From Candidatus Poribacteria bacterium (GTDB lineage: Bacteria; Poribacteria; WGA-4E; WGA-3G), in the NCBI GenBank assembly GCA_963665235.2, contig CAXXLX010000001.1, forward strand, positions 1,504,001 through 1,568,000: DNA of 64,000 nucleotides, given 5' to 3'. The position numbers and the translations under genes were made by a program. This document shows, in pieces, positions 1 through 64,000 of the stretch (the first letter of the stretch is position 1; every line of letters begins with the position of its first letter). The notes below the pieces were generated by a model. The model was given only the letters and a program-made list of their open reading frames with translations. It was not told the origin of the DNA and ran no database searches.

Positions 1-379
1 TCGGGAAGCAATTGCGCATTATGGCGATATTTTGGGACAGCTCTCACTCACAGTACCAGCGGGCACCGTCGCAATGACACGTTACGGCATCTGGCATAAG
101 GCAGGCCCGAAACTTAACGCTGACAAACGCGGCATGATTAAGTTTTCATACCTCCGAACGGCAAAACCTAAGCGGGATTGGCTACGCGAGTCCGATGAAA
201 TTCCGACTTATCAGCATAAGGGACGGCACCCCTATGTAACGGAGGTGGAATCCTACCGTGACAGACGCAGAGGGGAGCTGACATGGAATTGGTTATGCGG
301 ATTGACAGAGGTTGAGGAAACGCTTCCACCGGAGAAGATGTTTCATAGCGGTATACCGTTATCGAAAATCCAGCTTTAG
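1..379 (+). CDS. 3' part of probable phytanoyl-CoA dioxygenase (PhyH)-like protein; 5' end outside window
   Basis: Frame open from window edge; VPAGTVAMT..IWHKAG....R resembles the PhyH/2OG-Fe distal His segment. Confidence 0.45.
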   Translation, partial: REAIAHYGDILGQLSLTVPAGTVAMTRYGIWHKAGPKLNADKRGMIKFSYLRTAKPKRDWLRESDEIPTYQHKGRHPYVTEVESYRDRRRGELTWNWLCGLTEVEETLPPEKMFHSGIPLSKIQL

Positions 380-548
380 TAGTCCAATCAATTTAATGAT
401 ATTAACGGGCAACTGCGATTTTCGCAACGTGTGAATCTACCGCCGCATTACCGATGCGGTTCAAGAATGCGTTGTGTCCTCTGCTTCCTCACTAACTGCA
501 TCACGTCCCTCAGCCTTGGGAAAACAGAGTAGACCGACCATAGCCAAT

Positions 549-729
549 AGACATTATAATGATTTAATCAGAGTGTGCCTATGAACCTTGTAGGGGCAAG
601 GGGACCTCGCCCTATGAACAGGGATAACCTCGAAGCGGGCGGGGAAACCCCGCCCCTACGCACCGCAACGGATAACGAAACAGGATGGGGAAACCACGCG
701 CCTACAACAATTAAACCAGCATAATGTCT
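549..729. mobile_element. MITE with ~20-bp TIRs enclosing GTAG-type REP hairpins
   Basis: TAGACATTATAATGATTTAAT vs reverse complement TAGACATTATGCTGGTTTAAT (18/21); AAT (or TA) duplicated at flanks; internal GTAGGGGC.., GGGCGGGGAAACCCCGCCCCTAC, GGAAACCACGCGCCTAC. Confidence 0.65.
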
Positions 730-879
730 AATGCGTAAGTCCTGTCTAAGGTAAAGTGACACGTTACCTCTCAAAAATAGATGTTTTTGGACTACAAACC
801 GCACAAACCCATCTGTTAAACACGACGAGCAATGAATGGTTCCCCTACTACAAACGGCACAGCTGCAAAGGTTGATGTC

Positions 880-1677
880 CTAACGCGCACCACACGCTTG
901 TAAACACGCCTGCATGTGGCCACGCGATTCCGCAGCAATAGTGCAACACTGTGCTAAACTATACTCCTTCGCACCGATGACCTCCAAGTTAAGCGGTCCG
1001 GTATAACCGTTTTCATGGAGCACACGGATATAACCGACAAGGTCAATGTCGCCGCGCCCATTCGCTTGTAGTTCAGGTGGCCCGGGGCCCCGTTGTGTCC
1101 CCTTACAGTCGCGAATATGCACGTGTTTGACACGTGAAACAACGGCTGCAATTGCCTCCACCGGGTTCTCCTCGGCACGATGAATATGTGATGGATCCAT
1201 GTCTATACCGAATGCTGGTGAGGAAATCGCTTCCATCGCACGGAGGGTTGTCGGCGTATTATAAATGCTTGCACCGACATGCGCCTTGACGCAGAGCGTT
1301 ACGCCGTAATGCTCCGCCCGCGCTGAGAGGCTCCCCAAAGAATCAATTACCTCGGGCCAGGCATCTTCGTTGTCAGATGCCCCGCCGGGCCCGCAGTTAA
1401 TAATCGGGATACCTATTTCAGCCGCTGCTTGAAAAGCAAGTTCCATTCTTTGCGGGTCGCGAGAGGGTTGTTCCATCGCCAGCAACTCAAGTTCGTACGT
1501 TTTTGAGAGCTGTTTGATGTCGTCTGCGATTTCCTGCCAGTTTGAGAGGACGAGATGCTGGCTCATCCCATCAATTGCAGAAAGTTCAATGCCGTCGTAG
1601 CCGGCCATAGCGATGTGCTTAAAGGCGGTTTCCATATCGTAACCGCCGAATAGCACAGAATTTGCTCCTAATTTCAA
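880..1677 (-). CDS. Sugar phosphate isomerase/epimerase (xylose isomerase-like TIM barrel)
   Basis: GYDGIEL, DPSH, HVHIRD, GYTGPLNLE motifs; AAAGGAG RBS before TTG at 1677. Confidence 0.85.
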   Translation of the reverse strand: MKLGANSVLFGGYDMETAFKHIAMAGYDGIELSAIDGMSQHLVLSNWQEIADDIKQLSKTYELELLAMEQPSRDPQRMELAFQAAAEIGIPIINCGPGGASDNEDAWPEVIDSLGSLSARAEHYGVTLCVKAHVGASIYNTPTTLRAMEAISSPAFGIDMDPSHIHRAEENPVEAIAAVVSRVKHVHIRDCKGTQRGPGPPELQANGRGDIDLVGYIRVLHENGYTGPLNLEVIGAKEYSLAQCCTIAAESRGHMQACLQACGAR

Positions 1678-1804
1678 ATTGAGGTCTCCTTTGTAAAATC
1701 GTTGCGGTTGTAAACATATCGTCCTTCTGGAACGGGTGATAAATCCCCCTACTACGAGCCCTAGTGAAGCCCGCTTCTCTGGACAATTCATTGCGCGTTA
1801 AGGT

Positions 1805-2248
1805 TTAGGTGTCTGTAGTATCAGGTGGTTCAGGGAACGGTTCGGTGAATGGTTCATTGTGTGTCTCAGCATCAAGCCGTCTGTTATTCCATTCAGCGAT
1901 TTTTTGGTAAACCTCGGCTTTTCCTTTGGCTATCCCTTCGGCTCTTGCTTCAGCGAATCGTCTTTTCCGTCTGTCCCGATGATCTTGAAGACGCGAAAAC
2001 ATAATCATACCTCCTTCTACGAACAGGTTTATACTTGTGGCCCAGGCCAACGCGTCACCTCCGTGCTCTAGCATCACGTAAAATGCCGCGGACCACGTCT
2101 GCCCATCAAGTATTCTCTCATGGAGGATAATCCCTCCTAATATTAAAAACAGAATCAATATTAAACGAACTAGCGCGTCCTCAGCATCCTGAACAGTGAA
2201 CAACGCAGCTCGAGGTTTCTCCGTATTTTTCATAGCTTTTCTTTCCAT
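1805..2248 (-). CDS. Hypothetical membrane protein
   Basis: 147-aa ORF with hydrophobic helices and EARAEGIAKG tail. Confidence 0.6.
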   Translation of the reverse strand: MERKAMKNTEKPRAALFTVQDAEDALVRLILILFLILGGIILHERILDGQTWSAAFYVMLEHGGDALAWATSINLFVEGGMIMFSRLQDHRDRRKRRFAEARAEGIAKGKAEVYQKIAEWNNRRLDAETHNEPFTEPFPEPPDTTDT

Positions 2249-2364
2249 TATTGATGTCCCTCGGCCGATCGGTTGTTAAAAATACCGCGCTATGCCGTAG
2301 AGGGTACATCTTTGTAAATTCTTACCTAGGTTTTGAAATCAGCCTTAAGGTTACTTAAAAGATA

Positions 2365-2517
2365 ACGCGAGCTTGATAGTAAATGTCCGTTGGTTTCCGT
2401 AGACACTTTTCAGGTTCTCCGACAAAAGCGGGATGAGTGTAGCATGAACGTTTATTGTGCCGTTTTTTCTAAAGCGACTATGGGATGTTGGGGATGAAAA
2501 CTTTTTCAAACTCACAT
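2365..2517. mobile_element. MITE-B copy (ACGTGAGYTTGA ends), decayed
   Basis: ACGCGAGCTTGATAGTAAATGTCCGTT ... TTTTCAAACTCACAT; same ends as 16321, 34011, 39235, 42637. Confidence 0.65.
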
Positions 2518-2620
2518 TAAATAAATATTTCGGGAATCGACGGGTGATAAATCACCCGACTACCAGCCATTCTGCGATTTATCGCACGTGCTGTATCTAT
2601 CAGTTTTCCGTGGTGTGCCG

Positions 2621-3700
2621 TTATAATCCCTTCAAAGTTGGAAGCGGATGCGGACGCACCAAGATACCCCCCTGTTCGTAAGATTCTATTGCTGCCCAGG
2701 TGTATTCAAGCGCAGCGAGGGCATCTCTGCCGGAAGCGCGTAGTTTTTCTCTCGGCACACCGTTCGTTATATCCTCCAAAAACGCGTGAATTCTTAAGGG
2801 GAACGTCCGCCCGAAATCACTGATGCCGGACTCGGTGACAACTGTCTCGCCACCTTCAGGGGCACCAGGGGAGGGCCAAAACGTAATCTTTTCGATGCAG
2901 TTTTCAATGCAAAATGTGCCGCGGGTACCCGCCAGCTCAACACTCCACCAGCCTCCAAGCCCGAACGTAGCATCGCCACGTTGGCTCAGCAGATACCCGA
3001 TACATCCGTTTTCAAAACGGAGATGGATGCTGTTAATAGAGACCATCAAATCTCCTTCGCGCCGTCGAAAATGGGGACGTTCCATAAATGCCTGTACGTG
3101 CGTCACGTCTCCGCAGAAATGGCGCATCACACTAAACGGGTGCGACAGGAACGCTTTGACGTGAAAGTATGGAAAACCGTCTGAGCGGGGTGCAGTTGAA
3201 TAGGTATAGTTGAATTCACCACCAGCAAATCCCATTTTGTGAAGGCAGTAGACCTGCTCCCCAATTTGTCCGTTATCAATATATTTCTTCGCCTGTTCAG
3301 CAGGTGGCGTGAAGTAGTGGTTCAGGTTACACCCGAGGTAAAGCTCTTTCCTTGCAGCGGTTGCCACCATGTCGCGTGCCTGTCCGATATCGTTAGAAAT
3401 CGGTTTTTCGACCAGTACGTGTTTTCCGTTTTCAAGTGCTTCGATTGTGGGTTCATAGTGCCAGCTGCCGTTTTCATTTCCGCCGGTGCTGACATCCACG
3501 ATGTCCAGGTCCGGTTCGCCATCAATCATATCAGCTAGACGATAATATGCCTTTACGCCGAGGCGTTCTGCTGCGCTGTCCGCGCGGTCTTTCACAATGT
3601 CGCAGACTGCCACAAGTTCTGCTAAGTCGTCATTTGCGTAACAATTTGCATGGTTATTGCCAATGCCGCTCATGCCGACAACGCCAACTTTTAATGCCAT
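2621..3700 (-). CDS. Gfo/Idh/MocA family oxidoreductase
   Basis: GVVGMSGIG Rossmann motif, GKHVLVEKP. Confidence 0.9.
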   Translation of the reverse strand: MALKVGVVGMSGIGNNHANCYANDDLAELVAVCDIVKDRADSAAERLGVKAYYRLADMIDGEPDLDIVDVSTGGNENGSWHYEPTIEALENGKHVLVEKPISNDIGQARDMVATAARKELYLGCNLNHYFTPPAEQAKKYIDNGQIGEQVYCLHKMGFAGGEFNYTYSTAPRSDGFPYFHVKAFLSHPFSVMRHFCGDVTHVQAFMERPHFRRREGDLMVSINSIHLRFENGCIGYLLSQRGDATFGLGGWWSVELAGTRGTFCIENCIEKITFWPSPGAPEGGETVVTESGISDFGRTFPLRIHAFLEDITNGVPREKLRASGRDALAALEYTWAAIESYEQGGILVRPHPLPTLKGL

Positions 3701-3915
3701 TTTTTAAAATTCCTTCCAATAGGTAAAATAGACTTTGCATTTAATTATAACATGTTCGCGATTTTGTCAACAAATATTTTAAAAATTATCTTGACATCAA
3801 TTCATAACCGTGCTATATTTTTCATTATAATCAGACCTACGCATTATGTAAAATTGTGTTATCAACGCGAAGCGTAAGTTCTAGGTAAATTACAGCAAAA
3901 AGGACATTATCAGTA

Positions 3916-4341
3916 ATGAATACACAAAATTTGATCTTGCTAACTCTCGGGTTGCTATGTTGTATATTGGCATGTAGCCGTGATAGCGATACAGGAAACG
4001 GGGAGCCAATCACTATTGACCCCCGAGCTTCATTTGAACAGAATCTTTTGCCAATCCTCACGGCGCGCTGCGCACTTGCTGGATGCCACGTCGCTGATGG
4101 GCCTCACGGTTTAGATTTTAGGACATACGAATCTTTCATGGCGGGCGGAGAGCATGGGTCAGTATTTATCCCGGGAGATGCAGAAAATAGTGAGATTATT
4201 GAAGAGATTGTTTCCGGGAAAATGCCACCTAACGGGCCTCCGTTGAGTGAGTCGGAAATTCAATTGTTCACTGATTGGATTAACGGTCAGGAAGCAAACC
4301 CTGATGCTCATACCCACGATGACGAGCACGGGCACGACTAG
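3916..4341 (+). CDS. Planctomycete-type cytochrome c lipoprotein with His-rich tail
   Basis: Lipobox ILAC; PIL..RCALAGCH (CX4CH), PGD...S, MPP, WI..; tail HTHDDEHGHD. Confidence 0.75.
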   Translation: MNTQNLILLTLGLLCCILACSRDSDTGNGEPITIDPRASFEQNLLPILTARCALAGCHVADGPHGLDFRTYESFMAGGEHGSVFIPGDAENSEIIEEIVSGKMPPNGPPLSESEIQLFTDWINGQEANPDAHTHDDEHGHD

Positions 4342-4617
4342 CAATGTTTCCGGTATCTCGGAAAATCGAGGATAAGTCGCCTCTTAACCTATACGGACCC
4401 TACGGGGCTAAGTACGAGTTGGCATACCGTTCTCTATAAACATAACGCCCTTGAAGAGCGGGAAACTGTTTGCCCGAATACTGGGGCTAAGCGGGGGAAC
4501 GGAAACACCTACTGCTTTACACACCCTATCTTGAAAAATTTCCTTGACACCAATTCAGATATGTGCTATTTTTTCATGACAGCACATATTATAAAACGCT
4601 AAAGGAGAAAAAATCGG

Positions 4618-5721
4618 ATGAGTATCAGTGTTGGGATGGTAGGTTTAGGGATGTTTGGTCCCTCGTTTATCCAATCCTATAAAGCACATCCAGACGTAGC
4701 GCGACTCGCCTTATGTGATTTGCGGGCAGATAGGCTCGCGAAATGGGCCAAGCAGTTTGAGATTTCCGAGACGTATTCAAGCCTTGATGATATCTGTAAA
4801 TCGGATTTGGATGCGCTCGTCATTATCACGCAGCATTGGATGCACGCGCCACAAGCTATTCAAGCGATGGAAGCCGGAAAACACGTCTACACGGCTGTTC
4901 CCGCTGCAGTTTCGTTGGATGAATGTGAACAACTTGTTAAGACTGTAGAGCGAACCGGGATGATTTACATGAACGGGGAGACAAGCTATTTTCGCCCGGA
5001 GGCGGTTTTCTGTCGCCAGAAAGCAGCGGAGGGGGCTTTCGGTGAATTTGTTCACTGCCGCGCCGAGTATTTTCACGACATCAGCCACGGACTCTATGAT
5101 GTCGCAAAAAATCGATGGGGGGAACAGTGGAGCCCTGACAAAAGTGGCGGTATCCCTATGTATTATCCGACACACTCAACCTGTTTTCCCATCTCCGTGA
5201 TGAACGCACACGCGACCTCGGTTTCCGCACAAGGCTACGTCTATCCGAATGACGATTGGTTTCGGCAGGACACCATCCATCAAAACCCTTTTTCCAACGA
5301 GGTCGGCCTGTTCACAATGAGCAACGGCGCAACGATGCAAATCTGCGAATTTCGGCGGATTGGACACCCCGGATGTGAACGAGCCAGCGGTATCTACGGC
5401 ACCGAAGGGAGTTTTGAGCAGAACCTTGCAGGCAGAATTTGGGCAAGTAAACACGGAACAGAGACAGTGCAACCCCCGCAACACCATAGTGATTTACCGG
5501 AAGCACTTGCCGCTAACTTAGGCGGACATGGCGGTTCACACGCCTATCTCGTACACGAATTTGTAGATTCTGTTAACCGCCAACGTTTACCGCGTATCAA
5601 TGTTTGGGAAGCAGTTCGGTATTGTGCCCCGGGGCTTGTGGCACATGAATCAGCCCTCCGGGATGGCGAATTACGCCAAATTCCGGATTGGGGAGATGCC
5701 CCTACCAAAAATTTCTCTTGA
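4618..5721 (+). CDS. Gfo/Idh/MocA family oxidoreductase
   Basis: GMVGLGMFG, GKHVYTAVP, GGHGGSH; AAAGGAG RBS. Confidence 0.9.
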   Translation: MSISVGMVGLGMFGPSFIQSYKAHPDVARLALCDLRADRLAKWAKQFEISETYSSLDDICKSDLDALVIITQHWMHAPQAIQAMEAGKHVYTAVPAAVSLDECEQLVKTVERTGMIYMNGETSYFRPEAVFCRQKAAEGAFGEFVHCRAEYFHDISHGLYDVAKNRWGEQWSPDKSGGIPMYYPTHSTCFPISVMNAHATSVSAQGYVYPNDDWFRQDTIHQNPFSNEVGLFTMSNGATMQICEFRRIGHPGCERASGIYGTEGSFEQNLAGRIWASKHGTETVQPPQHHSDLPEALAANLGGHGGSHAYLVHEFVDSVNRQRLPRINVWEAVRYCAPGLVAHESALRDGELRQIPDWGDAPTKNFS

Positions 5722-5746
5722 CTTTTATGATTTTTTAATGTATAAT
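5718..5746 (+). promoter_or_regulatory. sigma70-like promoter for sulfite reductase operon
   Basis: TTGACT-17bp-TATAAT. Confidence 0.7.
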
Positions 5747-5889
5747 ATGTTTTTTAATAAAGGTTTCTCGCTGCAAATCGGAAATCAACTAACGCACACG
5801 ACAAATGCCATAAGACGATAAACGTGGCATGCCCATTTGGTGCATTCGACGTTGATTTGTACAAACATTGAGGTTAAAAGGAGCAAAGC

Positions 5890-8327
5890 ATGGCTATTGA
5901 ATACGCGGGAGCTTACGATATATCAGCTATCCCTGTTGATGTTGCCCGTGAAATTGAAATTTATGAAATCCAACTCGGTCGTGTACAAGCCGGCCAGGTT
6001 GAAGAGGACCTCTTTACCGAATTTAGGCTCCGCCACGGGGTTTACGGACAACGTGATGACCGGTCGCAGATGATACGGGTCAAAATCCCTTTCGGCGGGC
6101 TCACAGCCACACAACTTGAAATGTTAGCCGATGTCGCCGAAGAATTTTCGGATAACATCATCCACATTACAACCCGTCAAGATGTACAATACCACTACGT
6201 GGACATCAACAACACACCTGAGCTGATGCGTCGGCTTGCAAGTGTCGATATCACAACAAAAGAGGCGTGCGGGAATGTCGTACGAAACGTCACTGCATGC
6301 CCAATCAGTGGGGTCTGCCAAGACGAAACGTTTGATGTGACCCCCTACTCCAAGGCGTTATCCGCGTTTCTCTTAGGACACCCGGACGCGCAAGATTTCG
6401 GACGTAAGTTCAAAATTGCATTCTCCGGATGTGAAGAACACGCTTGCGGTTTAGCCAATATGCACGACATCGGGGCAGTCGCGGCTGTCAGAGAGGTAGA
6501 TGGTGAAGTCAAACGCGGTTTCAAACTCTTCGTCGGCGGGGGGCTCGGTGCAGTGCCACATCAAGCGAAGGTTTTCGATGAATTCCTCCCCGCAGAGGAA
6601 CTTCTGCCGGTTTCACAGTCAATTTGCAGAGTTTTCACCCGTCTCGGGGAACGTAGAAATCGCAATAAGGCACGTCTGAAATTCGTCATTGCCAAATACG
6701 GCATCGAAGAATTTCGTAAACTGGTGCTTGAAGACCGCGAAACCCTACGGCACGACCCCGAATGGACAGCCTACCTTGACAATTTGGATGCATACAATGA
6801 AAGTCCACTCAAAGCCCCCACACAACTCAACGGTGCCTTAAAACCGGAAGGGTTTGAAGAGTGGTATAAATCCAATATCCGGTTACAGAAGCAGCCTGGT
6901 TATGCTTTTGTGACCATTACGTTACCGCTCGGCGATATTACCGCCGATCAGACCCGTGCCCTGGCGGACATCTCGCGGAAATATGTGAAAGACACCATCC
7001 GGGCAACAGTGGAACAGAATATTGTTTTACGTTGGGTGACCATGACCGATTTGCCTGCCCTCTATCGTGAGCTAAAAGCAGTCGGTTTAGGTGAGCCAGG
7101 GGCTGAATCCTTGGTAGATATTACCGCATGCCCCGGGACCGACTCCTGCAAACTCGGTATCTCTTCCTCGCGTGGACTAGCAGCGCATCTGCGAAGCTAT
7201 TTCATCGAAAACGGCCTGGAGCATGACATCAAAGATTTCCGAATCAAGATTAGCGGATGCCCCAACTCATGTGGACAACATCACATCGCGAATATTGGCT
7301 TCTTTGGCGGTTCGAAACGGATGGGCGAGCATATCGCACCTGTTTACCAGGTCCTGCTCGGTGGACACATGATTGAAAATGCCAGCTCTTACGGACTTGC
7401 CACCGGAAGAATCCACGGTAAGTATATCCCCGCGTTCATTGAGGAATTAACCGGTAAGTATACAGCGGAACGAAATGCGGAGGAATCCTTCACCGAATAC
7501 GTCGCACGTCTCGGCAAAGCGGAGATTAAGACCATCTTGTCCAAATACGATAAAATTCCTGCTTACGAGGATGCACCGGAATTTTACGTAGACACGGGGG
7601 ACACGAAAGATTACCAACTCAAAACTGGGGTCGGGGAATGTGCTGGTCAGTTGGTTGCACTTGTCTCCATGAAGTTAGAAGAAGCCGATCGGCTTATCTA
7701 TGAATCCGGTTTGGGGTTAGAAAAAGGAACGTATCAAGAATGCGCGGATAAGGCATTCGATGCGATGATTAGGGCTGCAGATGGTCTCCTAACAACTGTG
7801 GGGTTGCAATATATTGACGACGCAACAACCATCAACGAATTTCGTAATCGCTTCTTCGAGCCCGGTAACTTTTTCATAGGATACGGGGCACATCTATTCA
7901 AGGCTACCGAAGAAGATAGCTCTACCTTCGACCAGGAATTGGCACACCGTCGCGTAGAAGAAGCCACCCTCTTCGTAGAAGAATCGCATAACGTATACAA
8001 TCGTATGCGTATCAAGCAGGAGGAAGAGGAGGCGAGCAAGCGCAAAGCACGAAAGGCTCGACCTGCACCGAAACCGAAGGTGGTCAAAGAGACAAAACCG
8101 GTTGAGGAAATTGTCGATAGCCTCGATCTGAAAGGTGTCGCCTGCCCGTTCAACTATGTCCAAGCGAAAGTGCGGTTGGAAACGATGCAAGTCGGTCAGC
8201 TTTTGGAAATTACCATTGACGATGGCGAACCGATTGAGAAACCGAAAATACCAACGATGGACACGACATCTTGGATACCAAGAAGCTCGGAAAACACTAC
8301 CGTCTGACTATCCGGAAGGGTGAGTAG
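5890..8327 (+). CDS. Siroheme/4Fe-4S nitrite-sulfite reductase fused to HEPN-like and TusA/SirA domains; frameshift near 8240-8252
   Basis: HITTRQD, ACGNVVRNVTACP, SGCEEHAC, ACPGTDSC, SGCPNSCG; LDLKGVACPFN; TusA tail NDGHDILDTKKLGKHYRLTIRKGE* lies in another frame ending at 8327. Confidence 0.85.
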
Positions 8328-8329
8328 CA

Positions 8330-9060
8330 CAACGTTTCGGCAGTTTTCACATTTTTTTGAGGGGGTGGGTTTGAAACCTGCCTCCTACAAACCTTCAGCA
8401 TCAGGTTAATCCGCAATGCATGACGTACACCCACGAAAAGTAAAGATCACCCTGCTAAAATGGGTGCTTTGACATAGCGTAACCACACGTTCCCTGTCAA
8501 AGATTAAGTTCTTCACTACTACCGCCAAAGGTGTTTCGGACTATCCGGAAGGGTGAGTGATGCCGACAAAGTTTCGGAAGTTTTCGACCCTTCATTTTTT
8601 TGTAAGAAGGGGGTCAAGAGCGGGTTTGAAACCTGCCTCCTACAAATCGAAAAAAGAAGCAGCACAACCTTCAGCGTATCAGGCACACGTGCAAGAATTG
8701 GAAACTTCGGATATTAGATGTCTAACCTCTATCCTGAAAAATGAGAACATATCGCGAGTACCTTATCGAAATCTTTACCGACCGCGAACCTTTGAGGCAA
8801 TTGCACATATTGAAGTAGCATTGGAAGACTACCCAACCTATGTGAATAGGCGATGGATTCCGATTTGTTACTACAGACCGTAATTGAATAAAGCACAACA
8901 AATACGGATTAACACGCCTTGCGGGTGTTAATGCTAAAGGACTATTCTCTGTCTATTCAAAAGATGGACACCGATTAACAACGGGGGCAAAACGCACGGA
9001 TTTTCAAGTGCTAACACGCTTGAACTTCAACTATAAAGGCGGATTTTCCTCCCCCGCATA
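8330..9060 (+). pseudogene. Garbled partial duplicates of reductase 3' end, toxin start and antitoxin gene
   Basis: GACTATCCGGAAGGGTGAGT repeated; ~8741-8890 is an indel-ridden copy of 9092-9235; GTACACCCAC matches toxin 5' end. Confidence 0.55.
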
Positions 9061-9091
9061 AATGCTGGGGGTTTCCAATCCGAAGATTTTG

Positions 9092-9499
9092 ATGAGAACA
9101 TATCGCGAGTACCTTATCGAAATCTTTACCGACCGCGAGGAGGCAATTGCACATATTGAAGTGGCATTGGAAGACTATCCAACCTATGTGAATAGTGATA
9201 GATTCCGATTTTTACTACAGACCGTAATTGAAGCACAAGGCGGTGTTTTCGAACTTGCGAAACAAAACGATATGGACCCAAAAGCACTTTCAAAAATGCT
9301 AACTCACGAAAAGACACCGCTAATTGACGCACTTGGAACCGTTCTTAACGTCCTTGGACATCAATTCTCAATCAAACCGATAGACCCCGAGGATATGAAC
9401 CTTGAAACCTATAGCGAGGCGTTAGAGACACAGAACGCACCAGCACATGTAGCCGAAAAGGAAGGCGTTCGGACAGAACAACCAGAGGAAATAGGATAG
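9092..9499 (+). CDS. Addiction module antidote protein (HI1420-like HTH antitoxin), paralog 1
   Basis: EAQGGVFELAKQ..KALSKMLT..KTP.IDALGTVLNVLG. Confidence 0.75.
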   Translation: MRTYREYLIEIFTDREEAIAHIEVALEDYPTYVNSDRFRFLLQTVIEAQGGVFELAKQNDMDPKALSKMLTHEKTPLIDALGTVLNVLGHQFSIKPIDPEDMNLETYSEALETQNAPAHVAEKEGVRTEQPEEIG

Positions 9500-9505
9500 C
9501 CATCA

Positions 9506-9841
9506 ATGCGTAACGTACACCCACAAGAAATACGCGTCTACCAAACTTCAAGCGGCAGAGAGCCTTACAACGAATGGGTAAGATCAATTCGAAATACAAG
9601 CACACGAAACCGTATTCGGGCACAGCTTGAGCGGTTCAAACTCGGAAATTTTGGAGATGTCAAATTTGTCGGTGATGGCGTTTTTGAGAAGCGTTTACAC
9701 TTCGGAGCAGGTTATAGAATCTACTTCGGAAAAGTGGATAACACAATCGTCCTTCTGCTCTGTGGGGGTGATAAATCATCGCAGATGCGCGACATTGAAC
9801 AAGCAAAAAACTATTGGCGAGAATACACGGAGGAAAACTGA
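9506..9841 (+). CDS. RelE/ParE-family toxin (HI1419-like addiction module killer)
   Basis: GREPYNEW, GNFGDVKFVGDGVFEKRLHFGAGYRIYFG, LLLCGGDKSSQ. Confidence 0.9.
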   Translation: MRNVHPQEIRVYQTSSGREPYNEWVRSIRNTSTRNRIRAQLERFKLGNFGDVKFVGDGVFEKRLHFGAGYRIYFGKVDNTIVLLLCGGDKSSQMRDIEQAKNYWREYTEEN

Positions 9842-10194
9842 TGAGAAAAATGAGAACATACCGCGAATGCCTCATTGAAGATTTGGCTGACCGGGATGAA
9901 GCAATTGGCTATCTCCAAGCAATCCTTGATGACTACTACGTGTTCGGAAGTACCACCATCGTTCGGGATGCCCTTGAAACCGTAGTTGAAGCACAAGGCG
10001 GTGTTTCCCAACTTGCGAAACAAAACGATATAGACCCAAAAGCGTTTTCAAGAATGCTAACTCACGAAAAGACACCGCTGATTGACGCACTCGGAACCGT
10101 TCTTAACGTCCTTGGACATCAACTCTCAATCAAACCGATAGACCCCGAGGACATGAACCTTCAGACGTGTACTCACGCGGAGGAAACCCAATGA
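9841..10194 (+). CDS. Addiction module antidote protein, paralog 2
   Basis: TGATG coupling to toxin; C-half near-identical to 9092-9499. Confidence 0.8.
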   Translation: MRKMRTYRECLIEDLADRDEAIGYLQAILDDYYVFGSTTIVRDALETVVEAQGGVSQLAKQNDIDPKAFSRMLTHEKTPLIDALGTVLNVLGHQLSIKPIDPEDMNLQTCTHAEETQ

Positions 10195-10925
10195 CATCAA
10201 ACATAAACCCCTTACCTTTAGTAGATATGTCCCCCATGCAGTTCCAAGAGTGGCTCCGCCTGCTCACGAATGAGCCCCTATTTGCTGATCGGAATAAATT
10301 ACTTGGCATGCTATCAGATGACGCGGACCGCGAAACGTTGGCGGAGGGGTTTAGAGAATTTTTTGAAGCCTATTCCTACGAGCTCGCATTTGAGTTAGAC
10401 ACACAGGAGGTGTACATACTCACGGTTTTGGAAAAATCTGAAACGTTTGCACATCTCAAAAGACGCGTGGCGATTGTCAACGCGGAACGGAAAACTTCGC
10501 CTATAGAACGCACAGCACGGAGACTCGGCGGAATTCCTAATACCCCGGGCCCCACAATAAAGGTGAGAACGTTAGGTGATGGCGAATTCCGAATGCTAAT
10601 AGAGACGCTTGTGAACTCAGAACTATTTGCAGCGCGAGAGCGAATCGTGAAGTTGATGAAGGAGCCCTCTTCAAGTGCCGTACATGTGCAGTTGCAAGCA
10701 GCGTTCTATGAATTCTTCGTTTGCCATCTAGAATTGGAACAGTTCCTAGAAGATTACGAATACGACCCGGACGAAGGGCTTGAAATGCGTCCGGAGGTTG
10801 CTGAAGAACTAGAACACAGTATCACTGATTACGAATCAGGAAAGGTTAAGGGCAGTTCTCTTGCGGAGGTAGCGAAGGCGTTCGGAGTTAAAAGGTATAT
10901 GACCCCCCATCCGCATAAAACATAA
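10191..10925 (+). CDS. Hypothetical protein with internal duplication and antitoxin-like C-terminus
   Basis: Two similar helical repeats (L.N..LFA.R.....L...F.EFF); DPDEGLEMRPEV tail; ATGA overlap with upstream gene. Confidence 0.6.
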   Translation: MTSNINPLPLVDMSPMQFQEWLRLLTNEPLFADRNKLLGMLSDDADRETLAEGFREFFEAYSYELAFELDTQEVYILTVLEKSETFAHLKRRVAIVNAERKTSPIERTARRLGGIPNTPGPTIKVRTLGDGEFRMLIETLVNSELFAARERIVKLMKEPSSSAVHVQLQAAFYEFFVCHLELEQFLEDYEYDPDEGLEMRPEVAEELEHSITDYESGKVKGSSLAEVAKAFGVKRYMTPHPHKT

Positions 10926-10936
10926 AAAAATAACAG

Positions 10937-10965
10937 TTGACTTTTTTGTCAGCTTTCAGTATAAT
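10937..10965 (+). promoter_or_regulatory. sigma70-like promoter
   Basis: TTGACT-17bp-TATAAT. Confidence 0.7.
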
Positions 10966-10978
10966 AGGGGACTATCTT

Positions 10979-11278
10979 ATGGCAGATCCAGCAATAACAG
11001 CCGCAGGTACCGCAACAGTTGCAGGTGCCGCAGCAATTGCCGAGGCTATCAAAGCCTCCGGGGCAATTATTCGGCTGGAAGCGAGCGAATTTCAGAAAAT
11101 CTTATCAAAAAGTGAGAGCCCCCTCATCGTCACAGCATTAGGCGGGGTTTTCTCTAAAAAGTTTCTGTATCTAACCAACTATAAAGGTTTACACTTTTTT
11201 TGTAAGTCGTCTACGCCTATTCAACTCCCCTCTGATGCGGAGATAGTTCAGTCCAAAAAGATATATATTCCCGGATAG
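10979..11278 (+). CDS. Hypothetical protein
   Basis: ATG just downstream of promoter; Ala-rich N-terminus, AIKASGAII motif. Confidence 0.65.
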   Translation: MADPAITAAGTATVAGAAAIAEAIKASGAIIRLEASEFQKILSKSESPLIVTALGGVFSKKFLYLTNYKGLHFFCKSSTPIQLPSDAEIVQSKKIYIPG

Positions 11279-11287
11279 GAGAAAAAA

Positions 11288-11533
11288 ATGGCAACAATCG
11301 TCAAAGATAAAGCAACAGGCAAACGTTACTGCTTGCTCGGTACCGGTTTTGGTGTCTATCAATCCTCGAAACCCAACGTCTTTCTCGGAAATTTGCTGGC
11401 TGATGTGAAAGAAGGTGAATTCGCAATGGTCTGCGTCTGTGATAGTACCGGTGACATCTTCTGGATAGCAGCTGAAGCCGTTGCCGTTGTAAGTGTTGAT
11501 GGGCAGAACATCGGAGAACTCTCAATTACGTGA
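11288..11533 (+). CDS. Small hypothetical protein
   Basis: AGGAG RBS; LLGTGFGVYQS. Confidence 0.65.
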   Translation: MATIVKDKATGKRYCLLGTGFGVYQSSKPNVFLGNLLADVKEGEFAMVCVCDSTGDIFWIAAEAVAVVSVDGQNIGELSIT

Positions 11534-11695
11534 TGGACTACAATCCGCGCCTTGTAGCGGGTTGTAATGTGTATCAGCTCATACAGAAGAAAAGCCCAAA
11601 CAACGTGCAGGGCTGGATATATGGAAATGAACGTTTTCATAAAACCCGCCTTATCAAACCGCAAGGAAATATCAAACCGCAAGGAAATATCAAAA

Positions 11696-12274
11696 ATGGA
11701 GCTACAACAGATTAACATCAAGGTCTTCGCAACCGAAGATAGCAAAATCAACCACACCCACTTTATCAAGGTTTTCAACCGCTGGATGAAGGAAGCGGAT
11801 TCAGAAGATTATCTGAACTACGCCGACTACTCACACGTCGACGCGGGCCCAGGTGTGTTGTTGATTCTAAAGCAAGCCAACTATAGCATCGACGAGGCTT
11901 ATCATGAACCCGGGTTTCTCTATAACCGGAAACATGCAATGGAGGGCGACAATCCGGAAAAAATCCGCCATGCCCTTACAGAGGTATTGTCCAAATGTGA
12001 ACAGTTGGAAGCCGCAGCAGAGTTAGAAAACGCTGTCCATTTCAACGGGGCGGACCTCCTTTTTATGATAAACAACCGCAACATCGCACCGAACACGCCA
12101 GAGACCGCTGAATCTATTGAGGCAGACCTCACCCCAGTGCTGCAGCAGATGTACGGCGATGACAATTTCACAGTGGAGCGTACCTCCGATGACCGCCGTG
12201 AACGGTTCACAGTCCGAATCTCCGCAAACTCGGAGAAACCGATTTCGGAACTCATCGCCAATCTGGGAGCTTAA
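11696..12274 (+). CDS. Hypothetical protein directly upstream of moeB
   Basis: ADYSHVDAGPGVLL motif; RBS lies within an 18-bp tandem duplication TATCAAACCGCAAGGAAA. Confidence 0.7.
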   Translation: MELQQINIKVFATEDSKINHTHFIKVFNRWMKEADSEDYLNYADYSHVDAGPGVLLILKQANYSIDEAYHEPGFLYNRKHAMEGDNPEKIRHALTEVLSKCEQLEAAAELENAVHFNGADLLFMINNRNIAPNTPETAESIEADLTPVLQQMYGDDNFTVERTSDDRRERFTVRISANSEKPISELIANLGA

Positions 12275-12275
12275 C

Positions 12276-13082
12276 ATGTTTAACTTCAGCAATGAACAGA
12301 TTGAACGGTACAGCCGACATATCATTCTCAAAGAGGTCGGCGGGATGGGACAGACGCGGCTGCTGGAATCGAAAGTCCTGCTCATCGGTGCGGGCGGGCT
12401 CGGCTCGCCTATTGGGGTTTACCTCGCCGCAGCGGGAGTCGGCACACTCGGCATTATTGATGATGACGTGGTTGACCTCAGCAATTTGCAACGTCAAATC
12501 CTACACGGCACAAGCGACATCGGCACACCGAAAACAGCGTCCGCGGCAGCAACTATTACAGAGATGAACCCAGACGTGAAGGTCATCCCTTACAACGAAC
12601 GGATTACCTCCGCAAACGCCTTCAAGATTCTGGAACAGTACGATCTGATTGTAGATGGGTGTGATAACCTACCGACACGCTATCTCCTCAACGATGCCTC
12701 TGTGATGCTCGGTAAACCGATTGTGCACGGGAGCATCTTCCAATTTGAGGGGCAGGTGACCGTCTTTTATCCAGGGAAGGGGCCGTGTTACCGCTGTCTC
12801 TATCCCGAACCGCCACCCCCGGGCATGGTGCCGAGTTGTCAGGAGGCTGGGGTTTTCGGCGTTCTGCCCGGTATTATCGGCACAATCCAAGCTGTTGAAG
12901 CGATTAAAATTCTTTTAGACATTGGTGAATCTTTAATCGGCACCCTTCTACTTTTCAACGCGCTGACGATGGATTTCAAACGATTGAAACTCCGCCAAGA
13001 CGAGGGCTGCCCGATGTGTGGTGAAAACCCCTCTGTCACTGAACTCATCGATTATGAAGAGTTCTGTCAGGTCCGTTGGTAA
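12276..13082 (+). CDS. moeB: MoeB/ThiF family sulfur-carrier adenylyltransferase
   Basis: RYSRHI, IGAGGLGSP, SNLQRQ, PCYRC, SCQEAGV, CPMC. Confidence 0.9.
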   Translation: MFNFSNEQIERYSRHIILKEVGGMGQTRLLESKVLLIGAGGLGSPIGVYLAAAGVGTLGIIDDDVVDLSNLQRQILHGTSDIGTPKTASAAATITEMNPDVKVIPYNERITSANAFKILEQYDLIVDGCDNLPTRYLLNDASVMLGKPIVHGSIFQFEGQVTVFYPGKGPCYRCLYPEPPPPGMVPSCQEAGVFGVLPGIIGTIQAVEAIKILLDIGESLIGTLLLFNALTMDFKRLKLRQDEGCPMCGENPSVTELIDYEEFCQVRW

Positions 13083-13134
13083 ATATCAATTTTAACAGGA
13101 TGTAATCTACACAGATAGCAAAGGAGACAAAATC

Positions 13135-14202
13135 ATGGCAACGGCTCAGACATATCGTATCGGAATCATCGGTTGTGGTGGCATGGGCAGGTCGCATTCG
13201 CGTTCCTGGCAAAAACAGTCAAACGTTGAACTTGTAGCAGCGATGGACATCTACGAAGCGTCCGCGAAACGGGTCGCAGACGAATTTGACATCCCGGCTA
13301 TCTATACCGATGTTGATGAGATGGTAGCAAAAGAGGATTTAGACATCGTCAGTATCACGACGTGGCAGGGCCCGCGTGCGGAGGCCACAGTTGCCGCGGC
13401 GAAATCTGGCGTAAAAGGCATTATCGGTGAAAAACCGATGTCCGCTTCACTCGGGCAGGCAGATGATATGCTCGCCGCCTGTGAAGAGAACGATGTCAAA
13501 CTTGTCATTGGGCATCAGGGCAGATACAGTCCTGTAAACACAGAAATTCAGCGACTTGTCGCCGCAGGTGCAATTGGAAAACCGACACTCCTTCATCACC
13601 GCGCGAAAGCGCACGCGGGTCTCCTTAATACGGGCACGCATGCAATTGATGGGTGGCGTTATCTATTGTCCGACCCTGAGACATTGTGGGTTATCGGGCA
13701 AACTTCTCGCACAACCGACCGATGGGAACGCCGCACTATTTGCGAAGACCTCTGTATGGGATTAATCTGCTTTGAAGGCGGTGCCCGCGCTATCTATGAA
13801 GGCGACCTCCCCGACCCTGCCGTGTCCATGCCGAGAATCGCTGGCACAGAAGGGCAAATACGCAACGGGGATAGCGGCACAGTCCTACTCCAAAACGGCG
13901 ATGCAAAAGAGTGGCAGGTCATCACACCCCCACCGGAACCCAAAAATCAGTTTCAAGAACTCATCGAGTGGATAGAGGGCAAAATTCCGACCCACCGAGG
14001 CAGGGGAGAACAGGCCCGATATACTATCGAAATTATGATGGCGATTTATGAATCCTTACGCATCAAAGATGTCGTCACAATGCCGCTCGAAACGAGAGAA
14101 TTACCCCTTGAATTGATGGTCAACGATGGCACGTTGCCGGTCCTAGAGGAAGGCAAATATGACCTACGCACACCCTTTGAAGGGCAAACACGAAAACGGT
14201 AA
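13135..14202 (+). CDS. Gfo/Idh/MocA family oxidoreductase
   Basis: GIIGCGGMG, GEKPM. Confidence 0.9.
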   Translation: MATAQTYRIGIIGCGGMGRSHSRSWQKQSNVELVAAMDIYEASAKRVADEFDIPAIYTDVDEMVAKEDLDIVSITTWQGPRAEATVAAAKSGVKGIIGEKPMSASLGQADDMLAACEENDVKLVIGHQGRYSPVNTEIQRLVAAGAIGKPTLLHHRAKAHAGLLNTGTHAIDGWRYLLSDPETLWVIGQTSRTTDRWERRTICEDLCMGLICFEGGARAIYEGDLPDPAVSMPRIAGTEGQIRNGDSGTVLLQNGDAKEWQVITPPPEPKNQFQELIEWIEGKIPTHRGRGEQARYTIEIMMAIYESLRIKDVVTMPLETRELPLELMVNDGTLPVLEEGKYDLRTPFEGQTRKR

Positions 14203-14219
14203 CGCATAGGAGAAAACAG

Positions 14220-14687
14220 ATGGCGAAGGAGGACAGACGTTCTTTTTTACAAATCGCAACAGCATGCATCGGCGGCATACTTAGCTTCGCCGCGGGCATC
14301 CCGCTAATCGGATTTGCAATCTCACCCGCATGGAAAAAAGGCGAATCCAAATGGGTCGACCTAGGGCTAATAGACCGACTCAAAAACAGCCGCTATAAGA
14401 AGGTAAATTATACCTTCACCGCAAAAGATGGATGGGTCAAAACGACAAAAAAGCGTTCTGTTTACGTGACAGATGCGGGTAACGGGGAGTGGACCGTATT
14501 TTCGCGAACCTGTTCTCACCTCGGATGCCTCGTACGCTGGAATGAAAAGCAGGAGGTGTTTCTCTGTCCATGCCACGGTGCTGTGTTTGACAAAGATGGG
14601 GTTGTAACCGCCGGCCCGCCGCCGCGCCCCCTGCAAAAACTAGAGGTTAAGGTTGAGGATGGCATCTTGTATGTGAAGGAGTTCTGA
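14220..14687 (+). CDS. Rieske iron-sulfur subunit of Rieske/cytochrome b complex
   Basis: Tat RRSFL; CSHLGC and CPCHG; GPPPRPL. Confidence 0.92.
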   Translation: MAKEDRRSFLQIATACIGGILSFAAGIPLIGFAISPAWKKGESKWVDLGLIDRLKNSRYKKVNYTFTAKDGWVKTTKKRSVYVTDAGNGEWTVFSRTCSHLGCLVRWNEKQEVFLCPCHGAVFDKDGVVTAGPPPRPLQKLEVKVEDGILYVKEF

Positions 14688-14689
14688 AG

Positions 14690-16174
14690 ATGATGCAGTT
14701 TCTGAAGGAACGTCTTCCACTATCGGAGGTGTCCGAACATCTGCGCAAACCGCTGCCGAAACATATCAACCTACTTTTCTCCCTCGGCAGTTTGGCAATG
14801 TTTCTGCTACTGCTCCAAGCTGTTACAGGGGCACTCCTTGCGTTATCCTATTCCCCAACGCCAGACAACGCTTACGACGCGGTAACCTATATCAGCAACG
14901 AGGCACCGTTCGGTAGTTTTGTGCGCGGCTTGCACCATTGGGGTGCAAGTGCCATGGTTATCATTGTCTTTCTGCACCTGCTCCGTGTCGTCCTTTACGG
15001 CTCCTATAAAGCCCCCCGTGAGTTGACGTGGGTTGTCGGTGTCCTTCTGTTATTGGTGGTGCTAGGGTTTGGGTTCACGGGTTATCTGCTGCCGTGGGAC
15101 GAAAAAGCGTATTGGGCAACGAAAGTCGGGGTTGAAATATCCGGTAAGGCCCCGGTCCTAGGCGGATGGGTTGCAAAAGTGCTACGCGGCGGCACAGAGG
15201 TCGGCGCGGTGACATTGTCACGTTTCTACGCACTCCACACGATTTGGTTACCGTGGTTAGCCTTCGGCTTAGTCGGTTTACATCTATTTTTGGTCCGGTA
15301 CTACGGTTCTTCAGGAACGCCACAGAACACCCTGGAAGATATGAAAATGGGAAAACCGTTCTATCCTGACCAGGTGTTTGAGGACGTTGTCGGCATGCTG
15401 ATTCTTTTTATAGTGTTAGCATCGGCTGCGTTGTTCGTTCCCGTTCCGCTTGAAGATGTCGCCGACCCAACGAATGCCAACTATGACCCCCGCCCTGAAT
15501 GGTATTTTCTCTTTCTGTTTCAGCTGCTGAAATATTTCCAAGGCCCGTTTGAAATCATCGGGACGTTTATCATCCCGACAGTCGGCATGGTGCTACTGCT
15601 GCTGCTTCCCTTCTTAGACAGAAGTGAACGTAAAGCGCTTTGGAAACGTCCCGTGGCACTTACTGTCACAACCTTTTGCGTTGCAGCAGTTGTGACATTG
15701 ACACTCCTCGGCGCAACTGCAAAGAAATTGGAGACGGTCGAACCAGAGACACCCCAGCCTGTACAACAGGCAGCCGATACGGATACACAAAATGGCGAAA
15801 CTACTGAAACAGAAGCTCCGCCCGAAGTCGAAGACCTGAAAGAACTCATGAGGTTGATGATGGATGCCTACTATGAGGTCGTTGACTACTTCGACACCGG
15901 TGAAGGTAAAGCGGAAGCTGTTGAAGGGGCGAAACAGCTCGCTACATATTCAAAAGCGATTGTAGCCTTTGAACCCCCGAAAAATGCCGAGCTGACTGAA
16001 GAATATGCCGAAATACAGGAACAGTTCGCGGAAACGCTCACACAATTTGCTGAAAAACTTGAACAGGAGGGCATCACCGACGAAACACGTCAGCAGTGGG
16101 ATGATATCGTAACATTGGTCAATCAAGCACACCAACGGTTCAGCGAGGAGGAGATTGACCTAGAGGCATACTAG
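14690..16174 (+). CDS. Cytochrome b (b6 + subunit IV fused) with C-terminal helical extension
   Basis: RGLHHWGAS, HLLR, GYLLPWD, RFYALH, PFYP, PEWYFLF. Confidence 0.92.
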   Translation: MMQFLKERLPLSEVSEHLRKPLPKHINLLFSLGSLAMFLLLLQAVTGALLALSYSPTPDNAYDAVTYISNEAPFGSFVRGLHHWGASAMVIIVFLHLLRVVLYGSYKAPRELTWVVGVLLLLVVLGFGFTGYLLPWDEKAYWATKVGVEISGKAPVLGGWVAKVLRGGTEVGAVTLSRFYALHTIWLPWLAFGLVGLHLFLVRYYGSSGTPQNTLEDMKMGKPFYPDQVFEDVVGMLILFIVLASAALFVPVPLEDVADPTNANYDPRPEWYFLFLFQLLKYFQGPFEIIGTFIIPTVGMVLLLLLPFLDRSERKALWKRPVALTVTTFCVAAVVTLTLLGATAKKLETVEPETPQPVQQAADTDTQNGETTETEAPPEVEDLKELMRLMMDAYYEVVDYFDTGEGKAEAVEGAKQLATYSKAIVAFEPPKNAELTEEYAEIQEQFAETLTQFAEKLEQEGITDETRQQWDDIVTLVNQAHQRFSEEEIDLEAY

Positions 16175-16289
16175 ATTGGCAATTGGCGATTGGCAATTAG
16201 CAATTGGCAAGATTTTGTGATTACAGAACGCGGTCTGACGCGCGTCAGAGCCCTCTTTCTCTTGCTATAAACCAAAAACCAATAGCTAA
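16175..16289. repeat. Heptamer-bounded dispersed repeat (TTGGCAA/TTAGCAA runs ... GACGCGCGTCA ... ANAGCCA runs); relatives at ~19553-19666, 19770-19888, 55238-55352, 61560-61860
   Basis: Heptamer runs at both ends in opposite orientation and shared core CTCTTTCTCTTGCTA. Confidence 0.65.
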
Positions 16290-16320
16290 TCTGGCAAATA
16301 GCAAGAGGTTTGTGATTCCA

Positions 16321-16470
16321 ACGTGAGTTTGAAAAAAGTTTTGATCTGTAGCGTTCTCTAGTAGTTTCAGCAAAAACCAGTGCAAACTAAACGTTCATGG
16401 GACAATTATATCGCTTTTTTCGGCCTGAAAGGTGTCTACGGCAAACGGTTATTTATTATCAAGCTCACGT
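16321..16470. mobile_element. MITE-B copy
   Basis: ACGTGAGTTTGAAAAAA ... TTATTATCAAGCTCACGT. Confidence 0.7.
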
Positions 16471-16499
16471 TTTTTCTAATATTCTGCAAAAAATTTGAC

Positions 16500-16822
16500 A
16501 TTGATTACAGTTACCGGAATGTATGCTCTCAGTGGTTCGTATACCGCCGCGCCAGGAGATATACACGAGGTCTGTCTTATCACTGATGCTCCTTATGCCA
16601 ATGTCTATTGGTATGTGAAGGTGCCTTGGGATACCATGCCTGGGGCGTTTAGGAACATTGGAAGAAACTGATACCGGAGATGGGACCACAAAGGAGGCGA
16701 CTTTCAGTTACACGTTCCCTAGTGGTGCCATGCATACTGGGACATTCACGATAACGGCGTATATTTACCGAAGTGACAATACTATCTATGAAGAAAGTTA
16801 CACAGTGACGGTAGCTAACTAA
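16500..16822 (+). pseudogene. 3' remnant of a hypothetical protein gene
   Basis: EVCLITDAPYANVYWYVK, then frameshift to GDGTTKEATFSYTFPSG...EESYTVTVAN*; no start found. Confidence 0.45.
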
Positions 16823-16985
16823 TCCGCTAATATTTGGTTTTTAAGGCGGGACATCTTAGAGGTATACCATTTCTATTTAAATGGTGCACATTATGCTATC
16901 TATTCGGAAGGACTCTTCTGTAGGCGCGTGCTCTTGGTCGCGACCGGGAGGTTGCGCCTAGAAGAAACCTCCGCACCCGTATATT

Positions 16986-17139
16986 AACCCAAGTTGCTAC
17001 TTATAGGTTTTTAGACCTGGAAACACCGTCTTTAATGAAAATATGCTGATAATTAGGCAATATTTGTAGCGTCCACTTTTAGTTTGCACACAAATATGCA
17101 CAATCTGGAAGATTATGCTACTATGTGGCAACTTAGGTT
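16986..17139. mobile_element. MITE with AACC(C/T)AAGTTGC TIRs and 5-bp TSD ATATT
   Basis: ATATT-AACCCAAGTTGCTAC ... GTGGCAACTTAGGTT-ATATT; contains one monomer of the MITE-A repeat (GCACAATCTGGAAGATTATGCTAC). Confidence 0.7.
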
Positions 17140-17172
17140 ATATTATTCGCGAGTCAGACTCAGACAGGATGA

Positions 17173-17201
17173 TTGACATTTAAGCCAAGACATGTTAAAA
17201 T
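17173..17201 (+). promoter_or_regulatory. sigma70-like promoter of WD40 cassette 1 (paralog at 43940-43968)
   Basis: TTGACA-17bp-TAAAAT in both copies. Confidence 0.65.
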
Positions 17202-17264
17202 GGTTTTATATTTGGTATATGTCTTTCTACCCAGATTAGGACAGCTTAAAAGGAGAACTACCCC

Positions 17265-18293
17265 ATGAAAAACACGTCGTATTCCATTTTAATAGCACTG
17301 TTTATAGCAGCAACATTTACGCCTATCAGCCTCGCCCAATATTCCCCGGGAGGCGATTCCCCTGATGGCGAGAAAGCGCGCGTCAGGAAAGGCAAGCTCC
17401 ATATCTATGATGTAAAGTATTCACCAGATAGCACACGGGTCGCGGTAGCCGGTAGTTTCGGTATCCGGCTCTATGATGTTCAGACAGGTGAAGAACCGGT
17501 TCAATTCATAGGGCACCGAGGTAAGAAGGTCTGGAGCGTGGCGTTTAGTCCGGATGGAAAAAGGTTTGTGAGCGGTGGACAGGATAATACCATTCGGTTG
17601 TGGGATGTGAACACAGGAAAACTCCTCCGAACAATCACAGAACGGGCCTGGAGCGTAGCATTTAGTCCAGATGGCACGACGATAGCAAGTGGGGATTGGA
17701 TTCAGACCATTAGTCTATGGGATGTGAACACAGGGAAACGTCTACTTACACTCCCTGGGCATACGATTAAGCTCTGGAGCCTAGCGTTTAGCCCGGATGG
17801 AAGGATGCTTGCGAGTTGTGGCTGTGATTACAATACCGGCAGTGGGTACGATAGCATTCGGTTGTGGGATGTGAAAACAGGAAAACACATACGAACAATC
17901 GGAGAAGAGGCTGCTGGGAATGGCATCACAGACGTGGCGTTTAGTCCGGATGGAAAGACTATAGCTAGTGCCAGCTCATCTATCCTTCGGTTGTGGGATG
18001 TGAAAACAGGAAAACACATACGAACATTTACAGAGGACGCGGCTAGTGTCTGGAGGGTGGCGTTTAGTCCGGATGGAAAGACTATAGCTAGTGCAAATAT
18101 CGGTGCCATCATCGGTTTGTGGGATGTGGAAACGGGAAAACTCCTCCGAACAATCAGCGGGCAGGGTTGTGTCGGAAAAGTGGTGGCGTTTAGTCCGGAT
18201 GGAAAGACTATCGCAAGCGGGGGTTGGCAGGTGGCATATCTGTGGGATGCGAACACGGGACAACGCCTCCGAACACTCATAAAGGATTATTGA
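17265..18293 (+). CDS. Secreted WD40-repeat protein (cassette 1, intact)
   Basis: Signal peptide; about 7 repeats VAFSPDG.TIAS....LWDV. Confidence 0.92.
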   Translation: MKNTSYSILIALFIAATFTPISLAQYSPGGDSPDGEKARVRKGKLHIYDVKYSPDSTRVAVAGSFGIRLYDVQTGEEPVQFIGHRGKKVWSVAFSPDGKRFVSGGQDNTIRLWDVNTGKLLRTITERAWSVAFSPDGTTIASGDWIQTISLWDVNTGKRLLTLPGHTIKLWSLAFSPDGRMLASCGCDYNTGSGYDSIRLWDVKTGKHIRTIGEEAAGNGITDVAFSPDGKTIASASSSILRLWDVKTGKHIRTFTEDAASVWRVAFSPDGKTIASANIGAIIGLWDVETGKLLRTISGQGCVGKVVAFSPDGKTIASGGWQVAYLWDANTGQRLRTLIKDY

Positions 18294-18330
18294 TACAACT
18301 GCGCAGCGGTATATTGCAAGGGGAAACATC

Positions 18331-19547
18331 ATGAAATATGTCAACGCCTGCCTGTTTACGACTTTTATAGTAAAGCTTACAATTATTTATACATGGCAAT
18401 GTGGCAAAAACGCCCGGTTTTCCTCTGCCCCCGCGGGCGGGGGGATAAAGGGGGGTCTTAAAGTCAATGTCCATTTATTTTCCAACTTTACTATATCCTT
18501 ATAACAGCTGTGCAAATCGGTTGTTTATCTACGGGTGTCATGGGCAAGGCAGAGAAATTAGTTGACGCGCAGGATTATCGAGGGGCGATAGACGCTTATC
18601 AAAGCATCATTGATAGTAAACCTGGGACGGTTGACGCACGCGCAGCCCAACTCGCTATCGGTGAACTCTACATTGCACATATCAATCAACCCGAACAGGG
18701 GACTAAAGCATATCAAGCAGTCATTGCTGAAACCCCCGATAGCGATGAGGCGGCAGAGGCACACTATCGTCTCGGAATGCACGCCTATCGTCAAAAAGAT
18801 TTTGACGCAGCGCAAACTCACTTTCGGACTATCGTTATCCGATTTTCGCATCTACATGTACGATTGCGTCAGAATGCTCACCTGATGTTGGCAAAGAGTT
18901 ATGAGGGGGGACAGAAATATGAACAAGCTGTGAAAACTTTTGAGAATTTTGTGAACTGCTATCCACAGAGCAAACGCGCTGCCCAAGCCATAGTCAATAA
19001 AGCGCGCGTCCAACGCAAAATCCTTAAAAATGAGCGGGCGGAATCGCATCTTGAAAAACCAAAAGAAGCGTTCATTGAACGCAATACCTCTCCCTTTGGA
19101 TTTGGCCCATATCCTGAAGTTCCCGCCAATTATCGGTTTCGGAGACAACTTTGGGATAATGCCACGCCAGAGCATGAGTTGTTAGAACGTGTCCGCCTTA
19201 AGTTATGGAAACAGGGCACACAAATTAAAGGTGCCATGTTTGATAATAATGGTCTCATTTATCCAACTATTCCGGGTGTAATTTACGTGGAATGGCGTAC
19301 CGTTGAAGAAGGGCCCCTACAGTTCGTGGGACGACGGTATGCCGCGCACGTCATGGGGCACCCAAATACTGCTAAAAAATGGAGTGCTTCATACCTAACT
19401 GAACTTGGGTTTGAACGCACAGACGTAAAGAAGGACAGTGAGGCATCAGGTATAAAGGTTTATGAGTATCCAGATGGGGGGATAGACCCCTACACATTTC
19501 TCGATTTACCGAAGAGCCTCACTCAAAATCCTCTGCATGAAGATTAA
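18331..19547 (+). pseudogene. TPR lipoprotein with unknown C-terminal domain; signal peptide interrupted by MITE
   Basis: MKYVNACLFTTF at 18331 matches paralog 45561; removing 128 bp leaves a 363-codon ORF with QIGC lipobox. Confidence 0.8.
18368..18493. mobile_element. MITE-C (TAGTAAA.. ends, TA TSD; IS630/Tc1-like signature)
   Basis: TA-TAGTAAAGCTT ... AACTTTACTA-TA; empty site in paralog ~45591-45620; internal CCCCCGCGGGCGGGGG hairpin. Confidence 0.85.
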
Positions 19548-19893
19548 TTTATACTGGCAATTAGCAGTTAGCAATTAGCTCATTGGCGATTAGCGATTGG
19601 CAAGAAATATAAGAGAAGAGAAGAAACCTCTTTGTTTTCTTCCTCTTGCTATAAACCATTAGCCAAAGGTCGATTTGGACAAATCACGTTACCTATTTCC
19701 TGCTGTTTTTTTCAACTGCTTAGCGGTGCGGAGCTGTTCTCTAAGGTGAGGCATCCCCTCAGGTTTTATACTGGCAAATAGCAATTAGCAGTTAGCAATT
19801 CCCAGGTTTCTGAAGCGCGTCAAAAACCTCTTTCTCTTCTAACGGTTTCCAACAGCATAAGCCATAAGCCATAAGCTATAAGCCAATTACACG

Positions 19894-20769
19894 TTACCTA
19901 TTTCCTGCTGTTTTTTTCAACTGCTTAGCGGTGCGGAGCTCTCTAAGGTGAGGCATCCCCTCAGCCTGCTGTATAAACGTGTCCAGAGCCCGGTGCATCA
20001 TGACGGTGTCACCCTTTTTCTGATATGCCTGCGCAAGCCGATAGTGTGCCTCTATCTCACTCTTATCTAACGCTAACCCCTTTTCATAGACAGGAATAGC
20101 GTTGAGAAAGTCTTCGCTCTCTTCATAAGCGAGTCCGAGGTTGAAATAGACCGTAGCGTCACCGCCATCTAGGGCTATGCCCGCTTTATAATGCTGAATA
20201 GCCTCCGGATAGGCTTCCTGATTGAGATACGCATCCGCTAGATTGTAATAGGCATCCACAAATGTTGGGTCTGAATCGATAGCACGCTGATAGGCGACTA
20301 CAGCTTCATCGAACCGGTTGGACATGTCGTAAGCATAACCGAGGTTGTTATAGAAGGCGGGGTTTCCGGGTGAAATTTCAAGTGCCACTTGAAACATATC
20401 TATCGCCAAGAGAAATAGGCGGAGGTCAACGTACACTAAACCGAGGTTGTTATATGCCTGCTGATGGTCTTCGTCAAGCGAAATTGCTGTTTGAAACCTC
20501 TCTATCGCCTTCTCATGTTCACCCAATTTATGATAGATTTTCCCTAATGAGAGATGCCCTTCCGCGTCGAGCGGATTGAGCGTTTGTCCCATCTCAAGTT
20601 TTAGTGCCTCGCGCTGGAGTTCTCTCCGCTGCTTCGTCTCCTCCGGCGCAGAACAGCCGTAGAAAAAGCAGACTATCACGATTATGAATAACAACGTTGA
20701 AACACGGAAACACCGTTTCCCAACAATATTAGGAGGACAAGCCTGATGATTATTGATACCCATACGCAT
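19894..20769 (-). CDS. TPR repeat lipoprotein (true start probably ~20700)
   Basis: Repeated AYNNLG/AYYNLA motifs; FYGC lipobox. Confidence 0.85.
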   Translation of the reverse strand: MRMGINNHQACPPNIVGKRCFRVSTLLFIIVIVCFFYGCSAPEETKQRRELQREALKLEMGQTLNPLDAEGHLSLGKIYHKLGEHEKAIERFQTAISLDEDHQQAYNNLGLVYVDLRLFLLAIDMFQVALEISPGNPAFYNNLGYAYDMSNRFDEAVVAYQRAIDSDPTFVDAYYNLADAYLNQEAYPEAIQHYKAGIALDGGDATVYFNLGLAYEESEDFLNAIPVYEKGLALDKSEIEAHYRLAQAYQKKGDTVMMHRALDTFIQQAEGMPHLRELRTAKQLKKTAGNR

Positions 20770-21582
20770 TTTTACGACCCGACCCGTCCTGAAGGCGTGC
20801 CGTGGCCAAACCCGAATGATGACCTACTTTACCGAAAAGTTATGCCTGACGACTATAAAAAACTTGCGGTGCCTGAAGGTGTAACCGGCACCGTCGTCGT
20901 TGAAGCCAGTGGGTGGCTCGAAGATAACCAATGGATTCTTGAACTTGCCGCAGATGAACCGTTTATTGTCGGTTTCGTTGGAAATTTAGCACCCAGCGAC
21001 CCAAATTTCGCGGCCAACCTTGAACGATTCTCGGCAAATTCGTTGTTCCGAGGCATACGGCTCGGCAGCGGACATCTTCAAGCACTCAGTGATACAGATT
21101 TCTTGGCGAATATTGAGACGTTGGCAGAAAAGGAGCTCACCTTAGACCTGCTGATTAACCCTGCAGCCCTAAAGCACGTGCCCGCCCTAGTTGAGCATAC
21201 GCCGACAATGCGGATTGTGATTAACCACGTCGCAGGCGTTCGCGTTGATGAGAATCCGCCCGACGCAGCATGGGTTTCAACTATACAAGAGGTTGCACGC
21301 TACCCAAATATCTACTGCAAGGTCTCCGGTTTGGTAGAACACACGGGACAAACACCCGCACCGGACGATGTCGCCTACTACACCCCAACAATTGATGTTT
21401 TATGGGATGCCTTTGGAGAGGATAGGCTCATCTACGGCAGCAATTGGCCCGTATCTGAACGTTTCGCACCCTACGCCACAGTGCAAAAAATTGTCAACAC
21501 CTACTTCAGTGCGAAAGGCGATGCTGTCAAGGCGAAGTTCTTCTGGGAAAATGCAAAGGCAGCGTATCAGTTATCGGTTTAG
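20746..21582 (+). CDS. Amidohydrolase family protein (L-fuconolactonase-like)
   Basis: IIDTHTHF, INHVA, CKVSGL, YGSNWPV. Confidence 0.9.
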   Translation: MIIDTHTHFYDPTRPEGVPWPNPNDDLLYRKVMPDDYKKLAVPEGVTGTVVVEASGWLEDNQWILELAADEPFIVGFVGNLAPSDPNFAANLERFSANSLFRGIRLGSGHLQALSDTDFLANIETLAEKELTLDLLINPAALKHVPALVEHTPTMRIVINHVAGVRVDENPPDAAWVSTIQEVARYPNIYCKVSGLVEHTGQTPAPDDVAYYTPTIDVLWDAFGEDRLIYGSNWPVSERFAPYATVQKIVNTYFSAKGDAVKAKFFWENAKAAYQLSV

Positions 21583-22148
21583 GCAACCCATCGCATAAAC
21601 TCTCCGACCGGTTTCCGCGCTGGCTCCTTAATCTCTGCGGGATACCCGGTATAGAAAAAGCCGATGATATATTCCTGCGATGAATCTACGCCGAGCAACT
21701 GATAAGTCTGCTCTTCCATTGTAATTGGCCCCGTGCTCCACTGCATGCCTACGCCTGCATCCCAGGCAGCGAGTTGGACGTTCTGCATTGCACAACAGGC
21801 AGCAGCATAATCTTCGCGTTGGCGTTGTTCATCCCCCTCTTGCAGGCAGGAAACGGCGATAATAGTCGGCTTAGACATAAATTTCTCATAAGCCAATTGT
21901 CCAATCTTCGCAAGATTCTCTGCATCGACGTGGTCGGGTGTACCCTCCATCTTAATTTCGCGGTACCGTTCGGCGAGTGTCTGTTTCGTCTTCTCACCGA
22001 TGACGGTAAACCGCCACGGTTCTGTAATATGGTGATTCGGTGCCCATATTCCGTAGCTAAAAATTTGTTCGATTACATCGTTCGGAACGGTGTCCGGTTT
22101 GAACTTAAAAATAGTGCGTCTTGAAAGAATAGCGTCTTTAACATCCAT
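21579..22148 (-). CDS. Nitroreductase family protein
   Basis: SRRTI, WAPNH..TEPWRF, WSTG. Confidence 0.9.
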   Translation of the reverse strand: MDVKDAILSRRTIFKFKPDTVPNDVIEQIFSYGIWAPNHHITEPWRFTVIGEKTKQTLAERYREIKMEGTPDHVDAENLAKIGQLAYEKFMSKPTIIAVSCLQEGDEQRQREDYAAACCAMQNVQLAAWDAGVGMQWSTGPITMEEQTYQLLGVDSSQEYIIGFFYTGYPAEIKEPARKPVGEFMRWVA

Positions 22149-22235
22149 AAAAAAAATCCTCCTTACTGAATTGAATTATAGTCTATTGGAAGGTTAATTG
22201 CAAAAGTTGACATGTGTCCTATTTAAGCCGTTCCA

Positions 22236-23719
22236 CTAAACGTGCTCAAAGGTTTTGGGTTTTAATTCTACTGCCCTGTTATAGTCCTTGATGGCTCTAT
22301 CCAGCTCGCCTTTTTCATGGTAAGCCGTGCCGCGATTGTAATACGCTTCAACAAAATTTGGTTTTAGTTCAATCGCTATGTCATAATCTTTAAGGGCGCG
22401 GTTATAATCTCCTTTGTCGCGGTAAGCAGCACCGCGATTGCTATACGGCGCGGGATAATCATTTTTTAGCTCTATTGCTTTGGTGCAGTCTTCTATAGCT
22501 AAATCATGGTCGCCCCTGACACGATAAACAGCCCCGCGATTGTTATAGGCAAAGGCATAGTCTGGTTTGAGCGCAATCGCTTTATTAAAATCTTTGATAG
22601 CAAGTTCGAGCTCACCCCTTTCTCCGTAATCAATACCGCGATTGTTATAAAAAGTAGGCTCGTTTGGAGCTAATTCTATCGCTCGGTTATGGTCTTTGAT
22701 TGCGCTATCAACCCTATTTTTTTCCCGATACACGTTACCGCGATTATTATAAGCCCCTGCATAATCAGGTTTCATACAGATTGCCAAATCATACGCAGAA
22801 ATAGCCGATTCTCCGTTACCCCTTTCAGAAAGGAGATAGCCAATGGCAAAGAACGCTGCTGCAGCAACATCCGTCTCGATTTGTTCTACTGTCGCAGCAC
22901 AGGGTGTAATGCCCTCGCTCTCCAATTGAGCCCATACCTCCTCCACTAATTCCGGAAAAAGAGCTTCTATCTTTGGAAAGTGCTGCTCCTGATATGCCTT
23001 AATAAGTATACTGACCCATGTCATGACTGCCGATAAGGGATGATTTTCATCTCCACCGACACCATAGACCAAATCATCTAATACTGCTGCTAGGTGTTGG
23101 TACTCGATTTCTGTCACCGTGACACAGCTAAGATCTTCATTCCGATTTGCGATACCGGTGAATAGGTCCAGTAAACTTATACCATTTCTAATTGAAAATG
23201 TTTCTTTATTGTAGCATAAACTTCCAGTTTGTGTGCTTTATCGTAGCATAAACTTCCAGTTTGTGTGCTTTATCGTAGCATAAACTTCCAGTTTGTGTGC
23301 TTTATCGTAGCATAAACTTCCAGTTTGTGTGTGTAGCATAAACTTCCAGTTTGTGTTTTTGTAGCATAAACTTCCAGTTTGTGTGCTTTATCGTAGCATA
23401 AACTTCCAGTTTGTGTGCTTTATCGTAGCATAAACTTCCAGTTTGTGTGCTTTATCGTAGCATAAACTTCCAGTTTGTGTCCTCCGTTCTCCGTTTCATT
23501 TCCAACAACCGGTAATGATAGAATAATTAATAAAAATGGTATTACAAGCCATTTCACTTCACTTTCCGTATCGGCTGCAGTATCAACAAATTCGGGCTGT
23601 AAAGGTTGTTCATGGGCAAGTAATACCTGTTTTTTGGGGCTATGTTCGCCTGAGAATATGGGCTCAAAAGGCGTGAACGTTGACAATATATTTGGCAGAG
23701 ACTGCGTTCCGACTAGCAT
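22236..23719 (-). pseudogene. TPR protein with HigA-like N-terminal segment, split by MITE-A
   Basis: Removing 23180-23541 plus one TSD joins ..KWLV to SLLDLF.. in frame (373 codons); AYNNRG repeats; VGGDENHPL motif. Confidence 0.8.
23180..23541 (+). mobile_element. MITE-A copy 1 (TACCATTT TIR, TTA TSD, 9 repeat cores)
   Basis: TTA-TACCATTTCTAATTGAAAATG ... TAATAAAAATGGTA-TTA; main unit GTAGCATAAACTTCCAGTTTGTGTGCTTTATC. Confidence 0.92.
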
Positions 23720-23725
23720 GATTTG

Positions 23726-24637
23726 TTAACTCAACAGTGCCTTAAGCGCAGCATCAATCGTCGGATAGCGAAATTCGTAACCGCTCGCCTCAGTTTTCTC
23801 CGGTAGAACATTCTGGCTCAACATAACGAAATCCGCGAACTCCCCCATCATCAACTTCAAACCGAACGCTGGCACCGGAAACAGCGTCGGCCGCCGAAGC
23901 ACAGCCCCGAGTGTCTTTGTGAACTTAATATTTCTGACCGGTGTAGGCGCAGTCGCGTTCAACGCACCGCTTACCTCGTCATTTTCCAAAGCGTGCAGGA
24001 TAATACCCACCACGTCATCAACATGAATCCATGACATCCACTGTGTACCGCTGCCAAGTTTACCGCCGACTCCCATTTTAAAAGGCGGCAGAACTTGATT
24101 CAAAAGTCCCCCCCCTAAGCCGAGCACAAGTCCGATACGAACCGTGACGACCCGGGTGCCAAATTCGTTCGCTTTTAGTGCTTCGGTTTCCCATTCTTGG
24201 CAGGTTTCCGCGAGAAAATCGTTTCCGACAGGGGATTCCTCCGTGAAGGTATCCTCGCCGCTGTCGCCATAGTAGCCGATTGCCGAGGCACAGACGAGCA
24301 CATCCGGTTTAGTATCAGCCTCAGCGAACGAGGCAACGAGGTTACGGGTAGAGAGCACACGACTGTCGCGTATCCGCCGTTTTTTTTCTGCGTTCCATCT
24401 CCCTGCAATCGCTTCACCTGCCAGATGAATCACCGCTTGCACGTCTGATGTCGCTTCTGTGGGAAGCTGCTCCGTTTCAGGGCTCCACCGGTGGAAGGTT
24501 TCTGCTGAATTTAATGTCGTTTGTGCGCGGTCGGGGTTTCGAGACAAGACATGTACTGCATTTCCCTTTTCGTTGAGGGCATCACAGACACGAGTGCCGA
24601 TGAAACCTGTTCCCCCTGTGACCAATACATTTGCCAT
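23726..24637 (-). CDS. TIGR01777/YfcH-like NAD-dependent epimerase family protein
   Basis: VTGGTGFIG, HLAGE, ASAIGYYG, SWIHVDD. Confidence 0.9.
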   Translation of the reverse strand: MANVLVTGGTGFIGTRVCDALNEKGNAVHVLSRNPDRAQTTLNSAETFHRWSPETEQLPTEATSDVQAVIHLAGEAIAGRWNAEKKRRIRDSRVLSTRNLVASFAEADTKPDVLVCASAIGYYGDSGEDTFTEESPVGNDFLAETCQEWETEALKANEFGTRVVTVRIGLVLGLGGGLLNQVLPPFKMGVGGKLGSGTQWMSWIHVDDVVGIILHALENDEVSGALNATAPTPVRNIKFTKTLGAVLRRPTLFPVPAFGLKLMMGEFADFVMLSQNVLPEKTEASGYEFRYPTIDAALKALLS

Positions 24638-24657
24638 CGTTTTCCTCCATGATATTT

Positions 24658-25386
24658 CTATTTTGACAGTTCAGCGATAGCCGCTTCTAAGTGTCGATAA
24701 TCATCAATGACAGCATCGCTGAGTGTATCGTCTACCTCTGCATTATTGAATCCTGTGAAACGTATCGCCTTCATCCGTGCATTTTTTGCCCCGACGATAT
24801 CGGTTCGGTAAATATCACCGATATGGAGTGCTTCTGTCGGTTCAACGTTCAGCTCCTTTAAGGTGGAATGGAATTGCACCACTTCAGGCTTTGTGTGTTG
24901 CGTTTCATCGGAAAAAGTGAACGTTGTGAAGAATTGCAGGATACCGTCGCGTGCCATAAGTTTTCTTACAAAAGTGCCGGGTGTCAAGGCGGAGTCGGAG
25001 ATAATTCCCAGCGGATAGTTTTCGCTGAGCCGTGCCAACACCGGCTTAATATGCGGGATGAGGACTGGCGGGGACGCTAAGAACGCATTGCCAAGACACA
25101 CAACTAACGCATCGATATCGGTGTCCTGAAGGGGAAGTCCGAGTGTCTTAGCCAACCCTCTCATGCAGGTCTCCACCGAAATACCTTTATGTTCATACCA
25201 ATGAGACACCGTCAACTGATACGCCTCCTCAAGTCCATTTTCCACTTCGGTTAGTAGACAATCATATCCACGGTGCGTTAAGTAGGTATGGCACTGTTCT
25301 ATGCGTATAGCTTGACGTTTATGCCAATTCTCGTGAGAATCCGCATAAAGTGTTTGCCAAAAATCAAATGTAATTGCTTTAAGCAT
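24658..25386 (-). CDS. HAD family hydrolase
   Basis: FDFWQTL, KPE, HIGD...DIVGA. Confidence 0.88.
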   Translation of the reverse strand: MLKAITFDFWQTLYADSHENWHKRQAIRIEQCHTYLTHRGYDCLLTEVENGLEEAYQLTVSHWYEHKGISVETCMRGLAKTLGLPLQDTDIDALVVCLGNAFLASPPVLIPHIKPVLARLSENYPLGIISDSALTPGTFVRKLMARDGILQFFTTFTFSDETQHTKPEVVQFHSTLKELNVEPTEALHIGDIYRTDIVGAKNARMKAIRFTGFNNAEVDDTLSDAVIDDYRHLEAAIAELSK

Positions 25387-26121
25387 TGAATTTCCTATTT
25401 TCGCAAAGATTTCAAGTAGCTTGTCTTTATGTCGAGCTGTTCTGTTTAATTTTAGTTAATTTGTGTTCAAATGTCAAGAAATATATAAAGAGGGGTGTAA
25501 AGTTTTCGTACAAGTTGTTCCGTATTAGCCCAGTATGGGCATTATGTTTATAGCGTGACTTCTGCAGCGGAAACGAACAGGAAAATAGACCTAAATCTTA
25601 GAATCAATCGTCTTTATGTGCTTGTTGAGATGATTTCAGACGCTTTTTTCGTCTTTATGCGCCGTTTTGTGTCAGAAATCGGGGTTAGAAACCCCTTGCA
25701 GAAGAAGTCGAAACCATTAATTCGACTTGTGGGTAACAGCTAGCTTCTTAGCCCAGTATGGGCGTTATGTTTATAGAAGCAGGGGTTCTGCCTCTCCGCA
25801 AACAGGACTCTAATCAAAAAACTTGGATTGTTACACATCTTAAAATCCGCGAAATCCGTGTAATCCGCGATAATCCGCGATTTAGACAGAAGAGAAACGG
25901 TGAAAAATCCGGTAACCCCGAGCATGCATTTTTTTTGAAGAAAATCTGGACAGTTCGCAACTAATAGAACAGAGAAAAGCTGGCGTGAAATCCGCTAGCG
26001 CCCCGGAATAGCTGCAGGTTGCTTTGCAAAAAACAGCGACAAATTTGAAAAATGACTTTTTTTAAGGTATAATATTAACAGCCGATATGTTGACGCGTCA
26101 AAAATTTGTCCGGGAGGCATT

Positions 26122-27627
26122 ATGTTGCGTTGGAATCGTAGAATTACGCCGAGCTATCCGACCGGTCGGTTAATGCTTATCTTTTTTAGTGTCGGTGTAT
26201 GTATATTGATATTTGTGTTTGCTTACTATACACGCCAAATTTCTCAATTGAACGCCGATATAGAGGCACAGATACAAATTTTTGTGAACCTCGCTGTTGA
26301 ATTGCCGAGCATTGAGGACCGTGCGTTGCAAGAACGGCTGCTTCGGGTGATGAGACAGGAGCTCTTAGCGGAGGGGAGGTCGCGACGGTTTGCGTTCATC
26401 ATCACAGATGCGGATGGAAACGTGGAAATTTCACAGGGAATTGATACAAAATTGGACGCGAAAGTCAACGAAAATGACAGAATTCCGTTAACCCATGATG
26501 AGAAGGAGCTATTGAACACAACATTGGCGCGGATGAAAAAGAAAAATCAGCGTCGGAAAATACCGTTCCTTCGGGAAGACAGGAAGATTACAGGATACTT
26601 CTACTACGGGGATGTGGCACCGAGTGAAATGGCACAACTGCCTTTTGCAATAACCGATACGACGAAGACACCCCAGAAATGGCAGATGTGGGACGATGTT
26701 ATCACAGCAGAGACAGCGACTCCACAAGAACGGGAGCGTGCAGAAATTTTCGTCAAAAACACCGCCGCGTTCTCTGCAATTCAAACCACACCTGCTTGGC
26801 ATGAAGGGTATTTCTACTACGAAATAAAATCCTATTACGGATTATTGGTGACCCCGTTCGTATTATTTATCGTTTTGCTTAGTTTTGGGTTCGTCTGTTT
26901 TCTTATCTATTCACGGATAAAGTCTTATGAACATGCTGCAATTTGGGGCGGCTTAGCCAAAGAAACCGCGCATCAACTCGGCACCCCCATCTCTGCACTC
27001 CTCGCTTGGACAGAGCTGCTGGATGAACGGAGCCAGGAGACAGGGGATACAATTCTCGCGGAGCTCTCCAAAAATATGCAGAGCGACCTGAAACAGTTAC
27101 AGAAAACGACCGCACGATTCGGAATGATTGGTACACAGCCAGCAAAAACAGAGATACGTTTAGAAGATGTGCTCGCGGAAGTTCTAACCTATTTCGAGAA
27201 GCGGCTCCCACAAGTCAGCCGCAGTGTTGATATTCGCATCACACCCAGCGAGATACCACCGATTTTGGCAAACGCACATCTGCTACAGTGGGTGCTCGAA
27301 AATCTCATCCGCAATTCGCTGGACGCGATGGATAAACCAGAAGGGCACATTGAGATAAAACCGCGTTATGATGAACGGCGAAAACACGTCATCATTCAGT
27401 ATACTGACAACGGAAGTGGTATCCCTCGCGAAAATCAACGCATTATTTTTGAACCCGGGATGACTACCAAAGCACACGGATGGGGACTCGGTTTGACAGT
27501 AGTACAACGAATTATTAAGGAGTATCATCACGGAAACATACGGTTGGTCGAAAGTAATCCAGCAGGAACAACTTTTGAAATCCAACTCCCTTGCACCGCA
27601 ACAGAAGTAGCTCGCAAGTCCGTATGA
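26122..27627 (+). CDS. Sensor histidine kinase
   Basis: Two TM helices; ETAHQLGTP H-box; ENLIRNSLDA, DNGSGI, GWGLGL. Confidence 0.92.
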   Translation: MLRWNRRITPSYPTGRLMLIFFSVGVCILIFVFAYYTRQISQLNADIEAQIQIFVNLAVELPSIEDRALQERLLRVMRQELLAEGRSRRFAFIITDADGNVEISQGIDTKLDAKVNENDRIPLTHDEKELLNTTLARMKKKNQRRKIPFLREDRKITGYFYYGDVAPSEMAQLPFAITDTTKTPQKWQMWDDVITAETATPQERERAEIFVKNTAAFSAIQTTPAWHEGYFYYEIKSYYGLLVTPFVLFIVLLSFGFVCFLIYSRIKSYEHAAIWGGLAKETAHQLGTPISALLAWTELLDERSQETGDTILAELSKNMQSDLKQLQKTTARFGMIGTQPAKTEIRLEDVLAEVLTYFEKRLPQVSRSVDIRITPSEIPPILANAHLLQWVLENLIRNSLDAMDKPEGHIEIKPRYDERRKHVIIQYTDNGSGIPRENQRIIFEPGMTTKAHGWGLGLTVVQRIIKEYHHGNIRLVESNPAGTTFEIQLPCTATEVARKSV

Positions 27628-27646
27628 TACCCCTTGGGGAACAGAT

Positions 27647-29218
27647 ATGCCAAAATCATATAACATTCTGTGGATAGACGATGAGATAGAAGCACTGCGG
27701 CCACACAGACACTTTTTAGAAAACCGCGGCTACCATGTCACACCCGCTACCAACGGTGATGATGGAATAGCACTGCTAAAGCAGCCTGACGTACAATACG
27801 ATGTCATTTTGCTTGACCAGGTTATGCCCGGAAAAGATGGTATGGCAACCCTTGACGGTATTCGCACTATCGACCGCCAGGTCCCCGTTATTCTTGTAAC
27901 ACAGACTAGTGATGACCGGTTTATCGATGTCGCCCTCGGCAAACAGGTGACGGATTTTCTCGTAAAACCTATCGGTGTTACACAGATTGCTTCAACCCTC
28001 AAACGGGTGCTTGAACAACAACAGATAGTAGAAACCCAAATACCGGGCCGCTACACGAACGATTTTAACACCATCAGGTCCCTGAAAGAGGCACAACCTA
28101 CGTGGCAAGACTGGCTTAACATTTACATCAAATTACTAGAATGGGATTTGGTTTCCGAGCGGCTGGTTGAGCAGGGATTAGAAGAAACACATTTGGCACA
28201 GAAAAAGGAGTGCAATACCGAATTCTCCGATTTTGTCGAAGCGAACTATCCGGACTGGGTGGCAGGCAGTGAAGATGCCCCCCCGCTTTCAGTCGGCGTA
28301 CTAGACCGGCATGTTGTCCCTTTACTACAGAAAGGGGTACCTGTCTACTTTATCGTTGTAGACTGTTTTCGACTCGATCATTGGATGGCGATAGAACCGT
28401 TGTTGTATCCCTATTTTTCTATTGACCGGCAGTACAATTTCTCTATTTTGCCGAGTGCCACGATGTACTCACGGAACGCGCTATTTAGTGGGCTCTATCC
28501 GGCAGAATTGGCAAAGGATTACCCCGAATATTGGCAGGAACGGTCAGAAGGTGACACCAGCACAAACCGATACGAACGGCAGATGCTTGAGGCGTTTTTA
28601 CAAAGACGAGGCATCACACTGAAACCGGGGATACAATACTTCAAAATTTTTGATACGCGGGGCGGAAATGAATACAAAAGACGTGTCGCAGCTGCACCGA
28701 AAATTAGTCTCGCGACACTCGTTGTTAACTTCATAGACATATTAACGCATCAGCGGTCACAATCGGAGGTGTTGCAACAGCTTGCCCCAGATGAGCCAGC
28801 TTTTCGGGCATTGGCGAGTTCTTGGTTTTCGCATTCTATCCTGTTTGACATTCTGCGCCTTATTGCTGCTCAGGGGGCTTTCGTCGTGCTCACAACGGAC
28901 CACGGCTCCGTATTCTGTAACAGGGCCACCCGTGCTTACGGCAATCGCGATACCACTACAAGTCTCCGGTTCAAAATCGGCAATAATCTGGCATGTGATG
29001 AGAACGAAGCGGTGTATATCCCGAACCCGCTTAAATATCAGTTGCCCGCCGAAACGGCGAGCAAAGATTATATTCTCGCAAAAGACGACTTCTATTTCGT
29101 CTATCCAAACGACTTTTATAAGTACAAGCGGCAGTTTCAGGGCGGATTTCAACACGGCGGCATTTCAATGGGAGAATTAATAACGCCTGTCGTGACACTA
29201 ACCCCACGCAATAGGTAG
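27647..29218 (+). CDS. Response regulator with PglZ/alkaline-phosphatase domain (PorX-like)
   Basis: ILWIDDE receiver; VVDCFRLDHW, LPSATMYSRNALFSG, TTDHG, FQHGGISMGE. Confidence 0.88.
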   Translation: MPKSYNILWIDDEIEALRPHRHFLENRGYHVTPATNGDDGIALLKQPDVQYDVILLDQVMPGKDGMATLDGIRTIDRQVPVILVTQTSDDRFIDVALGKQVTDFLVKPIGVTQIASTLKRVLEQQQIVETQIPGRYTNDFNTIRSLKEAQPTWQDWLNIYIKLLEWDLVSERLVEQGLEETHLAQKKECNTEFSDFVEANYPDWVAGSEDAPPLSVGVLDRHVVPLLQKGVPVYFIVVDCFRLDHWMAIEPLLYPYFSIDRQYNFSILPSATMYSRNALFSGLYPAELAKDYPEYWQERSEGDTSTNRYERQMLEAFLQRRGITLKPGIQYFKIFDTRGGNEYKRRVAAAPKISLATLVVNFIDILTHQRSQSEVLQQLAPDEPAFRALASSWFSHSILFDILRLIAAQGAFVVLTTDHGSVFCNRATRAYGNRDTTTSLRFKIGNNLACDENEAVYIPNPLKYQLPAETASKDYILAKDDFYFVYPNDFYKYKRQFQGGFQHGGISMGELITPVVTLTPRNR

Positions 29219-29471
29219 ACCGCTACTAGCAACGGCACTCCCTGAAATGCACTATTTTTAAGCATGAGAGGACACTGAAAAATTATAGCGCGCCATTCAC
29301 TATACCCAAAAACGCTCCGGACTTAGAGGACCCGCACGTGTTAAATCCGCCAACACGCCCGAACGGTGCCCGAATCCCATGCTATTAAGACACTGTCGCT
29401 TCTTGATATGACCGAATTCACTAACCGATATGCCTTGCATTCAAGAGGCATGATAGGAGGAAACACTGACA

Positions 29472-31022
29472 ATGGAAAAGGAGATACTTATTTCTGATGA
29501 TGAATATGAAAGCCGATGCGCTGTCCTTGAGAAGGGAGTACTCAATGAAATTTATATCGAACGAAAAGCGGCAAAACCGGTCCTCGGAAACCTCTATAAG
29601 GGAAGGGTCGAGAATGTTTTACCCGGCATGCAAGTCGCTTTTGTCGATATCGGTCTAGAGCGGCACGCTTTTTTACATATTTCAGACCTAAAATACAATG
29701 ATGGGACCGAAAACGGAAACGCGGATGATGGATTGCCGACTTTGGACTTGCAAGATAAATCGTCCCGGCAATCCCGAGGTGGCAGAGGCTTCCCTTTTTT
29801 GATAACCGACCTCATTTCAAAAAAGCAGGAGCTGCTCGTTCAGGTCGGAAAAGAACCGATAGGCAGTAAGGGTGCACGCGTTACAAGCAATATCACTCTG
29901 CCGGGACACTACGTTGTCTACCTGCCGAACTCATCCACTATCGGTGTCTCACGACGTATTGAATCCGCCAGCGAACGCGACCGACTTCGCGACCTTGCAC
30001 AAACATTGAAAGCGGATGTAGAAGGCGGTTTTATTATCCGAACCGCTGCAGAAGGTCTCAGCGAAGAAGAGTTCGCCTCTGAAATCCGATACCTAATTGA
30101 CCAATGGAAACAGACACGCGAACGGGCAAAACGGAAACCTGCCCCCAGCCTCGTCAGCAAAGATATCGGATTCACTAATCGAATCATTCGTGATCTGCTC
30201 AACAAAGATGTCAAAAAACTTCTTATCGATTCACAAGCCGAATATCAGGAAACACTTAACTATGTTTCGACCGTGATGCCTGACTTGCGAAATCGAGTCG
30301 CCCTTTACAAAGAGAAAACTACCCTCTTTGACGCTTATGGGGTAGAGGAAGAATTGAAGAAAGCACTCAGCGAAAAAATTTGGCTCAAGTGTGGTGGACA
30401 TATCATCATTCAGCAGACAGAAGCGATGGTGTCAATCGATGTCAACACTGGCGGCTTCGTCGGAAAGTCCGACCCGGATAACACAATCCTAAGTGCTAAC
30501 CTTGAGGCGGTAGAGGAGGTCGTCCGACAAATCCAATTACGCGATTTAGGCGGCATTATCGTCGTCGATTTTATTGACATGGACGAACCCGCACACCGAA
30601 AACGGGTGCTTAAGATGCTACAGGAAGCATTGCGTAAAGACCGAGCCCGTACTAATATCCTCCATTTCTCCGATTTGGGACTGGTGGAAATGACACGCCA
30701 ACGAACCCGAGCGAGTTTAGCAACCCTGCTCATGGAACAGTGCCCCTACTGTGATGGACACGGCACTATTCTCTCAATTGAAACTGTCGTCATCGGATTG
30801 TTCCGGGCAATAAAAGCAGCATACCAACAGACTCGCCAATCCGCGTTGCGCGTTATCGCTAACGACCACGTGATTTCACATCTCAACGCACAGATGTCCG
30901 CTAAATTCCGTGACCTCAAGCGGACGCTAAAGGTGGAATTGACACTTGAATCTGATGCTGACCTACATCTTGAAGATTATCGAATCTTCGCAGCCAACGG
31001 TGAGGAATTATTCCTGAGTTAA
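29472..31022 (+). CDS. rng: Ribonuclease G (Rne/Rng family)
   Basis: GNLYKGRV..VLPGMQVAFVDIG, IDVNTG, DLGGIIVVDFIDM, CPYC. Confidence 0.92.
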   Translation: MEKEILISDDEYESRCAVLEKGVLNEIYIERKAAKPVLGNLYKGRVENVLPGMQVAFVDIGLERHAFLHISDLKYNDGTENGNADDGLPTLDLQDKSSRQSRGGRGFPFLITDLISKKQELLVQVGKEPIGSKGARVTSNITLPGHYVVYLPNSSTIGVSRRIESASERDRLRDLAQTLKADVEGGFIIRTAAEGLSEEEFASEIRYLIDQWKQTRERAKRKPAPSLVSKDIGFTNRIIRDLLNKDVKKLLIDSQAEYQETLNYVSTVMPDLRNRVALYKEKTTLFDAYGVEEELKKALSEKIWLKCGGHIIIQQTEAMVSIDVNTGGFVGKSDPDNTILSANLEAVEEVVRQIQLRDLGGIIVVDFIDMDEPAHRKRVLKMLQEALRKDRARTNILHFSDLGLVEMTRQRTRASLATLLMEQCPYCDGHGTILSIETVVIGLFRAIKAAYQQTRQSALRVIANDHVISHLNAQMSAKFRDLKRTLKVELTLESDADLHLEDYRIFAANGEELFLS

Positions 31023-31142
31023 CCTATACAATAGGATGCGTCATGGGGAAGTTCCCTGCGGAAACAGACCTATGACGCACCTACGTATCCCGATAGAGAA
31101 TGGATTAGTGCTACGAATCTGCTGTAAGAGAAGGAGTAACCG

Positions 31143-31874
31143 ATGCGAAGCCACGAAATAGATTACGAAATTTTTGGAAACGATATGCAAGTCGTCGAGA
31201 TTGAACTCGACCTAGACGAGACCATCATCGCGGAAGCCGGTGCTATGAACTGGATGGAGGACGACATCATCTTTGAGGCAAAGATGGGTGACGGCTCCAA
31301 AGGGGACGAAGGTTTGATGGGCAAACTTTTCAGTGCTGGCAAGCGAGCCCTCAGCGGTGAATCGCTATTTCTTACACATTTCACCAACACAAGCAGCCAC
31401 AAAAGACGGGTTGCATTTGCTGCCCCATACCCCGGTCATATTATCCCCATCGATTTGGCACAAATGGGCGGCGAACTCCTTTGCCAAAAAGATGCTTTCC
31501 TCTGCGCGGCCCTCGGGACTGAACTGAGCATCGCCTTCACGCGGAAATTAGGCGCGGGGTTTTTTGGCGGTGAAGGGTTTATCCTTCAAAATCTCCGTGG
31601 CGACGGCATGGCATTTGTACATGCAGGCGGGGCAGTCATCAAAAAGGAGCTCGTCAACGAGACGCTCCGAGTTGACACCGGGTGCCTTGTCGCCTTCTCT
31701 GCCAGCGTCGACTATAGCATTGAAATGAACAAAGGGTTAAAGTCAATGTTTTTCAGCGGTGAGGGGTTTTTTCTCGCAACCTTGAGGGGTACCGGCACCG
31801 TTTATCTCCAAAGCCTCCCCCTTTCAAGGCTTGCCGACCGCATCCTTGAACACGCCCCGGCCACGAGCAATTGA
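31143..31874 (+). CDS. TIGR00266/AIM24 family protein
   Basis: [27 protein letters not shown]. Confidence 0.9.
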
Positions 31875-32028
31875 CAATGACTCTTTGGCAGTGGCTCATG
31901 TTATAGGTGTGTGCGATTGTTTTAATAAACGCAATGGCCACAGGGATTAAATTCTCTTATGCACTTATTTTTTACATGAGCCAAACCCTTTATTACAATG
32001 TTCGGTTTCGCGTGTGCTCAACCTGCAA

Positions 32029-32632
32029 TTATTGCACTTCGGGTATACTCACAGCCATGAGATGCCCAATTGCACCGAACACCTTTTTGAGTTCACTGAT
32101 TGTAAGGGCGGTCTCGTTGCGCGTAAACAGATTTCCAACTAATTTCCCGAATTGCCACATCTCCCCATCCGTTACAATGCCAAACCGTTTTTTTATCGTC
32201 ACTGTCGGTTTTTTGAGCAGCAACCAACTCCGCCAGACACTGTCCCCATCCCTTGATGAAGTCGTTCCGTTTTGCTTCAACGACGATGATAATCGGAATC
32301 CCTGGCACTGTTTTCCCCAACGCAGATTTTGTTGAGATTAGGTAATCGGGGGTGCCGCTGAGCTCCTCATTGTAAGCGATGGATTCGTGGCTCCACAACG
32401 CAAACCATTCTACATAGTTTTTGTACACATCCCTGAGAATAGGATAGATGACGTTTTCACAACGGGCCGCTTCTGATGAGAATACGTTGATGTGCTGCTT
32501 GCTGAATTCAAATTCCTCCAAAAATGCCGGGGAAGGTTCAATATCCTCGTATTGAAGATAGTCGACCTCGTTATATTTAATTTTGAAGGTTTCCTGGACT
32601 TGTGCAATTGAATTGAAATCGGTAGATGCCAT
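32029..32632 (-). pseudogene. Frameshifted PD-(D/E)XK-like hypothetical protein
   Basis: SGTPDY..VVEAK..GWGQCLAEL continues as GIVTDGEMWQFG in another frame near the T-run at ~32190. Confidence 0.7.
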
Positions 32633-32791
32633 CCGATAGCTCCTCAATATTTCGCTGCATATTCCATCCGTGTTCAATCGGGGACTATCAGCAGTTAGTC
32701 CACTGATAGCCTCCCGTAACGTGTGTTCAACGCCAGATTTACTATTAGTCGTAAGGATTTTCAGAGGTTCGCACCTTAATCGCTGCGGGTG

Positions 32792-33823
32792 TCAATGCGC
32801 CGAGGGGGCTTCACCTTTGAGCACCCGGACAAAATCGTCAACAATCATATCAGCGACGCGTAGGTTTGCATCCTTTGTTCTACCAGCGATATGGGGTGTA
32901 TGCACGACGTTATCTCTATTCCGCAGTTCGTCATCAATCGGTACCGGTTCTCTGTCATAAACATCGAACGCCCCGGCGAGTTCGTCTTTGACAATCCGTT
33001 CGCGTAAGGCGGCCATATCGACAGCGTGTGCGCGGGTGATAATCACAACCAACGCGCCTTTATGCAGATGATAAATACGTTCACGGTTCAGCAGGTGTCG
33101 TGCAGAGGGTGTCGGTGGCACAGCGACAAAGACAATGTCCGCTCTATCGACAAGCGTGTCCATATCCACGCGTTCCACGTCCCATTCCTGTAGGAGTTCG
33201 TCTGAAACGAACGGGTCGAATCCCATAACGGTTGCCCCGAAGGCGCGACACCACTGTGCGATTTTCCGTCCAATCTGTCCAAGTCCAATAACCCCAATCT
33301 GTTTTGTGCCGAGGTCACCATTGACAAAGTCCGGGTCATCACAGAATTGGTGTGCAACGGGGAGTTTGTTGGGGCCCCATATCGGGTTGGTCCAATTCCA
33401 CAATTTTTCGCCGTGTGCCATTTGCATGTGCCACTGCGCGGTTCGGCGCAGCGAAGACAAAGCGAGTCCGAAGGCACATTCGGCAACAGATTGTGCCCAG
33501 GCACGTGTCGATTCAATCACAGGAATGCCGCGTGCTTGAAGTTTAGCGTAAGGAATACCGTGCCCCGTGTTATCAGTCATTGTCCCGAGCACTTTAAGTT
33601 TCGGGGCGTTATCAATACAAGCCTCAGTAAGGCTGCCGCCCCAGTGTGAAATTCCGATAACTTCGCTTAAGTCCACCTGTTCATGGAGGGGGTCTCTGCT
33701 GGTTGTATTGAGAACAAGTGTCACGCCTAATTCTTCAAGTCGTTTGACCATCTGTTCATGGACGAAGGGCCATGACCCCTCTAAGCCGGGGTTGCGAGTG
33801 AATAGAAATTGGTGTGTTGCCAT
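32792..33823 (-). CDS. D-2-hydroxyacid dehydrogenase family protein
   Basis: GVIGLGQIG, DVYDREP, TPHIAG. Confidence 0.9.
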   Translation of the reverse strand: MATHQFLFTRNPGLEGSWPFVHEQMVKRLEELGVTLVLNTTSRDPLHEQVDLSEVIGISHWGGSLTEACIDNAPKLKVLGTMTDNTGHGIPYAKLQARGIPVIESTRAWAQSVAECAFGLALSSLRRTAQWHMQMAHGEKLWNWTNPIWGPNKLPVAHQFCDDPDFVNGDLGTKQIGVIGLGQIGRKIAQWCRAFGATVMGFDPFVSDELLQEWDVERVDMDTLVDRADIVFVAVPPTPSARHLLNRERIYHLHKGALVVIITRAHAVDMAALRERIVKDELAGAFDVYDREPVPIDDELRNRDNVVHTPHIAGRTKDANLRVADMIVDDFVRVLKGEAPSAH

Positions 33824-34010
33824 GAAATCGAGTCTCCTATGTTAGTTTTACCATTAGTGACAAGTCGTGCTGAGCACTGCAAGTTAATTTTCGCTAAAAT
33901 CCAGTACTATTGTAAAGGATATTTTTTCGATAGTCAAGCAAAAAGTGGGTGTGTAAAGTTTTTGTACACCCGTTTGTAGTAGGGCGATTCATCGCCCGTC
34001 GGGTCGTATA

Positions 34011-34445
34011 ACGTGAGTTTGAAAAATTTTCCCCTCGTATGAGGAGCGGGAAACCGTTTGCCCGAATACTGGGCGATAAGTCGGCTTCTTAGGGACGATA
34101 TGTTTATAGGCATCTGGGTTTCTGCCCGCCTCTTAGTGGTTCACTCGGTAAATTCTTATGTCTTATGAGTTTCCAGATAATAGCCGGGACGGACTACTGT
34201 GCTTGCGACGATGTCGTGTCCATATTACCATACAAACTTAGCGAGCAGACCACTTAGTGGTTCACTCGGTAAATTCTTATGTCTTATGAGTTTCCAGATA
34301 ATAGCCGGGACGGACTGCCGTGCTTGCGACGATGTCGTGTCCATATTACTATACAAACTTAGCGAGCAGACCACTTAGTCCTGTAGGGACGATATATTTA
34401 TAGAAAACCGTTTCCGCCCCGATTCTTAGTCCCGTAGGGACGATA
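34011..34445. mobile_element. MITE-B copy interrupted by nested insertions
   Basis: Collinear with reverse complement of 39235-39422 once 34136-34377 is removed. Confidence 0.7.
34136..34374. mobile_element. Tandem dimer of a 118-bp MITE (GTGGT..ACCAC ends, TTA TSD)
   Basis: TTA-[34136-34253]-TTA-[34257-34374]-TTA; imperfect 19-bp TIR; three substitutions seen between units. Confidence 0.8.
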
Positions 34446-34447
34446 TA

Positions 34448-34685
34448 TAGTGAAACCTATAATTACTTTGACACTTTTGTAGAAGCACACTTTCTAGTTT
34501 GCGGACACGCCTGCACAAACCTTATTGTTTGCGCTACCAAAACCCAGTCCGGGGGTTCATAGCACACGTAGCGGGAACCGCAGGGGCTGGGGGCCCTAGG
34601 GGAAACACCCCAGCAAAAACACCCCTACAAACGGGTTGTGTGTGTGCCCTATCACAGCGTGCTCACATATTTTCAGAATTTACTA
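34448..34685. mobile_element. MITE-C-like element, TA TSD
   Basis: TA-TAGTGAAACC ... AGAATTTACTA-TA. Confidence 0.55.
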
Positions 34686-34690
34686 TATTT

Positions 34691-36099
34691 ATACTAAAGT
34701 TTGGACAATATTCTAGATTTCAAGCAGCCTTGTCAAACGGCAGGGCGTTATCTTGCGTTTTCTCGGTCAGAATATTCTGCGAGTTTGTTTTATCTTCGGA
34801 ACTCGCAGAATATCGGCGGCACAAAATCTGTGCTTGAAGATAAGCAACCCGCAGCCCTTGTGTGAGTTTCTTCGGTTTATACCAATGAATGCCTAGTTTT
34901 TCGCAGACCTGCTCAACACTGATACGTTTTTCTGTCGTTTCCGGCATAGCAAAGATTAGCTTTGTTAGAGACGCTGCAACGAAACTCAGTTGTCCGAAGC
35001 GATTGATGCTTTTGCGCGACTTGACCTGATACCCGCTGAAACCGAAGTGTTGCTTTGCGTCACGAAAGGCTGTCTCTATCTCCCATCTGCGGCGATAGTA
35101 TTCAACAATCTGTGGTATCTCAAGCGTCAAATCTGTCGTCCAGACACAGAAATACCGGTAAGGTTTTGACTGTCTCGTCTCGGTCTCGTTCGGATGACAA
35201 CTAGTCGGACATCTACCGGACACATTTTTGCACTATCTGTGATGCCACTTGATAGTCTTTGCCCATTAGGGAGACCACTTTATACCGCAAGCGCCGGATG
35301 TTTAGACGCGGTCCGTATTTCTTCGGACGCCCGGGGCTCCGACGCTTCGGGGCTTTAGGGCGGCGGTAAAACACCGCATTTGACTTCGCACGACACAAGA
35401 TATGGTGTTTGAATGCCAAAACCGTCTCAAACACTTTGCGACGGGCGAACCCTCTATCAAAGATAATCAGTCCCGCAGGTATCTTTGATACGATACGCTT
35501 CAATACCGCATCCCCTTTGTCACGGACTGTCTTCGGAACAACCAGCCTGACCCACACAGGAAATAGTAAACATTGCGTCGCAGTCTCACACAATAAACCC
35601 AAAGCCGCAAACTCATGACCGAAGTGAAACTTAGATTGATTCACACGCCCCCTCTGATACTTGAAGTTGCGAAAAAAATGTAGACCATATTGACCCTTGC
35701 CGGTTTTCACAGCAGACGTGTGGTCATAAACATAAACCCAATTCGGAAATACCTGCTGTAGCTTTTCAACGAGCTTCACCGCAACAGCATCCGCACTCCA
35801 AACACCCCGGGACAGAAACTTCGGTAAAGACCAATACTTCGTCCCGAAGACACTTGATTGATAAAGACCCGTCAGGGTGCCACCCTGGCTATTGGAAGCA
35901 ATAAAGCCAAAAATCATCGCTTGGAAAAGCGCAAAGTTTTGTGGGTTGAATAAACAACTAAAATGTGATAGAATATCTTGTAAGCAGAAAAGAAGGTTCA
36001 TTTTTATTTTCCTTTCGAAAATTTAATTTATTTTAAAATGATACCTACTTTTTTGCTTCTTGTCCATCTTAATTCTTAAAATTGTCCAAAGTTTAGTAT
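34691..36099 (-). mobile_element. IS701/IS4-like insertion sequence
   Basis: 19-bp TIR ATACTAAA(G/C)TTTGGACAAT at both ends enclosing a DDE transposase gene. Confidence 0.82.
34720..36001 (-). pseudogene. Frameshifted DDE transposase
   Basis: YDHT, FDRGF, GRPKKYG, YRRRWEIETAFRDAKQ; apparently two indels at ~35170-35230 with CPVDVRLVVIRTRP in the third frame. Confidence 0.85.
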
Positions 36100-36291
36100 T
36101 CGTTCAGAAAACGAGATAAATCAGTTTAATTCGGTATAAGCTAGGTTTACAGAACAAGTTTTTTATGAGTGTCAACGAAAAAAAGTTAACAAAACACAGA
36201 AATGAACGGATATATAGAGAAAGATGTCCTGTGTGATGGACAACACCCAAAAAAGTTGACACCGCACACGTTTCTATAGGAGGATAGATTT

Positions 36292-37311
36292 ATGACAAAA
36301 AAAGTTTATGTAGGAATAGGTATCCTGATGCTTCTTGTCCTCGGAAGTGCCATTTTCCTCCTGAATCACAAGTTAGACACGGAACCTGAAGTTATCTATG
36401 AACCGCCCTCAAAGGAGGTTTTAGAGAACCTACGAAAGCAAACCGAACGGGGAACTGCGGCGATAGAGCAACAGTCCGAAGTCAACGGACAGCGTCGCCC
36501 GGTTTCCGACACATCAAACCGTAGTACCGAAACAACAACCGCGGCAGAGAACAATGCCGGTGCCGCGGAAGCAATACCCGACGACTTGGCAGGTATCCCC
36601 CACGTGCGGGGTTTTACCTCGACCAATCCGATGTTCGCGGAGGGTGTCCCTGAACACTTACAATGTCCCAAACAGTGGGTGGGACTTTACGATAGTGAGA
36701 CAGAAGACGACCTATCGGAGATTCAAGCCTACATGCTACCTATTATTTACGAGATTATGACAAAGTATAACCCCGAACGGCCACTGACAGAGGTCTGGCC
36801 TGCGTATATTGAAGCGGAACGCTTTTATTACGAGAATGCGGACCCAGAACTGGGAAACGCAAACGGTGCTAGCGGTAGATTTGATTGGGAATATCAACAC
36901 TTGCTAGATTTCCCAGAGATAATGGTTCTTGCTGAAGAAGACCCGCACCGAATGTCAACCCTTCAGCGGGTATTGATAGGACGTTGGCCTGCCACTTTGA
37001 ACCAACATGAACTGCCGGATGGCAGAATATTCTACGCAGGACACGAAGCGAATTATGAGGTCTGGGAGAAACTCCCCGATGGTATGATGCACCCCGATGG
37101 TATGATGCACCGGTCTGTCGGTTTTGGGCATTCGGACACGGGCCGCATCATCAAGATTTACCCTGACACGATGACAGATGAAGAACTGAAAGCGATCGGT
37201 GGATGGAATTATAATATTGACCCGTATTCAACAGGGTTTTATACACTCCCGCCTGATGCGACCCAGCGCCTCATAGAAAAGATAAAATCTTTTATCTCAA
37301 CGCCACATTAA
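36292..37311 (+). CDS. Hypothetical membrane-anchored protein
   Basis: AGGAGG RBS, N-terminal TM helix; internal 18-bp duplication PDGMMH x2. Confidence 0.75.
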   Translation: MTKKVYVGIGILMLLVLGSAIFLLNHKLDTEPEVIYEPPSKEVLENLRKQTERGTAAIEQQSEVNGQRRPVSDTSNRSTETTTAAENNAGAAEAIPDDLAGIPHVRGFTSTNPMFAEGVPEHLQCPKQWVGLYDSETEDDLSEIQAYMLPIIYEIMTKYNPERPLTEVWPAYIEAERFYYENADPELGNANGASGRFDWEYQHLLDFPEIMVLAEEDPHRMSTLQRVLIGRWPATLNQHELPDGRIFYAGHEANYEVWEKLPDGMMHPDGMMHRSVGFGHSDTGRIIKIYPDTMTDEELKAIGGWNYNIDPYSTGFYTLPPDATQRLIEKIKSFISTPH

Positions 37312-37339
37312 CGCAGTGCTACATTTTAGGAGGTATCTC

Positions 37340-38113
37340 ATGAAAAAAACAGGTATATTTTTCGTTTTAATAGTGTTGATGTTTTTGATATTTGTAGATT
37401 ATGAAGGCACAGCGAAACCGAAAAAGACATATGAAGTGCTGAAAACCCATGATTGGGAAACAGCCGATGCTGATACAGAGCCGATGAATTCTAATTACAT
37501 CCGAGGCAGAGCGAAAAAGTATGGGTACCGAGTGAAGGCGAGCGGTTTCTTGAACGGTGTCACCCAAAACGGCACCATATACGGTCGATCTGGGGATGCC
37601 TATGCCAAAGTAGAGGTTTACACAGACCTAATGAAGATAGGGGACGAAGTGAACGTAGTGTCTTGGATTCGAGCAACCGCTGCACGAAACCTCATCGACC
37701 TGCCTTCACAAGAGTTTCTAAAAAATGTCGGACACCGACCAAAGCACCGAAAACCTAGCCATAAGCATGAATGGGGCTATGTGCAATATGGAGTCTCCTA
37801 TAAACCCGGAATCGCCTCATATGTAAGATTGCATAAGTTGAGGTTCTGGGAGGATCCAGTTAGAAGACCTTTTGAGCATGACTTTGACGTAACCAGTTAC
37901 TTCCATAGGGTAGGAAGTCCCACGGATCTCCCCGACCCGAACCCTTATATCATTGCGGATATAGATATCACGAGCCGTCAGTTTGTAGGGGCAGGAATAG
38001 GTTTTGCTACATTCTATACCCCTATGTGTGAGGGGAGTGATGGTGAGCATCCGATCCCCCTCTTGGAGGATAAGTGCCCGGGTGCTCCAGGCGCAACATA
38101 TACGACACCGTAA
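37340..38113 (+). CDS. Hypothetical secreted protein
   Basis: AGGAGG RBS, signal peptide MKKTGIFFVLIV. Confidence 0.75.
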   Translation: MKKTGIFFVLIVLMFLIFVDYEGTAKPKKTYEVLKTHDWETADADTEPMNSNYIRGRAKKYGYRVKASGFLNGVTQNGTIYGRSGDAYAKVEVYTDLMKIGDEVNVVSWIRATAARNLIDLPSQEFLKNVGHRPKHRKPSHKHEWGYVQYGVSYKPGIASYVRLHKLRFWEDPVRRPFEHDFDVTSYFHRVGSPTDLPDPNPYIIADIDITSRQFVGAGIGFATFYTPMCEGSDGEHPIPLLEDKCPGAPGATYTTP

Positions 38114-38130
38114 GGATTTGTGTATTCCAT

Positions 38131-38170
38131 AACATAGGCAGGTAACCGTTCTGTTACCTGCCTATGTTTT
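38131..38170 (+). terminator. Intrinsic terminator
   Basis: AACATAGGCAGGTAAC-loop-GTTACCTGCCTATGTT followed by T's. Confidence 0.8.
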
Positions 38171-38266
38171 CACCTATTCCCTCTGCATCTGCCGTACCTT
38201 CTTTACACTAAAGCCGCGTAACCTCTGTACAAAAACTTTACACACCCGTTCGGAAATGCAACAAGT

Positions 38267-39190
38267 GTGCCTAAACCGCCCAATGCACGGAAGCGTGGTG
38301 TTGCCAAACTCAAAAAAGCGATGATACTCACACCGGAATTTGAGGCACTCTGGGAACGGATTAAGCACAAAACGCGATACAAAGTTGACATTGACACTGA
38401 AAAATTAATCGCTGAGGTCGTTGAGGCATTAGATGAAACCAACATCCAATTACCTAAAATAACGATTAGAAAGGGTATAGTGGTAATTGATGAAGAAAAC
38501 GAGTTTAAGGTTCAACACACCGGAGACGGCAGCTTGGCATATCGCTTGTCGGGCCGTGCAAATGTTTTGAGGTTAATTGAGCATCGGCTGGCGCATACTA
38601 CCCCTACAATGAAATTGACGCGTCAGACCCTTTGGGAAATTCTCAATCGCACAAAAAATCAACAAGCAGTCTTAGACAATCCCCCTGAATTTTCTAAAGT
38701 TGTGGTGAAACACATCAGGAAGAAAATTATGCATCAACTGATTGATGGTGTAAAGTATGAGAAGATCGGTGAGGTGTATGAGATGCGTCAGTTCGATTGC
38801 AAGTTGGAAAGCTGGAAGGATTGCATGGTTCCCGCGTCGCGCTCCATCTACGATTACGTAATATGGGATTCGGAAGTTGAAAAGAGGTTCGTTGAAGGAT
38901 TAGAAGAGCGAGACGACATTAAACTCTATCTGAAACTTCCTGCTTTTTTCACTGTGCCAACCCCTATAGGCAACTATAACCCGGATTGGGCGATAGTCAA
39001 AGAGGACAGAGATGCACATGGTGAACCGACCGGTAAAGAAAATCTCTATCTAGTTAGAGAGACCAAAAGCACAACTAATTCAGAAGACCTCCGAATCCGT
39101 GAACAACAGAAAATCAATTGTGGCGAGCGGCACTTTCGTGATGCTCTCTGCGTTGATTACGCGGTTGTTACCTCTCCTGAGGAAATCTAA
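38267..39190 (+). pseudogene. C-terminal fragment of type III restriction endonuclease Res subunit
   Basis: PEFEALWERI, DSEVE..F, YLKLPAFF.VPTPIGNYNPDWA, RETK; helicase part and mod gene absent. Confidence 0.8.
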
Positions 39191-39234
39191 TAGCTGCAGG
39201 ATGGACGCAGCGCGTTGATAATTCCTTATGATAA

Positions 39235-39422
39235 ACGTGAGCTTGATAATAAATGTCCGTTTGCACTAACCTTTATAAAGATATCGTCCCTACGGGACTA
39301 AAAGGAGGATAGAAACCCAGATGCCTATAAAGATATCGTCCCTAAGGAGCGGGCTTATCGCCCAGTATTCAGGCAAACAGCCCGCTCCTCATACTAGGTG
39401 AAAACTTTTTTCAAGCTCACGT
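39235..39422. mobile_element. MITE-B copy overlapping GH2 stop codon
   Basis: ACGTGAGCTTGA...TCAAGCTCACGT; flanks TATGATAA / TAAGATAC (6/8). Confidence 0.8.
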
Positions 39423-42086
39423 TAAGATACGTATATGTGGAGCAGTCGGATATCTACCGCGACGGTTACCGTAAAGCGAAAGTCCACCCCTGTTTTCAGC
39501 GTTGCCTTTGACCTCATAACGCACGGTGAGCGTTTCAGCGTTGCCGTTTAAGCACTTCTCCTTATCTAATTGGACACAACACAGATAGCCGTAGTTGCCA
39601 AGGTTTTGATGGATATAGGTTAGCACACCGCGTGCATCCGCCGGGCAATCGGGAAGTGTCAAGGTTTCAACCGCAACCCCGTTAACCGAAATTGTAACAT
39701 CGGATGGGTGTTTCTCCGGCTCCGTTTGCCGTGAACCGCCATTTGATGAGGAGGCTTCAAAAACGAGTTCCATCTTTGAAATCTCATCAGGATTGAGTTC
39801 AGTCAGCACGGGTATCTGATATTCAACGTATCCAGCACCTTGTGCAGTTAAAAGTTGCTCCGTTATTTCGGAGCCTGCATCCCATTTGCTGGTTGTTATT
39901 TCGCCCGGAAGATGAGAAAGCGATTGTTGCGAATCTTCGGAGAATATCTCGAAATTGATGTAATTTCGTGCCACAACCGCACCCGTTTCATCGGCTACCC
40001 ATACATGTAACGTGCCAACCGCCGAGTCAATTTCAGGGATAGCAAGTTCAAGTTGATGAACGTGCGCTACCTGATACTGTGGAAAAGGAATATCAACGTT
40101 GCCATTGACGCGGCCCCGTGTCAATTCACCGTTCGGCTGTAGTGTATCCAGTTGCCAGTGGAGCGTTGTGCCTTCAATCGTTTTGTGTGAGAAGTGACTG
40201 GCGTAGATATCCGCCTCTACGTTTTCACCGGGGGCAACCGTAGTGCCGGGGGGATAATCAATTGCGATGAAATCGAGGGTGTTGATGTCGTTGTAATCGT
40301 ATCCGAATTCCTTGACTGAGCGGTCATAGTTCATGAAGCCGTTGTGTTCCCACTCAATATCTTGCAGCTCGGTATACACATATCCACAGATTTTTGGATG
40401 GAGGCGCAACTCGTTTGTCAAATACTTAAAGCACCACGCCACGTCTTTATCACCTGCGCCAGCACTAATCCCGCCGTATTCGCTGTTTATGAGGGGGACA
40501 TCCGTTTGCACGTTATCACCCGCATAGTTAAACTTTGAGCCGGGGTATGTCTGTTCAACGACATTAGCGATATGGCCTTTGGCATGTTCGTAATTGTTGA
40601 TGTAGAAATGCCACGAGTTAATATCGGTTTCCACGTGGTCGTAGAGGCATGGCGAGTTGTCCTCGATGAGGCGAGTCGGGTCAAGCGATTTTGCGAGGTG
40701 ATACATCTCCCGCACCCATTCTTGACGGTCTGTTTGCTGTTTGTAATCTCCCCCGCCGAGTCCCCACGTTTCGTTGAAATTGCACCATGAGATGATAGAG
40801 GGATGATTGTAATCGCGTGCGATGTTTCCGCGGAGTGTCGCTTCAAACCTGTCTTTCGCTGTATCGGTGTAATGTCCGAAGTTAGGAATATCACACATAA
40901 AGAGCAGTCCTAATTTATCTGCCCAGTAGTAGAGACGCGGTTCATCCACTTTTATGTGCAGGCGCAGGAAGTTGAAACCGAATTCCTTGGCGCGTTCCAC
41001 ATCCGTTCGGATTGCCTCATCGGTGAGGAAGGTATACACCCCCTCCGGGTTAAATGACTGATTAAGCGCACCTAACAGATATATCGGGCGGTTGTTAAGA
41101 TAAATGTAGTTGTAATCGCCTCCCGGTGCCTTATCAATTGAGACCTTCCGCATTCCGAAGTAGGTGTAAATCCTATCAATTGTTCCGGCTTCACCGGATA
41201 CCAATTTGAGCGTGACATCGTAGAGATTTGGCGTATCTACGTCCCAAAGTCGAAGTTTTTCTGGCGGAATATTGACCGTGAACGTTGTCTTTTCTGCGGC
41301 GGCAGTGCTTCCATTTATGCCATCACATTCCCACTGCAATTCGGTGCCTGATGCTATTTCACCCGCAATTGCCACATCAACGGTGGCCGTGCTATTATCA
41401 ATGTCCGGTGTTATGTGGCACTGTTCGATATAGGTTGCGTTTCGGGGTTCCAAAATGACAGTCTGCCAGATACCGCTAGTCCGTGTGTACCAACCGATTT
41501 GTTTTCCAGCAAGTTGTTCGCCGTGGTCCTGTGCATCGTACGCCCGTACAACGATACGCGCGGGTTCGCCGGGCGTGAGGGCATCCGTAATGTCAAATTC
41601 GAACGGGAGATATCCGTTTCCGTTTTCACCGATGCGGGTGCCATTCACCCAGACCTTTGTTTCCCAGTCAACAGCCCCGAAATTCAAAATAACGCGTTTG
41701 TCGCCCCAGTTTTCGGGAATAGAGACAGTTTTGCGATACCAACCGATGGTATGTCGGGGTTCGCCGCGGTAATTTCCCCCTCTGTCAAGTCCGCCACATG
41801 TGACGTTTTCCGGTGTGAGGTAGGCATTTGTGCTTAAATAGGTTGCGTTATCCGCGCGGTCCGCTTCTCCCCACGCTGCAAGGCTTTCCCAAGGATAGGG
41901 TACCTGTATCTGCAAAGGAAAGTCATCAGCATTGTCAGAAAACCATTCCGCTTTTTCGCCGACATCGTCCGGGTCAAACGCAAATTCCCATGTGCCGTTG
42001 AGGTTTATCCAGTCGAGTCCTTCGGAAGTGCCGCGTTGAAAATCGGGTCGTGGATATTCTGGGCGTGGTGTTTCTACGTGTGTCAC
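39417..42086 (-). CDS. Glycoside hydrolase family 2 protein
   Basis: PRPEYPRP, NLNGTWEF, FGAVDW, RLHIK, NHPSIISW..FNE.WG, NSEYGG. Confidence 0.9.
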   Translation of the reverse strand: MTHVETPRPEYPRPDFQRGTSEGLDWINLNGTWEFAFDPDDVGEKAEWFSDNADDFPLQIQVPYPWESLAAWGEADRADNATYLSTNAYLTPENVTCGGLDRGGNYRGEPRHTIGWYRKTVSIPENWGDKRVILNFGAVDWETKVWVNGTRIGENGNGYLPFEFDITDALTPGEPARIVVRAYDAQDHGEQLAGKQIGWYTRTSGIWQTVILEPRNATYIEQCHITPDIDNSTATVDVAIAGEIASGTELQWECDGINGSTAAAEKTTFTVNIPPEKLRLWDVDTPNLYDVTLKLVSGEAGTIDRIYTYFGMRKVSIDKAPGGDYNYIYLNNRPIYLLGALNQSFNPEGVYTFLTDEAIRTDVERAKEFGFNFLRLHIKVDEPRLYYWADKLGLLFMCDIPNFGHYTDTAKDRFEATLRGNIARDYNHPSIISWCNFNETWGLGGGDYKQQTDRQEWVREMYHLAKSLDPTRLIEDNSPCLYDHVETDINSWHFYINNYEHAKGHIANVVEQTYPGSKFNYAGDNVQTDVPLINSEYGGISAGAGDKDVAWCFKYLTNELRLHPKICGYVYTELQDIEWEHNGFMNYDRSVKEFGYDYNDINTLDFIAIDYPPGTTVAPGENVEADIYASHFSHKTIEGTTLHWQLDTLQPNGELTRGRVNGNVDIPFPQYQVAHVHQLELAIPEIDSAVGTLHVWVADETGAVVARNYINFEIFSEDSQQSLSHLPGEITTSKWDAGSEITEQLLTAQGAGYVEYQIPVLTELNPDEISKMELVFEASSSNGGSRQTEPEKHPSDVTISVNGVAVETLTLPDCPADARGVLTYIHQNLGNYGYLCCVQLDKEKCLNGNAETLTVRYEVKGNAENRGGLSLYGNRRGRYPTAPHIRILT

Positions 42087-42282
42087 TTATCAGTCCATCC
42101 TTACTGTTTTCGCGCAAATAGCTGTCAGTCAATAACCGTTGTCGGGTTTCGCAAGCTCGACCCGACCTATAAATAACCAGTCATTCGCACGTGCTGAATT
42201 TGTTTTCTTTTATAATACACAATCCGCATATTTTATGCAACGATTAAAATACGAGTGTGTAAAGTTTTTGTACTATGATAGT

Positions 42283-42381
42283 GGGAAGGGTGGAAGGGTG
42301 GAAGATTGGAAGGATGGAAGAGGGTGGAAGGGTGGAAGGTGGAAGGGTGGAAGAGTGGAAAGATGGAAGGGTGGAAGAGTG
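42283..42381 (+). repeat. Purine-rich 7-8-bp tandem repeat (GGAAGGGT/GGAAGATT); relatives ~47222-47255, 61240-61266, 62468-62495
   Basis: Direct reading. Confidence 0.8.
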
Positions 42382-42636
42382 GATTTCGCTTGTGTTGTCT
42401 GAATCGCGGATGACACGGAGAACACGGATTTCGCGGAGTGTCCGATGCGTAACAATCCAAGTTTTGTGATTATAGTTTTAGCGTTTTTTTGTCTGAATGC
42501 ACGTCGCATTTGGGCGAGTACGCCACAAATCGCGGATTATCGCGGAGAACGCGGAAGACGCGGAGTTTAAGAAATGTCCGCCTATCTAGAAAGGTATCGC
42601 GTGCCCAGCACGCTCCTACATAACACGTTAAGTACA

Positions 42637-42808
42637 ACGTGAGTTTGAAAAAAAGTTTCTTTAGTCCCAGTATTCGGGCAAACGGTTTCCCGCTCCTCAA
42701 GGACGATATCTTTATAGATAACCGTTTTCCCAACGCTTCTTAGTCCCATATTCGGGCAAACGGTTTCCCGCTCCTAGCACAAACGGACATTTATTATCAA
42801 GCTCGCGT
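42637..42808. mobile_element. MITE-B copy with perfect 8-bp TSD
   Basis: TAAGTACA-ACGTGAGTTTGA ... TCAAGCTCGCGT-TAAGTACA. Confidence 0.88.
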
Positions 42809-42907
42809 TAAGTACAAAAATTTTACGCACCCAATCAGACGGGTGTGTAAAGTTTTTGTACGGCTGCGATATTTTTTATGAAGAAAAATCAAACAGTTCG
42901 CAACTAA

Positions 42908-43275
42908 TACCATTTCTAATTGAAAATGTCTCTTGATTGTAGCATAAACTTCCAGTTTGTGCGCTTTATCGTAGCATAAACTTCCAGTTTGTGCTTTATT
43001 GTAGCATAAACTTCCAGTTTGTGCGCTTTATTGTAGCATAAACTTCCAGTTTGTGCGCTTTATCGTAGCATAAACTTTTAGTTTGTGCGCTTTATTGTAG
43101 CATAAACTTTTAGTTTGTGCGCTTTATCGTAGCATAAACTTCCAGTTTGTGCGCTTTATCGTAGCATAAACTTCCAGTTTGTGCTTTATTGTAGCATAAA
43201 CTTCCAGTTTGGGTCCTCCGTTCTCCGTTTCATTTCTAACAACCGGTAATGATAGAATAATTAATAAAAATGGTA
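42908..43275 (+). mobile_element. MITE-A copy 2 (TAA TSD, 9 cores)
   Basis: TAA-TACCATTT...AAATGGTA-TAA; linker mostly CGCTTTAT(C/T); similar empty site CAGTTCGCAACTAATAGAACAGAGAA at 25951. Confidence 0.92.
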
Positions 43276-43395
43276 TAACATAACAGAGAACCAAAACATT
43301 TTTCGGAGGAAAGCGGCACGGTTTGCAACTCACCTGATTAGCCACCGATAGCGAAAGTGTGACATTTCATTTTTTTGAAATCGTCCAAGGTGGGT

Positions 43396-43895
43396 CAAAA
43401 CCGCTTACGAACATAGACGGGGCAGGCGTTCAGGAACATCCACCACCGAGAACCGAATGTCACACTTTGTGTCAAAAGTGTAACATTTACACCAGAACAG
43501 CACACAAAAGTAGGCAGGAGTGATAACCGAAAACCGGCAGCCAAAATGGCACAACGCGTTTTTTTGTGTTGCGAAAAATATAGGGGTAAATCGCCTATAA
43601 ACATAGACGTGGCGTGGGTTTGTGCGAATACAGCACCGAGAACCAAATGTTACACTTTGTGTCAAAAGTGTAACATTTCCACCGGACCGCCTCAAAAAGT
43701 AGGAGGCAGCACGGTAAGAAAAGTCCGCAGAACTGATACCTGAAATCGGCGGTTGAAATGACACATTTTGTTTTTTTTGTGTTGCGAAAGCGAGAGTGCA
43801 AAACGGCTTACAAACATAGATAGGGCATGCGTTTGTGCACATGCAACACCGAAAACCAAATGTTACACTTTGTGTCAAAAGTGTAACTTATGCAC
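43396..43895. repeat. Three diverged ~190-213-bp direct repeats, each with a 28-bp palindrome
   Basis: TGT(T/C)ACACTTT-GTGTCA-AAAGTGTAAC(A) at 43458, 43648, 43861. Confidence 0.85.
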
Positions 43896-44499
43896 CGGTT
43901 TTGTACAAAAACTTTACACACCCCAATCAGACAAGACGATTGACATTTAAGCCAACACAGGGTAAAATAAACGTAACGTTATAAGGAGAACTCCTTCATG
44001 AAAAACACTTTGTACTCCATTTTGACAGCACTGTTTGTAGCGGCAACATTTACGCCTATCAGCCTCGCCCAATATTCCCCGGGATGGGATTCCCCTGATG
44101 GCGCGAACGCGCGCATCAGAGGAGGTAAGCTCCGCATCTATGATGTAAAGTATTCACCGGATAGCACACGGGTCGCGGTGTCCGGTAGCTTCGGTGTCCG
44201 GCTCTACGATGTTCAGACAGGTGAAGAACAGGTTCAATTCATAGGGCACCGAGGTAAGAAGGTCTGGAGCGTGGCGTTTAGTCCAGATGGAAAAAGGCTT
44301 GTGAGCGGTGGACAGGATAATACCATTCGGTTGTGGGATGTGAACATAGGAAAACACATCCGAACAATCACAGAACGGGCCTGGAGCGTAGCATTTAGTC
44401 CAGATGGCACGACGATAGCAAGTGGGGATTGGATTCAGACCATTAGTCTATGGGATGTGAACACAGGGAAACGTCTATTTACACTCCCTGAAAATATAA

Positions 44500-45007
44500 T
44501 ACCATTTTTATTAATTATTCTATCATTACCGGTTGTTAGCAATGAAACGGAGAACGGAAGACCCAAACTGGAAGTTTATGCTACGATAAAGGGCACAAAC
44601 TGGAAGTTTATGCTACGATAAAGGGCACAAACTGGAAGTTTATGCTACGATAAAGGGCACAAAGAGGCACAATCTGGAAGTTTATGCTAACGAGTTGTGC
44701 TAAATGACTTTTTGTACAACATTATTTCACACAAGAACGTTTTGTCCGTGCTTCTCATTGGTTTGGACGCTCTTCAGTCCCAGTATTCGGGCAAGCAGCC
44801 CGCTCTTTAAGGACGATATCTTTATAGCTAAGCGTTCCACCTTTCTCTTTAGTCCCATAGGGACGATATGTTTGTATGACAACATCCAATATCTGTGAGA
44901 AAAACAAAAACAACCAGTTAACTGGCACAAGTCATTATGCTACAATAAAGAGGCACAATCTGGAAGATTATGCTACAATAAAGAGACATTTTCAATTAGA
45001 AATGGTA
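44500..45007 (-). mobile_element. MITE-A copy 3 (inverted, TAA TSD, 5 cores, nested insertion)
   Basis: TAA-TACCATTTTTATTAATT ... TTCAATTAGAAATGGTA-TAA. Confidence 0.92.
44690..44934. mobile_element. 245-bp element nested in a MITE-A repeat core
   Basis: TTATGCTA duplicated on both sides; imperfect ends CGAGTTGTGC / GCACAAGTCA; internal TTAGTCCCATAGGGACGATAT repeat. Confidence 0.7.
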
Positions 45008-45560
45008 TAACTAAGCTCTGGAGCCTAGCGTTTAGCCCGGATGGAAGGATGCTTGCAAGTTGTGGCTTCGAGTACAATACCGGCAGTGGGGACAATACCA
45101 TTCAGTTGTGGGATGTGAAAACGGGAAAACACATCCGAACAATCAGAGAAGAGGCAGTTGGGAATGGCATCACAGACGTGGCGTTTAGTCCGGATGGAAA
45201 GACTATAGCTAGTGCCAGCTCGTCTATCCTTCGGTTGTGGGATGTGAAAACAGGAAAACACATCCGGACATTTACAGAGGAGGCGGCTGGTGTCTGGAGC
45301 GTGGCGTTTAGTCCGGATGGAAAGACTATAGCTAGTGCCCATATCGGTGCTATCGGTCTGTGGGATGTGGAAACAGGAAAATTCCTACGAACAATCAGCG
45401 GACAGGGTCATGTCGGAAGAGTGGTGGCGTTTAGTCCGGATGGAAAGACTATCGCAAGTGGGGGTTGGCGTGGGGCATATCTGTGGGATGCAAACACAGG
45501 ACAACGCCTCCGAACACTCATAAAGGATTATTGACACAGCATATTGCAAGGAGAAATATC

Positions 45561-47117
45561 ATGAAATATGTCAACGCTTGTCTGTTTACGACTTTTATTC
45601 TTATCACAGTCCTGCAAATCGGCTGTTTATCCACAGGGGTGATGGATAAGGCAGAGAAATTGGTCGAAGTAAAGGATTATCGGGGTGCAATAGAGCTTTA
45701 TCAAAGCATCGTTGATAGTAAATCCGGCACGGCTGCCGCACGCACAGCACAACTCGCTATCGGTGAACTCTACATTGCACATATCAATCAACCCGAACGC
45801 GGGATTGAAATCTACAAAGCGGTCATTGCTGAAGCCCCCAATAGCGATGAGGCGGCAGCAGCACACTATCGTCTCGGGATGCACGCCTATCGTCAAAAAG
45901 ATTTTGACGCAGCGCAGACCCACTTTGAGACTGTCGTTAACCAATTTCCGCCTCTACAATTGCGTCAGAATGCACACCTGATGTTGGCAAAAAGTTATGA
46001 GGAAAGGCAGAAATATCAACAAGCTGTGGAAACTTTTGAGGATTTTGTGAACCGCTATCCACGGAGCAAACGCGCTCCCCAGGCCCGCGCCAATAAAGCA
46101 CGAATACAACGCAAATTCCTTAAAAAAGACTTAGAAGCATCGGTTGAACCCAATGCTTCTGAGGGCTCTATAACCCCCATCAGGAAAGGTCAGATTAAGG
46201 TTAATAACATACAGTATTCACCCGATGGCACACACCTTGTGGTGGCGGGCAACTTCGGGATTTTGCGCTATGATGTTCAGACAGACGACGCACCTGTCAA
46301 ATTCACAGGGCACTCAGGGAGAGCCTGGCGCATCGCGTTTAGTCCAGACAAAGTGCTGTTCGCAAGTGTCAGTTCGTCCGGGGAAATTTATCTGTTGGAT
46401 GTGAACACGGGAGAACGTCTCCGAACAATTAAAGAGCCAGAATTAGGCATCTCGGGTATAGCATTTAGCCCGGATGGCAGGACGCTAGTAAGTGGAAACG
46501 CTGACCATACTGTCTGTGTATTCGATGTGGACACAGGGAAACGGCTCCGAACCCTCATAGGGCATACAGCTCCCATCTTTAGCGTGGCGTTTAGTCCGGA
46601 TGGCAGGACAATCGCTACGGGTAGTTCTCGTGAGGATAGCACAGTGCGTTTGTGGGACGCACGGACAGGAGAACACCTCCGAACTCTCACGGGGCATGCG
46701 TATCATGTCTTTAGTGTAGCGTTTAGCCCGGACAGGACGCTGCTTGCAAGTGGTGGTGGTCTTGACGGAACGGTCCGCTTGTGGGATGTAAACACGGGAA
46801 AACAGGTCCGAACACTTCCAGAGGACCATCCGGGAGATACTATAGGTACGTGGAATCGTATGAGTCCGCACCAATGCGTAGCTTTTAGTCCGGATGGCAG
46901 GACGCTCGCAAGTTTCGGTGGTTTGGGCATTCGTTTATGGGATGTGAAAACAGGCAAACTTCTCCGCAAACTCAGGGAGCGCAATGGCAGTCATGGTATT
47001 AGTGTGGTGGCGTTTAGTCCGGATGGCAAGACGCTAGCAGTTTGCGCTAGCGACGAAGTCGATCTGTGGGATGTGAAAACGGGAAAACAAATTCGAAGAC
47101 TCATAATTCCATTTTGA
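45561..47117 (+). CDS. TPR + WD40 lipoprotein (cassette 2, intact)
   Basis: AAGGAG RBS, QIGC lipobox, N-half paralogous to 18331 gene, C-half WD40 repeats. Confidence 0.9.
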   Translation: MKYVNACLFTTFILITVLQIGCLSTGVMDKAEKLVEVKDYRGAIELYQSIVDSKSGTAAARTAQLAIGELYIAHINQPERGIEIYKAVIAEAPNSDEAAAAHYRLGMHAYRQKDFDAAQTHFETVVNQFPPLQLRQNAHLMLAKSYEERQKYQQAVETFEDFVNRYPRSKRAPQARANKARIQRKFLKKDLEASVEPNASEGSITPIRKGQIKVNNIQYSPDGTHLVVAGNFGILRYDVQTDDAPVKFTGHSGRAWRIAFSPDKVLFASVSSSGEIYLLDVNTGERLRTIKEPELGISGIAFSPDGRTLVSGNADHTVCVFDVDTGKRLRTLIGHTAPIFSVAFSPDGRTIATGSSREDSTVRLWDARTGEHLRTLTGHAYHVFSVAFSPDRTLLASGGGLDGTVRLWDVNTGKQVRTLPEDHPGDTIGTWNRMSPHQCVAFSPDGRTLASFGGLGIRLWDVKTGKLLRKLRERNGSHGISVVAFSPDGKTLAVCASDEVDLWDVKTGKQIRRLIIPF

Positions 47118-47258
47118 TACGACCGCGCACCGTTGTAGGAGCGTGCTGTGCACGCGACCCCTTTCTTCTGTAGGAGCGAGTTGCGCTCACGCTCTTTTGA
47201 CTTTGTTCCTCCCGATATCCCCTCTTCCATTCTTCCATTCTTCCATTCTTCCACCCTG

Positions 47259-50200
47259 CTACTCGAAATCGCCGCGGACTGTTAGGGCACTTGCAACAGA
47301 GAGGAAATCTCTGCCCTCTTCAACCCTATCGTGATTATAACTGATACCTAAATGTAGGTTAGCCGTTAGATACGTGCTGATTTTGTACCCTGCGCGGAAC
47401 GTTGTTTCATATCGTTCTGAACGTTCCTCTCTATTGGCACCGTAGTGTTCCCTGCGGATTGCCCAAGAGAGCGTGTTTGTGAGTTCCAGGTCGTGCTTAA
47501 GCGGAATTCTGCCGATAAACGGCAAACGAATCCCGCCTTCGGTGCGGTAACGGTAATCTATACTGAAGTTTGGGGTGATGATAAGTGCATTGCTTTCAAT
47601 ACCACTGCGTTCCTGGTTGCGGAGTGTGGTACGGATACCGAGTAACGTTCGGGTCTCCTGCCCCCATGAGTGGTTCCAGCTCAGGGAAGGCGTGTGTGCC
47701 GTGCTGTCGCTGAGGGTAGTTTGTAGGTTCGCATTCTGCCGCGTTGTAAAACTGTATCGGAGTTGAAAGCTAGAGGTTTCTTGCGCCTTAATTTTGATGT
47801 CCGCCTCATAAGTTTCTGCATTCGAGGTGTACGTGCTGCCCAGGCTTTTCCTGAAACTGTTGGATGTAATGACGTTGCTACCGAGGGTTGCCCATCTCCA
47901 CGGGGTCACAGAGCTTCGGACTGTGTAGCGATTGCTTCGCCGGGAATTGGAACGTTCCGTTGCCTCTGGTGCGAGCTGCCATAAGTCTACGATAGATAGT
48001 CCAGACTCCAATTGGCGATAGGACTCGGTGGCACTGAAGGTCGCGTTGGTATTCAGAGTGAAACTTTTCAGAATTCGATGCAAAATGCCTTCTTGTGACG
48101 GGGTCGGAGGTTGCTGTGCTCGCTGCCCTATCGTGCCCCCATTGTCAGTAGGAGGCGAAAGCTGCTGTGCCAATTCTGCCTTATCCCGAGTAATCCAGTC
48201 GCTGCGGTTTTCCTCTATTTCCTGAATCTGTGCTTCGTCGATACCTTTTTCGCGTAACTGTTGAATCTGGTTGTCAGTTGTCGGCTGTCCGGTCGCTTTT
48301 CGTTCATCAACCTGCTCCCTCTTTTTTTCTTCAGTCAAAAGCCATGTGAACCACTTCTGAATACGAATATTCACACCGAGGCTGACATTGCCGTTGAGTG
48401 AAGCGTTCTTCTGTTGACTGAACCAGTTTTCGCGAAAACTGACACGGCTTGTGACGGTGGGCCGCATCCCCAGGAGGTCGCGATTGAGGCGCGGTGTGAA
48501 AGCGAGGCGATGCTCACGTTCCGCCATAGAAAAATCCGGCACAGCCGTGTCCTCAACATCAGTTTCCCCTCCTTGCGAAGGGTTAGGGGAAACGGTATAT
48601 CGGCTCTCGTCTCGCCTTTCAAGCGTTCGGCGGATGTCATAGCTCGGATTAAGGCTAAAAATGTTTATCGGTGTGATGTTAAGTGTAATAGAGCCGCTAT
48701 CTGTTTTCTCGTCCCGATTTCTGCCGTAACCGTAACTGAAGTAGGAGGAGGTTGTTCCCGTTGTATCTGTGGCAGTTTCCGGCTTTGCGAGGATATCTTC
48801 ATGCCGGTATTGTGCACTGAATCCGAGTTTTGTGCCGATGTCATATTGAAAGGTGCCCGTGTAGAGATGACTAATCTGTGTGCCTTGCCGCTCGTTCCAA
48901 AAATCCTGATAATTGTAGGCGAAGCCGAGGTTCGGAAGCGGATTACGGTTGAGTCTGACAGAAAAGTCTCTGTTGTGCGTTTCACTTTTTCCGCTCTGAA
49001 AAGAGCTGTAGCTACCGCGCTGTGCTTCCGTTTCAGATTCCTGCTCCCGGATGGCATAGCGGATGGGCAACCATGAAAAGAGGGTGACATCCGCATTGAT
49101 ATTGAAGTCGTTGTTTGTTGTGCTGTACCCGCGTGAAGAGAGCCGTTGCCTGCCGATTTCACCTGTTCCGCTTTCAAAATCCTTGTCTTGACTGGCGTAA
49201 CCGCCTCGGAGCCGGACCAAATTGCCGAGGGACACTGACATATCGCCTCGGCGTGCCCAGCCGGCCCGTACAAGCGGGTCGCCGAGATGGATTTCGTTAA
49301 CCCAGACCTCACCGCTGATTTCCTGTTCCGTATCGTTTCGGATACCTATCAGAATGCCGCCGATATTTTTAATAGAGAGCCGCGAACTACTGACCTGTGT
49401 CCCCGCGCCCCTGATTGTGAACCCATCCGGATGCCCATCGGGGCCATTTGATATTACGGGCGGGTTTGTGTCGGGCTGTGTGTCGGAGAAAGGTGCTTGG
49501 GTGTTTTCTGCATCTGGATATTCATTTTTCCGCTGGTCCCGCAGGTCAATTTCAATCAACTTCCAGCCTTCAAAGTCAATCGGCACGGTGTATTCATAGT
49601 AATCTGTCAGATTCTCAAAAACATTGACATCCTCCTGTTGAGGTTGGTTCACAAAGGGGTCGGCACTGTAAAAAGAGCTTCGGTAGCCTGTTCGGACAGT
49701 CGGAGCAAGTTGTAGGACAAAGGTTGTATAGCTTTTATCGCCGTATAACCAGAGCCGTAAGGTATCGTGTTTGCTAAAGTCTTGGCCCTCGCTTTGTGTG
49801 AGTCCTTTGAGTTGCTTGGAGGTAATTCCGTGGGAGTCAGGGAACAGATAGTATTCTAAGCTAAGCGTCTGTTCGCGTTGCTGTTGTGTTTGAAAGCCGA
49901 GCGATGTTGCGGTGAACGGGTGCAGTTTTTTAAAAAGTTCGTTGTCCTCAATTTCAAGGTATGCACTCTGGTATGTGTCATAATTGAAGTTATCCTTTGT
50001 GCCAACGATGAACCTTTCCGGTGTATCTTGAACCACCTCTCGGTCCGATAGTGAGCCTGTAGCGTCGGTGAGCGCGCGGGTGACGATACCGCGTTCCCAT
50101 TTGTTGCCAACGATTTCTATAGATGCCCATTGGAATGTGCCTTTCACGTTACCGGGGCGGTTTTTGATAAGCCAAAATCGGCAGTGCTGAACGAATACTA

Positions 50201-53200
50201 AACTCGGTACGCGGGAGCCTTCGGGGGTAAATGCTGAAATTGGAATGCTGAGAAACGTCCAGCCGTTGTTATTTGTGCTTTTAATCCATTCGTTCGGAAT
50301 TTCATTGAGAGGTATTGCCACTTGGAAATACGCATCAATTTTATCAAGCACACCATCGCCGTTCAGGTCTTCGCTATCAAGAATTTGGTTATCTGCCCCG
50401 ACAGCTATAGGTTCACCTGCGCCATCGTACATCCACCCTATATCTTCACCTGTATCGAGTGCGCCGTTCCCCCGATGGCGGAGTGCCTCCGGTAGGTTTT
50501 CAAGGTCCAGGTCGAGTGCGTCGACGTTTCCATCTCCGTTCGTATCGGTTAGCGTCTGTGGGAGGTCTTCGCTGTCTAGGTAGTTGTCAGCATCGGTGTC
50601 TTCGTTGACGATACCAAAATTGAGGAGTAGGGTGACATCGTCGTCGCCTTGGACGCGCATCCACATTTCAACGAGGCCGCGTTCGGAATAGTCTGCCCCT
50701 GCTTTTGAGAGTTGTAAGGCGAACCCGCCCCATTCTTCGACCACATCTGTGAAATCGTAGCCGACTTCCATAATCAACCGTTCTTCGGTTGAAAGTGAGA
50801 GCGGTTGGATTGAAGATGCGGGGACATCTCGGTTTCGCATATAATTGCCCACCGCTTCAGAATCGTCCTTATCTTTCAGCGCGACTTTAAAAAGTGCCCT
50901 ATTCTCTTGTGTCGGCGTGTACTCCAAGCTGTTAGTATTCTCCTCTGGTGAGTCTGGGATGTATGGGACACTACTAGGTTTCCAGTTGTATTTTAGGGTG
51001 GGGACCGTTGCGGATTCCCTTGCGCCCTCCATACTATCAATTAGGGCAACGCCGATGCTATTCGGGTTGTTATGTGAGTATGCAGCTTCGCCACTGAAGT
51101 CAATAGAGAGCGGAAAGTTTTGCATGGATATAAGCGGTAACGGGTTTAGCAACCACGCCATGTTGAACGTTTTACCGAAACTACTGTTGACATTGAAGGC
51201 TTGTAAGCGGTTCGGTACACTGTTGACATCCGGAACCTCTACCTGTTTTTGGCCGGTGGTTAAAATATAGCCTGTTGAAAGTGTAAAATCCTTTTGGAAC
51301 ACCGGATTGAAATAGGATGTCCCGCCGCCGTAGCCGCCGAGATACCCCTGTCCGATTCGGGAACGGCCGCCGAAGCCTCCGAAGCTTCCATACCCGCTAC
51401 TTCCAAATCCCCCGCCAAAACTGCTCTGTCCAAACCCACCGCCGAAGCGACCGCCTGCACGCGGGAATCCCCCAATAGGCGGAAGGTCCAAATCGCCCCC
51501 TCCAATTGTCTCGTCACTCACATCTGTCCCGGTTATTTGTAAACCGCCTAACCGCCTAAATCTATCCTCAAGATTCTGTTCTCTCTGCGATTTCGCTTTC
51601 GGTTTGTGCGTATATTCCAGCCAAACCCCCGCGACGGCTTGCTGTGATGCCCCCCCGAAGGGGGTTCTCTCAAATTCTACGACGATTTCATCGAATTCAT
51701 CCAATTCTGTGAAGAACCGGATACTTCCAACTTCGTAAACCATCAGATACTCTGTATCTCGCGTGAGCCGCCGTCCGTTGAGACGAACGGTTTCACTGTC
51801 CGGAATGACAAATAATCCGACATTATAGGTCTCGGATTGATAGGAGTAATCCGCAATAATTGTGTATACTTGGTCGGTGTTGCGAATGCTTTCAAAATAG
51901 ATGGCCGCGTTGTTGAGCGAATCGCGATACTCATAATAGGGATGGGTTGGGTCTTTAATTTCGAACGGGTCAAAATCGGGAAAGCGCAGTAAACCCCTGT
52001 CATAGTCAATAAACTCGACATCAACGTTGCCATCCCCGTTTTGGTCTAATCCAAAGATTTCAAGGTAAGGCACAAGTCCCTCTTCTGTCTGAAACGTTTC
52101 ACTTTCACCTTGTCGTACGATTGTCAGTTGAAAATCGCGCGGGTTGATGTTGCGATTACCGAGGCTGTAGACATGACTTGCTTCCGTGCCGCGAAATCCG
52201 TCCTCCTTTAGCACAATATAGCCAAGCTCTTCCCCCTCTTCATCTATGATGCCGTCTCCGTTTTCGTCAGCAAAGACGTTGCCGGGGGCCCCAACGGTTC
52301 CGCCCCCATCGCCGAGGTATTCATAAGCCACAACGATAGTATAGCTGGACGAAATAGGCGACAAAAACTCTATCTCTCCAGTTTCATAGTCTATGTTGTA
52401 ATCCTGCCCGGGGAATTGTGGATTGAAATAGCCCCGGCTTGTGCGTTTTCCGCCTTGATTGTTTCCGACTACACTATCGTCAATATAGATTTCCTCACTG
52501 CCCGATTTAATCGGCAGATAGGCTTCGTGCAGGAGGCCATCCTCCCCCTGCTGAATGAGATAGAATCTATTTTTAACATAATTTGCATCCGCTATCTGAA
52601 TACCGCGCGGTCCGTAGCCGAAACTTGCACGCCGGGACTGCCCGCGGAACGTGCGTACCTCACGTACACCTTTACTTCGAGAACCGAACGCGGTCAAGCG
52701 AGCGTTCTTATATTCAAACACGCCCTCCAAACCGAATAGGTTGCGGTTAATGTTTAAGAAACGTGTGTTCGGCAGGTTGAGCGTAATATCCCCGAACGAA
52801 ATCGTTTTGATGAAACTATCCGGTTTGCCTTCATACCAGATTTTTATTTTTTGTTCTTTAGCTCCATCCAAACCGTATCCGCTGTATCCCCCGCCGTATC
52901 CGCCATATCCGCCTGTGCCGCCGCCGAATGTATTGCCCGCGTTGTAATCCACAGCAATATGCATCCGTTCCCCTACGCGGCCGTGCAGCCCAATCTGCTG
53001 CTGTTGTCGGATATTAATACCTGTTGCACGTGGAATCCCACTGCCGTAGCTGCTATATCCACCATAGCCGCCATACCCTGAATCATAACTCGAATATCCT
53101 CCCCCAAATCCGCTACTGTATCCGAAATCTTCGTAACCGTAAGAGGAGGTGAGCCCAAGGTCCAGCCCGGAACTGTAGCCGCCATAATTGCTATAGCCAT

Positions 53201-53675
53201 AACCGCCGTACCGATTCAGATCGCCTTCGCCGAAGTAGTGTGTTTTGTTGACCTCAACCGTAACAGATTGGTGAATTTTTATCTGAAGATTAGAATCCAT
53301 GGGGAGGTCTATCCCTTTAGTATCGCGCTTGGGCCGCGGTTTCCAATCGTAGAGTTCGGAGAGATTACCGAGGTCGGGCGGATACTTCCATCTACGCAGC
53401 GTCTCCAAGTAGGGCAGCAACGACTGTCGACGTAAAGTCTCGTCCGAATCTGCAGCGGGGTCAGTTGGTTCTTCTGTCGTCGCCTCCGTTTCAGAATCGC
53501 GCTGCGTCCATATCGTCTGTTTCGGAAACGTGTAAAACGGTTCCGCAGATTTTTCCGGGGGGGGTGTTGGGATAGATTCCTCCTTGTCCGCGGTTAAGGC
53601 AGGTTCAGCAAAAACGTGAAAACCGAGGACAAGCAGGAATAGCAAATTATAAATAAATTTTCTATTTTGATTCAC
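47259..53675 (-). CDS. Large outer-membrane protein, SprA/Sov-like, with Gly/Tyr/Ser-rich inserts
   Basis: 2138 aa, signal peptide; GDITLNL...LFG, SETVRLNGRRLTRDTEY, EDLNGDGVLD...YF, VWVNE segments recall T9SS SprA; beta-strand-rich C-terminus. Confidence 0.7.
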   Translation of the reverse strand: MNQNRKFIYNLLFLLVLGFHVFAEPALTADKEESIPTPPPEKSAEPFYTFPKQTIWTQRDSETEATTEEPTDPAADSDETLRRQSLLPYLETLRRWKYPPDLGNLSELYDWKPRPKRDTKGIDLPMDSNLQIKIHQSVTVEVNKTHYFGEGDLNRYGGYGYSNYGGYSSGLDLGLTSSYGYEDFGYSSGFGGGYSSYDSGYGGYGGYSSYGSGIPRATGINIRQQQQIGLHGRVGERMHIAVDYNAGNTFGGGTGGYGGYGGGYSGYGLDGAKEQKIKIWYEGKPDSFIKTISFGDITLNLPNTRFLNINRNLFGLEGVFEYKNARLTAFGSRSKGVREVRTFRGQSRRASFGYGPRGIQIADANYVKNRFYLIQQGEDGLLHEAYLPIKSGSEEIYIDDSVVGNNQGGKRTSRGYFNPQFPGQDYNIDYETGEIEFLSPISSSYTIVVAYEYLGDGGGTVGAPGNVFADENGDGIIDEEGEELGYIVLKEDGFRGTEASHVYSLGNRNINPRDFQLTIVRQGESETFQTEEGLVPYLEIFGLDQNGDGNVDVEFIDYDRGLLRFPDFDPFEIKDPTHPYYEYRDSLNNAAIYFESIRNTDQVYTIIADYSYQSETYNVGLFVIPDSETVRLNGRRLTRDTEYLMVYEVGSIRFFTELDEFDEIVVEFERTPFGGASQQAVAGVWLEYTHKPKAKSQREQNLEDRFRRLGGLQITGTDVSDETIGGGDLDLPPIGGFPRAGGRFGGGFGQSSFGGGFGSSGYGSFGGFGGRSRIGQGYLGGYGGGTSYFNPVFQKDFTLSTGYILTTGQKQVEVPDVNSVPNRLQAFNVNSSFGKTFNMAWLLNPLPLISMQNFPLSIDFSGEAAYSHNNPNSIGVALIDSMEGARESATVPTLKYNWKPSSVPYIPDSPEENTNSLEYTPTQENRALFKVALKDKDDSEAVGNYMRNRDVPASSIQPLSLSTEERLIMEVGYDFTDVVEEWGGFALQLSKAGADYSERGLVEMWMRVQGDDDVTLLLNFGIVNEDTDADNYLDSEDLPQTLTDTNGDGNVDALDLDLENLPEALRHRGNGALDTGEDIGWMYDGAGEPIAVGADNQILDSEDLNGDGVLDKIDAYFQVAIPLNEIPNEWIKSTNNNGWTFLSIPISAFTPEGSRVPSLVFVQHCRFWLIKNRPGNVKGTFQWASIEIVGNKWERGIVTRALTDATGSLSDREVVQDTPERFIVGTKDNFNYDTYQSAYLEIEDNELFKKLHPFTATSLGFQTQQQREQTLSLEYYLFPDSHGITSKQLKGLTQSEGQDFSKHDTLRLWLYGDKSYTTFVLQLAPTVRTGYRSSFYSADPFVNQPQQEDVNVFENLTDYYEYTVPIDFEGWKLIEIDLRDQRKNEYPDAENTQAPFSDTQPDTNPPVISNGPDGHPDGFTIRGAGTQVSSSRLSIKNIGGILIGIRNDTEQEISGEVWVNEIHLGDPLVRAGWARRGDMSVSLGNLVRLRGGYASQDKDFESGTGEIGRQRLSSRGYSTTNNDFNINADVTLFSWLPIRYAIREQESETEAQRGSYSSFQSGKSETHNRDFSVRLNRNPLPNLGFAYNYQDFWNERQGTQISHLYTGTFQYDIGTKLGFSAQYRHEDILAKPETATDTTGTTSSYFSYGYGRNRDEKTDSGSITLNITPINIFSLNPSYDIRRTLERRDESRYTVSPNPSQGGETDVEDTAVPDFSMAEREHRLAFTPRLNRDLLGMRPTVTSRVSFRENWFSQQKNASLNGNVSLGVNIRIQKWFTWLLTEEKKREQVDERKATGQPTTDNQIQQLREKGIDEAQIQEIEENRSDWITRDKAELAQQLSPPTDNGGTIGQRAQQPPTPSQEGILHRILKSFTLNTNATFSATESYRQLESGLSIVDLWQLAPEATERSNSRRSNRYTVRSSVTPWRWATLGSNVITSNSFRKSLGSTYTSNAETYEADIKIKAQETSSFQLRYSFTTRQNANLQTTLSDSTAHTPSLSWNHSWGQETRTLLGIRTTLRNQERSGIESNALIITPNFSIDYRYRTEGGIRLPFIGRIPLKHDLELTNTLSWAIRREHYGANREERSERYETTFRAGYKISTYLTANLHLGISYNHDRVEEGRDFLSVASALTVRGDFE

Positions 53676-53808
53676 GGTTTTTGATTCATGGCCTCCGTTA
53701 ATAATGATAACGATTCTTCATTTTTTTAGAAGTATAACGGAAAAGTGGCGGGTAGGTTTACTTTTAGCAATCACCAATCATGAATCATCAATCCTGTTTT
53801 CGATTCTA

Positions 53809-55152
53809 TTAGGACAACCCTTCTAAAGAGCCGGTGCTGTCGCCTAATTGTGCTAAACCGACATCCATTCGATTCAGCATTGACAACCAGAGGTTGTTAA
53901 GCGGTGTCTCTTTCGGGTACTGGATATGCCGGCCGCTTTTAAGTGTCCCACACCCATTGCCAGCAAGTAGAATAGGTAGGTTGTCGTGGCTGTGTCGGTT
54001 GCCATCAGCGTTGCCACTGCCGTAGAGAACCATTGCGTGGTCAAGCAGTGAGGCATCCCCTTCGGGGGTCGCGTTAAGTTTCTCTAGGAAGTATGCCAAC
54101 TGCTGCGTGTGAAAGATATTAATTTTACGGATTTTCGCCTTCTTCGCCTCGTCACCACCGTGATGCGATAGGTTGTGATGACCCTCAGAAACGTTGATAA
54201 ACGGATATGGCTTATTACTGCCTTCGTTTGCCAGCACAAATGTGACAATTCGGGTTACATCTGTCTGAAATGCCAGGACAATCAGGTCCATCATGAGCCG
54301 AAGATGCTCCTGATAATCTGTGGGAATTTTCGCTGGTCCCGTATAGTCTGGACTTTCGATGTGCGGAAATTTTTCAGTGGCTTCTATTCTCTGTTCGATG
54401 TCGCGAATTGCGGAGAAGTACTCGTCAAGTTTACGCACGTCATTTCCACTTACCTGCCGGAGCAGGTCTTTTGAATCCTGCTGCACAAAATCGAGGATAC
54501 TTTTTCGTTGCTGGTCGCGTTGCACTTTTTCTGCGTCTGGCATCGTAGAAAAGAGCCGTTCAAAAGCGAGTTTTGGATTAATCAGTTTCGGGAGCGGTTG
54601 TGTGGCTGAACGCCAGGATAGCGTTGATGAATAGACGCAGCTATAACCAGAGTCGCAATTTCCTGATCTGTAACCCGGCTCAATTCCGAGTTCCAGCGAG
54701 GGTAACCGTGTGTGATTGCCGATACGGGAAGCGGCGGCTTGGTCAACAGAAATCCCAGCATGAATATCCGCACCGTCGGTTTTACGGGGCTGCGCGCCTG
54801 TTAAAAAGGCAGCCATGGCGCGGGCGTGGTCACCCCCACCGTCACCGTTCGCACGTGCCTTGTCAGCGGTGAGGCCGCTCAGCACTAACGTTTTATCTTT
54901 GACCTTCGCCAACGGTTTCAAAATGTCTGTGAGTTCATAGTTTGCGCCTACCTGCTTCGGTGTCCAATCCACCATATTCTTTCCGTTAGGGACATAAAGG
55001 AAAGCCATCCGATTCGGCGGAGCGGGCAGCCCACTTGTGGACGCATTCGCCCACGTTGTCAAGGGCCCCATTGTCTCAAGCCACGGGAGGGCAACACTGA
55101 CACCCAGTCCGCGTAAAAATGTTCTACGTGAAATTTGTTTTGATGCTTTCAA
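53809..55152 (-). CDS. DUF1552 family protein
   Basis: SRRTFLRG, YVPNG, ISVDQ, CDSGYSC.Y, HHNLSHH. Confidence 0.9.
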   Translation of the reverse strand: MKASKQISRRTFLRGLGVSVALPWLETMGPLTTWANASTSGLPAPPNRMAFLYVPNGKNMVDWTPKQVGANYELTDILKPLAKVKDKTLVLSGLTADKARANGDGGGDHARAMAAFLTGAQPRKTDGADIHAGISVDQAAASRIGNHTRLPSLELGIEPGYRSGNCDSGYSCVYSSTLSWRSATQPLPKLINPKLAFERLFSTMPDAEKVQRDQQRKSILDFVQQDSKDLLRQVSGNDVRKLDEYFSAIRDIEQRIEATEKFPHIESPDYTGPAKIPTDYQEHLRLMMDLIVLAFQTDVTRIVTFVLANEGSNKPYPFINVSEGHHNLSHHGGDEAKKAKIRKINIFHTQQLAYFLEKLNATPEGDASLLDHAMVLYGSGNADGNRHSHDNLPILLAGNGCGTLKSGRHIQYPKETPLNNLWLSMLNRMDVGLAQLGDSTGSLEGLS

Positions 55153-55178
55153 GGATTTTTTTCTCCGATATATAGTTT

Positions 55179-55200
55179 TACTAAACTTTGGACAATTTTA
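55179..55200. mobile_element. Solo end of the IS at 34691-36099
   Basis: TACTAAACTTTGGACAATTTTA equals the reverse complement of 36077-36098. Confidence 0.7.
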
Positions 55201-55361
55201 GAGTTTCGATTTGCGTTGTTTTCTATAAACATATCGCGATTAGCGATTAGCAATTGGCGATTGGCAATTGGCAAGATGTTGTGATTCTAATTAGGTTTAT
55301 GACGCGCGTCAAAAACCTCTTTCTCTTGCTAACAGCCAATAGCCAACAGCCATTTCCGAGA

Positions 55362-57563
<2,202 letters not shown>

Positions 57564-57666
57564 CTAGTGCCTGTCAAATTTCATGCTTGTATAGTAAAAA
57601 GGATAACAGATTTAGGAAAAAAATGTCAAGTCAAAAATCGGTTCACCTTCCACTTTTTTATATTCC

Positions 57667-58680
57667 TCAAGGTGCCATATAACGTTCACCGTACGTGAGC
57701 ATGATCCGATTTTGAATAAATTCGTATTTCGCAGGTGAACAGGCATGCAGTTTATCCGGATACACCAGGTAATATCCGAGACTTTCCGCCATATCCTCGT
57801 TAGGGTTTTTGTCATGAGCGTAATCTGTCACAAATTCTTTCCGGGGTTTCGTTGTTGACCATCCCGAATCGCTATCCGGGTTTTCATACCATCCGCCAAG
57901 TTGCATCCAGTCCTGTTTAAGTTGTTCGGGAAAAAGATACGCCCACAAAAAGTGCGCCTTTTCGTGTGCAATTAAACGGCGCGTATCGTTTGAATCGTGC
58001 CCCCCGAAGATAGAGTCGGCAAGCTCAATATACCCCTCACTCGTCCAGGCTACGCCCGGTGCTGTGATATTAGCGGATTTACGGACGATATACTTCAATT
58101 GCGGTATTTTATGTAAGGCTTTCGGGAACTCTTCAAGTATAGAGATAAGCGTTATCAGGTCTTCGTTTTCAAATTCCGAAAAATTTTCCGCCGCCTCCTT
58201 TATGGCATGGGCAGGAACATCTATATGAATGCCGTACCGCTCTTGCAAGATTAATTTTAGGGCATCTCTATTCGTCCCATTTTCTGTCAAGAATTGAACG
58301 ATGGCATAATATAGGCGTTTGTCCGGGCCTGATACGGTTTGTGCCCCTTCAATTGGAAAAATATCTGTCCGTATCGTAACGAAATTTAGACCATTTTGAA
58401 ATTTAATTTCAAAGTCATTCGGCAAATCCTCGCGACTTGAGTGCCATATAGAGGGGGCTATATTGAGTTCCTGCAATTGCCCTATACTGCCAAAGATTTT
58501 TAAAAGTTTCTGGGCATGCTCTGTGGACCAGGTAGAATCCAGATGGACATCGTACTTTTCTTGTAGTTGCGAAATCGGGTCAGCTTTTCGTGTTTTAAAA
58601 TGTTTTTGAAAATAGGCGGTATAGCAGCCTATTTGCAAAATGAACACGGCAAAGAGAACGATAATCACAGGTTTTTTCAC
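57667..58680 (-). CDS. Lipoprotein with HEXXH zinc-peptidase-like motif
   Basis: QIGC lipobox; IAHEKAH; DYA...PNEDMAES. Confidence 0.7.
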   Translation of the reverse strand: MKKPVIIVLFAVFILQIGCYTAYFQKHFKTRKADPISQLQEKYDVHLDSTWSTEHAQKLLKIFGSIGQLQELNIAPSIWHSSREDLPNDFEIKFQNGLNFVTIRTDIFPIEGAQTVSGPDKRLYYAIVQFLTENGTNRDALKLILQERYGIHIDVPAHAIKEAAENFSEFENEDLITLISILEEFPKALHKIPQLKYIVRKSANITAPGVAWTSEGYIELADSIFGGHDSNDTRRLIAHEKAHFLWAYLFPEQLKQDWMQLGGWYENPDSDSGWSTTKPRKEFVTDYAHDKNPNEDMAESLGYYLVYPDKLHACSPAKYEFIQNRIMLTYGERYMAP

Positions 58681-58683
58681 ACG

Positions 58684-61101
58684 CTACTCCTTTTTACCTT
58701 GCTGCAACCGAAACGGCTCGCTTTTGACAATTTCTGTAATGAGCACAGTGCTGCTATACTCTTTCGCCTCGAGTTCATCGACAATCCGCTCGACCGTCGG
58801 CCGGTCGTAATATGCTAATCCTCTGCCGAGGGCGTAAGTTAGCATTTTCTCGGTTAGACATTTTGCAAAGTGCTGCTTTCTATCTTTGAGAATCTGTTTT
58901 AGGTCGGTTATACCCTGAAATGATGTGCCATCTGGCAGTTCTCCAGTTGTATCGAGTAGGAGCTCCCCCTCCTTTGTTCGGAATGCCCCGATAGCGTTGT
59001 AGTTTTCAAGTGCGAATCCAATCGGGTCCATTTTGGCGTGGCAGTTCGCACATGCGGGGTCTTTTCGATGTTGTTCGAGTCGTTGCCGCAAGGTCTTTCC
59101 GCTGATTGCCTCATGTTCCTCCGCTAATTCTGGGACGTTCGGGGGTGGAAGTGGCGGCGGTGAACCGAGTATCTGTTCAAGCACCCAACGACCACGTTTG
59201 ACAGGTGAGGTCCGGGTCGGATTGGAGGTTACTGTGAGCACACTCCCGTGCGTTAAGATACCGCCGCGTGTTGCATTTCCTAACGCAACCCGCTGAAAAC
59301 CGTTCCCCTGGACTTTGTTCCCATTTATGTCCTTGTAGATGCCGTAATGCCTTGCTAAGGGTTGATTGAGAAAGGTGTAGTCTGCATCGAGCAGCGTAAG
59401 AATGCTCCCGTTTCCACGAAAGATTGAATCTAAAAAGAGTTCGGTTTCCTTCAACATCGCTTGACGCAGTTTCGGGGTGAAAGTTGGAAACTGTTGAAGG
59501 TCGGGGGCAACCGTTGTAAGACGTTGAATCTGTAACCACTGCGTTCCGAAGTTACGTGCTAATTCTGTCGCTTTGGGGTCCGCGAGCATCCGCTTAACTT
59601 GCGCCTCAAGGTTGACAGTCAGCTGCTTTTCCTCAGCGAGTGCGAAGAGTTCATCGTCCGGCATACTGCTCCACAAAAAGTAGGAGAGCCGGGAGGCGAG
59701 CTGAAATTCATCAAGCGGGTAAGGATTACGGCCTTGGGCTCGGTCATCTAATTCCCATCGAAAGAGAAATTTAGGGGAGCAGAGAACGATTTTAAGTGCT
59801 TGTTGAATCCCTGCTTCCCACTTTTCACCATCGGCCTGGACGCTCTCTACAAATTGTGCAAGTTTTTCCACTTCAGCTTCACTGGGCGGCCTGCGATATG
59901 CGCGGCGAAGCAGACGCGTCAACACTTCACGGGTCTGTGCTGCCTGTGGGATATTCGGCGTACATGCCAAAATTTTGCGTTGAGAGACGGGACGGGTGTC
60001 TAGCGGCCCCTCTGACCATAGCAAGCGAATCATGAGCTTGGCTTCGGGTTCACCTTGTGCAGGTTTAACCATCGCTATTCCTGCCTTTTCGACGTTAGGG
60101 ATACGGCTGACAAGGGTTTCAATCGTCTGCGGTTTTTTCGGGTCGCGGGCGGTAATCTCGAACGTCTCCAAAATTTTGATTCTGTTATCTGCTGTGGGGT
60201 CAACGCCGACAAGCTGTGCAAGTTCATCAGGTGTAGAAACCGCTGCTAACGTTTTTCCCTGAACGAATAGTGCCGCCTTCACAGGCGTTTGACGCTCCGT
60301 TTCGGCATAAAGGGTTGCCCGGTATAAAATCTCTATATCGGGGAGAAACCTGAGATGCGCTGCACCTGTCGTAAACGGTCCTGTTTTCCAAGGCTCTTCG
60401 GCACCTGGGTCAAGCAGGCGAAAACGGTTCGGGGGTACGTCTCTGTGACGGGGGTCAAGCCGTTGTCCTCTCTGATACCGCCTAGCTGGCGGCGGCGGCT
60501 CCACAAGGATAACCCGTTCAGCGATTGCCTCCGCTGCTTCTAAATAACGTTCCATCAACAGCGGGGACATCGTCAGCACATCGCCGATGTTATCAAACCC
60601 ATGCCCTATATCGTCAGCAGGAAAATTTACAGTCGGATCGAAATCAACGTAGAGTAGGTCTCGGACGGTGTTTTTGTATTCAACTTTATTGAGCCGGCGT
60701 ACCGTAACTCGCCCCGGTTCAGGTTTAGCTGTCCGCGCTGCGTTTTCAAAAATCGCTTCAACATGCCCGACAAACGTTTCGCGCTCTGCCATAGAGGGTT
60801 GTGTGCTATCTGATGGCGGCATCTGATTTGTCGTTAGCATATCCAAAACGTTTTCCCAAATATCGTGATGCTTGATTATGGAGAGGTCATCCGGAAATGC
60901 GTCAAGTGAAAGTTCAGCGGCGGGCTCCTCACCGGCGTGGCATCCGAAGCAGTACTGTTTCAAAAAAGGAACGTCTACTTTCGCAAAGTCGGGGGGCTCC
61001 CGACCTGATAGGTTGGGGACAGATGCAATAAACACCAGCATCAGGAGCAGACAGAGATGTTGTGGGATGTAATTACGTGCGGTCATCGTTATTTTTCCCA
61101 A
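58684..61101 (-). CDS. DUF1592/PSD-domain cytochrome c protein (start may be 61086)
   Basis: CFGCH, RRLNKVEY.NTVRDL, LASRLSYFLW, TSPVKRG, CANCH. Confidence 0.9.
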   Translation of the reverse strand: MGKITMTARNYIPQHLCLLLMLVFIASVPNLSGREPPDFAKVDVPFLKQYCFGCHAGEEPAAELSLDAFPDDLSIIKHHDIWENVLDMLTTNQMPPSDSTQPSMAERETFVGHVEAIFENAARTAKPEPGRVTVRRLNKVEYKNTVRDLLYVDFDPTVNFPADDIGHGFDNIGDVLTMSPLLMERYLEAAEAIAERVILVEPPPPARRYQRGQRLDPRHRDVPPNRFRLLDPGAEEPWKTGPFTTGAAHLRFLPDIEILYRATLYAETERQTPVKAALFVQGKTLAAVSTPDELAQLVGVDPTADNRIKILETFEITARDPKKPQTIETLVSRIPNVEKAGIAMVKPAQGEPEAKLMIRLLWSEGPLDTRPVSQRKILACTPNIPQAAQTREVLTRLLRRAYRRPPSEAEVEKLAQFVESVQADGEKWEAGIQQALKIVLCSPKFLFRWELDDRAQGRNPYPLDEFQLASRLSYFLWSSMPDDELFALAEEKQLTVNLEAQVKRMLADPKATELARNFGTQWLQIQRLTTVAPDLQQFPTFTPKLRQAMLKETELFLDSIFRGNGSILTLLDADYTFLNQPLARHYGIYKDINGNKVQGNGFQRVALGNATRGGILTHGSVLTVTSNPTRTSPVKRGRWVLEQILGSPPPLPPPNVPELAEEHEAISGKTLRQRLEQHRKDPACANCHAKMDPIGFALENYNAIGAFRTKEGELLLDTTGELPDGTSFQGITDLKQILKDRKQHFAKCLTEKMLTYALGRGLAYYDRPTVERIVDELEAKEYSSTVLITEIVKSEPFRLQQGKKE

Positions 61102-61936
61102 GCTGCAGAGCGTTGGGGTTTTTGCTAATGTTGTGTTTTTTAGGATTACATTTTAAAATGATACCACAGAATCTTGCGAAAGTCAAGTGAAAATTTGGGG
61201 GTTAGAGTGAGATGTTAAAGTTTTTGTCACATGGATAGGTGGAAGGGTGGAAGATTGGAAGAGGGGAAGCGAAAAAAATTGTCTGAATTACGGATTAGCG
61301 CGGAAAACGCATAAAATGAAAAAAATCGCAAAAAAATTTGACATTTATGATTTGACATTTATGCAAATCTGTGGTACACTTAATGACATAAAACAAACGC
61401 GATTCGACCTTGAGATGTTGTGATGCTAAGCAGGTTTTTGACCTGCGCCAGAGACCTCTTGCCCACGGTTTCCAACAGCCGCTTTGGCAAAGAGCAAAGA
61501 GGCGAACAACAAGATGTTGTGATGCTAAGCGATTTTTTGACCTGCGCCAGAGCCTTCTTGCCAACAGCCAATAGCCAACAGCCAATAGCCAATGACACAT
61601 GTGCTTTCCCGTTTGAAGGGAATGTGAAATGGCGAATGGCGAATGGCGAATGGCAAATAGCAAGAAAACCCTCCTACCAAACAGGCGGGTGTTGTCCAAG
61701 TTCGCGATACTTTCGATTGGAATGATAGCAACGGGTAAAGTTTTACAACAAACCCTCTTGCCAATAGCCAATTGCTAACTGCTAATAGCCAATACCACTT
61801 GTGCTTTCCCGTTTGAAGGGAATGCGAAATCGCGAATGGCGATTAGCAAATAGCAAGAAAACCCCTGGGAAGTAGAGGCGTGCTGTAAAAGTTCGCGCTA
61901 TTTTCGCTTGGAAGGATAGGAGGGGTTATATTGTTA

Positions 61937-62308
61937 TACCATTTCTAATTGAAAATGTCTCTTTGTAGTAGCATAAACTTCCAGTTTGTGCACTTCTTCG
62001 TAGCATAAACTTCCAGTTTGTGCACTTCTTCGTAGCATAAACTTCCAGTTTGTGCACTTCTTCGTAGCATAAACTTCCAGTTTGTGCACTTCTTCGTAGC
62101 ATAAACTTCCAGTTTGTGCACTTCTTCGTAGCATAAACTTCCAGTTTGTGCACTTCTTCGTAGCATAAACTTCCAGTTTGTGCACTTCTTCGTAGCATAA
62201 ACTTCCAGTTTGTGCACTTCTTCGTAGCATAAACTTTTAGTTTGGGTCTTCCGTTCTCCGTTTCATTTCTAACAACCGGTAATGATAGAATAATTAATAA
62301 AAATGGTA
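61937..62308 (+). mobile_element. MITE-A copy 4 (TTA TSD, 9 cores)
   Basis: TTA-TACCATTT...AAATGGTA-TTA; eight identical units GTAGCATAAACTTCCAGTTTGTGCACTTCTTC plus terminal core. Confidence 0.92.
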
Positions 62309-62500
62309 TTAGAACACCCCCTCTTGCCAATTTGCTAATTGCCAAGGAGATTGTTCCGCATCTTAAAATCCGCGAAATCCGTGTCCTTCGCGATAATCCC
62401 CGATTCAGACAACACACACTCGTGTCCTCCGCGCTAATCCGCGATTCAGCAATACACACGCCAAACCTACCCTTCCCCTCTTCCAGCCTTCCCTCTATCA

Positions 62501-62900
62501 TATCGTGTAATGTATCGCGTGCACAGCACGCTCCTACAGAAATCGTGTAATGTATCGCGTGCACAGCACGCTCCTACAGAAATCGTGTAATGTATCGCGT
62601 GCACAGCACGCTCCTACAGAAATCGTGTAATGTATCGCGTGCACAGCACGCTCCTACAGAAATCGTGTAATGTATCGCGTGCACAGCACGCTCCTACAGA
62701 AATCGTGTAATGTATCGCGTGCACAGCACGCTCCTACAGAAATCGTGTAATGTATCGCGTGCACAGCACGCTCCTACAGAAATCGTGTAATGTATCGCGT
62801 GCACAGCACGCTCCTACAGAAATCGTGTAATGTATCGCGTGCACAGCACGCTCCTACAGAAATCGTGTAATGTATCGCGTGCACAGCACGCTCCTACAGA
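62501..62900. repeat. 10 x 40-bp tandem repeat of a GTAG-type REP
   Basis: AATCGTGTAATGTATCGCGTGCACAGCACGCTCCTACAGA; related monomers at ~42595-42619 and ~47135-47158. Confidence 0.95.
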
Positions 62901-63109
62901 AGAGGATGGACATATATATAAAGTGAATCTGTCCAACTAAATGGCCCTGGGGTTTGGGATGAGGGGAACACGGTGGAAAGACTATGAGATTTGGTCTACA
63001 CATATCGCCCTGTTGGGGCTAGGAGGGGGACGTTGTGCGATTCTATAAACATAACACCCATACTGGGCTAAGGGGGCGTGTGTTTCTACCCTCCTCAAAA
63101 AAACTAAAC

Positions 63110-64000
63110 CTAGTTTTCCGTGTCGATTACGGTCCGGTAAGCGTGCTCCCGTAGCTCCGCTACAATGCCTAAAACACCATCGTAGCTATCACACGTAACC
63201 AGACGGTAACGGAAAGGTTTGACGTGAGGGATACCCTTAAAATAATTACTGTAATGTCGCCGCATCTCAATAAGTCCGAGTTTCAAACCTTTCCAGTCAA
63301 TAGAGAAATCCAGATGTTTTCTAAAAACGGCAATCCGTTCGTCTATTGAAGGCGGAGGGAGCAATTCACCTGTTGCGAAATAGTGCTTTATCTCGTTGAA
63401 AATCCACGGGTATCCAATTGCTGCCCGGCCAATCATGATGCCATCCACGCCGTATTGTTGACGCATCTGCGCTGCTTTTTGGGGACTATCCACATCGCCG
63501 TTGCCGAAAACGGGGATGGTCATGCGTGGATTATCCTTAATCCTGCCGATGAGTGTCCAGTCTGCACTGCCCTTATACATCTGTCGGCGCGTCCTGCCGT
63601 GAATTGCGATGGCACGGATACCGACATCCTGGAGTCGTTCTGCGACTTCAACGATATATTTCGTATTTTCATCCCACCCGAGACGTGTTTTGACAGTAAC
63701 AGGCAGGGTTGTGGCTTTCACCATCTCGGCAGTCATCTTAACCATCTTGGGTATATCCTGCAAGATGCCCGCGCCCGCGCCTTTACACGTGACCTTTTTC
63801 ACGGGACACCCGTAGTTAATATCAATGATATCCGGTTGAACCCGTTCGGTGATTTCAACAGATTCGCGCATCACCTCAATATTGTGTCCGAAAATTTGGA
63901 TACCGATAGGTCTTTCCACTTCAAAGATATCTAACTTAGCGACGCTCTGTGCAGCATTTCGGATGAGTGCTTCAGAGGAGATGAACTCGGTGTACATCAG
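63110..64000 (-). CDS. dusB: tRNA-dihydrouridine synthase DusB, 5' end outside window
   Basis: YTEFISS, IDINYGCP, KTRLGWD, IHGRT, GNGD, MIGR. Confidence 0.92.
   Translation of the reverse strand: MMYTEFISSEALIRNAAQSVAKLDIFEVERPIGIQIFGHNIEVMRESVEITERVQPDIIDINYGCPVKKVTCKGAGAGILQDIPKMVKMTAEMVKATTLPVTVKTRLGWDENTKYIVEVAERLQDVGIRAIAIHGRTRRQMYKGSADWTLIGRIKDNPRMTIPVFGNGDVDSPQKAAQMRQQYGVDGIMIGRAAIGYPWIFNEIKHYFATGELLPPPSIDERIAVFRKHLDFSIDWKGLKLGLIEMRRHYSNYFKGIPHVKPFRYRLVTCDSYDGVLGIVAELREHAYRTVIDTEN

Follow-up and report, generated by a model that had tools for sequence, protein, structure and literature searches.

Gene-less transposons in three split WD40 and TPR genes of a Candidatus Poribacteria bacterium: probably recent, tolerated insertions

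In a window of 64,000 nucleotides from the genome of a Candidatus Poribacteria sponge symbiont, three genes for eukaryote-like repeat proteins are each interrupted by a MITE. The question is whether these elements form a switch that turns WD40 and TPR proteins on and off, or whether they landed recently in genes that the cell can spare. The original prediction, which described two paralogous WD40 + TPR cassettes knocked out reciprocally and a third split TPR gene (TPR3), allowed for both. All three insertions lie where it had put them, and much of its anatomy was confirmed (Table 1). The 126-bp element with a TA duplication (MITE-B) lies, as claimed, in the signal peptide of the cassette 1 TPR gene, next to an intact WD40 gene, and MITE-A splits the minus-strand TPR gene at 22236-23719. 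MITE-A is also present in the WD40 gene of cassette 2; however, the partner of that gene is not a plain TPR gene but an intact TPR-WD40 fusion, whose likeness to the TPR gene of cassette 1 is limited to about the first 190 codons.

Table 1. Split genes, their neighbors, and MITE copies in the window (positions are those of the window).
Feature	Position	Strand	Description
WD40 beta-propeller gene, cassette 1	17265..18293	+	Intact, 342 aa, N-terminal signal peptide; Pfam WD40 PF00400 at 1.4e-50
Cassette 1 TPR gene, 5' piece	18331..18367	+	ATG at 18331; first signal-peptide codons, left TA duplication included
MITE-B	18368..18493	.	126 bp, inverted ends TAGTAAAG..CTTTACTA, TA duplication; within signal-peptide codons of the cassette 1 TPR gene
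Cassette 1 TPR gene, 3' piece	18494..19547	+	Right TA duplication, YbgF/CpoB-like TPR domain, C-terminal part without Pfam domain; Pfam TPR_6, TPR_16, YfiO
TPR3, 3' piece	22236..23179	-	TPR repeats, one TTA duplication included; Pfam TPR_1 at 1.3e-53; frame continuous after excision
MITE-A copy in TPR3	23180..23541	+	362 bp, TTA duplication, array of 32-bp hairpin units
TPR3, 5' piece	23542..23719	-	About 59 codons, without domain; second TTA duplication at its start
MITE-A copy, intergenic	42908..43275	+	368 bp; longest spanning frame after excision only 53 codons
Cassette 2 WD40 gene, 5' half	43998..44499	+	Signal peptide and first blades; left TAA duplication at its end
MITE-A copy in cassette 2 WD40 gene	44500..45007	-	508 bp, TAA duplication; composite: three 32-bp units and, nested in it, a 256-bp repeat from a different family
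Cassette 2 WD40 gene, 3' half	45008..45534	+	Right TAA duplication at its start
Cassette 2 second gene	45561..47117	+	Intact, 518 aa: signal peptide, YbgF-like TPR domain, then WD40 propeller
MITE-A copy, intergenic	61937..62308	+	372 bp; spanning frame 99 codons, through repeats

Removing each element and one duplication in silico yields frames of 362, 341, and 372 residues for the cassette 1 TPR gene, the cassette 2 WD40 gene, and TPR3, respectively; with the stop codon these are the 363, 342, and 373 codons that had been predicted. The inserted lengths, duplication included, are 128, 511, and 365 nt, none of which is divisible by 3. The restored TPR protein of cassette 1 begins with a hydrophobic leader that ends in a cysteine, residue 22. 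The paralogy of the two cassettes is borne out by three matching blocks: 17246-17757 against 43979-44490 (93% identity), 17768-18368 against 45012-45598 (91%), and 18494-19030 against 45596-46126 (85%). A third cassette (c3), whose two genes (369 and 360 aa) are both intact, is found at about 624894-627115 of G000:C2, and the genome holds 76 WD40 and 88 TPR reading frames. When the TPR protein of c3 was used as query, no relative was found among the genome contigs searched. The 30 relative genomes searched all belong to other genera; among them, the cassette's best DNA match was 79% identical.

The halves of the genes that lie past the insertions agree with recent insertion. The dN/dS values downstream are 0.30 (WD40) and 0.33 (TPR), with no sign of the neutral decay that the original prediction had named as evidence against itself. 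The branch of the cassette 1 TPR gene is mildly faster, with a dN of 0.073 versus 0.044 and 0.035. At the WD40 insertion site of cassette 2, 6 of 11 positions differ from the paralog. A donor of this 11-nt patch was absent from all other paralogs and from the flanks of the sibling copy of the inserted element; earlier events there may have left the patch behind.

In layout, a cassette resembles the TolB / YbgF(CpoB) pair, in which a gene for a secreted beta-propeller adjoins a TPR gene. The best match of the c3 TPR paralog is TIGR02795 (tol_pal_ybgF), at 84.5 bits versus a cut-off of 90.1, with a second score of 84.3 on this model; the propellers match TolB (TIGR02800) weakly, at 39-54 bits versus a cut-off of 343. 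In contrast to TolB, the propellers are canonical WD40 (PF00400), and no tolQRA or pal gene is adjacent. The likeness is one of layout only, and the cassette falls outside the TolB/YbgF family.

MITE-A and MITE-B both have inverted ends and a target duplication of fixed length; both are small, are present in several copies, and carry no transposase of their own. The ends of MITE-A are TACCATTT..AAATGGTA, and the genome contains about 140-170 copies (140 paired copies were delimited; unit clusters number 170). An identical 3-bp duplication flanks 129 of the 140 delimited copies (TAA in 68, TTA in 58). The target is roughly WWV-TWA-BWW, and the AT-rich flanks reveal an extended palindrome. The interior is a tandem array of 32-bp hairpin units headed by GTAG, with 1-24 units per locus. 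Paired copies mostly measure 112-883 bp (133/140), and only 7 exceed 900 bp; the long frame scanned in one of the latter is a nested IS630-type DDE_3 gene. The composite copy in the WD40 gene of cassette 2 has a sibling at G000:C1:2290536-2291200 whose inner part is 98.5% identical. MITE-B has three full copies, all flanked by TA, and two of these are 100% identical over 129-130 nt. The two copies outside cassette 1 are intergenic by the spanning-frame test.

Tourist-type MITEs, whose partners are IS5 / PIF-Harbinger elements, create a 3-bp TWA duplication; those of the Stowaway type belong to the IS630/Tc1/mariner superfamily and duplicate TA. MITE-A is Tourist-like in its TAA or TTA duplication (126/140), its short inverted ends, and its AT-rich palindromic target. 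Judged by the duplication, it may belong to the IS5 / PIF-Harbinger superfamily; however, unlike in those systems, no partner was found. Searches of the genome gave 0 hits for PF13359 (DDE_Tnp_4) and 8 hits for PF01609, none of them flanked by MITE-A ends. Outside the known copies, no element with both MITE-A ends around a transposase gene was found in the genome, which is 92.6% complete, and the partner may be missing from the assembly or lost. Two loci considered as autonomous elements (C1:1804598 and C2:143448) share about the first 25 nt of the MITE-A end; they were rejected, as the second end is absent and each is single copy. Two PF01609 loci with the end motif nearby proved to be unrelated single-copy genes. 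MITE-B resembles the Stowaway type in size, inverted ends, and TA flanks, but differs in having only three copies. The internal array of MITE-A recalls BrickBuilt of Porphyromonas gingivalis, which is described as having a 23-nt unit, 19 copies in ATCC 33277, and an always intergenic position (Klein et al. 2015, PMC4596501). Both have small inverted ends, a leader and tail, and a tandem minisatellite without spacers whose unit number varies by copy. MITE-A differs in its 32-nt GTAG-headed hairpin unit, its range of 1-24 units, its roughly 140-170 copies, and a minority of intragenic ones.

If the elements were part of a switch, one might look for a preference for the switched genes. We scored an insertion as intragenic when it interrupts a restorable frame of 150 codons or more, with no fewer than 30 codons on either side. 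The test counts 19 of 140 MITE-A copies as intragenic, versus 64% of 3000 random TWA sites (binomial p 5e-35), a strong depletion in genes. The victims among these 19 with a Pfam name are WD40, TPR, two YhgA-like Transposase_31 genes, an Eco57I/TaqI-type methylase, and a 930-codon fn3 frame. Two further copies probably lie upstream of a GT2 gene and an ECF sigma gene, and the remaining frames are without a Pfam domain. The observation that enzyme genes are free of such insertions thus holds within the window but not across the genome, where MITE-A splits the Eco57I-type methylase gene. In the sister genus (G017), 20 places were retrieved and yielded 19 delimited related copies; an identical 3-bp duplication flanks 18 of these, and none is intragenic.

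The genome-wide enrichment of MITEs at TPR and WD40 genes that had been proposed as a check was not observed for MITE-A, in or near WD40 or TPR frames as a whole. MITE-A lies within 300 bp of a WD40 frame in 6 of 140 cases versus 2.7% of random non-coding sites (p 0.17), and within 300 bp of a TPR frame in 4 of 140 versus 3.2% (p 0.65), which shows no clear preference. WD40 and TPR genes make up 6.6% of the frame-covered DNA, and the better-supported intragenic insertions in them number two for MITE-A, or three with MITE-B. According to how many genuine genes there are among the 19 candidates, P for the excess ranges over 0.055-0.36 when MITE-A is taken alone and over 0.008-0.14 when MITE-B is included; neither range is corrected for the choice of the window on account of these very cases. 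A mild excess in WD40/TPR genes is possible.

We compared positions 17000-24500 of the window to sequencing runs as assembled contigs, in which rare variants are dropped. At TPR3, a syntenic contig of 2441 nt from run X6 skips exactly 365 nt (23177-23541) and thus represents an exact empty site. This contig has 87 differences in 1541 compared letters, so that the only exact empty TPR3 site comes from a strain diverged by about 5.6% (about 94% identical). In run X2, from the same host, a contig crosses from flanking sequence into the element, a filled site. The empty-site junctions on the same haplotype that the switch would call for were found neither in the contigs of X2 nor in those of X5, likewise a same-host run (thin cover, about 5x), assemblies that may miss low-frequency excision.

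At MITE-B, a joint from 18365 to 18494 in X2 (depth 6.8) had the appearance of an excised allele. We rejected it, as all 7 of the 7 listed variants are those of c3; the apparent empty site derives most simply from this third paralog. Run X6 has three joints at MITE-B, with skips of 128, 129, and 142, whose origin from orthologue or paralog is ambiguous. In the RNA library X7, a contig with the synteny of cassette 1 begins at 18511 after 38 unmatched letters, and the DNA run that matches X7 has element-less forms too. For the WD40 site, a metagenome contig collection contained neither the 27-nt empty form nor the unchanged 30-nt left flank; because the collection lacks this allele, its blank is uninformative on the empty site.

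Together these results make it quite probable that the three split genes are recent, tolerated MITE insertions in redundant WD40/TPR genes, without a programmed switch. MITE-A and MITE-B would have landed in three members of large families by ordinary cut-and-paste or copy-in transposition, with a putative transposase acting in trans. Selection would purge most intragenic insertions, and the survivors would sit in spare genes: paralogous WD40/TPR genes, a restriction-modification methylase, selfish YhgA-like genes, and the fn3 repeat protein. Because the insertions that persist would lie in dispensable genes, the split genes are best regarded as young pseudogenes or genes for truncated products, not as parts of a switch. 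The reciprocal pattern of the two cassettes would be a coincidence, made harmless by the third intact cassette. Of the two readings originally offered, that of very recent insertions in dispensable genes gains support from the intact frames, the identical MITE-B copies, the 98.5% sibling, the empty TPR3 site of a related strain, and the redundancy. The anatomy, the copy number, the target rule, the depletion in genes, the empty site of a related strain, and the paralog redundancy were observed directly; recency, tolerance through this redundancy, and an absence of regulated excision are what these data suggest.

For the other reading, a switch that is reversible or acts on the RNA, no support came from a same-strain empty contig, a cognate transposase, a WD40/TPR preference, or an RNA family match. 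As reversible phase variation, precise insertion into and excision from genes for surface or periplasmic repeat proteins would mean that a symbiont population always contains cells with differing sets of working WD40/TPR proteins. The exact duplications and fully restorable frames fit this idea, as do the signal peptides and the three repeat-protein genes struck within 27 kb, where a mild excess is possible. Insertion sequences are known to work in this way: for IS492 in epsG of Pseudoalteromonas atlantica and for IS elements in the O-antigen cluster of Xanthomonas oryzae, experiments have demonstrated the two states and the return from one to the other (bioRxiv 10.1101/2023.04.27.538605). As there, a mobile element lies within a coding sequence that exact removal would restore. 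However, the elements of that account encode their own transposase, whereas here we found no transposase, no coexisting empty site in assembled contigs, and no hot spot. The X2 and X5 contigs lack an empty site, the X2 joint at MITE-B most simply reflects c3, and the sole true empty site comes from the diverged strain. Searches of the genome gave no transposase gene bounded by these ends, MITE-A is strongly depleted in genes and is not concentrated at WD40/TPR, the G017 relatives are never intragenic (0/19), and a switch at these two loci would be ineffective next to the third intact cassette. Phase variation is therefore quite improbable, and slightly more so the version in which insertion and excision act as a population-level switch of secreted repeat proteins toward the host, with the 11-nt patch at the WD40 site as the scar of repeated visits. 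Excision from the RNA or the protein, in which the elements would be spliced like introns or inteins and the genes would still function, is close to refuted. The restorable frames are the sole point in its favor; against it stand the inserted lengths, the lack of any match in the window to Rfam, group I and II introns included, and the inverted ends, target duplications, and more than 100 mostly intergenic copies that mark DNA transposition. The start of the X7 contig is better explained by a strain that lacks MITE-B than by splicing. Unlikely, too, is selected loss of function, in which the knock-out of certain WD40/TPR paralogs, for example of a host-recognized protein, was advantageous and swept to fixation. 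The possible mild excess in these families and the filled TPR3 site in X2 would agree with it, and in Poribacteria, eukaryote-like repeat proteins have been proposed to mediate interaction with the host (PMC3909097). However, X2 may be the genome's own sample or a close one and so is not independent evidence of fixation; related paralogs remain intact, the methylase and YhgA-like victims fit simple dispensability, and the present data do not separate advantage from neutrality.

Were a switch to operate here, this would be the first uncultured animal symbiont in which gene-less transposons phase-vary host-interaction proteins. The present value of these observations is descriptive: Poribacteria genomes contain very active MITE families, and no paper in the literature searched joins 'Poribacteria' with 'miniature inverted-repeat'. 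Annotation and pangenome counts of 'eukaryote-like proteins' call for caution with split genes, which become whole in silico once the element and one duplication are taken out, and read mapping calls for the same caution, as paralogs can mimic empty sites. WD40 and TPR families are abundant in Poribacteria, as described in PMC3909097, and it is members of these expanded families that MITEs now erode.

The two cassettes, each a WD40 gene paired with a TPR gene, were aligned with one another to locate their insertions, which belong to two gene-less transposon families, MITE-A and MITE-B; a further MITE-A copy splits a third TPR gene (TPR3). Scripted excision of each element together with one target-site duplication left open frames of 362, 341 and 372 residues, uninterrupted by any other stop, and the restored WD40 protein of cassette 2 has 298 residues identical to the 342-residue protein of cassette 1. 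The original prediction of three split genes with restorable frames is therefore confirmed, and its coordinates are correct.

Positions of the cassette genes, the inserted elements and other features of the window
Feature	Position	Size	Flanks	Ends	Remarks
Cassette 1 WD40 gene	17265-18293	342 aa			TPR gene next
MITE-B	18368-18493	126 bp	TA	TAGTAAAG..CTTTACTA	in cassette 1
MITE-A copy	23180-23541	362 bp	TTA		in TPR3 (22236-23719, minus strand)
Cassette 2 WD40 gene	43998-45534				followed by gene 45561-47117
MITE-A copy	44500-45007	508 bp	TAA	TACCATTT..AAATGGTA	in cassette 2
Bracketed region	34056-39378				82-nt inverted repeats at both ends, 89% complementary
Split DDE transposase	34720-36001				inside bracketed region
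Restriction-endonuclease-domain gene	38267-39190				inside bracketed region
Direct duplication	34129-34370	121 bp			
Reading frame	47259-53675	2138 aa			minus strand; zero Pfam matches at 1e-5
Tandem array	62422-62981	40-bp unit			at least 10 units, mostly identical, with GC-rich hairpin
Heptamer-like GGCAATT/GGCGATT runs	16174-16222, 19769-19817, 55238-55286, 61627-61868				at several gene ends

The genome comprises 5.31 Mb in 4 contigs, with a G+C content of 47.6%. The 39 reading frames in the window that were given a Pfam annotation, both cassettes included, encode chiefly enzymes and envelope proteins. The bracketed region, which also contains two Pfam-less frames, is possibly a larger mobile unit.

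Cassettes 1 and 2 share 93%, 91% and 85% DNA identity in three collinear blocks, and this likeness stops at 19030 and 46126, respectively. Past 46126, a WD40 propeller continues the second gene of cassette 2, which therefore encodes a 518-aa TPR-WD40 fusion; it is intact, as originally described, but it is not the simple TPR lipoprotein it was taken for. Contig C2 carries a third cassette in which both genes are intact. They encode a 369-aa WD40 protein and a 360-aa TPR protein whose leader is complete, and at the DNA level the TPR gene is 87% identical to its cassette-1 counterpart. The top match of the cassette TPR domain is tol_pal_ybgF, at 84.5 and 84.3 bits, narrowly below the cut-off of 90.1, so that the scores do not place the cassette in the Tol-Pal system. 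The domain matches BamD/YfiO too, the propellers match TolB weakly, and generic TPR designs, YbgF and YfiO were the only matches in a search of solved structures. As judged from sequence, the cassette would fit a secreted propeller and TPR pair working at the cell envelope. The abundance of WD40 and TPR proteins in Poribacteria is already known (PMC3909097).

Two clusters of changes adjoin insertions. At the WD40 site (44489-44499 and 45011, compared with 17757-17767), 11 nt read GGGCATACGAT in cassette 1 and GAAAATATAAC in cassette 2, a difference at 6 of 11 positions within flanks that are 93% identical. In cassette 2 the change eliminates the Gly-His of the WD repeat, and the resulting sequence is a good MITE-A target; the patch was found in no other paralog and in no flank of a sibling copy. 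The second cluster lies to the right of MITE-B (18496-18525), where 5-6 substitutions in 30 nt are specific to cassette 1, and cassettes 2 and 3 agree.

The dN/dS check that had been proposed for the gene halves revealed no neutral decay downstream of the insertions. Between paralogs, the part upstream of the WD40 insertion has a dN/dS of 0.47 and the part downstream one of 0.30, and the value for the TPR genes of cassettes 1 and 3 is 0.33; the insertions are therefore young relative to the divergence of the paralogs. In a three-way split, dN on the interrupted cassette-1 TPR branch is 0.073, versus 0.044 and 0.035 on the others, small counts that may weakly hint at relaxed constraint.

Thirteen public sequencing runs are listed for 17000-24500, and 11 contain part of it, all as assembled contigs. 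Contigs from runs X2, X5, X6 and X7 were placed on the window at 90% likeness. A 2441-nt contig from X6 is syntenic from the nitroreductase to the epimerase gene, with 87 differences in 1541 aligned letters; at TPR3, positions 23177-23541 are missing from it, precisely the 365 nt made up by the element and one duplication. An X2 contig, running from 21774 to 23231, reaches into the element, and the TPR3 site is thus filled in X2. Elsewhere in TPR3 (22357-22741), 383 nt are replaced by 77 different letters in the X6 strain. The gene is shorter there by a net 306 nt, the length of three TPR units of 34 residues each, and strains therefore differ in their number of repeats.

At the MITE-B site, an X2 contig skips 128 nt. 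We read this contig as the cassette-3 paralog and not as an excised allele, since all seven listed variants at 18581-18631 are those of cassette 3 and total depth is about twice that of the element-skipping contig. The same seven letters occur in a contig from X7, an RNA library; this contig is syntenic with cassette 1, and the letters alone therefore cannot separate a cassette-1 allele from cassette 3. The X7 contig begins at 18511, preceded by 38 unmatched letters, and suggests a strain without MITE-B. X6 has three distinct element-less joints at this site, among which orthologue and paralogs are not separable. Between the cassette-1 TPR gene and the following gene (19698-19940), about 200-213 nt are missing from contigs of both X6 and X7, probably because of another strain-specific small insertion in this genome.

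MITE-A is a high-copy family, with 147 and 166 matches to its two ends. Its 32-bp internal unit, which starts with GTAG and could form a small hairpin, occurs in 170 clusters of 1 to 24 units; in having internal repeat units, MITE-A is similar to the BrickBuilt MITE of Porphyromonas gingivalis. The 140 delimited copies range from 112 to 2879 bp, and in 129 of them the 3-bp duplication is identical on both sides (68 TAA, 58 TTA), within an extended palindromic target, approximately WWV-TWA-BWW. The copy in the WD40 gene is composite: its inner 256 bp (44670-44925) come from a different repeat family with 178 local matches genome-wide and an often tandem core of about 58 bp, and a sibling elsewhere is 98.5% identical across this part. 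The 40-bp tandem array directly adjoins another MITE-A copy, and a single unit is present at 42583-42628. Full copies of MITE-B number only three; all are flanked by TA, and two are 100% identical to each other.

A search for a MITE-A partner transposase with PF13359 gave zero matches, and none of 8 PF01609 matches is bounded by MITE-A ends. The frame in the long copy that was scanned is a nested IS630-type gene (DDE_3, 1.2e-20), which ruled it out as the partner, and two loci with the first ~25 nt of a MITE-A end were rejected as autonomous elements because the second end is missing. Of 30 relatives searched, 3 have related elements (78-87% identity), and these 3 belong to one sister genus.

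Each MITE-A copy was removed in silico and counted as intragenic if the site then lay within a frame of 150 codons or more that extended 30 codons or more in either direction. Only 19 of 140 copies passed, versus 64% of 3000 random TAA/TTA sites; MITE-A is therefore strongly depleted in genes (p 5e-35). In the sister-genus genome G017, 29 places are listed, and the first 20 of them yielded 19 delimited related copies; the 3-bp duplication is identical in 18, and none of the 19 passed the intragenic test.

For the 17 candidates outside the window, each half was scanned with Pfam, and the two window cases were scanned separately. The victims identified are the window's WD40 and TPR genes, two YhgA-like Transposase_31 genes, one Eco57I/TaqI-type methylase and one 930-codon fn3 frame. 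In two further cases, one GT2 gene and one ECF sigma gene, the domain begins immediately past the site, so these copies probably lie upstream of the gene; the other candidates have no Pfam domain. The two Transposase_31 genes, L015 (G000:C1:1852811-1855588) and L020 (G000:C1:3556708-3558203), are split at the same residue (124/125), and a 404-aa DDE_3 gene of the IS630 type is also nested in the L015 copy.

With phmmer we found 76 WD40 frames (152 kb) and 88 TPR frames (146 kb), which together account for 5.6% of the whole genome and 6.6% of the DNA covered by frames. The probability of at least two WD40/TPR hits is 0.055 to 0.36 for MITE-A alone (6, 9 or 19 candidates taken as real genes) and that of three hits is 0.008 to 0.14 with MITE-B included, values uncorrected for the window having been flagged by these very cases. 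A WD40 frame lies no more than 300 bp from 6 of 140 MITE-A copies, and a TPR frame is that close to 4 of 140; the corresponding shares of random non-coding sites are 2.7% and 3.2%.

The best explanation for these observations, and a probable one, is that MITEs inserted recently into redundant repeat-protein genes and were tolerated there. The original prediction had also offered reversible insertion and excision as a switch. Phase variation by insertion sequences is already described (bioRxiv 10.1101/2023.04.27.538605), and the literature searched contained no paper joining 'Poribacteria' and 'miniature inverted-repeat'. No coexisting empty allele was demonstrated in the X2, X5, X6 and X7 contigs, in which rare alleles would be missed; metagenome_contigs contained neither the empty form of the WD40 site nor its left flank, and the missing flank makes that result uninformative on an empty allele. 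The analysis yielded no positive evidence for such a switch, and it is very unlikely. Selected loss of function of the repeat-protein paralogs is unlikely, and removal of the elements at the RNA level is nearly refuted. As for the preferred reading of recent and tolerated insertions, the distribution of MITE-A matches the footprint of purifying selection, with MITE insertions persisting where the gene is dispensable.

What the first reader, a model, noticed from the sequence alone, without database searches (positions are those of the whole stretch)
23180..62308. MITE-A: a transposon shell carrying nine-unit REP arrays with a copy-specific linker
Seen: four copies (23180-23541, 42908-43275, 44500-45007 inverted, 61937-62308) with TACCATTT TIRs, TTA/TAA target duplication and near-identical flanks around an array of GTAG-CATAAAC-TTCCA-GTTTGTG hairpins. 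The three uninterrupted copies each have exactly nine cores (362-372 bp), yet the dominant linker is copy-specific: TGCTTTATC, CGCTTTATY, CACTTCTTC (CCCTTTATC in copy 3). Known: GTAG at the foot of a hairpin marks REPs handled by HUH RAYT/TnpA-REP enzymes; TWA duplication is typical of IS5/PIF-Harbinger-type DDE elements. Inference: each array is rebuilt or homogenised from one monomer up to a constrained length and then moved by a DDE transposase, i.e. a two-enzyme composite system; neither enzyme is encoded in this window.
Basis: partly seen in the sequence, partly recalled or inferred. Interest (0 to 1): 0.85.

Follow-up and report, generated by a model that had tools for sequence, protein, structure and literature searches.

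The report
Hairpin-array MITE, unit number not fixed
The four repeats are real copies of a small non-coding jumping element from a sponge-symbiont genome whose internal hairpin array varies freely in length, so the proposed nine-unit rule does not hold and the element resembles known modular bacterial repeats.

Summary
All four copies, the TACCATTT inverted ends, the TTA/TAA duplications and the GTAG-footed hairpin arrays are at the stated coordinates.

The interpretation mostly fails.
- **Unit number.** The genome, a Candidatus Poribacteria assembly, holds 143 paired copies. The 137 copies of 900 bp or less carry 1 to 26 units with no peak at nine: 8 of 137.
- **Linkers.** They are alike within a copy (58% identical pairs against 2.8% between copies). 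But 22 of 41 linker types recur in several copies and travel with SNPs in the arms, so they mark lineages, not single copies.
- **Target duplication.** Paralogous empty sites show a 3-bp TWA duplication.
- **Transposase.** The autonomous parent, found in a relative, is a 1143-bp IS630-family element, not IS5/Harbinger. This genome holds none.
- **RAYT.** One exists, but it and 29 homologues are flanked by a different GTAG hairpin.
- **Other arrays.** Three further hairpin repeat groups form similar arrays.

Best reading: a MITE with a minisatellite that grows and shrinks in place, like pneumococcal BOX or BrickBuilt. The scan noted copy 3 before on this same DNA.

The parts
23180..23541 (+). 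MITE-A copy 1. Left arm of 31 nt, 9 hairpin units (23211-23479), right arm of 62 nt. TSD TTA at 23177-23179 and 23542-23544.
   Evidence: The 150-bp higher-order period is 100% identical. A sibling with the same arm SNPs but only 2 units lies at G000:C2:859278.
42908..43275 (+). MITE-A copy 2. 9 units (42939-43213) with mixed linkers CGCTTTATC, CGCTTTATT and CTTTATT. TSD TAA.
   Evidence: It sits at a recurrent insertion site inside another dispersed repeat. Uninterrupted paralogues of that repeat carry a single TAA.
44500..45007 (-). MITE-A copy 3. 5 recognisable units plus a 263-bp internal insert built of another hairpin repeat. TSD TAA. It is inserted in a WD40-repeat gene.
   Evidence: Two near-identical siblings with the same insert but 10 and 5 units lie at C1:2290536 and C2:659921. 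Removing the element and one TAA in silico restores one open WD40 frame.
61937..62308 (+). MITE-A copy 4. 9 units (61968-62246), all eight linkers CACTTCTTC. TSD TTA.
   Evidence: Both flank-to-end junctions are seen in contigs of 4 public runs of one study, but no contig spans the array.
16980..17143 (-). A different MITE-like shell (ends TATAACCTAAGTTGC ... GCAACTTGGGTTAATATA). It carries one unit of the compensatory core variant GTAGCATAATCTTCCAGATTGTG.
   Evidence: Positions 10 and 18 co-vary genome-wide: A-T in 1136 units, T-A in 126, unpaired in 6 of 1268.
62502..62901 (-). Array of 10 identical 40-bp units of a second GTAG hairpin (REP-B, GTAGGAGCGTGCTGTGCACGCGA). This is the type that flanks the genome's RAYT gene.
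   Evidence: RAYT locus. There are 27 such arrays genome-wide, each with its own period of 28-67 bp.

Best explanation
MITE-A is a non-autonomous derivative of an IS630-family insertion sequence. It carries a GTAG-footed 23-nt hairpin as internal cargo.

**Movement.** It moves by cut-and-paste into T-W-A sites and duplicates 3 bp. The basic form is about 112 bp with one hairpin.

**Array behaviour.** In this genome's lineage the segment 'hairpin plus 4-12 nt pyrimidine-rich linker' behaves as a minisatellite. Blocks of one or a few units are duplicated or lost in place. I infer this happens by replication slippage or unequal recombination, helped by the hairpin. Each array therefore drifts towards uniformity while its length wanders between 1 and about 26 units.

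**Linkers.** When an element transposes it takes its current array along, so the linker type is a lineage marker shared by sister copies that then diverge in unit number. Nine units in three neighbouring copies is most likely coincidence.

Shown: copy census, TSD, empty sites, linker and arm-SNP co-inheritance, an IS630 parent in a relative, and no cognate transposase in this assembly.

Inferred: the slippage or recombination mechanism, and the neutrality of the arrays.
For: **Census.** 313 end matches give 143 pairs and 27 unpaired ends. TSDs are TAA/TAA in 64 and TTA/TTA in 55 of 143.

**Empty sites.** Paralogous empty sites carry a single TAA or TTA. Excising copy 3 in silico restores a WD40 open frame.

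**Unit number.** In the 137 elements of 900 bp or less it runs from 1 to 26: 20 elements with 1 unit, 13 with 2, 12 with 3, 13 with 4, 17 with 5, 10 with 6, 10 with 7, 7 with 8, 8 with 9, 5 with 10, 9 with 11, and a tail. The median is 5.

**Linkers.**
- Within-copy identity is 0.58 and adjacent-unit identity 0.69, against 0.028 between copies.
- There are 41 dominant types over 117 elements, and 22 are shared.
- Linker type tracks arm SNPs. All 6 TTCTTTATC copies share a right-arm C. 6 of 7 CGTTTTATC copies share the left-arm end GTA.
- Within a type, unit number varies, for example 3-7 or 2-11.

**Block duplication.** Alternating two-linker arrays, a three-linker period and a 150-bp period point to block duplication. 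The copy 3 siblings share a 263-266 bp insert and differ only in unit number.

**Other hairpin repeats.** The same behaviour is seen in other hairpin repeats. Of 197 arrays (period 20-70, at least 3.5 copies), 116 are this core, 27 REP-B, 23 a family without a GTAG foot, 3 other GTAGG hairpins and 28 other.

**Parent element.**
- Relative G024 holds three 1143-bp copies that differ by 1-2 nt, with ends TACCATTT(T/C)TAATTGA. Two of the three have direct TAA flanks.
- Two ORFs joined at an A9 run match NF033545 'IS630 family transposase' at positions 6-122 and 116-298. Pfam gives HTH_32 and DDE_3.
- Its last 45 nt or so resemble the MITE-A right arm by eye; no alignment was run.

**Context.** 136 of 137 elements lie outside ORFs of 150 aa or more. 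Orientation against co-directional neighbouring genes is 40 the same and 44 opposite.
Against: - Slippage alone does not explain why GTAG is kept at 98-99% at each position, or why the T7-G21 wobble is nearly invariant (1253 of 1268). The wobble makes the hairpin stronger on one strand: -3.0 against -1.7 kcal/mol as ssDNA.
- In the complete relative G024 most elements have one hairpin. Of the 37 plus/minus pairs I could read from 100 listed rows, 31 are 112-122 bp long; 39 rows were not listed. So some factor specific to this lineage drives the arrays, and I did not identify it.
- Three of the 8 nine-unit elements lie in this 39-kb stretch. The chance that three random copies share any one number is about 0.009.
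- No cognate transposase was found in this assembly, which is 92.6% complete. ORF B has only 32% identity to another IS630 type, and ORF A has no hit. Yet sister copies are nearly identical, so what moved them recently is open.
- Array lengths were not verified by reads.
Confidence: 0.7

Rival explanations
1. Two-enzyme composite. The hairpin is a REP handled by an HUH (RAYT-type) enzyme, which inserts it into IS630-derived shells and amplifies it in place by cutting at the GTAG foot. The DDE transposase then moves the shell.
For: - The GTAG foot and a strand-asymmetric hairpin are conserved.
- The genome has one RAYT: NF047646 at 136 bits against a cut-off of 80. Its own REP-B forms equally uniform head-to-tail arrays on both sides of the gene and at 27 sites, each with its own linker.
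- A relative holds a TATAGTG...CACTATA shell with an inverted pair of RAYT-type GTAGGAGCGATCTC hairpins, nested in a TACCATTT element.
- The same A core sits in several different shells, and as inverted doublets in 6 of 72 loci from other Poribacteria.
- Di Nocera et al. 2013 (PMC3733652, passages read) report GTAG dimers inside TATAGGA... palindromes in Anabaena variabilis, and REPs reiterated in tandem with flanking DNA.
Against: - 0 of 30 RAYT loci (this genome plus 29 others) hold the A core within 1.5 kb. All but one of the 30 carry GTAGGAG-type hairpins.
- The nearest Y1 gene to any A core in this genome is 2 kb or more away.
- A hairpin family without a GTAG foot forms 23 similar arrays.
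- Multi-unit block periods and broken units do not look site-specific.
- Only the 30 best RAYT loci were looked at. Weaker paralogues were not.
Confidence: 0.14
2. The arrays are kept by the host for a function, such as a protein-binding platform, transcript stabiliser or terminator, or small-RNA source. Their length would then be under selection.
For: - The stem is maintained by a compensatory change: A-T in 1136 units, T-A in 126.
- The core is conserved across many Poribacteria assemblies.
- Elements are enriched between divergent genes: 34 of 137 against 409 of 3615 intergenic gaps in the background.
Against: - There is no orientation bias against neighbouring genes: 40 the same, 44 opposite.
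- The hairpin is weak at -3 kcal/mol.
- No Rfam family reaches threshold in the window.
- Unit number is unconstrained.
- Copy 3 interrupts a gene.
- No RNA data were available.
Confidence: 0.08
3. One reading: arrays are rebuilt from one monomer up to a constrained nine-unit length and then moved by an IS5/PIF-Harbinger-type DDE enzyme.
For: - Three uninterrupted window copies have nine cores.
- The TSD is TWA.
- 36 of 87 arrays with three or more regular linkers are fully uniform.
Against: - Only 8 of 137 elements have nine units.
- Linker types are shared between copies and tied to arm SNPs.
- The parent element is IS630-family.
- PF13359, PF13586 and PF13340 are not found in this genome. 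The PF01609 elements there have other ends, with 9-10-bp and 6-bp duplications.
Confidence: 0.02
4. The array lengths are assembly artefacts, either expansions or collapses.
For: No read or contig spanning an array could be laid. Perfect 32-bp repeats are hard to assemble from short reads.
Against: - The assembly has 4 contigs for 5.3 Mb.
- Arrays contain irregular linkers, partial units and nested elements that are reproduced in sister copies.
- Arrays are at most about 0.9 kb long.
Confidence: 0.05

Closest known systems
Pneumococcal BOX elements (boxA-(boxB)n-boxC). Croucher et al. 2011, PMC3049150, passages read.
   Same: A shell of two end modules encloses a variable number of tandem internal modules. 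The internal module folds on its own. Size varies more the longer the array. In S. suis two different shells enclose the same boxB module, as several shells here enclose the same core.
   Different: - The module here is a 23-nt GTAG-footed hairpin plus a 4-12 nt linker, not a boxB module.
- The partner is an IS630-family element, whereas BOX ends are compared with ISSpn2.
- A clear 3-bp TWA duplication is shown here.
BrickBuilt MITE of Porphyromonas gingivalis. Klein et al. 2015, PMC4596501, abstract and passages read.
   Same: A MITE with leader, tail and an internal 23-nt tandem repeat present 1 to 22.8 times. It is always intergenic, holds no transposase, and shows nested MITE-in-MITE cases.
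   Different: - BrickBuilt has 19 copies, ends like IS5-family elements, no spacers between repeats and inconsistent TSDs.
- MITE-A has about 145 copies, IS630-type ends, linkers between hairpins and a consistent TWA TSD.
GTAG-tagged REPs and their RAYT enzymes. Di Nocera et al. 2013, PMC3733652, passages read.
   Same: A terminal GTAG at the foot of a short palindrome. High copy number and extragenic position. [quoted passage not shown] Some GTAG dimers sit inside longer palindromic shells.
   Different: No RAYT flanked by this core was found (0 of 30 loci). The stem is AT-rich and only 7-8 bp. In this genome the units are almost always inside a DDE-type shell.
IS630/Tc1-mariner family, for example ISY100. 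Feng and Colloms 2007, PMC2170065, abstract and passages read.
   Same: The parent element has an HTH domain plus a DDE_3 catalytic domain, short inverted ends and a size of about 1.1 kb. It gives rise to MITEs.
   Different: The paper describes insertion into TA with a 2-bp duplication. Here the duplication is 3 bp, T-W-A. Two other IS630 types in the same genome do make TA duplications.
Insertion sequences that target REPs. Tobes and Pareja 2006, PMC1525189, passages read.
   Same: A second, 1239-bp IS630-family element of this genome sits in the loop of a GTAG hairpin in all 8 full or near-full copies.
   Different: The paper lists IS3, IS110, IS4, IS256 and IS5 as REP-targeting families. 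'IS630' does not occur in its main text.

Membership tests
MITE (non-autonomous DDE transposon) | Terminal inverted repeats | tested here: met
   The ends are TACCATTTCTAATTGA and (reverse complement) TACCATTTTTATTAAT. There are 290 exact end matches to TWATACCATTTYTRW in this genome, and none to the pattern read backwards.
MITE (non-autonomous DDE transposon) | Target site duplication, with filled and empty sites | tested here: met
   119 of 143 pairs have direct TAA or TTA. Paralogous empty sites hold one copy. In-silico excision restores a WD40 frame.
MITE (non-autonomous DDE transposon) | Small, non-coding, and an autonomous element with the same ends exists | tested here: met
   Elements are 112-883 bp with no transposase of their own. 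A 1143-bp IS with the same ends occurs in relative G024. None was found in this genome.
   PF13359, PF13586 and PF13340 gave 0 matches in this genome. The PF01609 elements have other ends and 9-10-bp or 6-bp duplications. The element with matching ends is IS630-family.
IS630 / Tc1-mariner derivative | Partner transposase with HTH and DDE_3 domains (NF033545) | tested here: met
   ORF A matches NF033545 positions 6-122 (70.7 bits, a partial match). ORF B matches positions 116-298 (137.8 bits, cut-off 100). Pfam gives DDE_3 at 1.7e-21.
IS630 / Tc1-mariner derivative | TA target with 2-bp duplication | tested here: not met
   The middle base W is duplicated in direct order: 119 matched pairs against 8 mixed TWA pairs. 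Empty sites confirm it.
REP / REPIN of a RAYT system | GTAG at the foot of a short imperfect palindrome, high copy number, extragenic | tested here: met
   1268 units at up to 4 mismatches. G, T, A and G are kept in 1248, 1256, 1251 and 1241 of them. 136 of 137 elements lie outside long ORFs.
REP / REPIN of a RAYT system | A RAYT gene flanked by the same hairpin | tested here: not met
   The genome's RAYT is flanked by GTAGGAGCGTGC hairpins. 0 of 30 RAYT loci from 30 genomes hold the A core. Only the 30 best-scoring loci were examined.
REP / REPIN of a RAYT system | Cleavage or binding by the HUH enzyme | not testable with these tools
   This needs a biochemical assay.
Modular MITE with internal minisatellite (BOX, BrickBuilt) | Leader-(module)n-tail, with n varying between loci | tested here: met
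   A 31-nt left arm, 1-26 units and a 58-62-nt right arm.
Modular MITE with internal minisatellite (BOX, BrickBuilt) | n varies at the same locus between strains | not tested
   No second strain of this species was available, and contigs of public runs do not span the arrays.

The most novel reading that the evidence does not exclude
GTAG-footed hairpins of Poribacteria are substrates of HUH (RAYT-type) enzymes. They colonise the centres of IS630-derived MITE shells and are amplified there head-to-tail by the HUH enzyme. MITE-A would then be a true two-enzyme composite, with one selfish element hitch-hiking inside another. The array burst in this lineage would reflect HUH activity rather than passive slippage.
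Probability: 0.12. Interest if true: 0.7.

Novelty: new member of a known kind. Interest (0 to 1): 0.3.

Why it matters
The striking part of the claim, a counted nine-unit array rebuilt per copy by a second enzyme, does not survive a genome-wide census. What remains is a well-documented case of a modular MITE with an internal minisatellite in an uncultivated sponge-symbiont phylum. Its value lies in side results that can be tested:
- an IS630-family element that duplicates 3 bp (TWA) instead of TA
- one hairpin module shared by several MITE shells across the phylum
- a second IS630-type element that lands in hairpin loops
- a genome in which four hairpin repeat groups all form uniform tandem arrays

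The arrays could serve as strain markers for Poribacteria in metagenomes.

Tried and rejected
**Reads across the arrays.** The four best-holding public runs (one study, possibly the source of the assembly) are kept as short contigs. None spans an array, so unit numbers stay unverified.

**Replication strand bias.** Cumulative GC skew on contig 1 is weak and noisy, and no origin or terminus could be placed. The regional runs of one orientation (for example 2 plus against 18 minus between 0.8 and 1.4 Mb) stay unexplained.

**Transposase inside the shell.**
- The only ORF between TACCATTT ends in this genome belongs to a nested 1239-bp IS630-type element with its own ends (TGAAGATTAA...).
- It splits a hairpin loop and occurs in either orientation relative to the shell. 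I rejected it as the shell's own gene.
- Its duplication could not be resolved. The junctions fit a 1-bp duplication of the central loop base if the ends are ATGAAG...CTTCAT. One copy does not fit.

**Multi-copy ORFs of the genome.** They are TnpB, RRXRR (IscB-like), a DDE_5/DDE_Tnp_1 (IS4-like) element, IS630 types and a restriction-modification methylase. None has matching ends.

**Relatives.**
- 29 TACCATTT ends in five relatives were fetched with 3 kb each. None held a transposase, and one 2.7-kb candidate holds four tandem paralogous ORFs of 120-129 aa that lack transposase-like sequence.
- ISs 51-65% identical to the G024 ORF B were checked at five loci. In the three where the scan found an inverted-repeat pair, the ends are not TACCATTT. 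In the other two no pair was found.

**Other checks.**
- Y1 or IS630 proteins within 600 bp of 72 core loci of other genomes: no tblastn hit.
- Rfam: nothing at gathering threshold in the window.
- A literature search for a 3-bp duplication in the IS630 family found none. The search used the terms 'IS630 family', 'TA dinucleotide', '3-bp', 'target duplication' and 'MITE', and 7 papers were listed. That is no proof that it is unpublished. ISfinder could not be consulted. No supplementary files were read.
Full report
**1. Observation**

The four copies are at the stated coordinates. They have TACCATTT/AAATGGTA ends and direct TTA or TAA flanks. Their arms are near-identical: 31 nt on the left and 62 nt on the right. 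Between the arms lies an array of GTAGCATAAACTTCCAGTTTGTG units.

The core occurs 33 times in the window at up to 3 mismatches, against 0 in 100 shuffles. Tandem Repeats Finder reports 32-bp arrays of 9.0, 8.9 and 8.7 copies.

The window is G000:C1:1504001-1568000 of a 5.31-Mb, four-contig assembly with 47.6% G+C. Exact copies of the core were found in at least 72 loci, nearly all in records titled Candidatus Poribacteria. The organism is therefore a poribacterium, a sponge symbiont by my own knowledge of that group.

**2. Genome-wide census**

At up to 3 mismatches the genome holds 1251 cores in 220 clusters. At up to 4 mismatches it holds 1268.

BLAST with the two arms gave 313 end matches of 20 nt or more. 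These formed 143 left-right pairs and 27 unpaired ends. Six pairs longer than 900 bp are mis-pairings or carry nested elements. I left them out of the statistics, which leaves 137 elements totalling 40.5 kb, or 0.76% of the genome.

Unit number in the 137 elements:

| Units | 1 | 2 | 3 | 4 | 5 | 6 | 7 | 8 | 9 | 10 | 11 | 12 | 13 | 14 |
|---|---|---|---|---|---|---|---|---|---|---|---|---|---|---|
| Elements | 20 | 13 | 12 | 13 | 17 | 10 | 10 | 7 | 8 | 5 | 9 | 1 | 4 | 2 |

Single elements have 15, 16, 21, 23, 25 and 26 units. The median is 5.

Three of the eight nine-unit elements lie in this window. The chance that three random copies share any one number is about 0.009. I treat this as coincidence, because the three belong to different arm and linker lineages, but it is not explained.

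**3. Linkers**

In the 87 arrays with at least three regular linkers, two linkers of one copy are identical in 58% of pairs, and adjacent linkers in 69%. Linkers from different copies are identical in 2.8% of pairs. 36 of the 87 arrays are fully uniform.

The linkers are not copy-specific, however. 117 elements share 41 dominant linkers, and 22 of these recur in 2 to 11 elements whose unit numbers differ. Examples are CTCTTTATT with 2-7 units, CGTTTTATC with 3-7 and TGCTTTATC with 2-11.

Linker type goes with SNPs in the arms:
- All six TTCTTTATC copies carry the right-arm variant CATTTCCAAC.
- Six of seven CGTTTTATC copies have the left-arm end GTA.
- Five of nine CGTTCTT copies share three arm SNPs.
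- Ten of the twenty single-unit elements share a distinct 58-nt right arm.

Window copy 1 has a sibling with the same arm SNPs and only two units (C2:859278). Copy 3 has two near-identical siblings with the same 263-266-bp insert and 10 and 5 units.

Arrays are thus carried along on transposition, and their length changes afterwards. Alternating two-linker arrays, a three-linker period (C1:819153) and the 150-bp period of copy 1 show duplication of multi-unit blocks. Broken units at irregular points look like slippage or deletion scars.

**4. Transposition**

Of the 143 pairs, 64 have TAA/TAA flanks and 55 have TTA/TTA. Eight have mixed TWA.

Many elements lie in other dispersed repeats whose uninterrupted paralogues carry a single TAA or TTA at the site. 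This shows a 3-bp duplication and excludes a TA reading. Copy 2 sits at such a recurrent site. Removing copy 3 and one TAA in silico yields one open WD40-repeat frame across the junction.

Elements avoid coding sequence. 136 of 137 are outside ORFs of 150 aa or more, while such ORFs cover about 82% of the genome. They show no orientation bias against co-directional neighbours, at 40 the same and 44 opposite.

**5. The transposase**

In this genome no pair of TACCAT ends 600-4000 bp apart encloses a transposase of its own.

The ORF seen in four long 'elements' belongs to a 1239-bp IS630-family element with its own ends, TGAAGATTAA... (NF033545 at 176 bits; Pfam DDE_3 and HTH domains). It splits a hairpin loop and occurs in either orientation, so it is a nested guest.

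Other candidates gave nothing:
- PF13359, PF13586 and PF13340 have no match.
- The PF01609 elements have other ends and 9-10-bp or 6-bp duplications.
- The two other IS630 types make TA duplications.
- The remaining multi-copy ORFs are TnpB, RRXRR proteins and others.

The end pattern TWATACCATTTYTRW is found in 56 of 61 sampled genomes of the same family. It occurs 290 times here and up to 315 times elsewhere.

In the complete genome G024, 100 of 139 matches were listed. Of the 37 plus/minus pairs I could read, 31 are 103-113 nt apart (elements of 112-122 bp), three are 211-498 apart, and three are exactly 1134 apart.

Those three are 1143-bp copies that differ by 1-2 nt:
- Their ends are TACCATTTTTAATTGAC and (reverse complement) TACCATTTCTAATTGA.
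- The flanks are TAA/TAA in two and TAA/TTA in one.
- Two ORFs overlap at an A9 run. They match the N-terminal and C-terminal parts of the NCBIfam IS630 transposase model, and Pfam HTH_32 and DDE_3.
- The last 45 nt or so resemble the MITE-A right arm by eye; no alignment was run.
- The IS itself contains no GTAG hairpin.

MITE-A is therefore an IS630-family derivative with the hairpin as cargo. Its 3-bp TWA duplication departs from the TA duplication described for the family (PMC2170065, passages).

Homologues of ORF B at E of 1e-50 or better occur in 18 of 61 sampled genomes and not in this one. tblastn finds only 32% identity to another IS630 type here. What mobilised the nearly identical sister copies in this lineage is open. 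The assembly is 92.6% complete.

**6. The RAYT question**

Pfam Y1_Tnp matches 13 places in the genome, and none lies within 2 kb of an A core.

One of them, G000:C1:831715-832188, is a RAYT of 157 aa (NF047646 at 136 bits, cut-off 80). It is flanked on one side by 5 units and on the other by at least 18 units of a different GTAG hairpin, GTAGGAGCGTGCTGTGCACGCGA, in inverted orientation. This REP-B forms the 10 x 40-bp array at window 62502-62901.

Homologues of the RAYT occur in 89 of 121 sampled Poribacteria genomes. In the 30 best loci all but one carry GTAGGAG-type hairpins, and none holds the A core. The defining link 'RAYT flanked by this hairpin' is thus not met. Weaker paralogues were not examined.

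In favour of some HUH link:
- The GTAG foot is 98-99% conserved.
- Positions 10 and 18 of the core co-vary: A-T in 1136 units, T-A in 126, other in 6.
- An invariant T-G wobble makes the top strand fold better, at -3.0 against -1.7 kcal/mol.
- A relative holds an inverted pair of RAYT-type hairpins inside a TATAGTG shell.

**7. Arrays are general in this genome**

Of 197 non-overlapping arrays with period 20-70 and at least 3.5 copies:

| Array type | Number |
|---|---|
| A core (110 canonical, 6 with a 6-nt loop) | 116 |
| REP-B, each with its own period of 28-67 bp and often 100% identical units | 27 |
| 50-bp family around GTCCC-TAC-GGGAC, without a GTAG foot | 23 |
| Other GTAGG hairpins | 3 |
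| Other, mostly with periods divisible by three | 28 |

Tandem growth with an array-specific linker is therefore a property of hairpin repeats here in general. That favours a general replication or recombination process over an enzyme specific to GTAG. [quoted passage not shown]

**8. Comparison and verdict**

The architecture leader-(module)n-tail with variable n matches pneumococcal BOX elements (PMC3049150). It also matches the BrickBuilt MITE of P. gingivalis, which has a 23-nt repeat present 1 to 22.8 times (PMC4596501).

I file the finding as a new member of that kind. The nine-unit rule and the IS5/Harbinger assignment are refuted. The two-enzyme idea survives only as a minority reading, at about 0.12-0.14.

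Interest is modest. The testable side results are the TWA-duplicating IS630 element, the shared hairpin module, and the loop-targeting IS630-type element. That family is not among the five that Tobes and Pareja list as REP-targeting (PMC1525189).

Array lengths remain unverified by reads.

Noticed in passing
G000:C1:1853471-1854709 (L001), with further copies at C1:737492, 1687074, 2925534, 3591522; C2:103866, 852877/854818; C4:10440: A 1239-bp IS630-family element (ends TGAAGATTAA...) sits in the loop of a GTAG hairpin in all 8 full or near-full copies. Seven are in the A core or its variant, and one is in a different hairpin (GTAGGCGCGCTTT...). The junctions read N-A|TGAAG...CTTCA|T-N. That fits a 1-bp duplication of the central loop base rather than TA. 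MITE-sized derivatives of it sit in hairpin loops in other Poribacteria genomes (L125, L132).
   Followed up: partly
G000:C1:831715-832188 (L093:816-1289, minus strand) and its flanks: A RAYT gene (157 aa, HUH motif HIH) flanked by inverted head-to-tail arrays of its REP. One side has 5 units of 41 bp, and the other has about 26 units of 34 bp. Paralogues occur in 89 of 121 sampled Poribacteria genomes, with up to 8 matches in one genome. The hairpin sequence changes with the RAYT lineage.
   Followed up: partly
window 62502-62901: Ten perfectly identical 40-bp units of the REP-B hairpin, 190 bp downstream of MITE-A copy 4 and without any inverted-repeat shell.
   Followed up: partly
window 44691-44937 (inside copy 3): The 263-bp insert contains two units of the 50-bp 'TCTATAAA..ATCGTCCC-TA(C/T)-GGGAC' hairpin family, which forms 23 arrays elsewhere in the genome.
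   Followed up: partly
window 42860-42907 and 43276-43340 (flanks of copy 2): Copy 2 lies in another dispersed repeat (...AAACAGTTCGCAACTAA|CATAACAGAGAACCAAAACATTTTT...). At least seven MITE-A copies of different lineages sit at the same TAA/TTA of that repeat, and more than ten paralogues are empty. It is an insertion hot spot.
   Followed up: partly
window 43998-45534 and about 45100-45460; also 17858-18211: WD40-repeat genes with 123-126-bp tandem periods. One is interrupted by copy 3.
   Followed up: partly
window about 34981-35494; 34132-34379: A degraded DDE_Tnp_1 transposase remnant with internal stops, next to a 121-bp two-copy tandem repeat.
   Followed up: no
G000, genome-wide (for example C1:1197096-1198211, C1:1658558-1659676, C1:3599046-3600098; C1:4052083-4053288): About 18 copies of RRXRR-domain proteins with a PLMP-like N-terminus, in three families of 8, 6 and 4. 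They are possibly IscB-like, which is my recollection of that motif. There are also many TnpB (OrfB_IS605) genes, the largest family with 11 copies.
   Followed up: no
G000:C1, 0.8-1.4 Mb: MITE-A copies are 2 plus against 18 minus in this stretch, though balanced overall on C1 (51 plus, 59 minus). GC skew is too weak to relate this to replication.
   Followed up: partly
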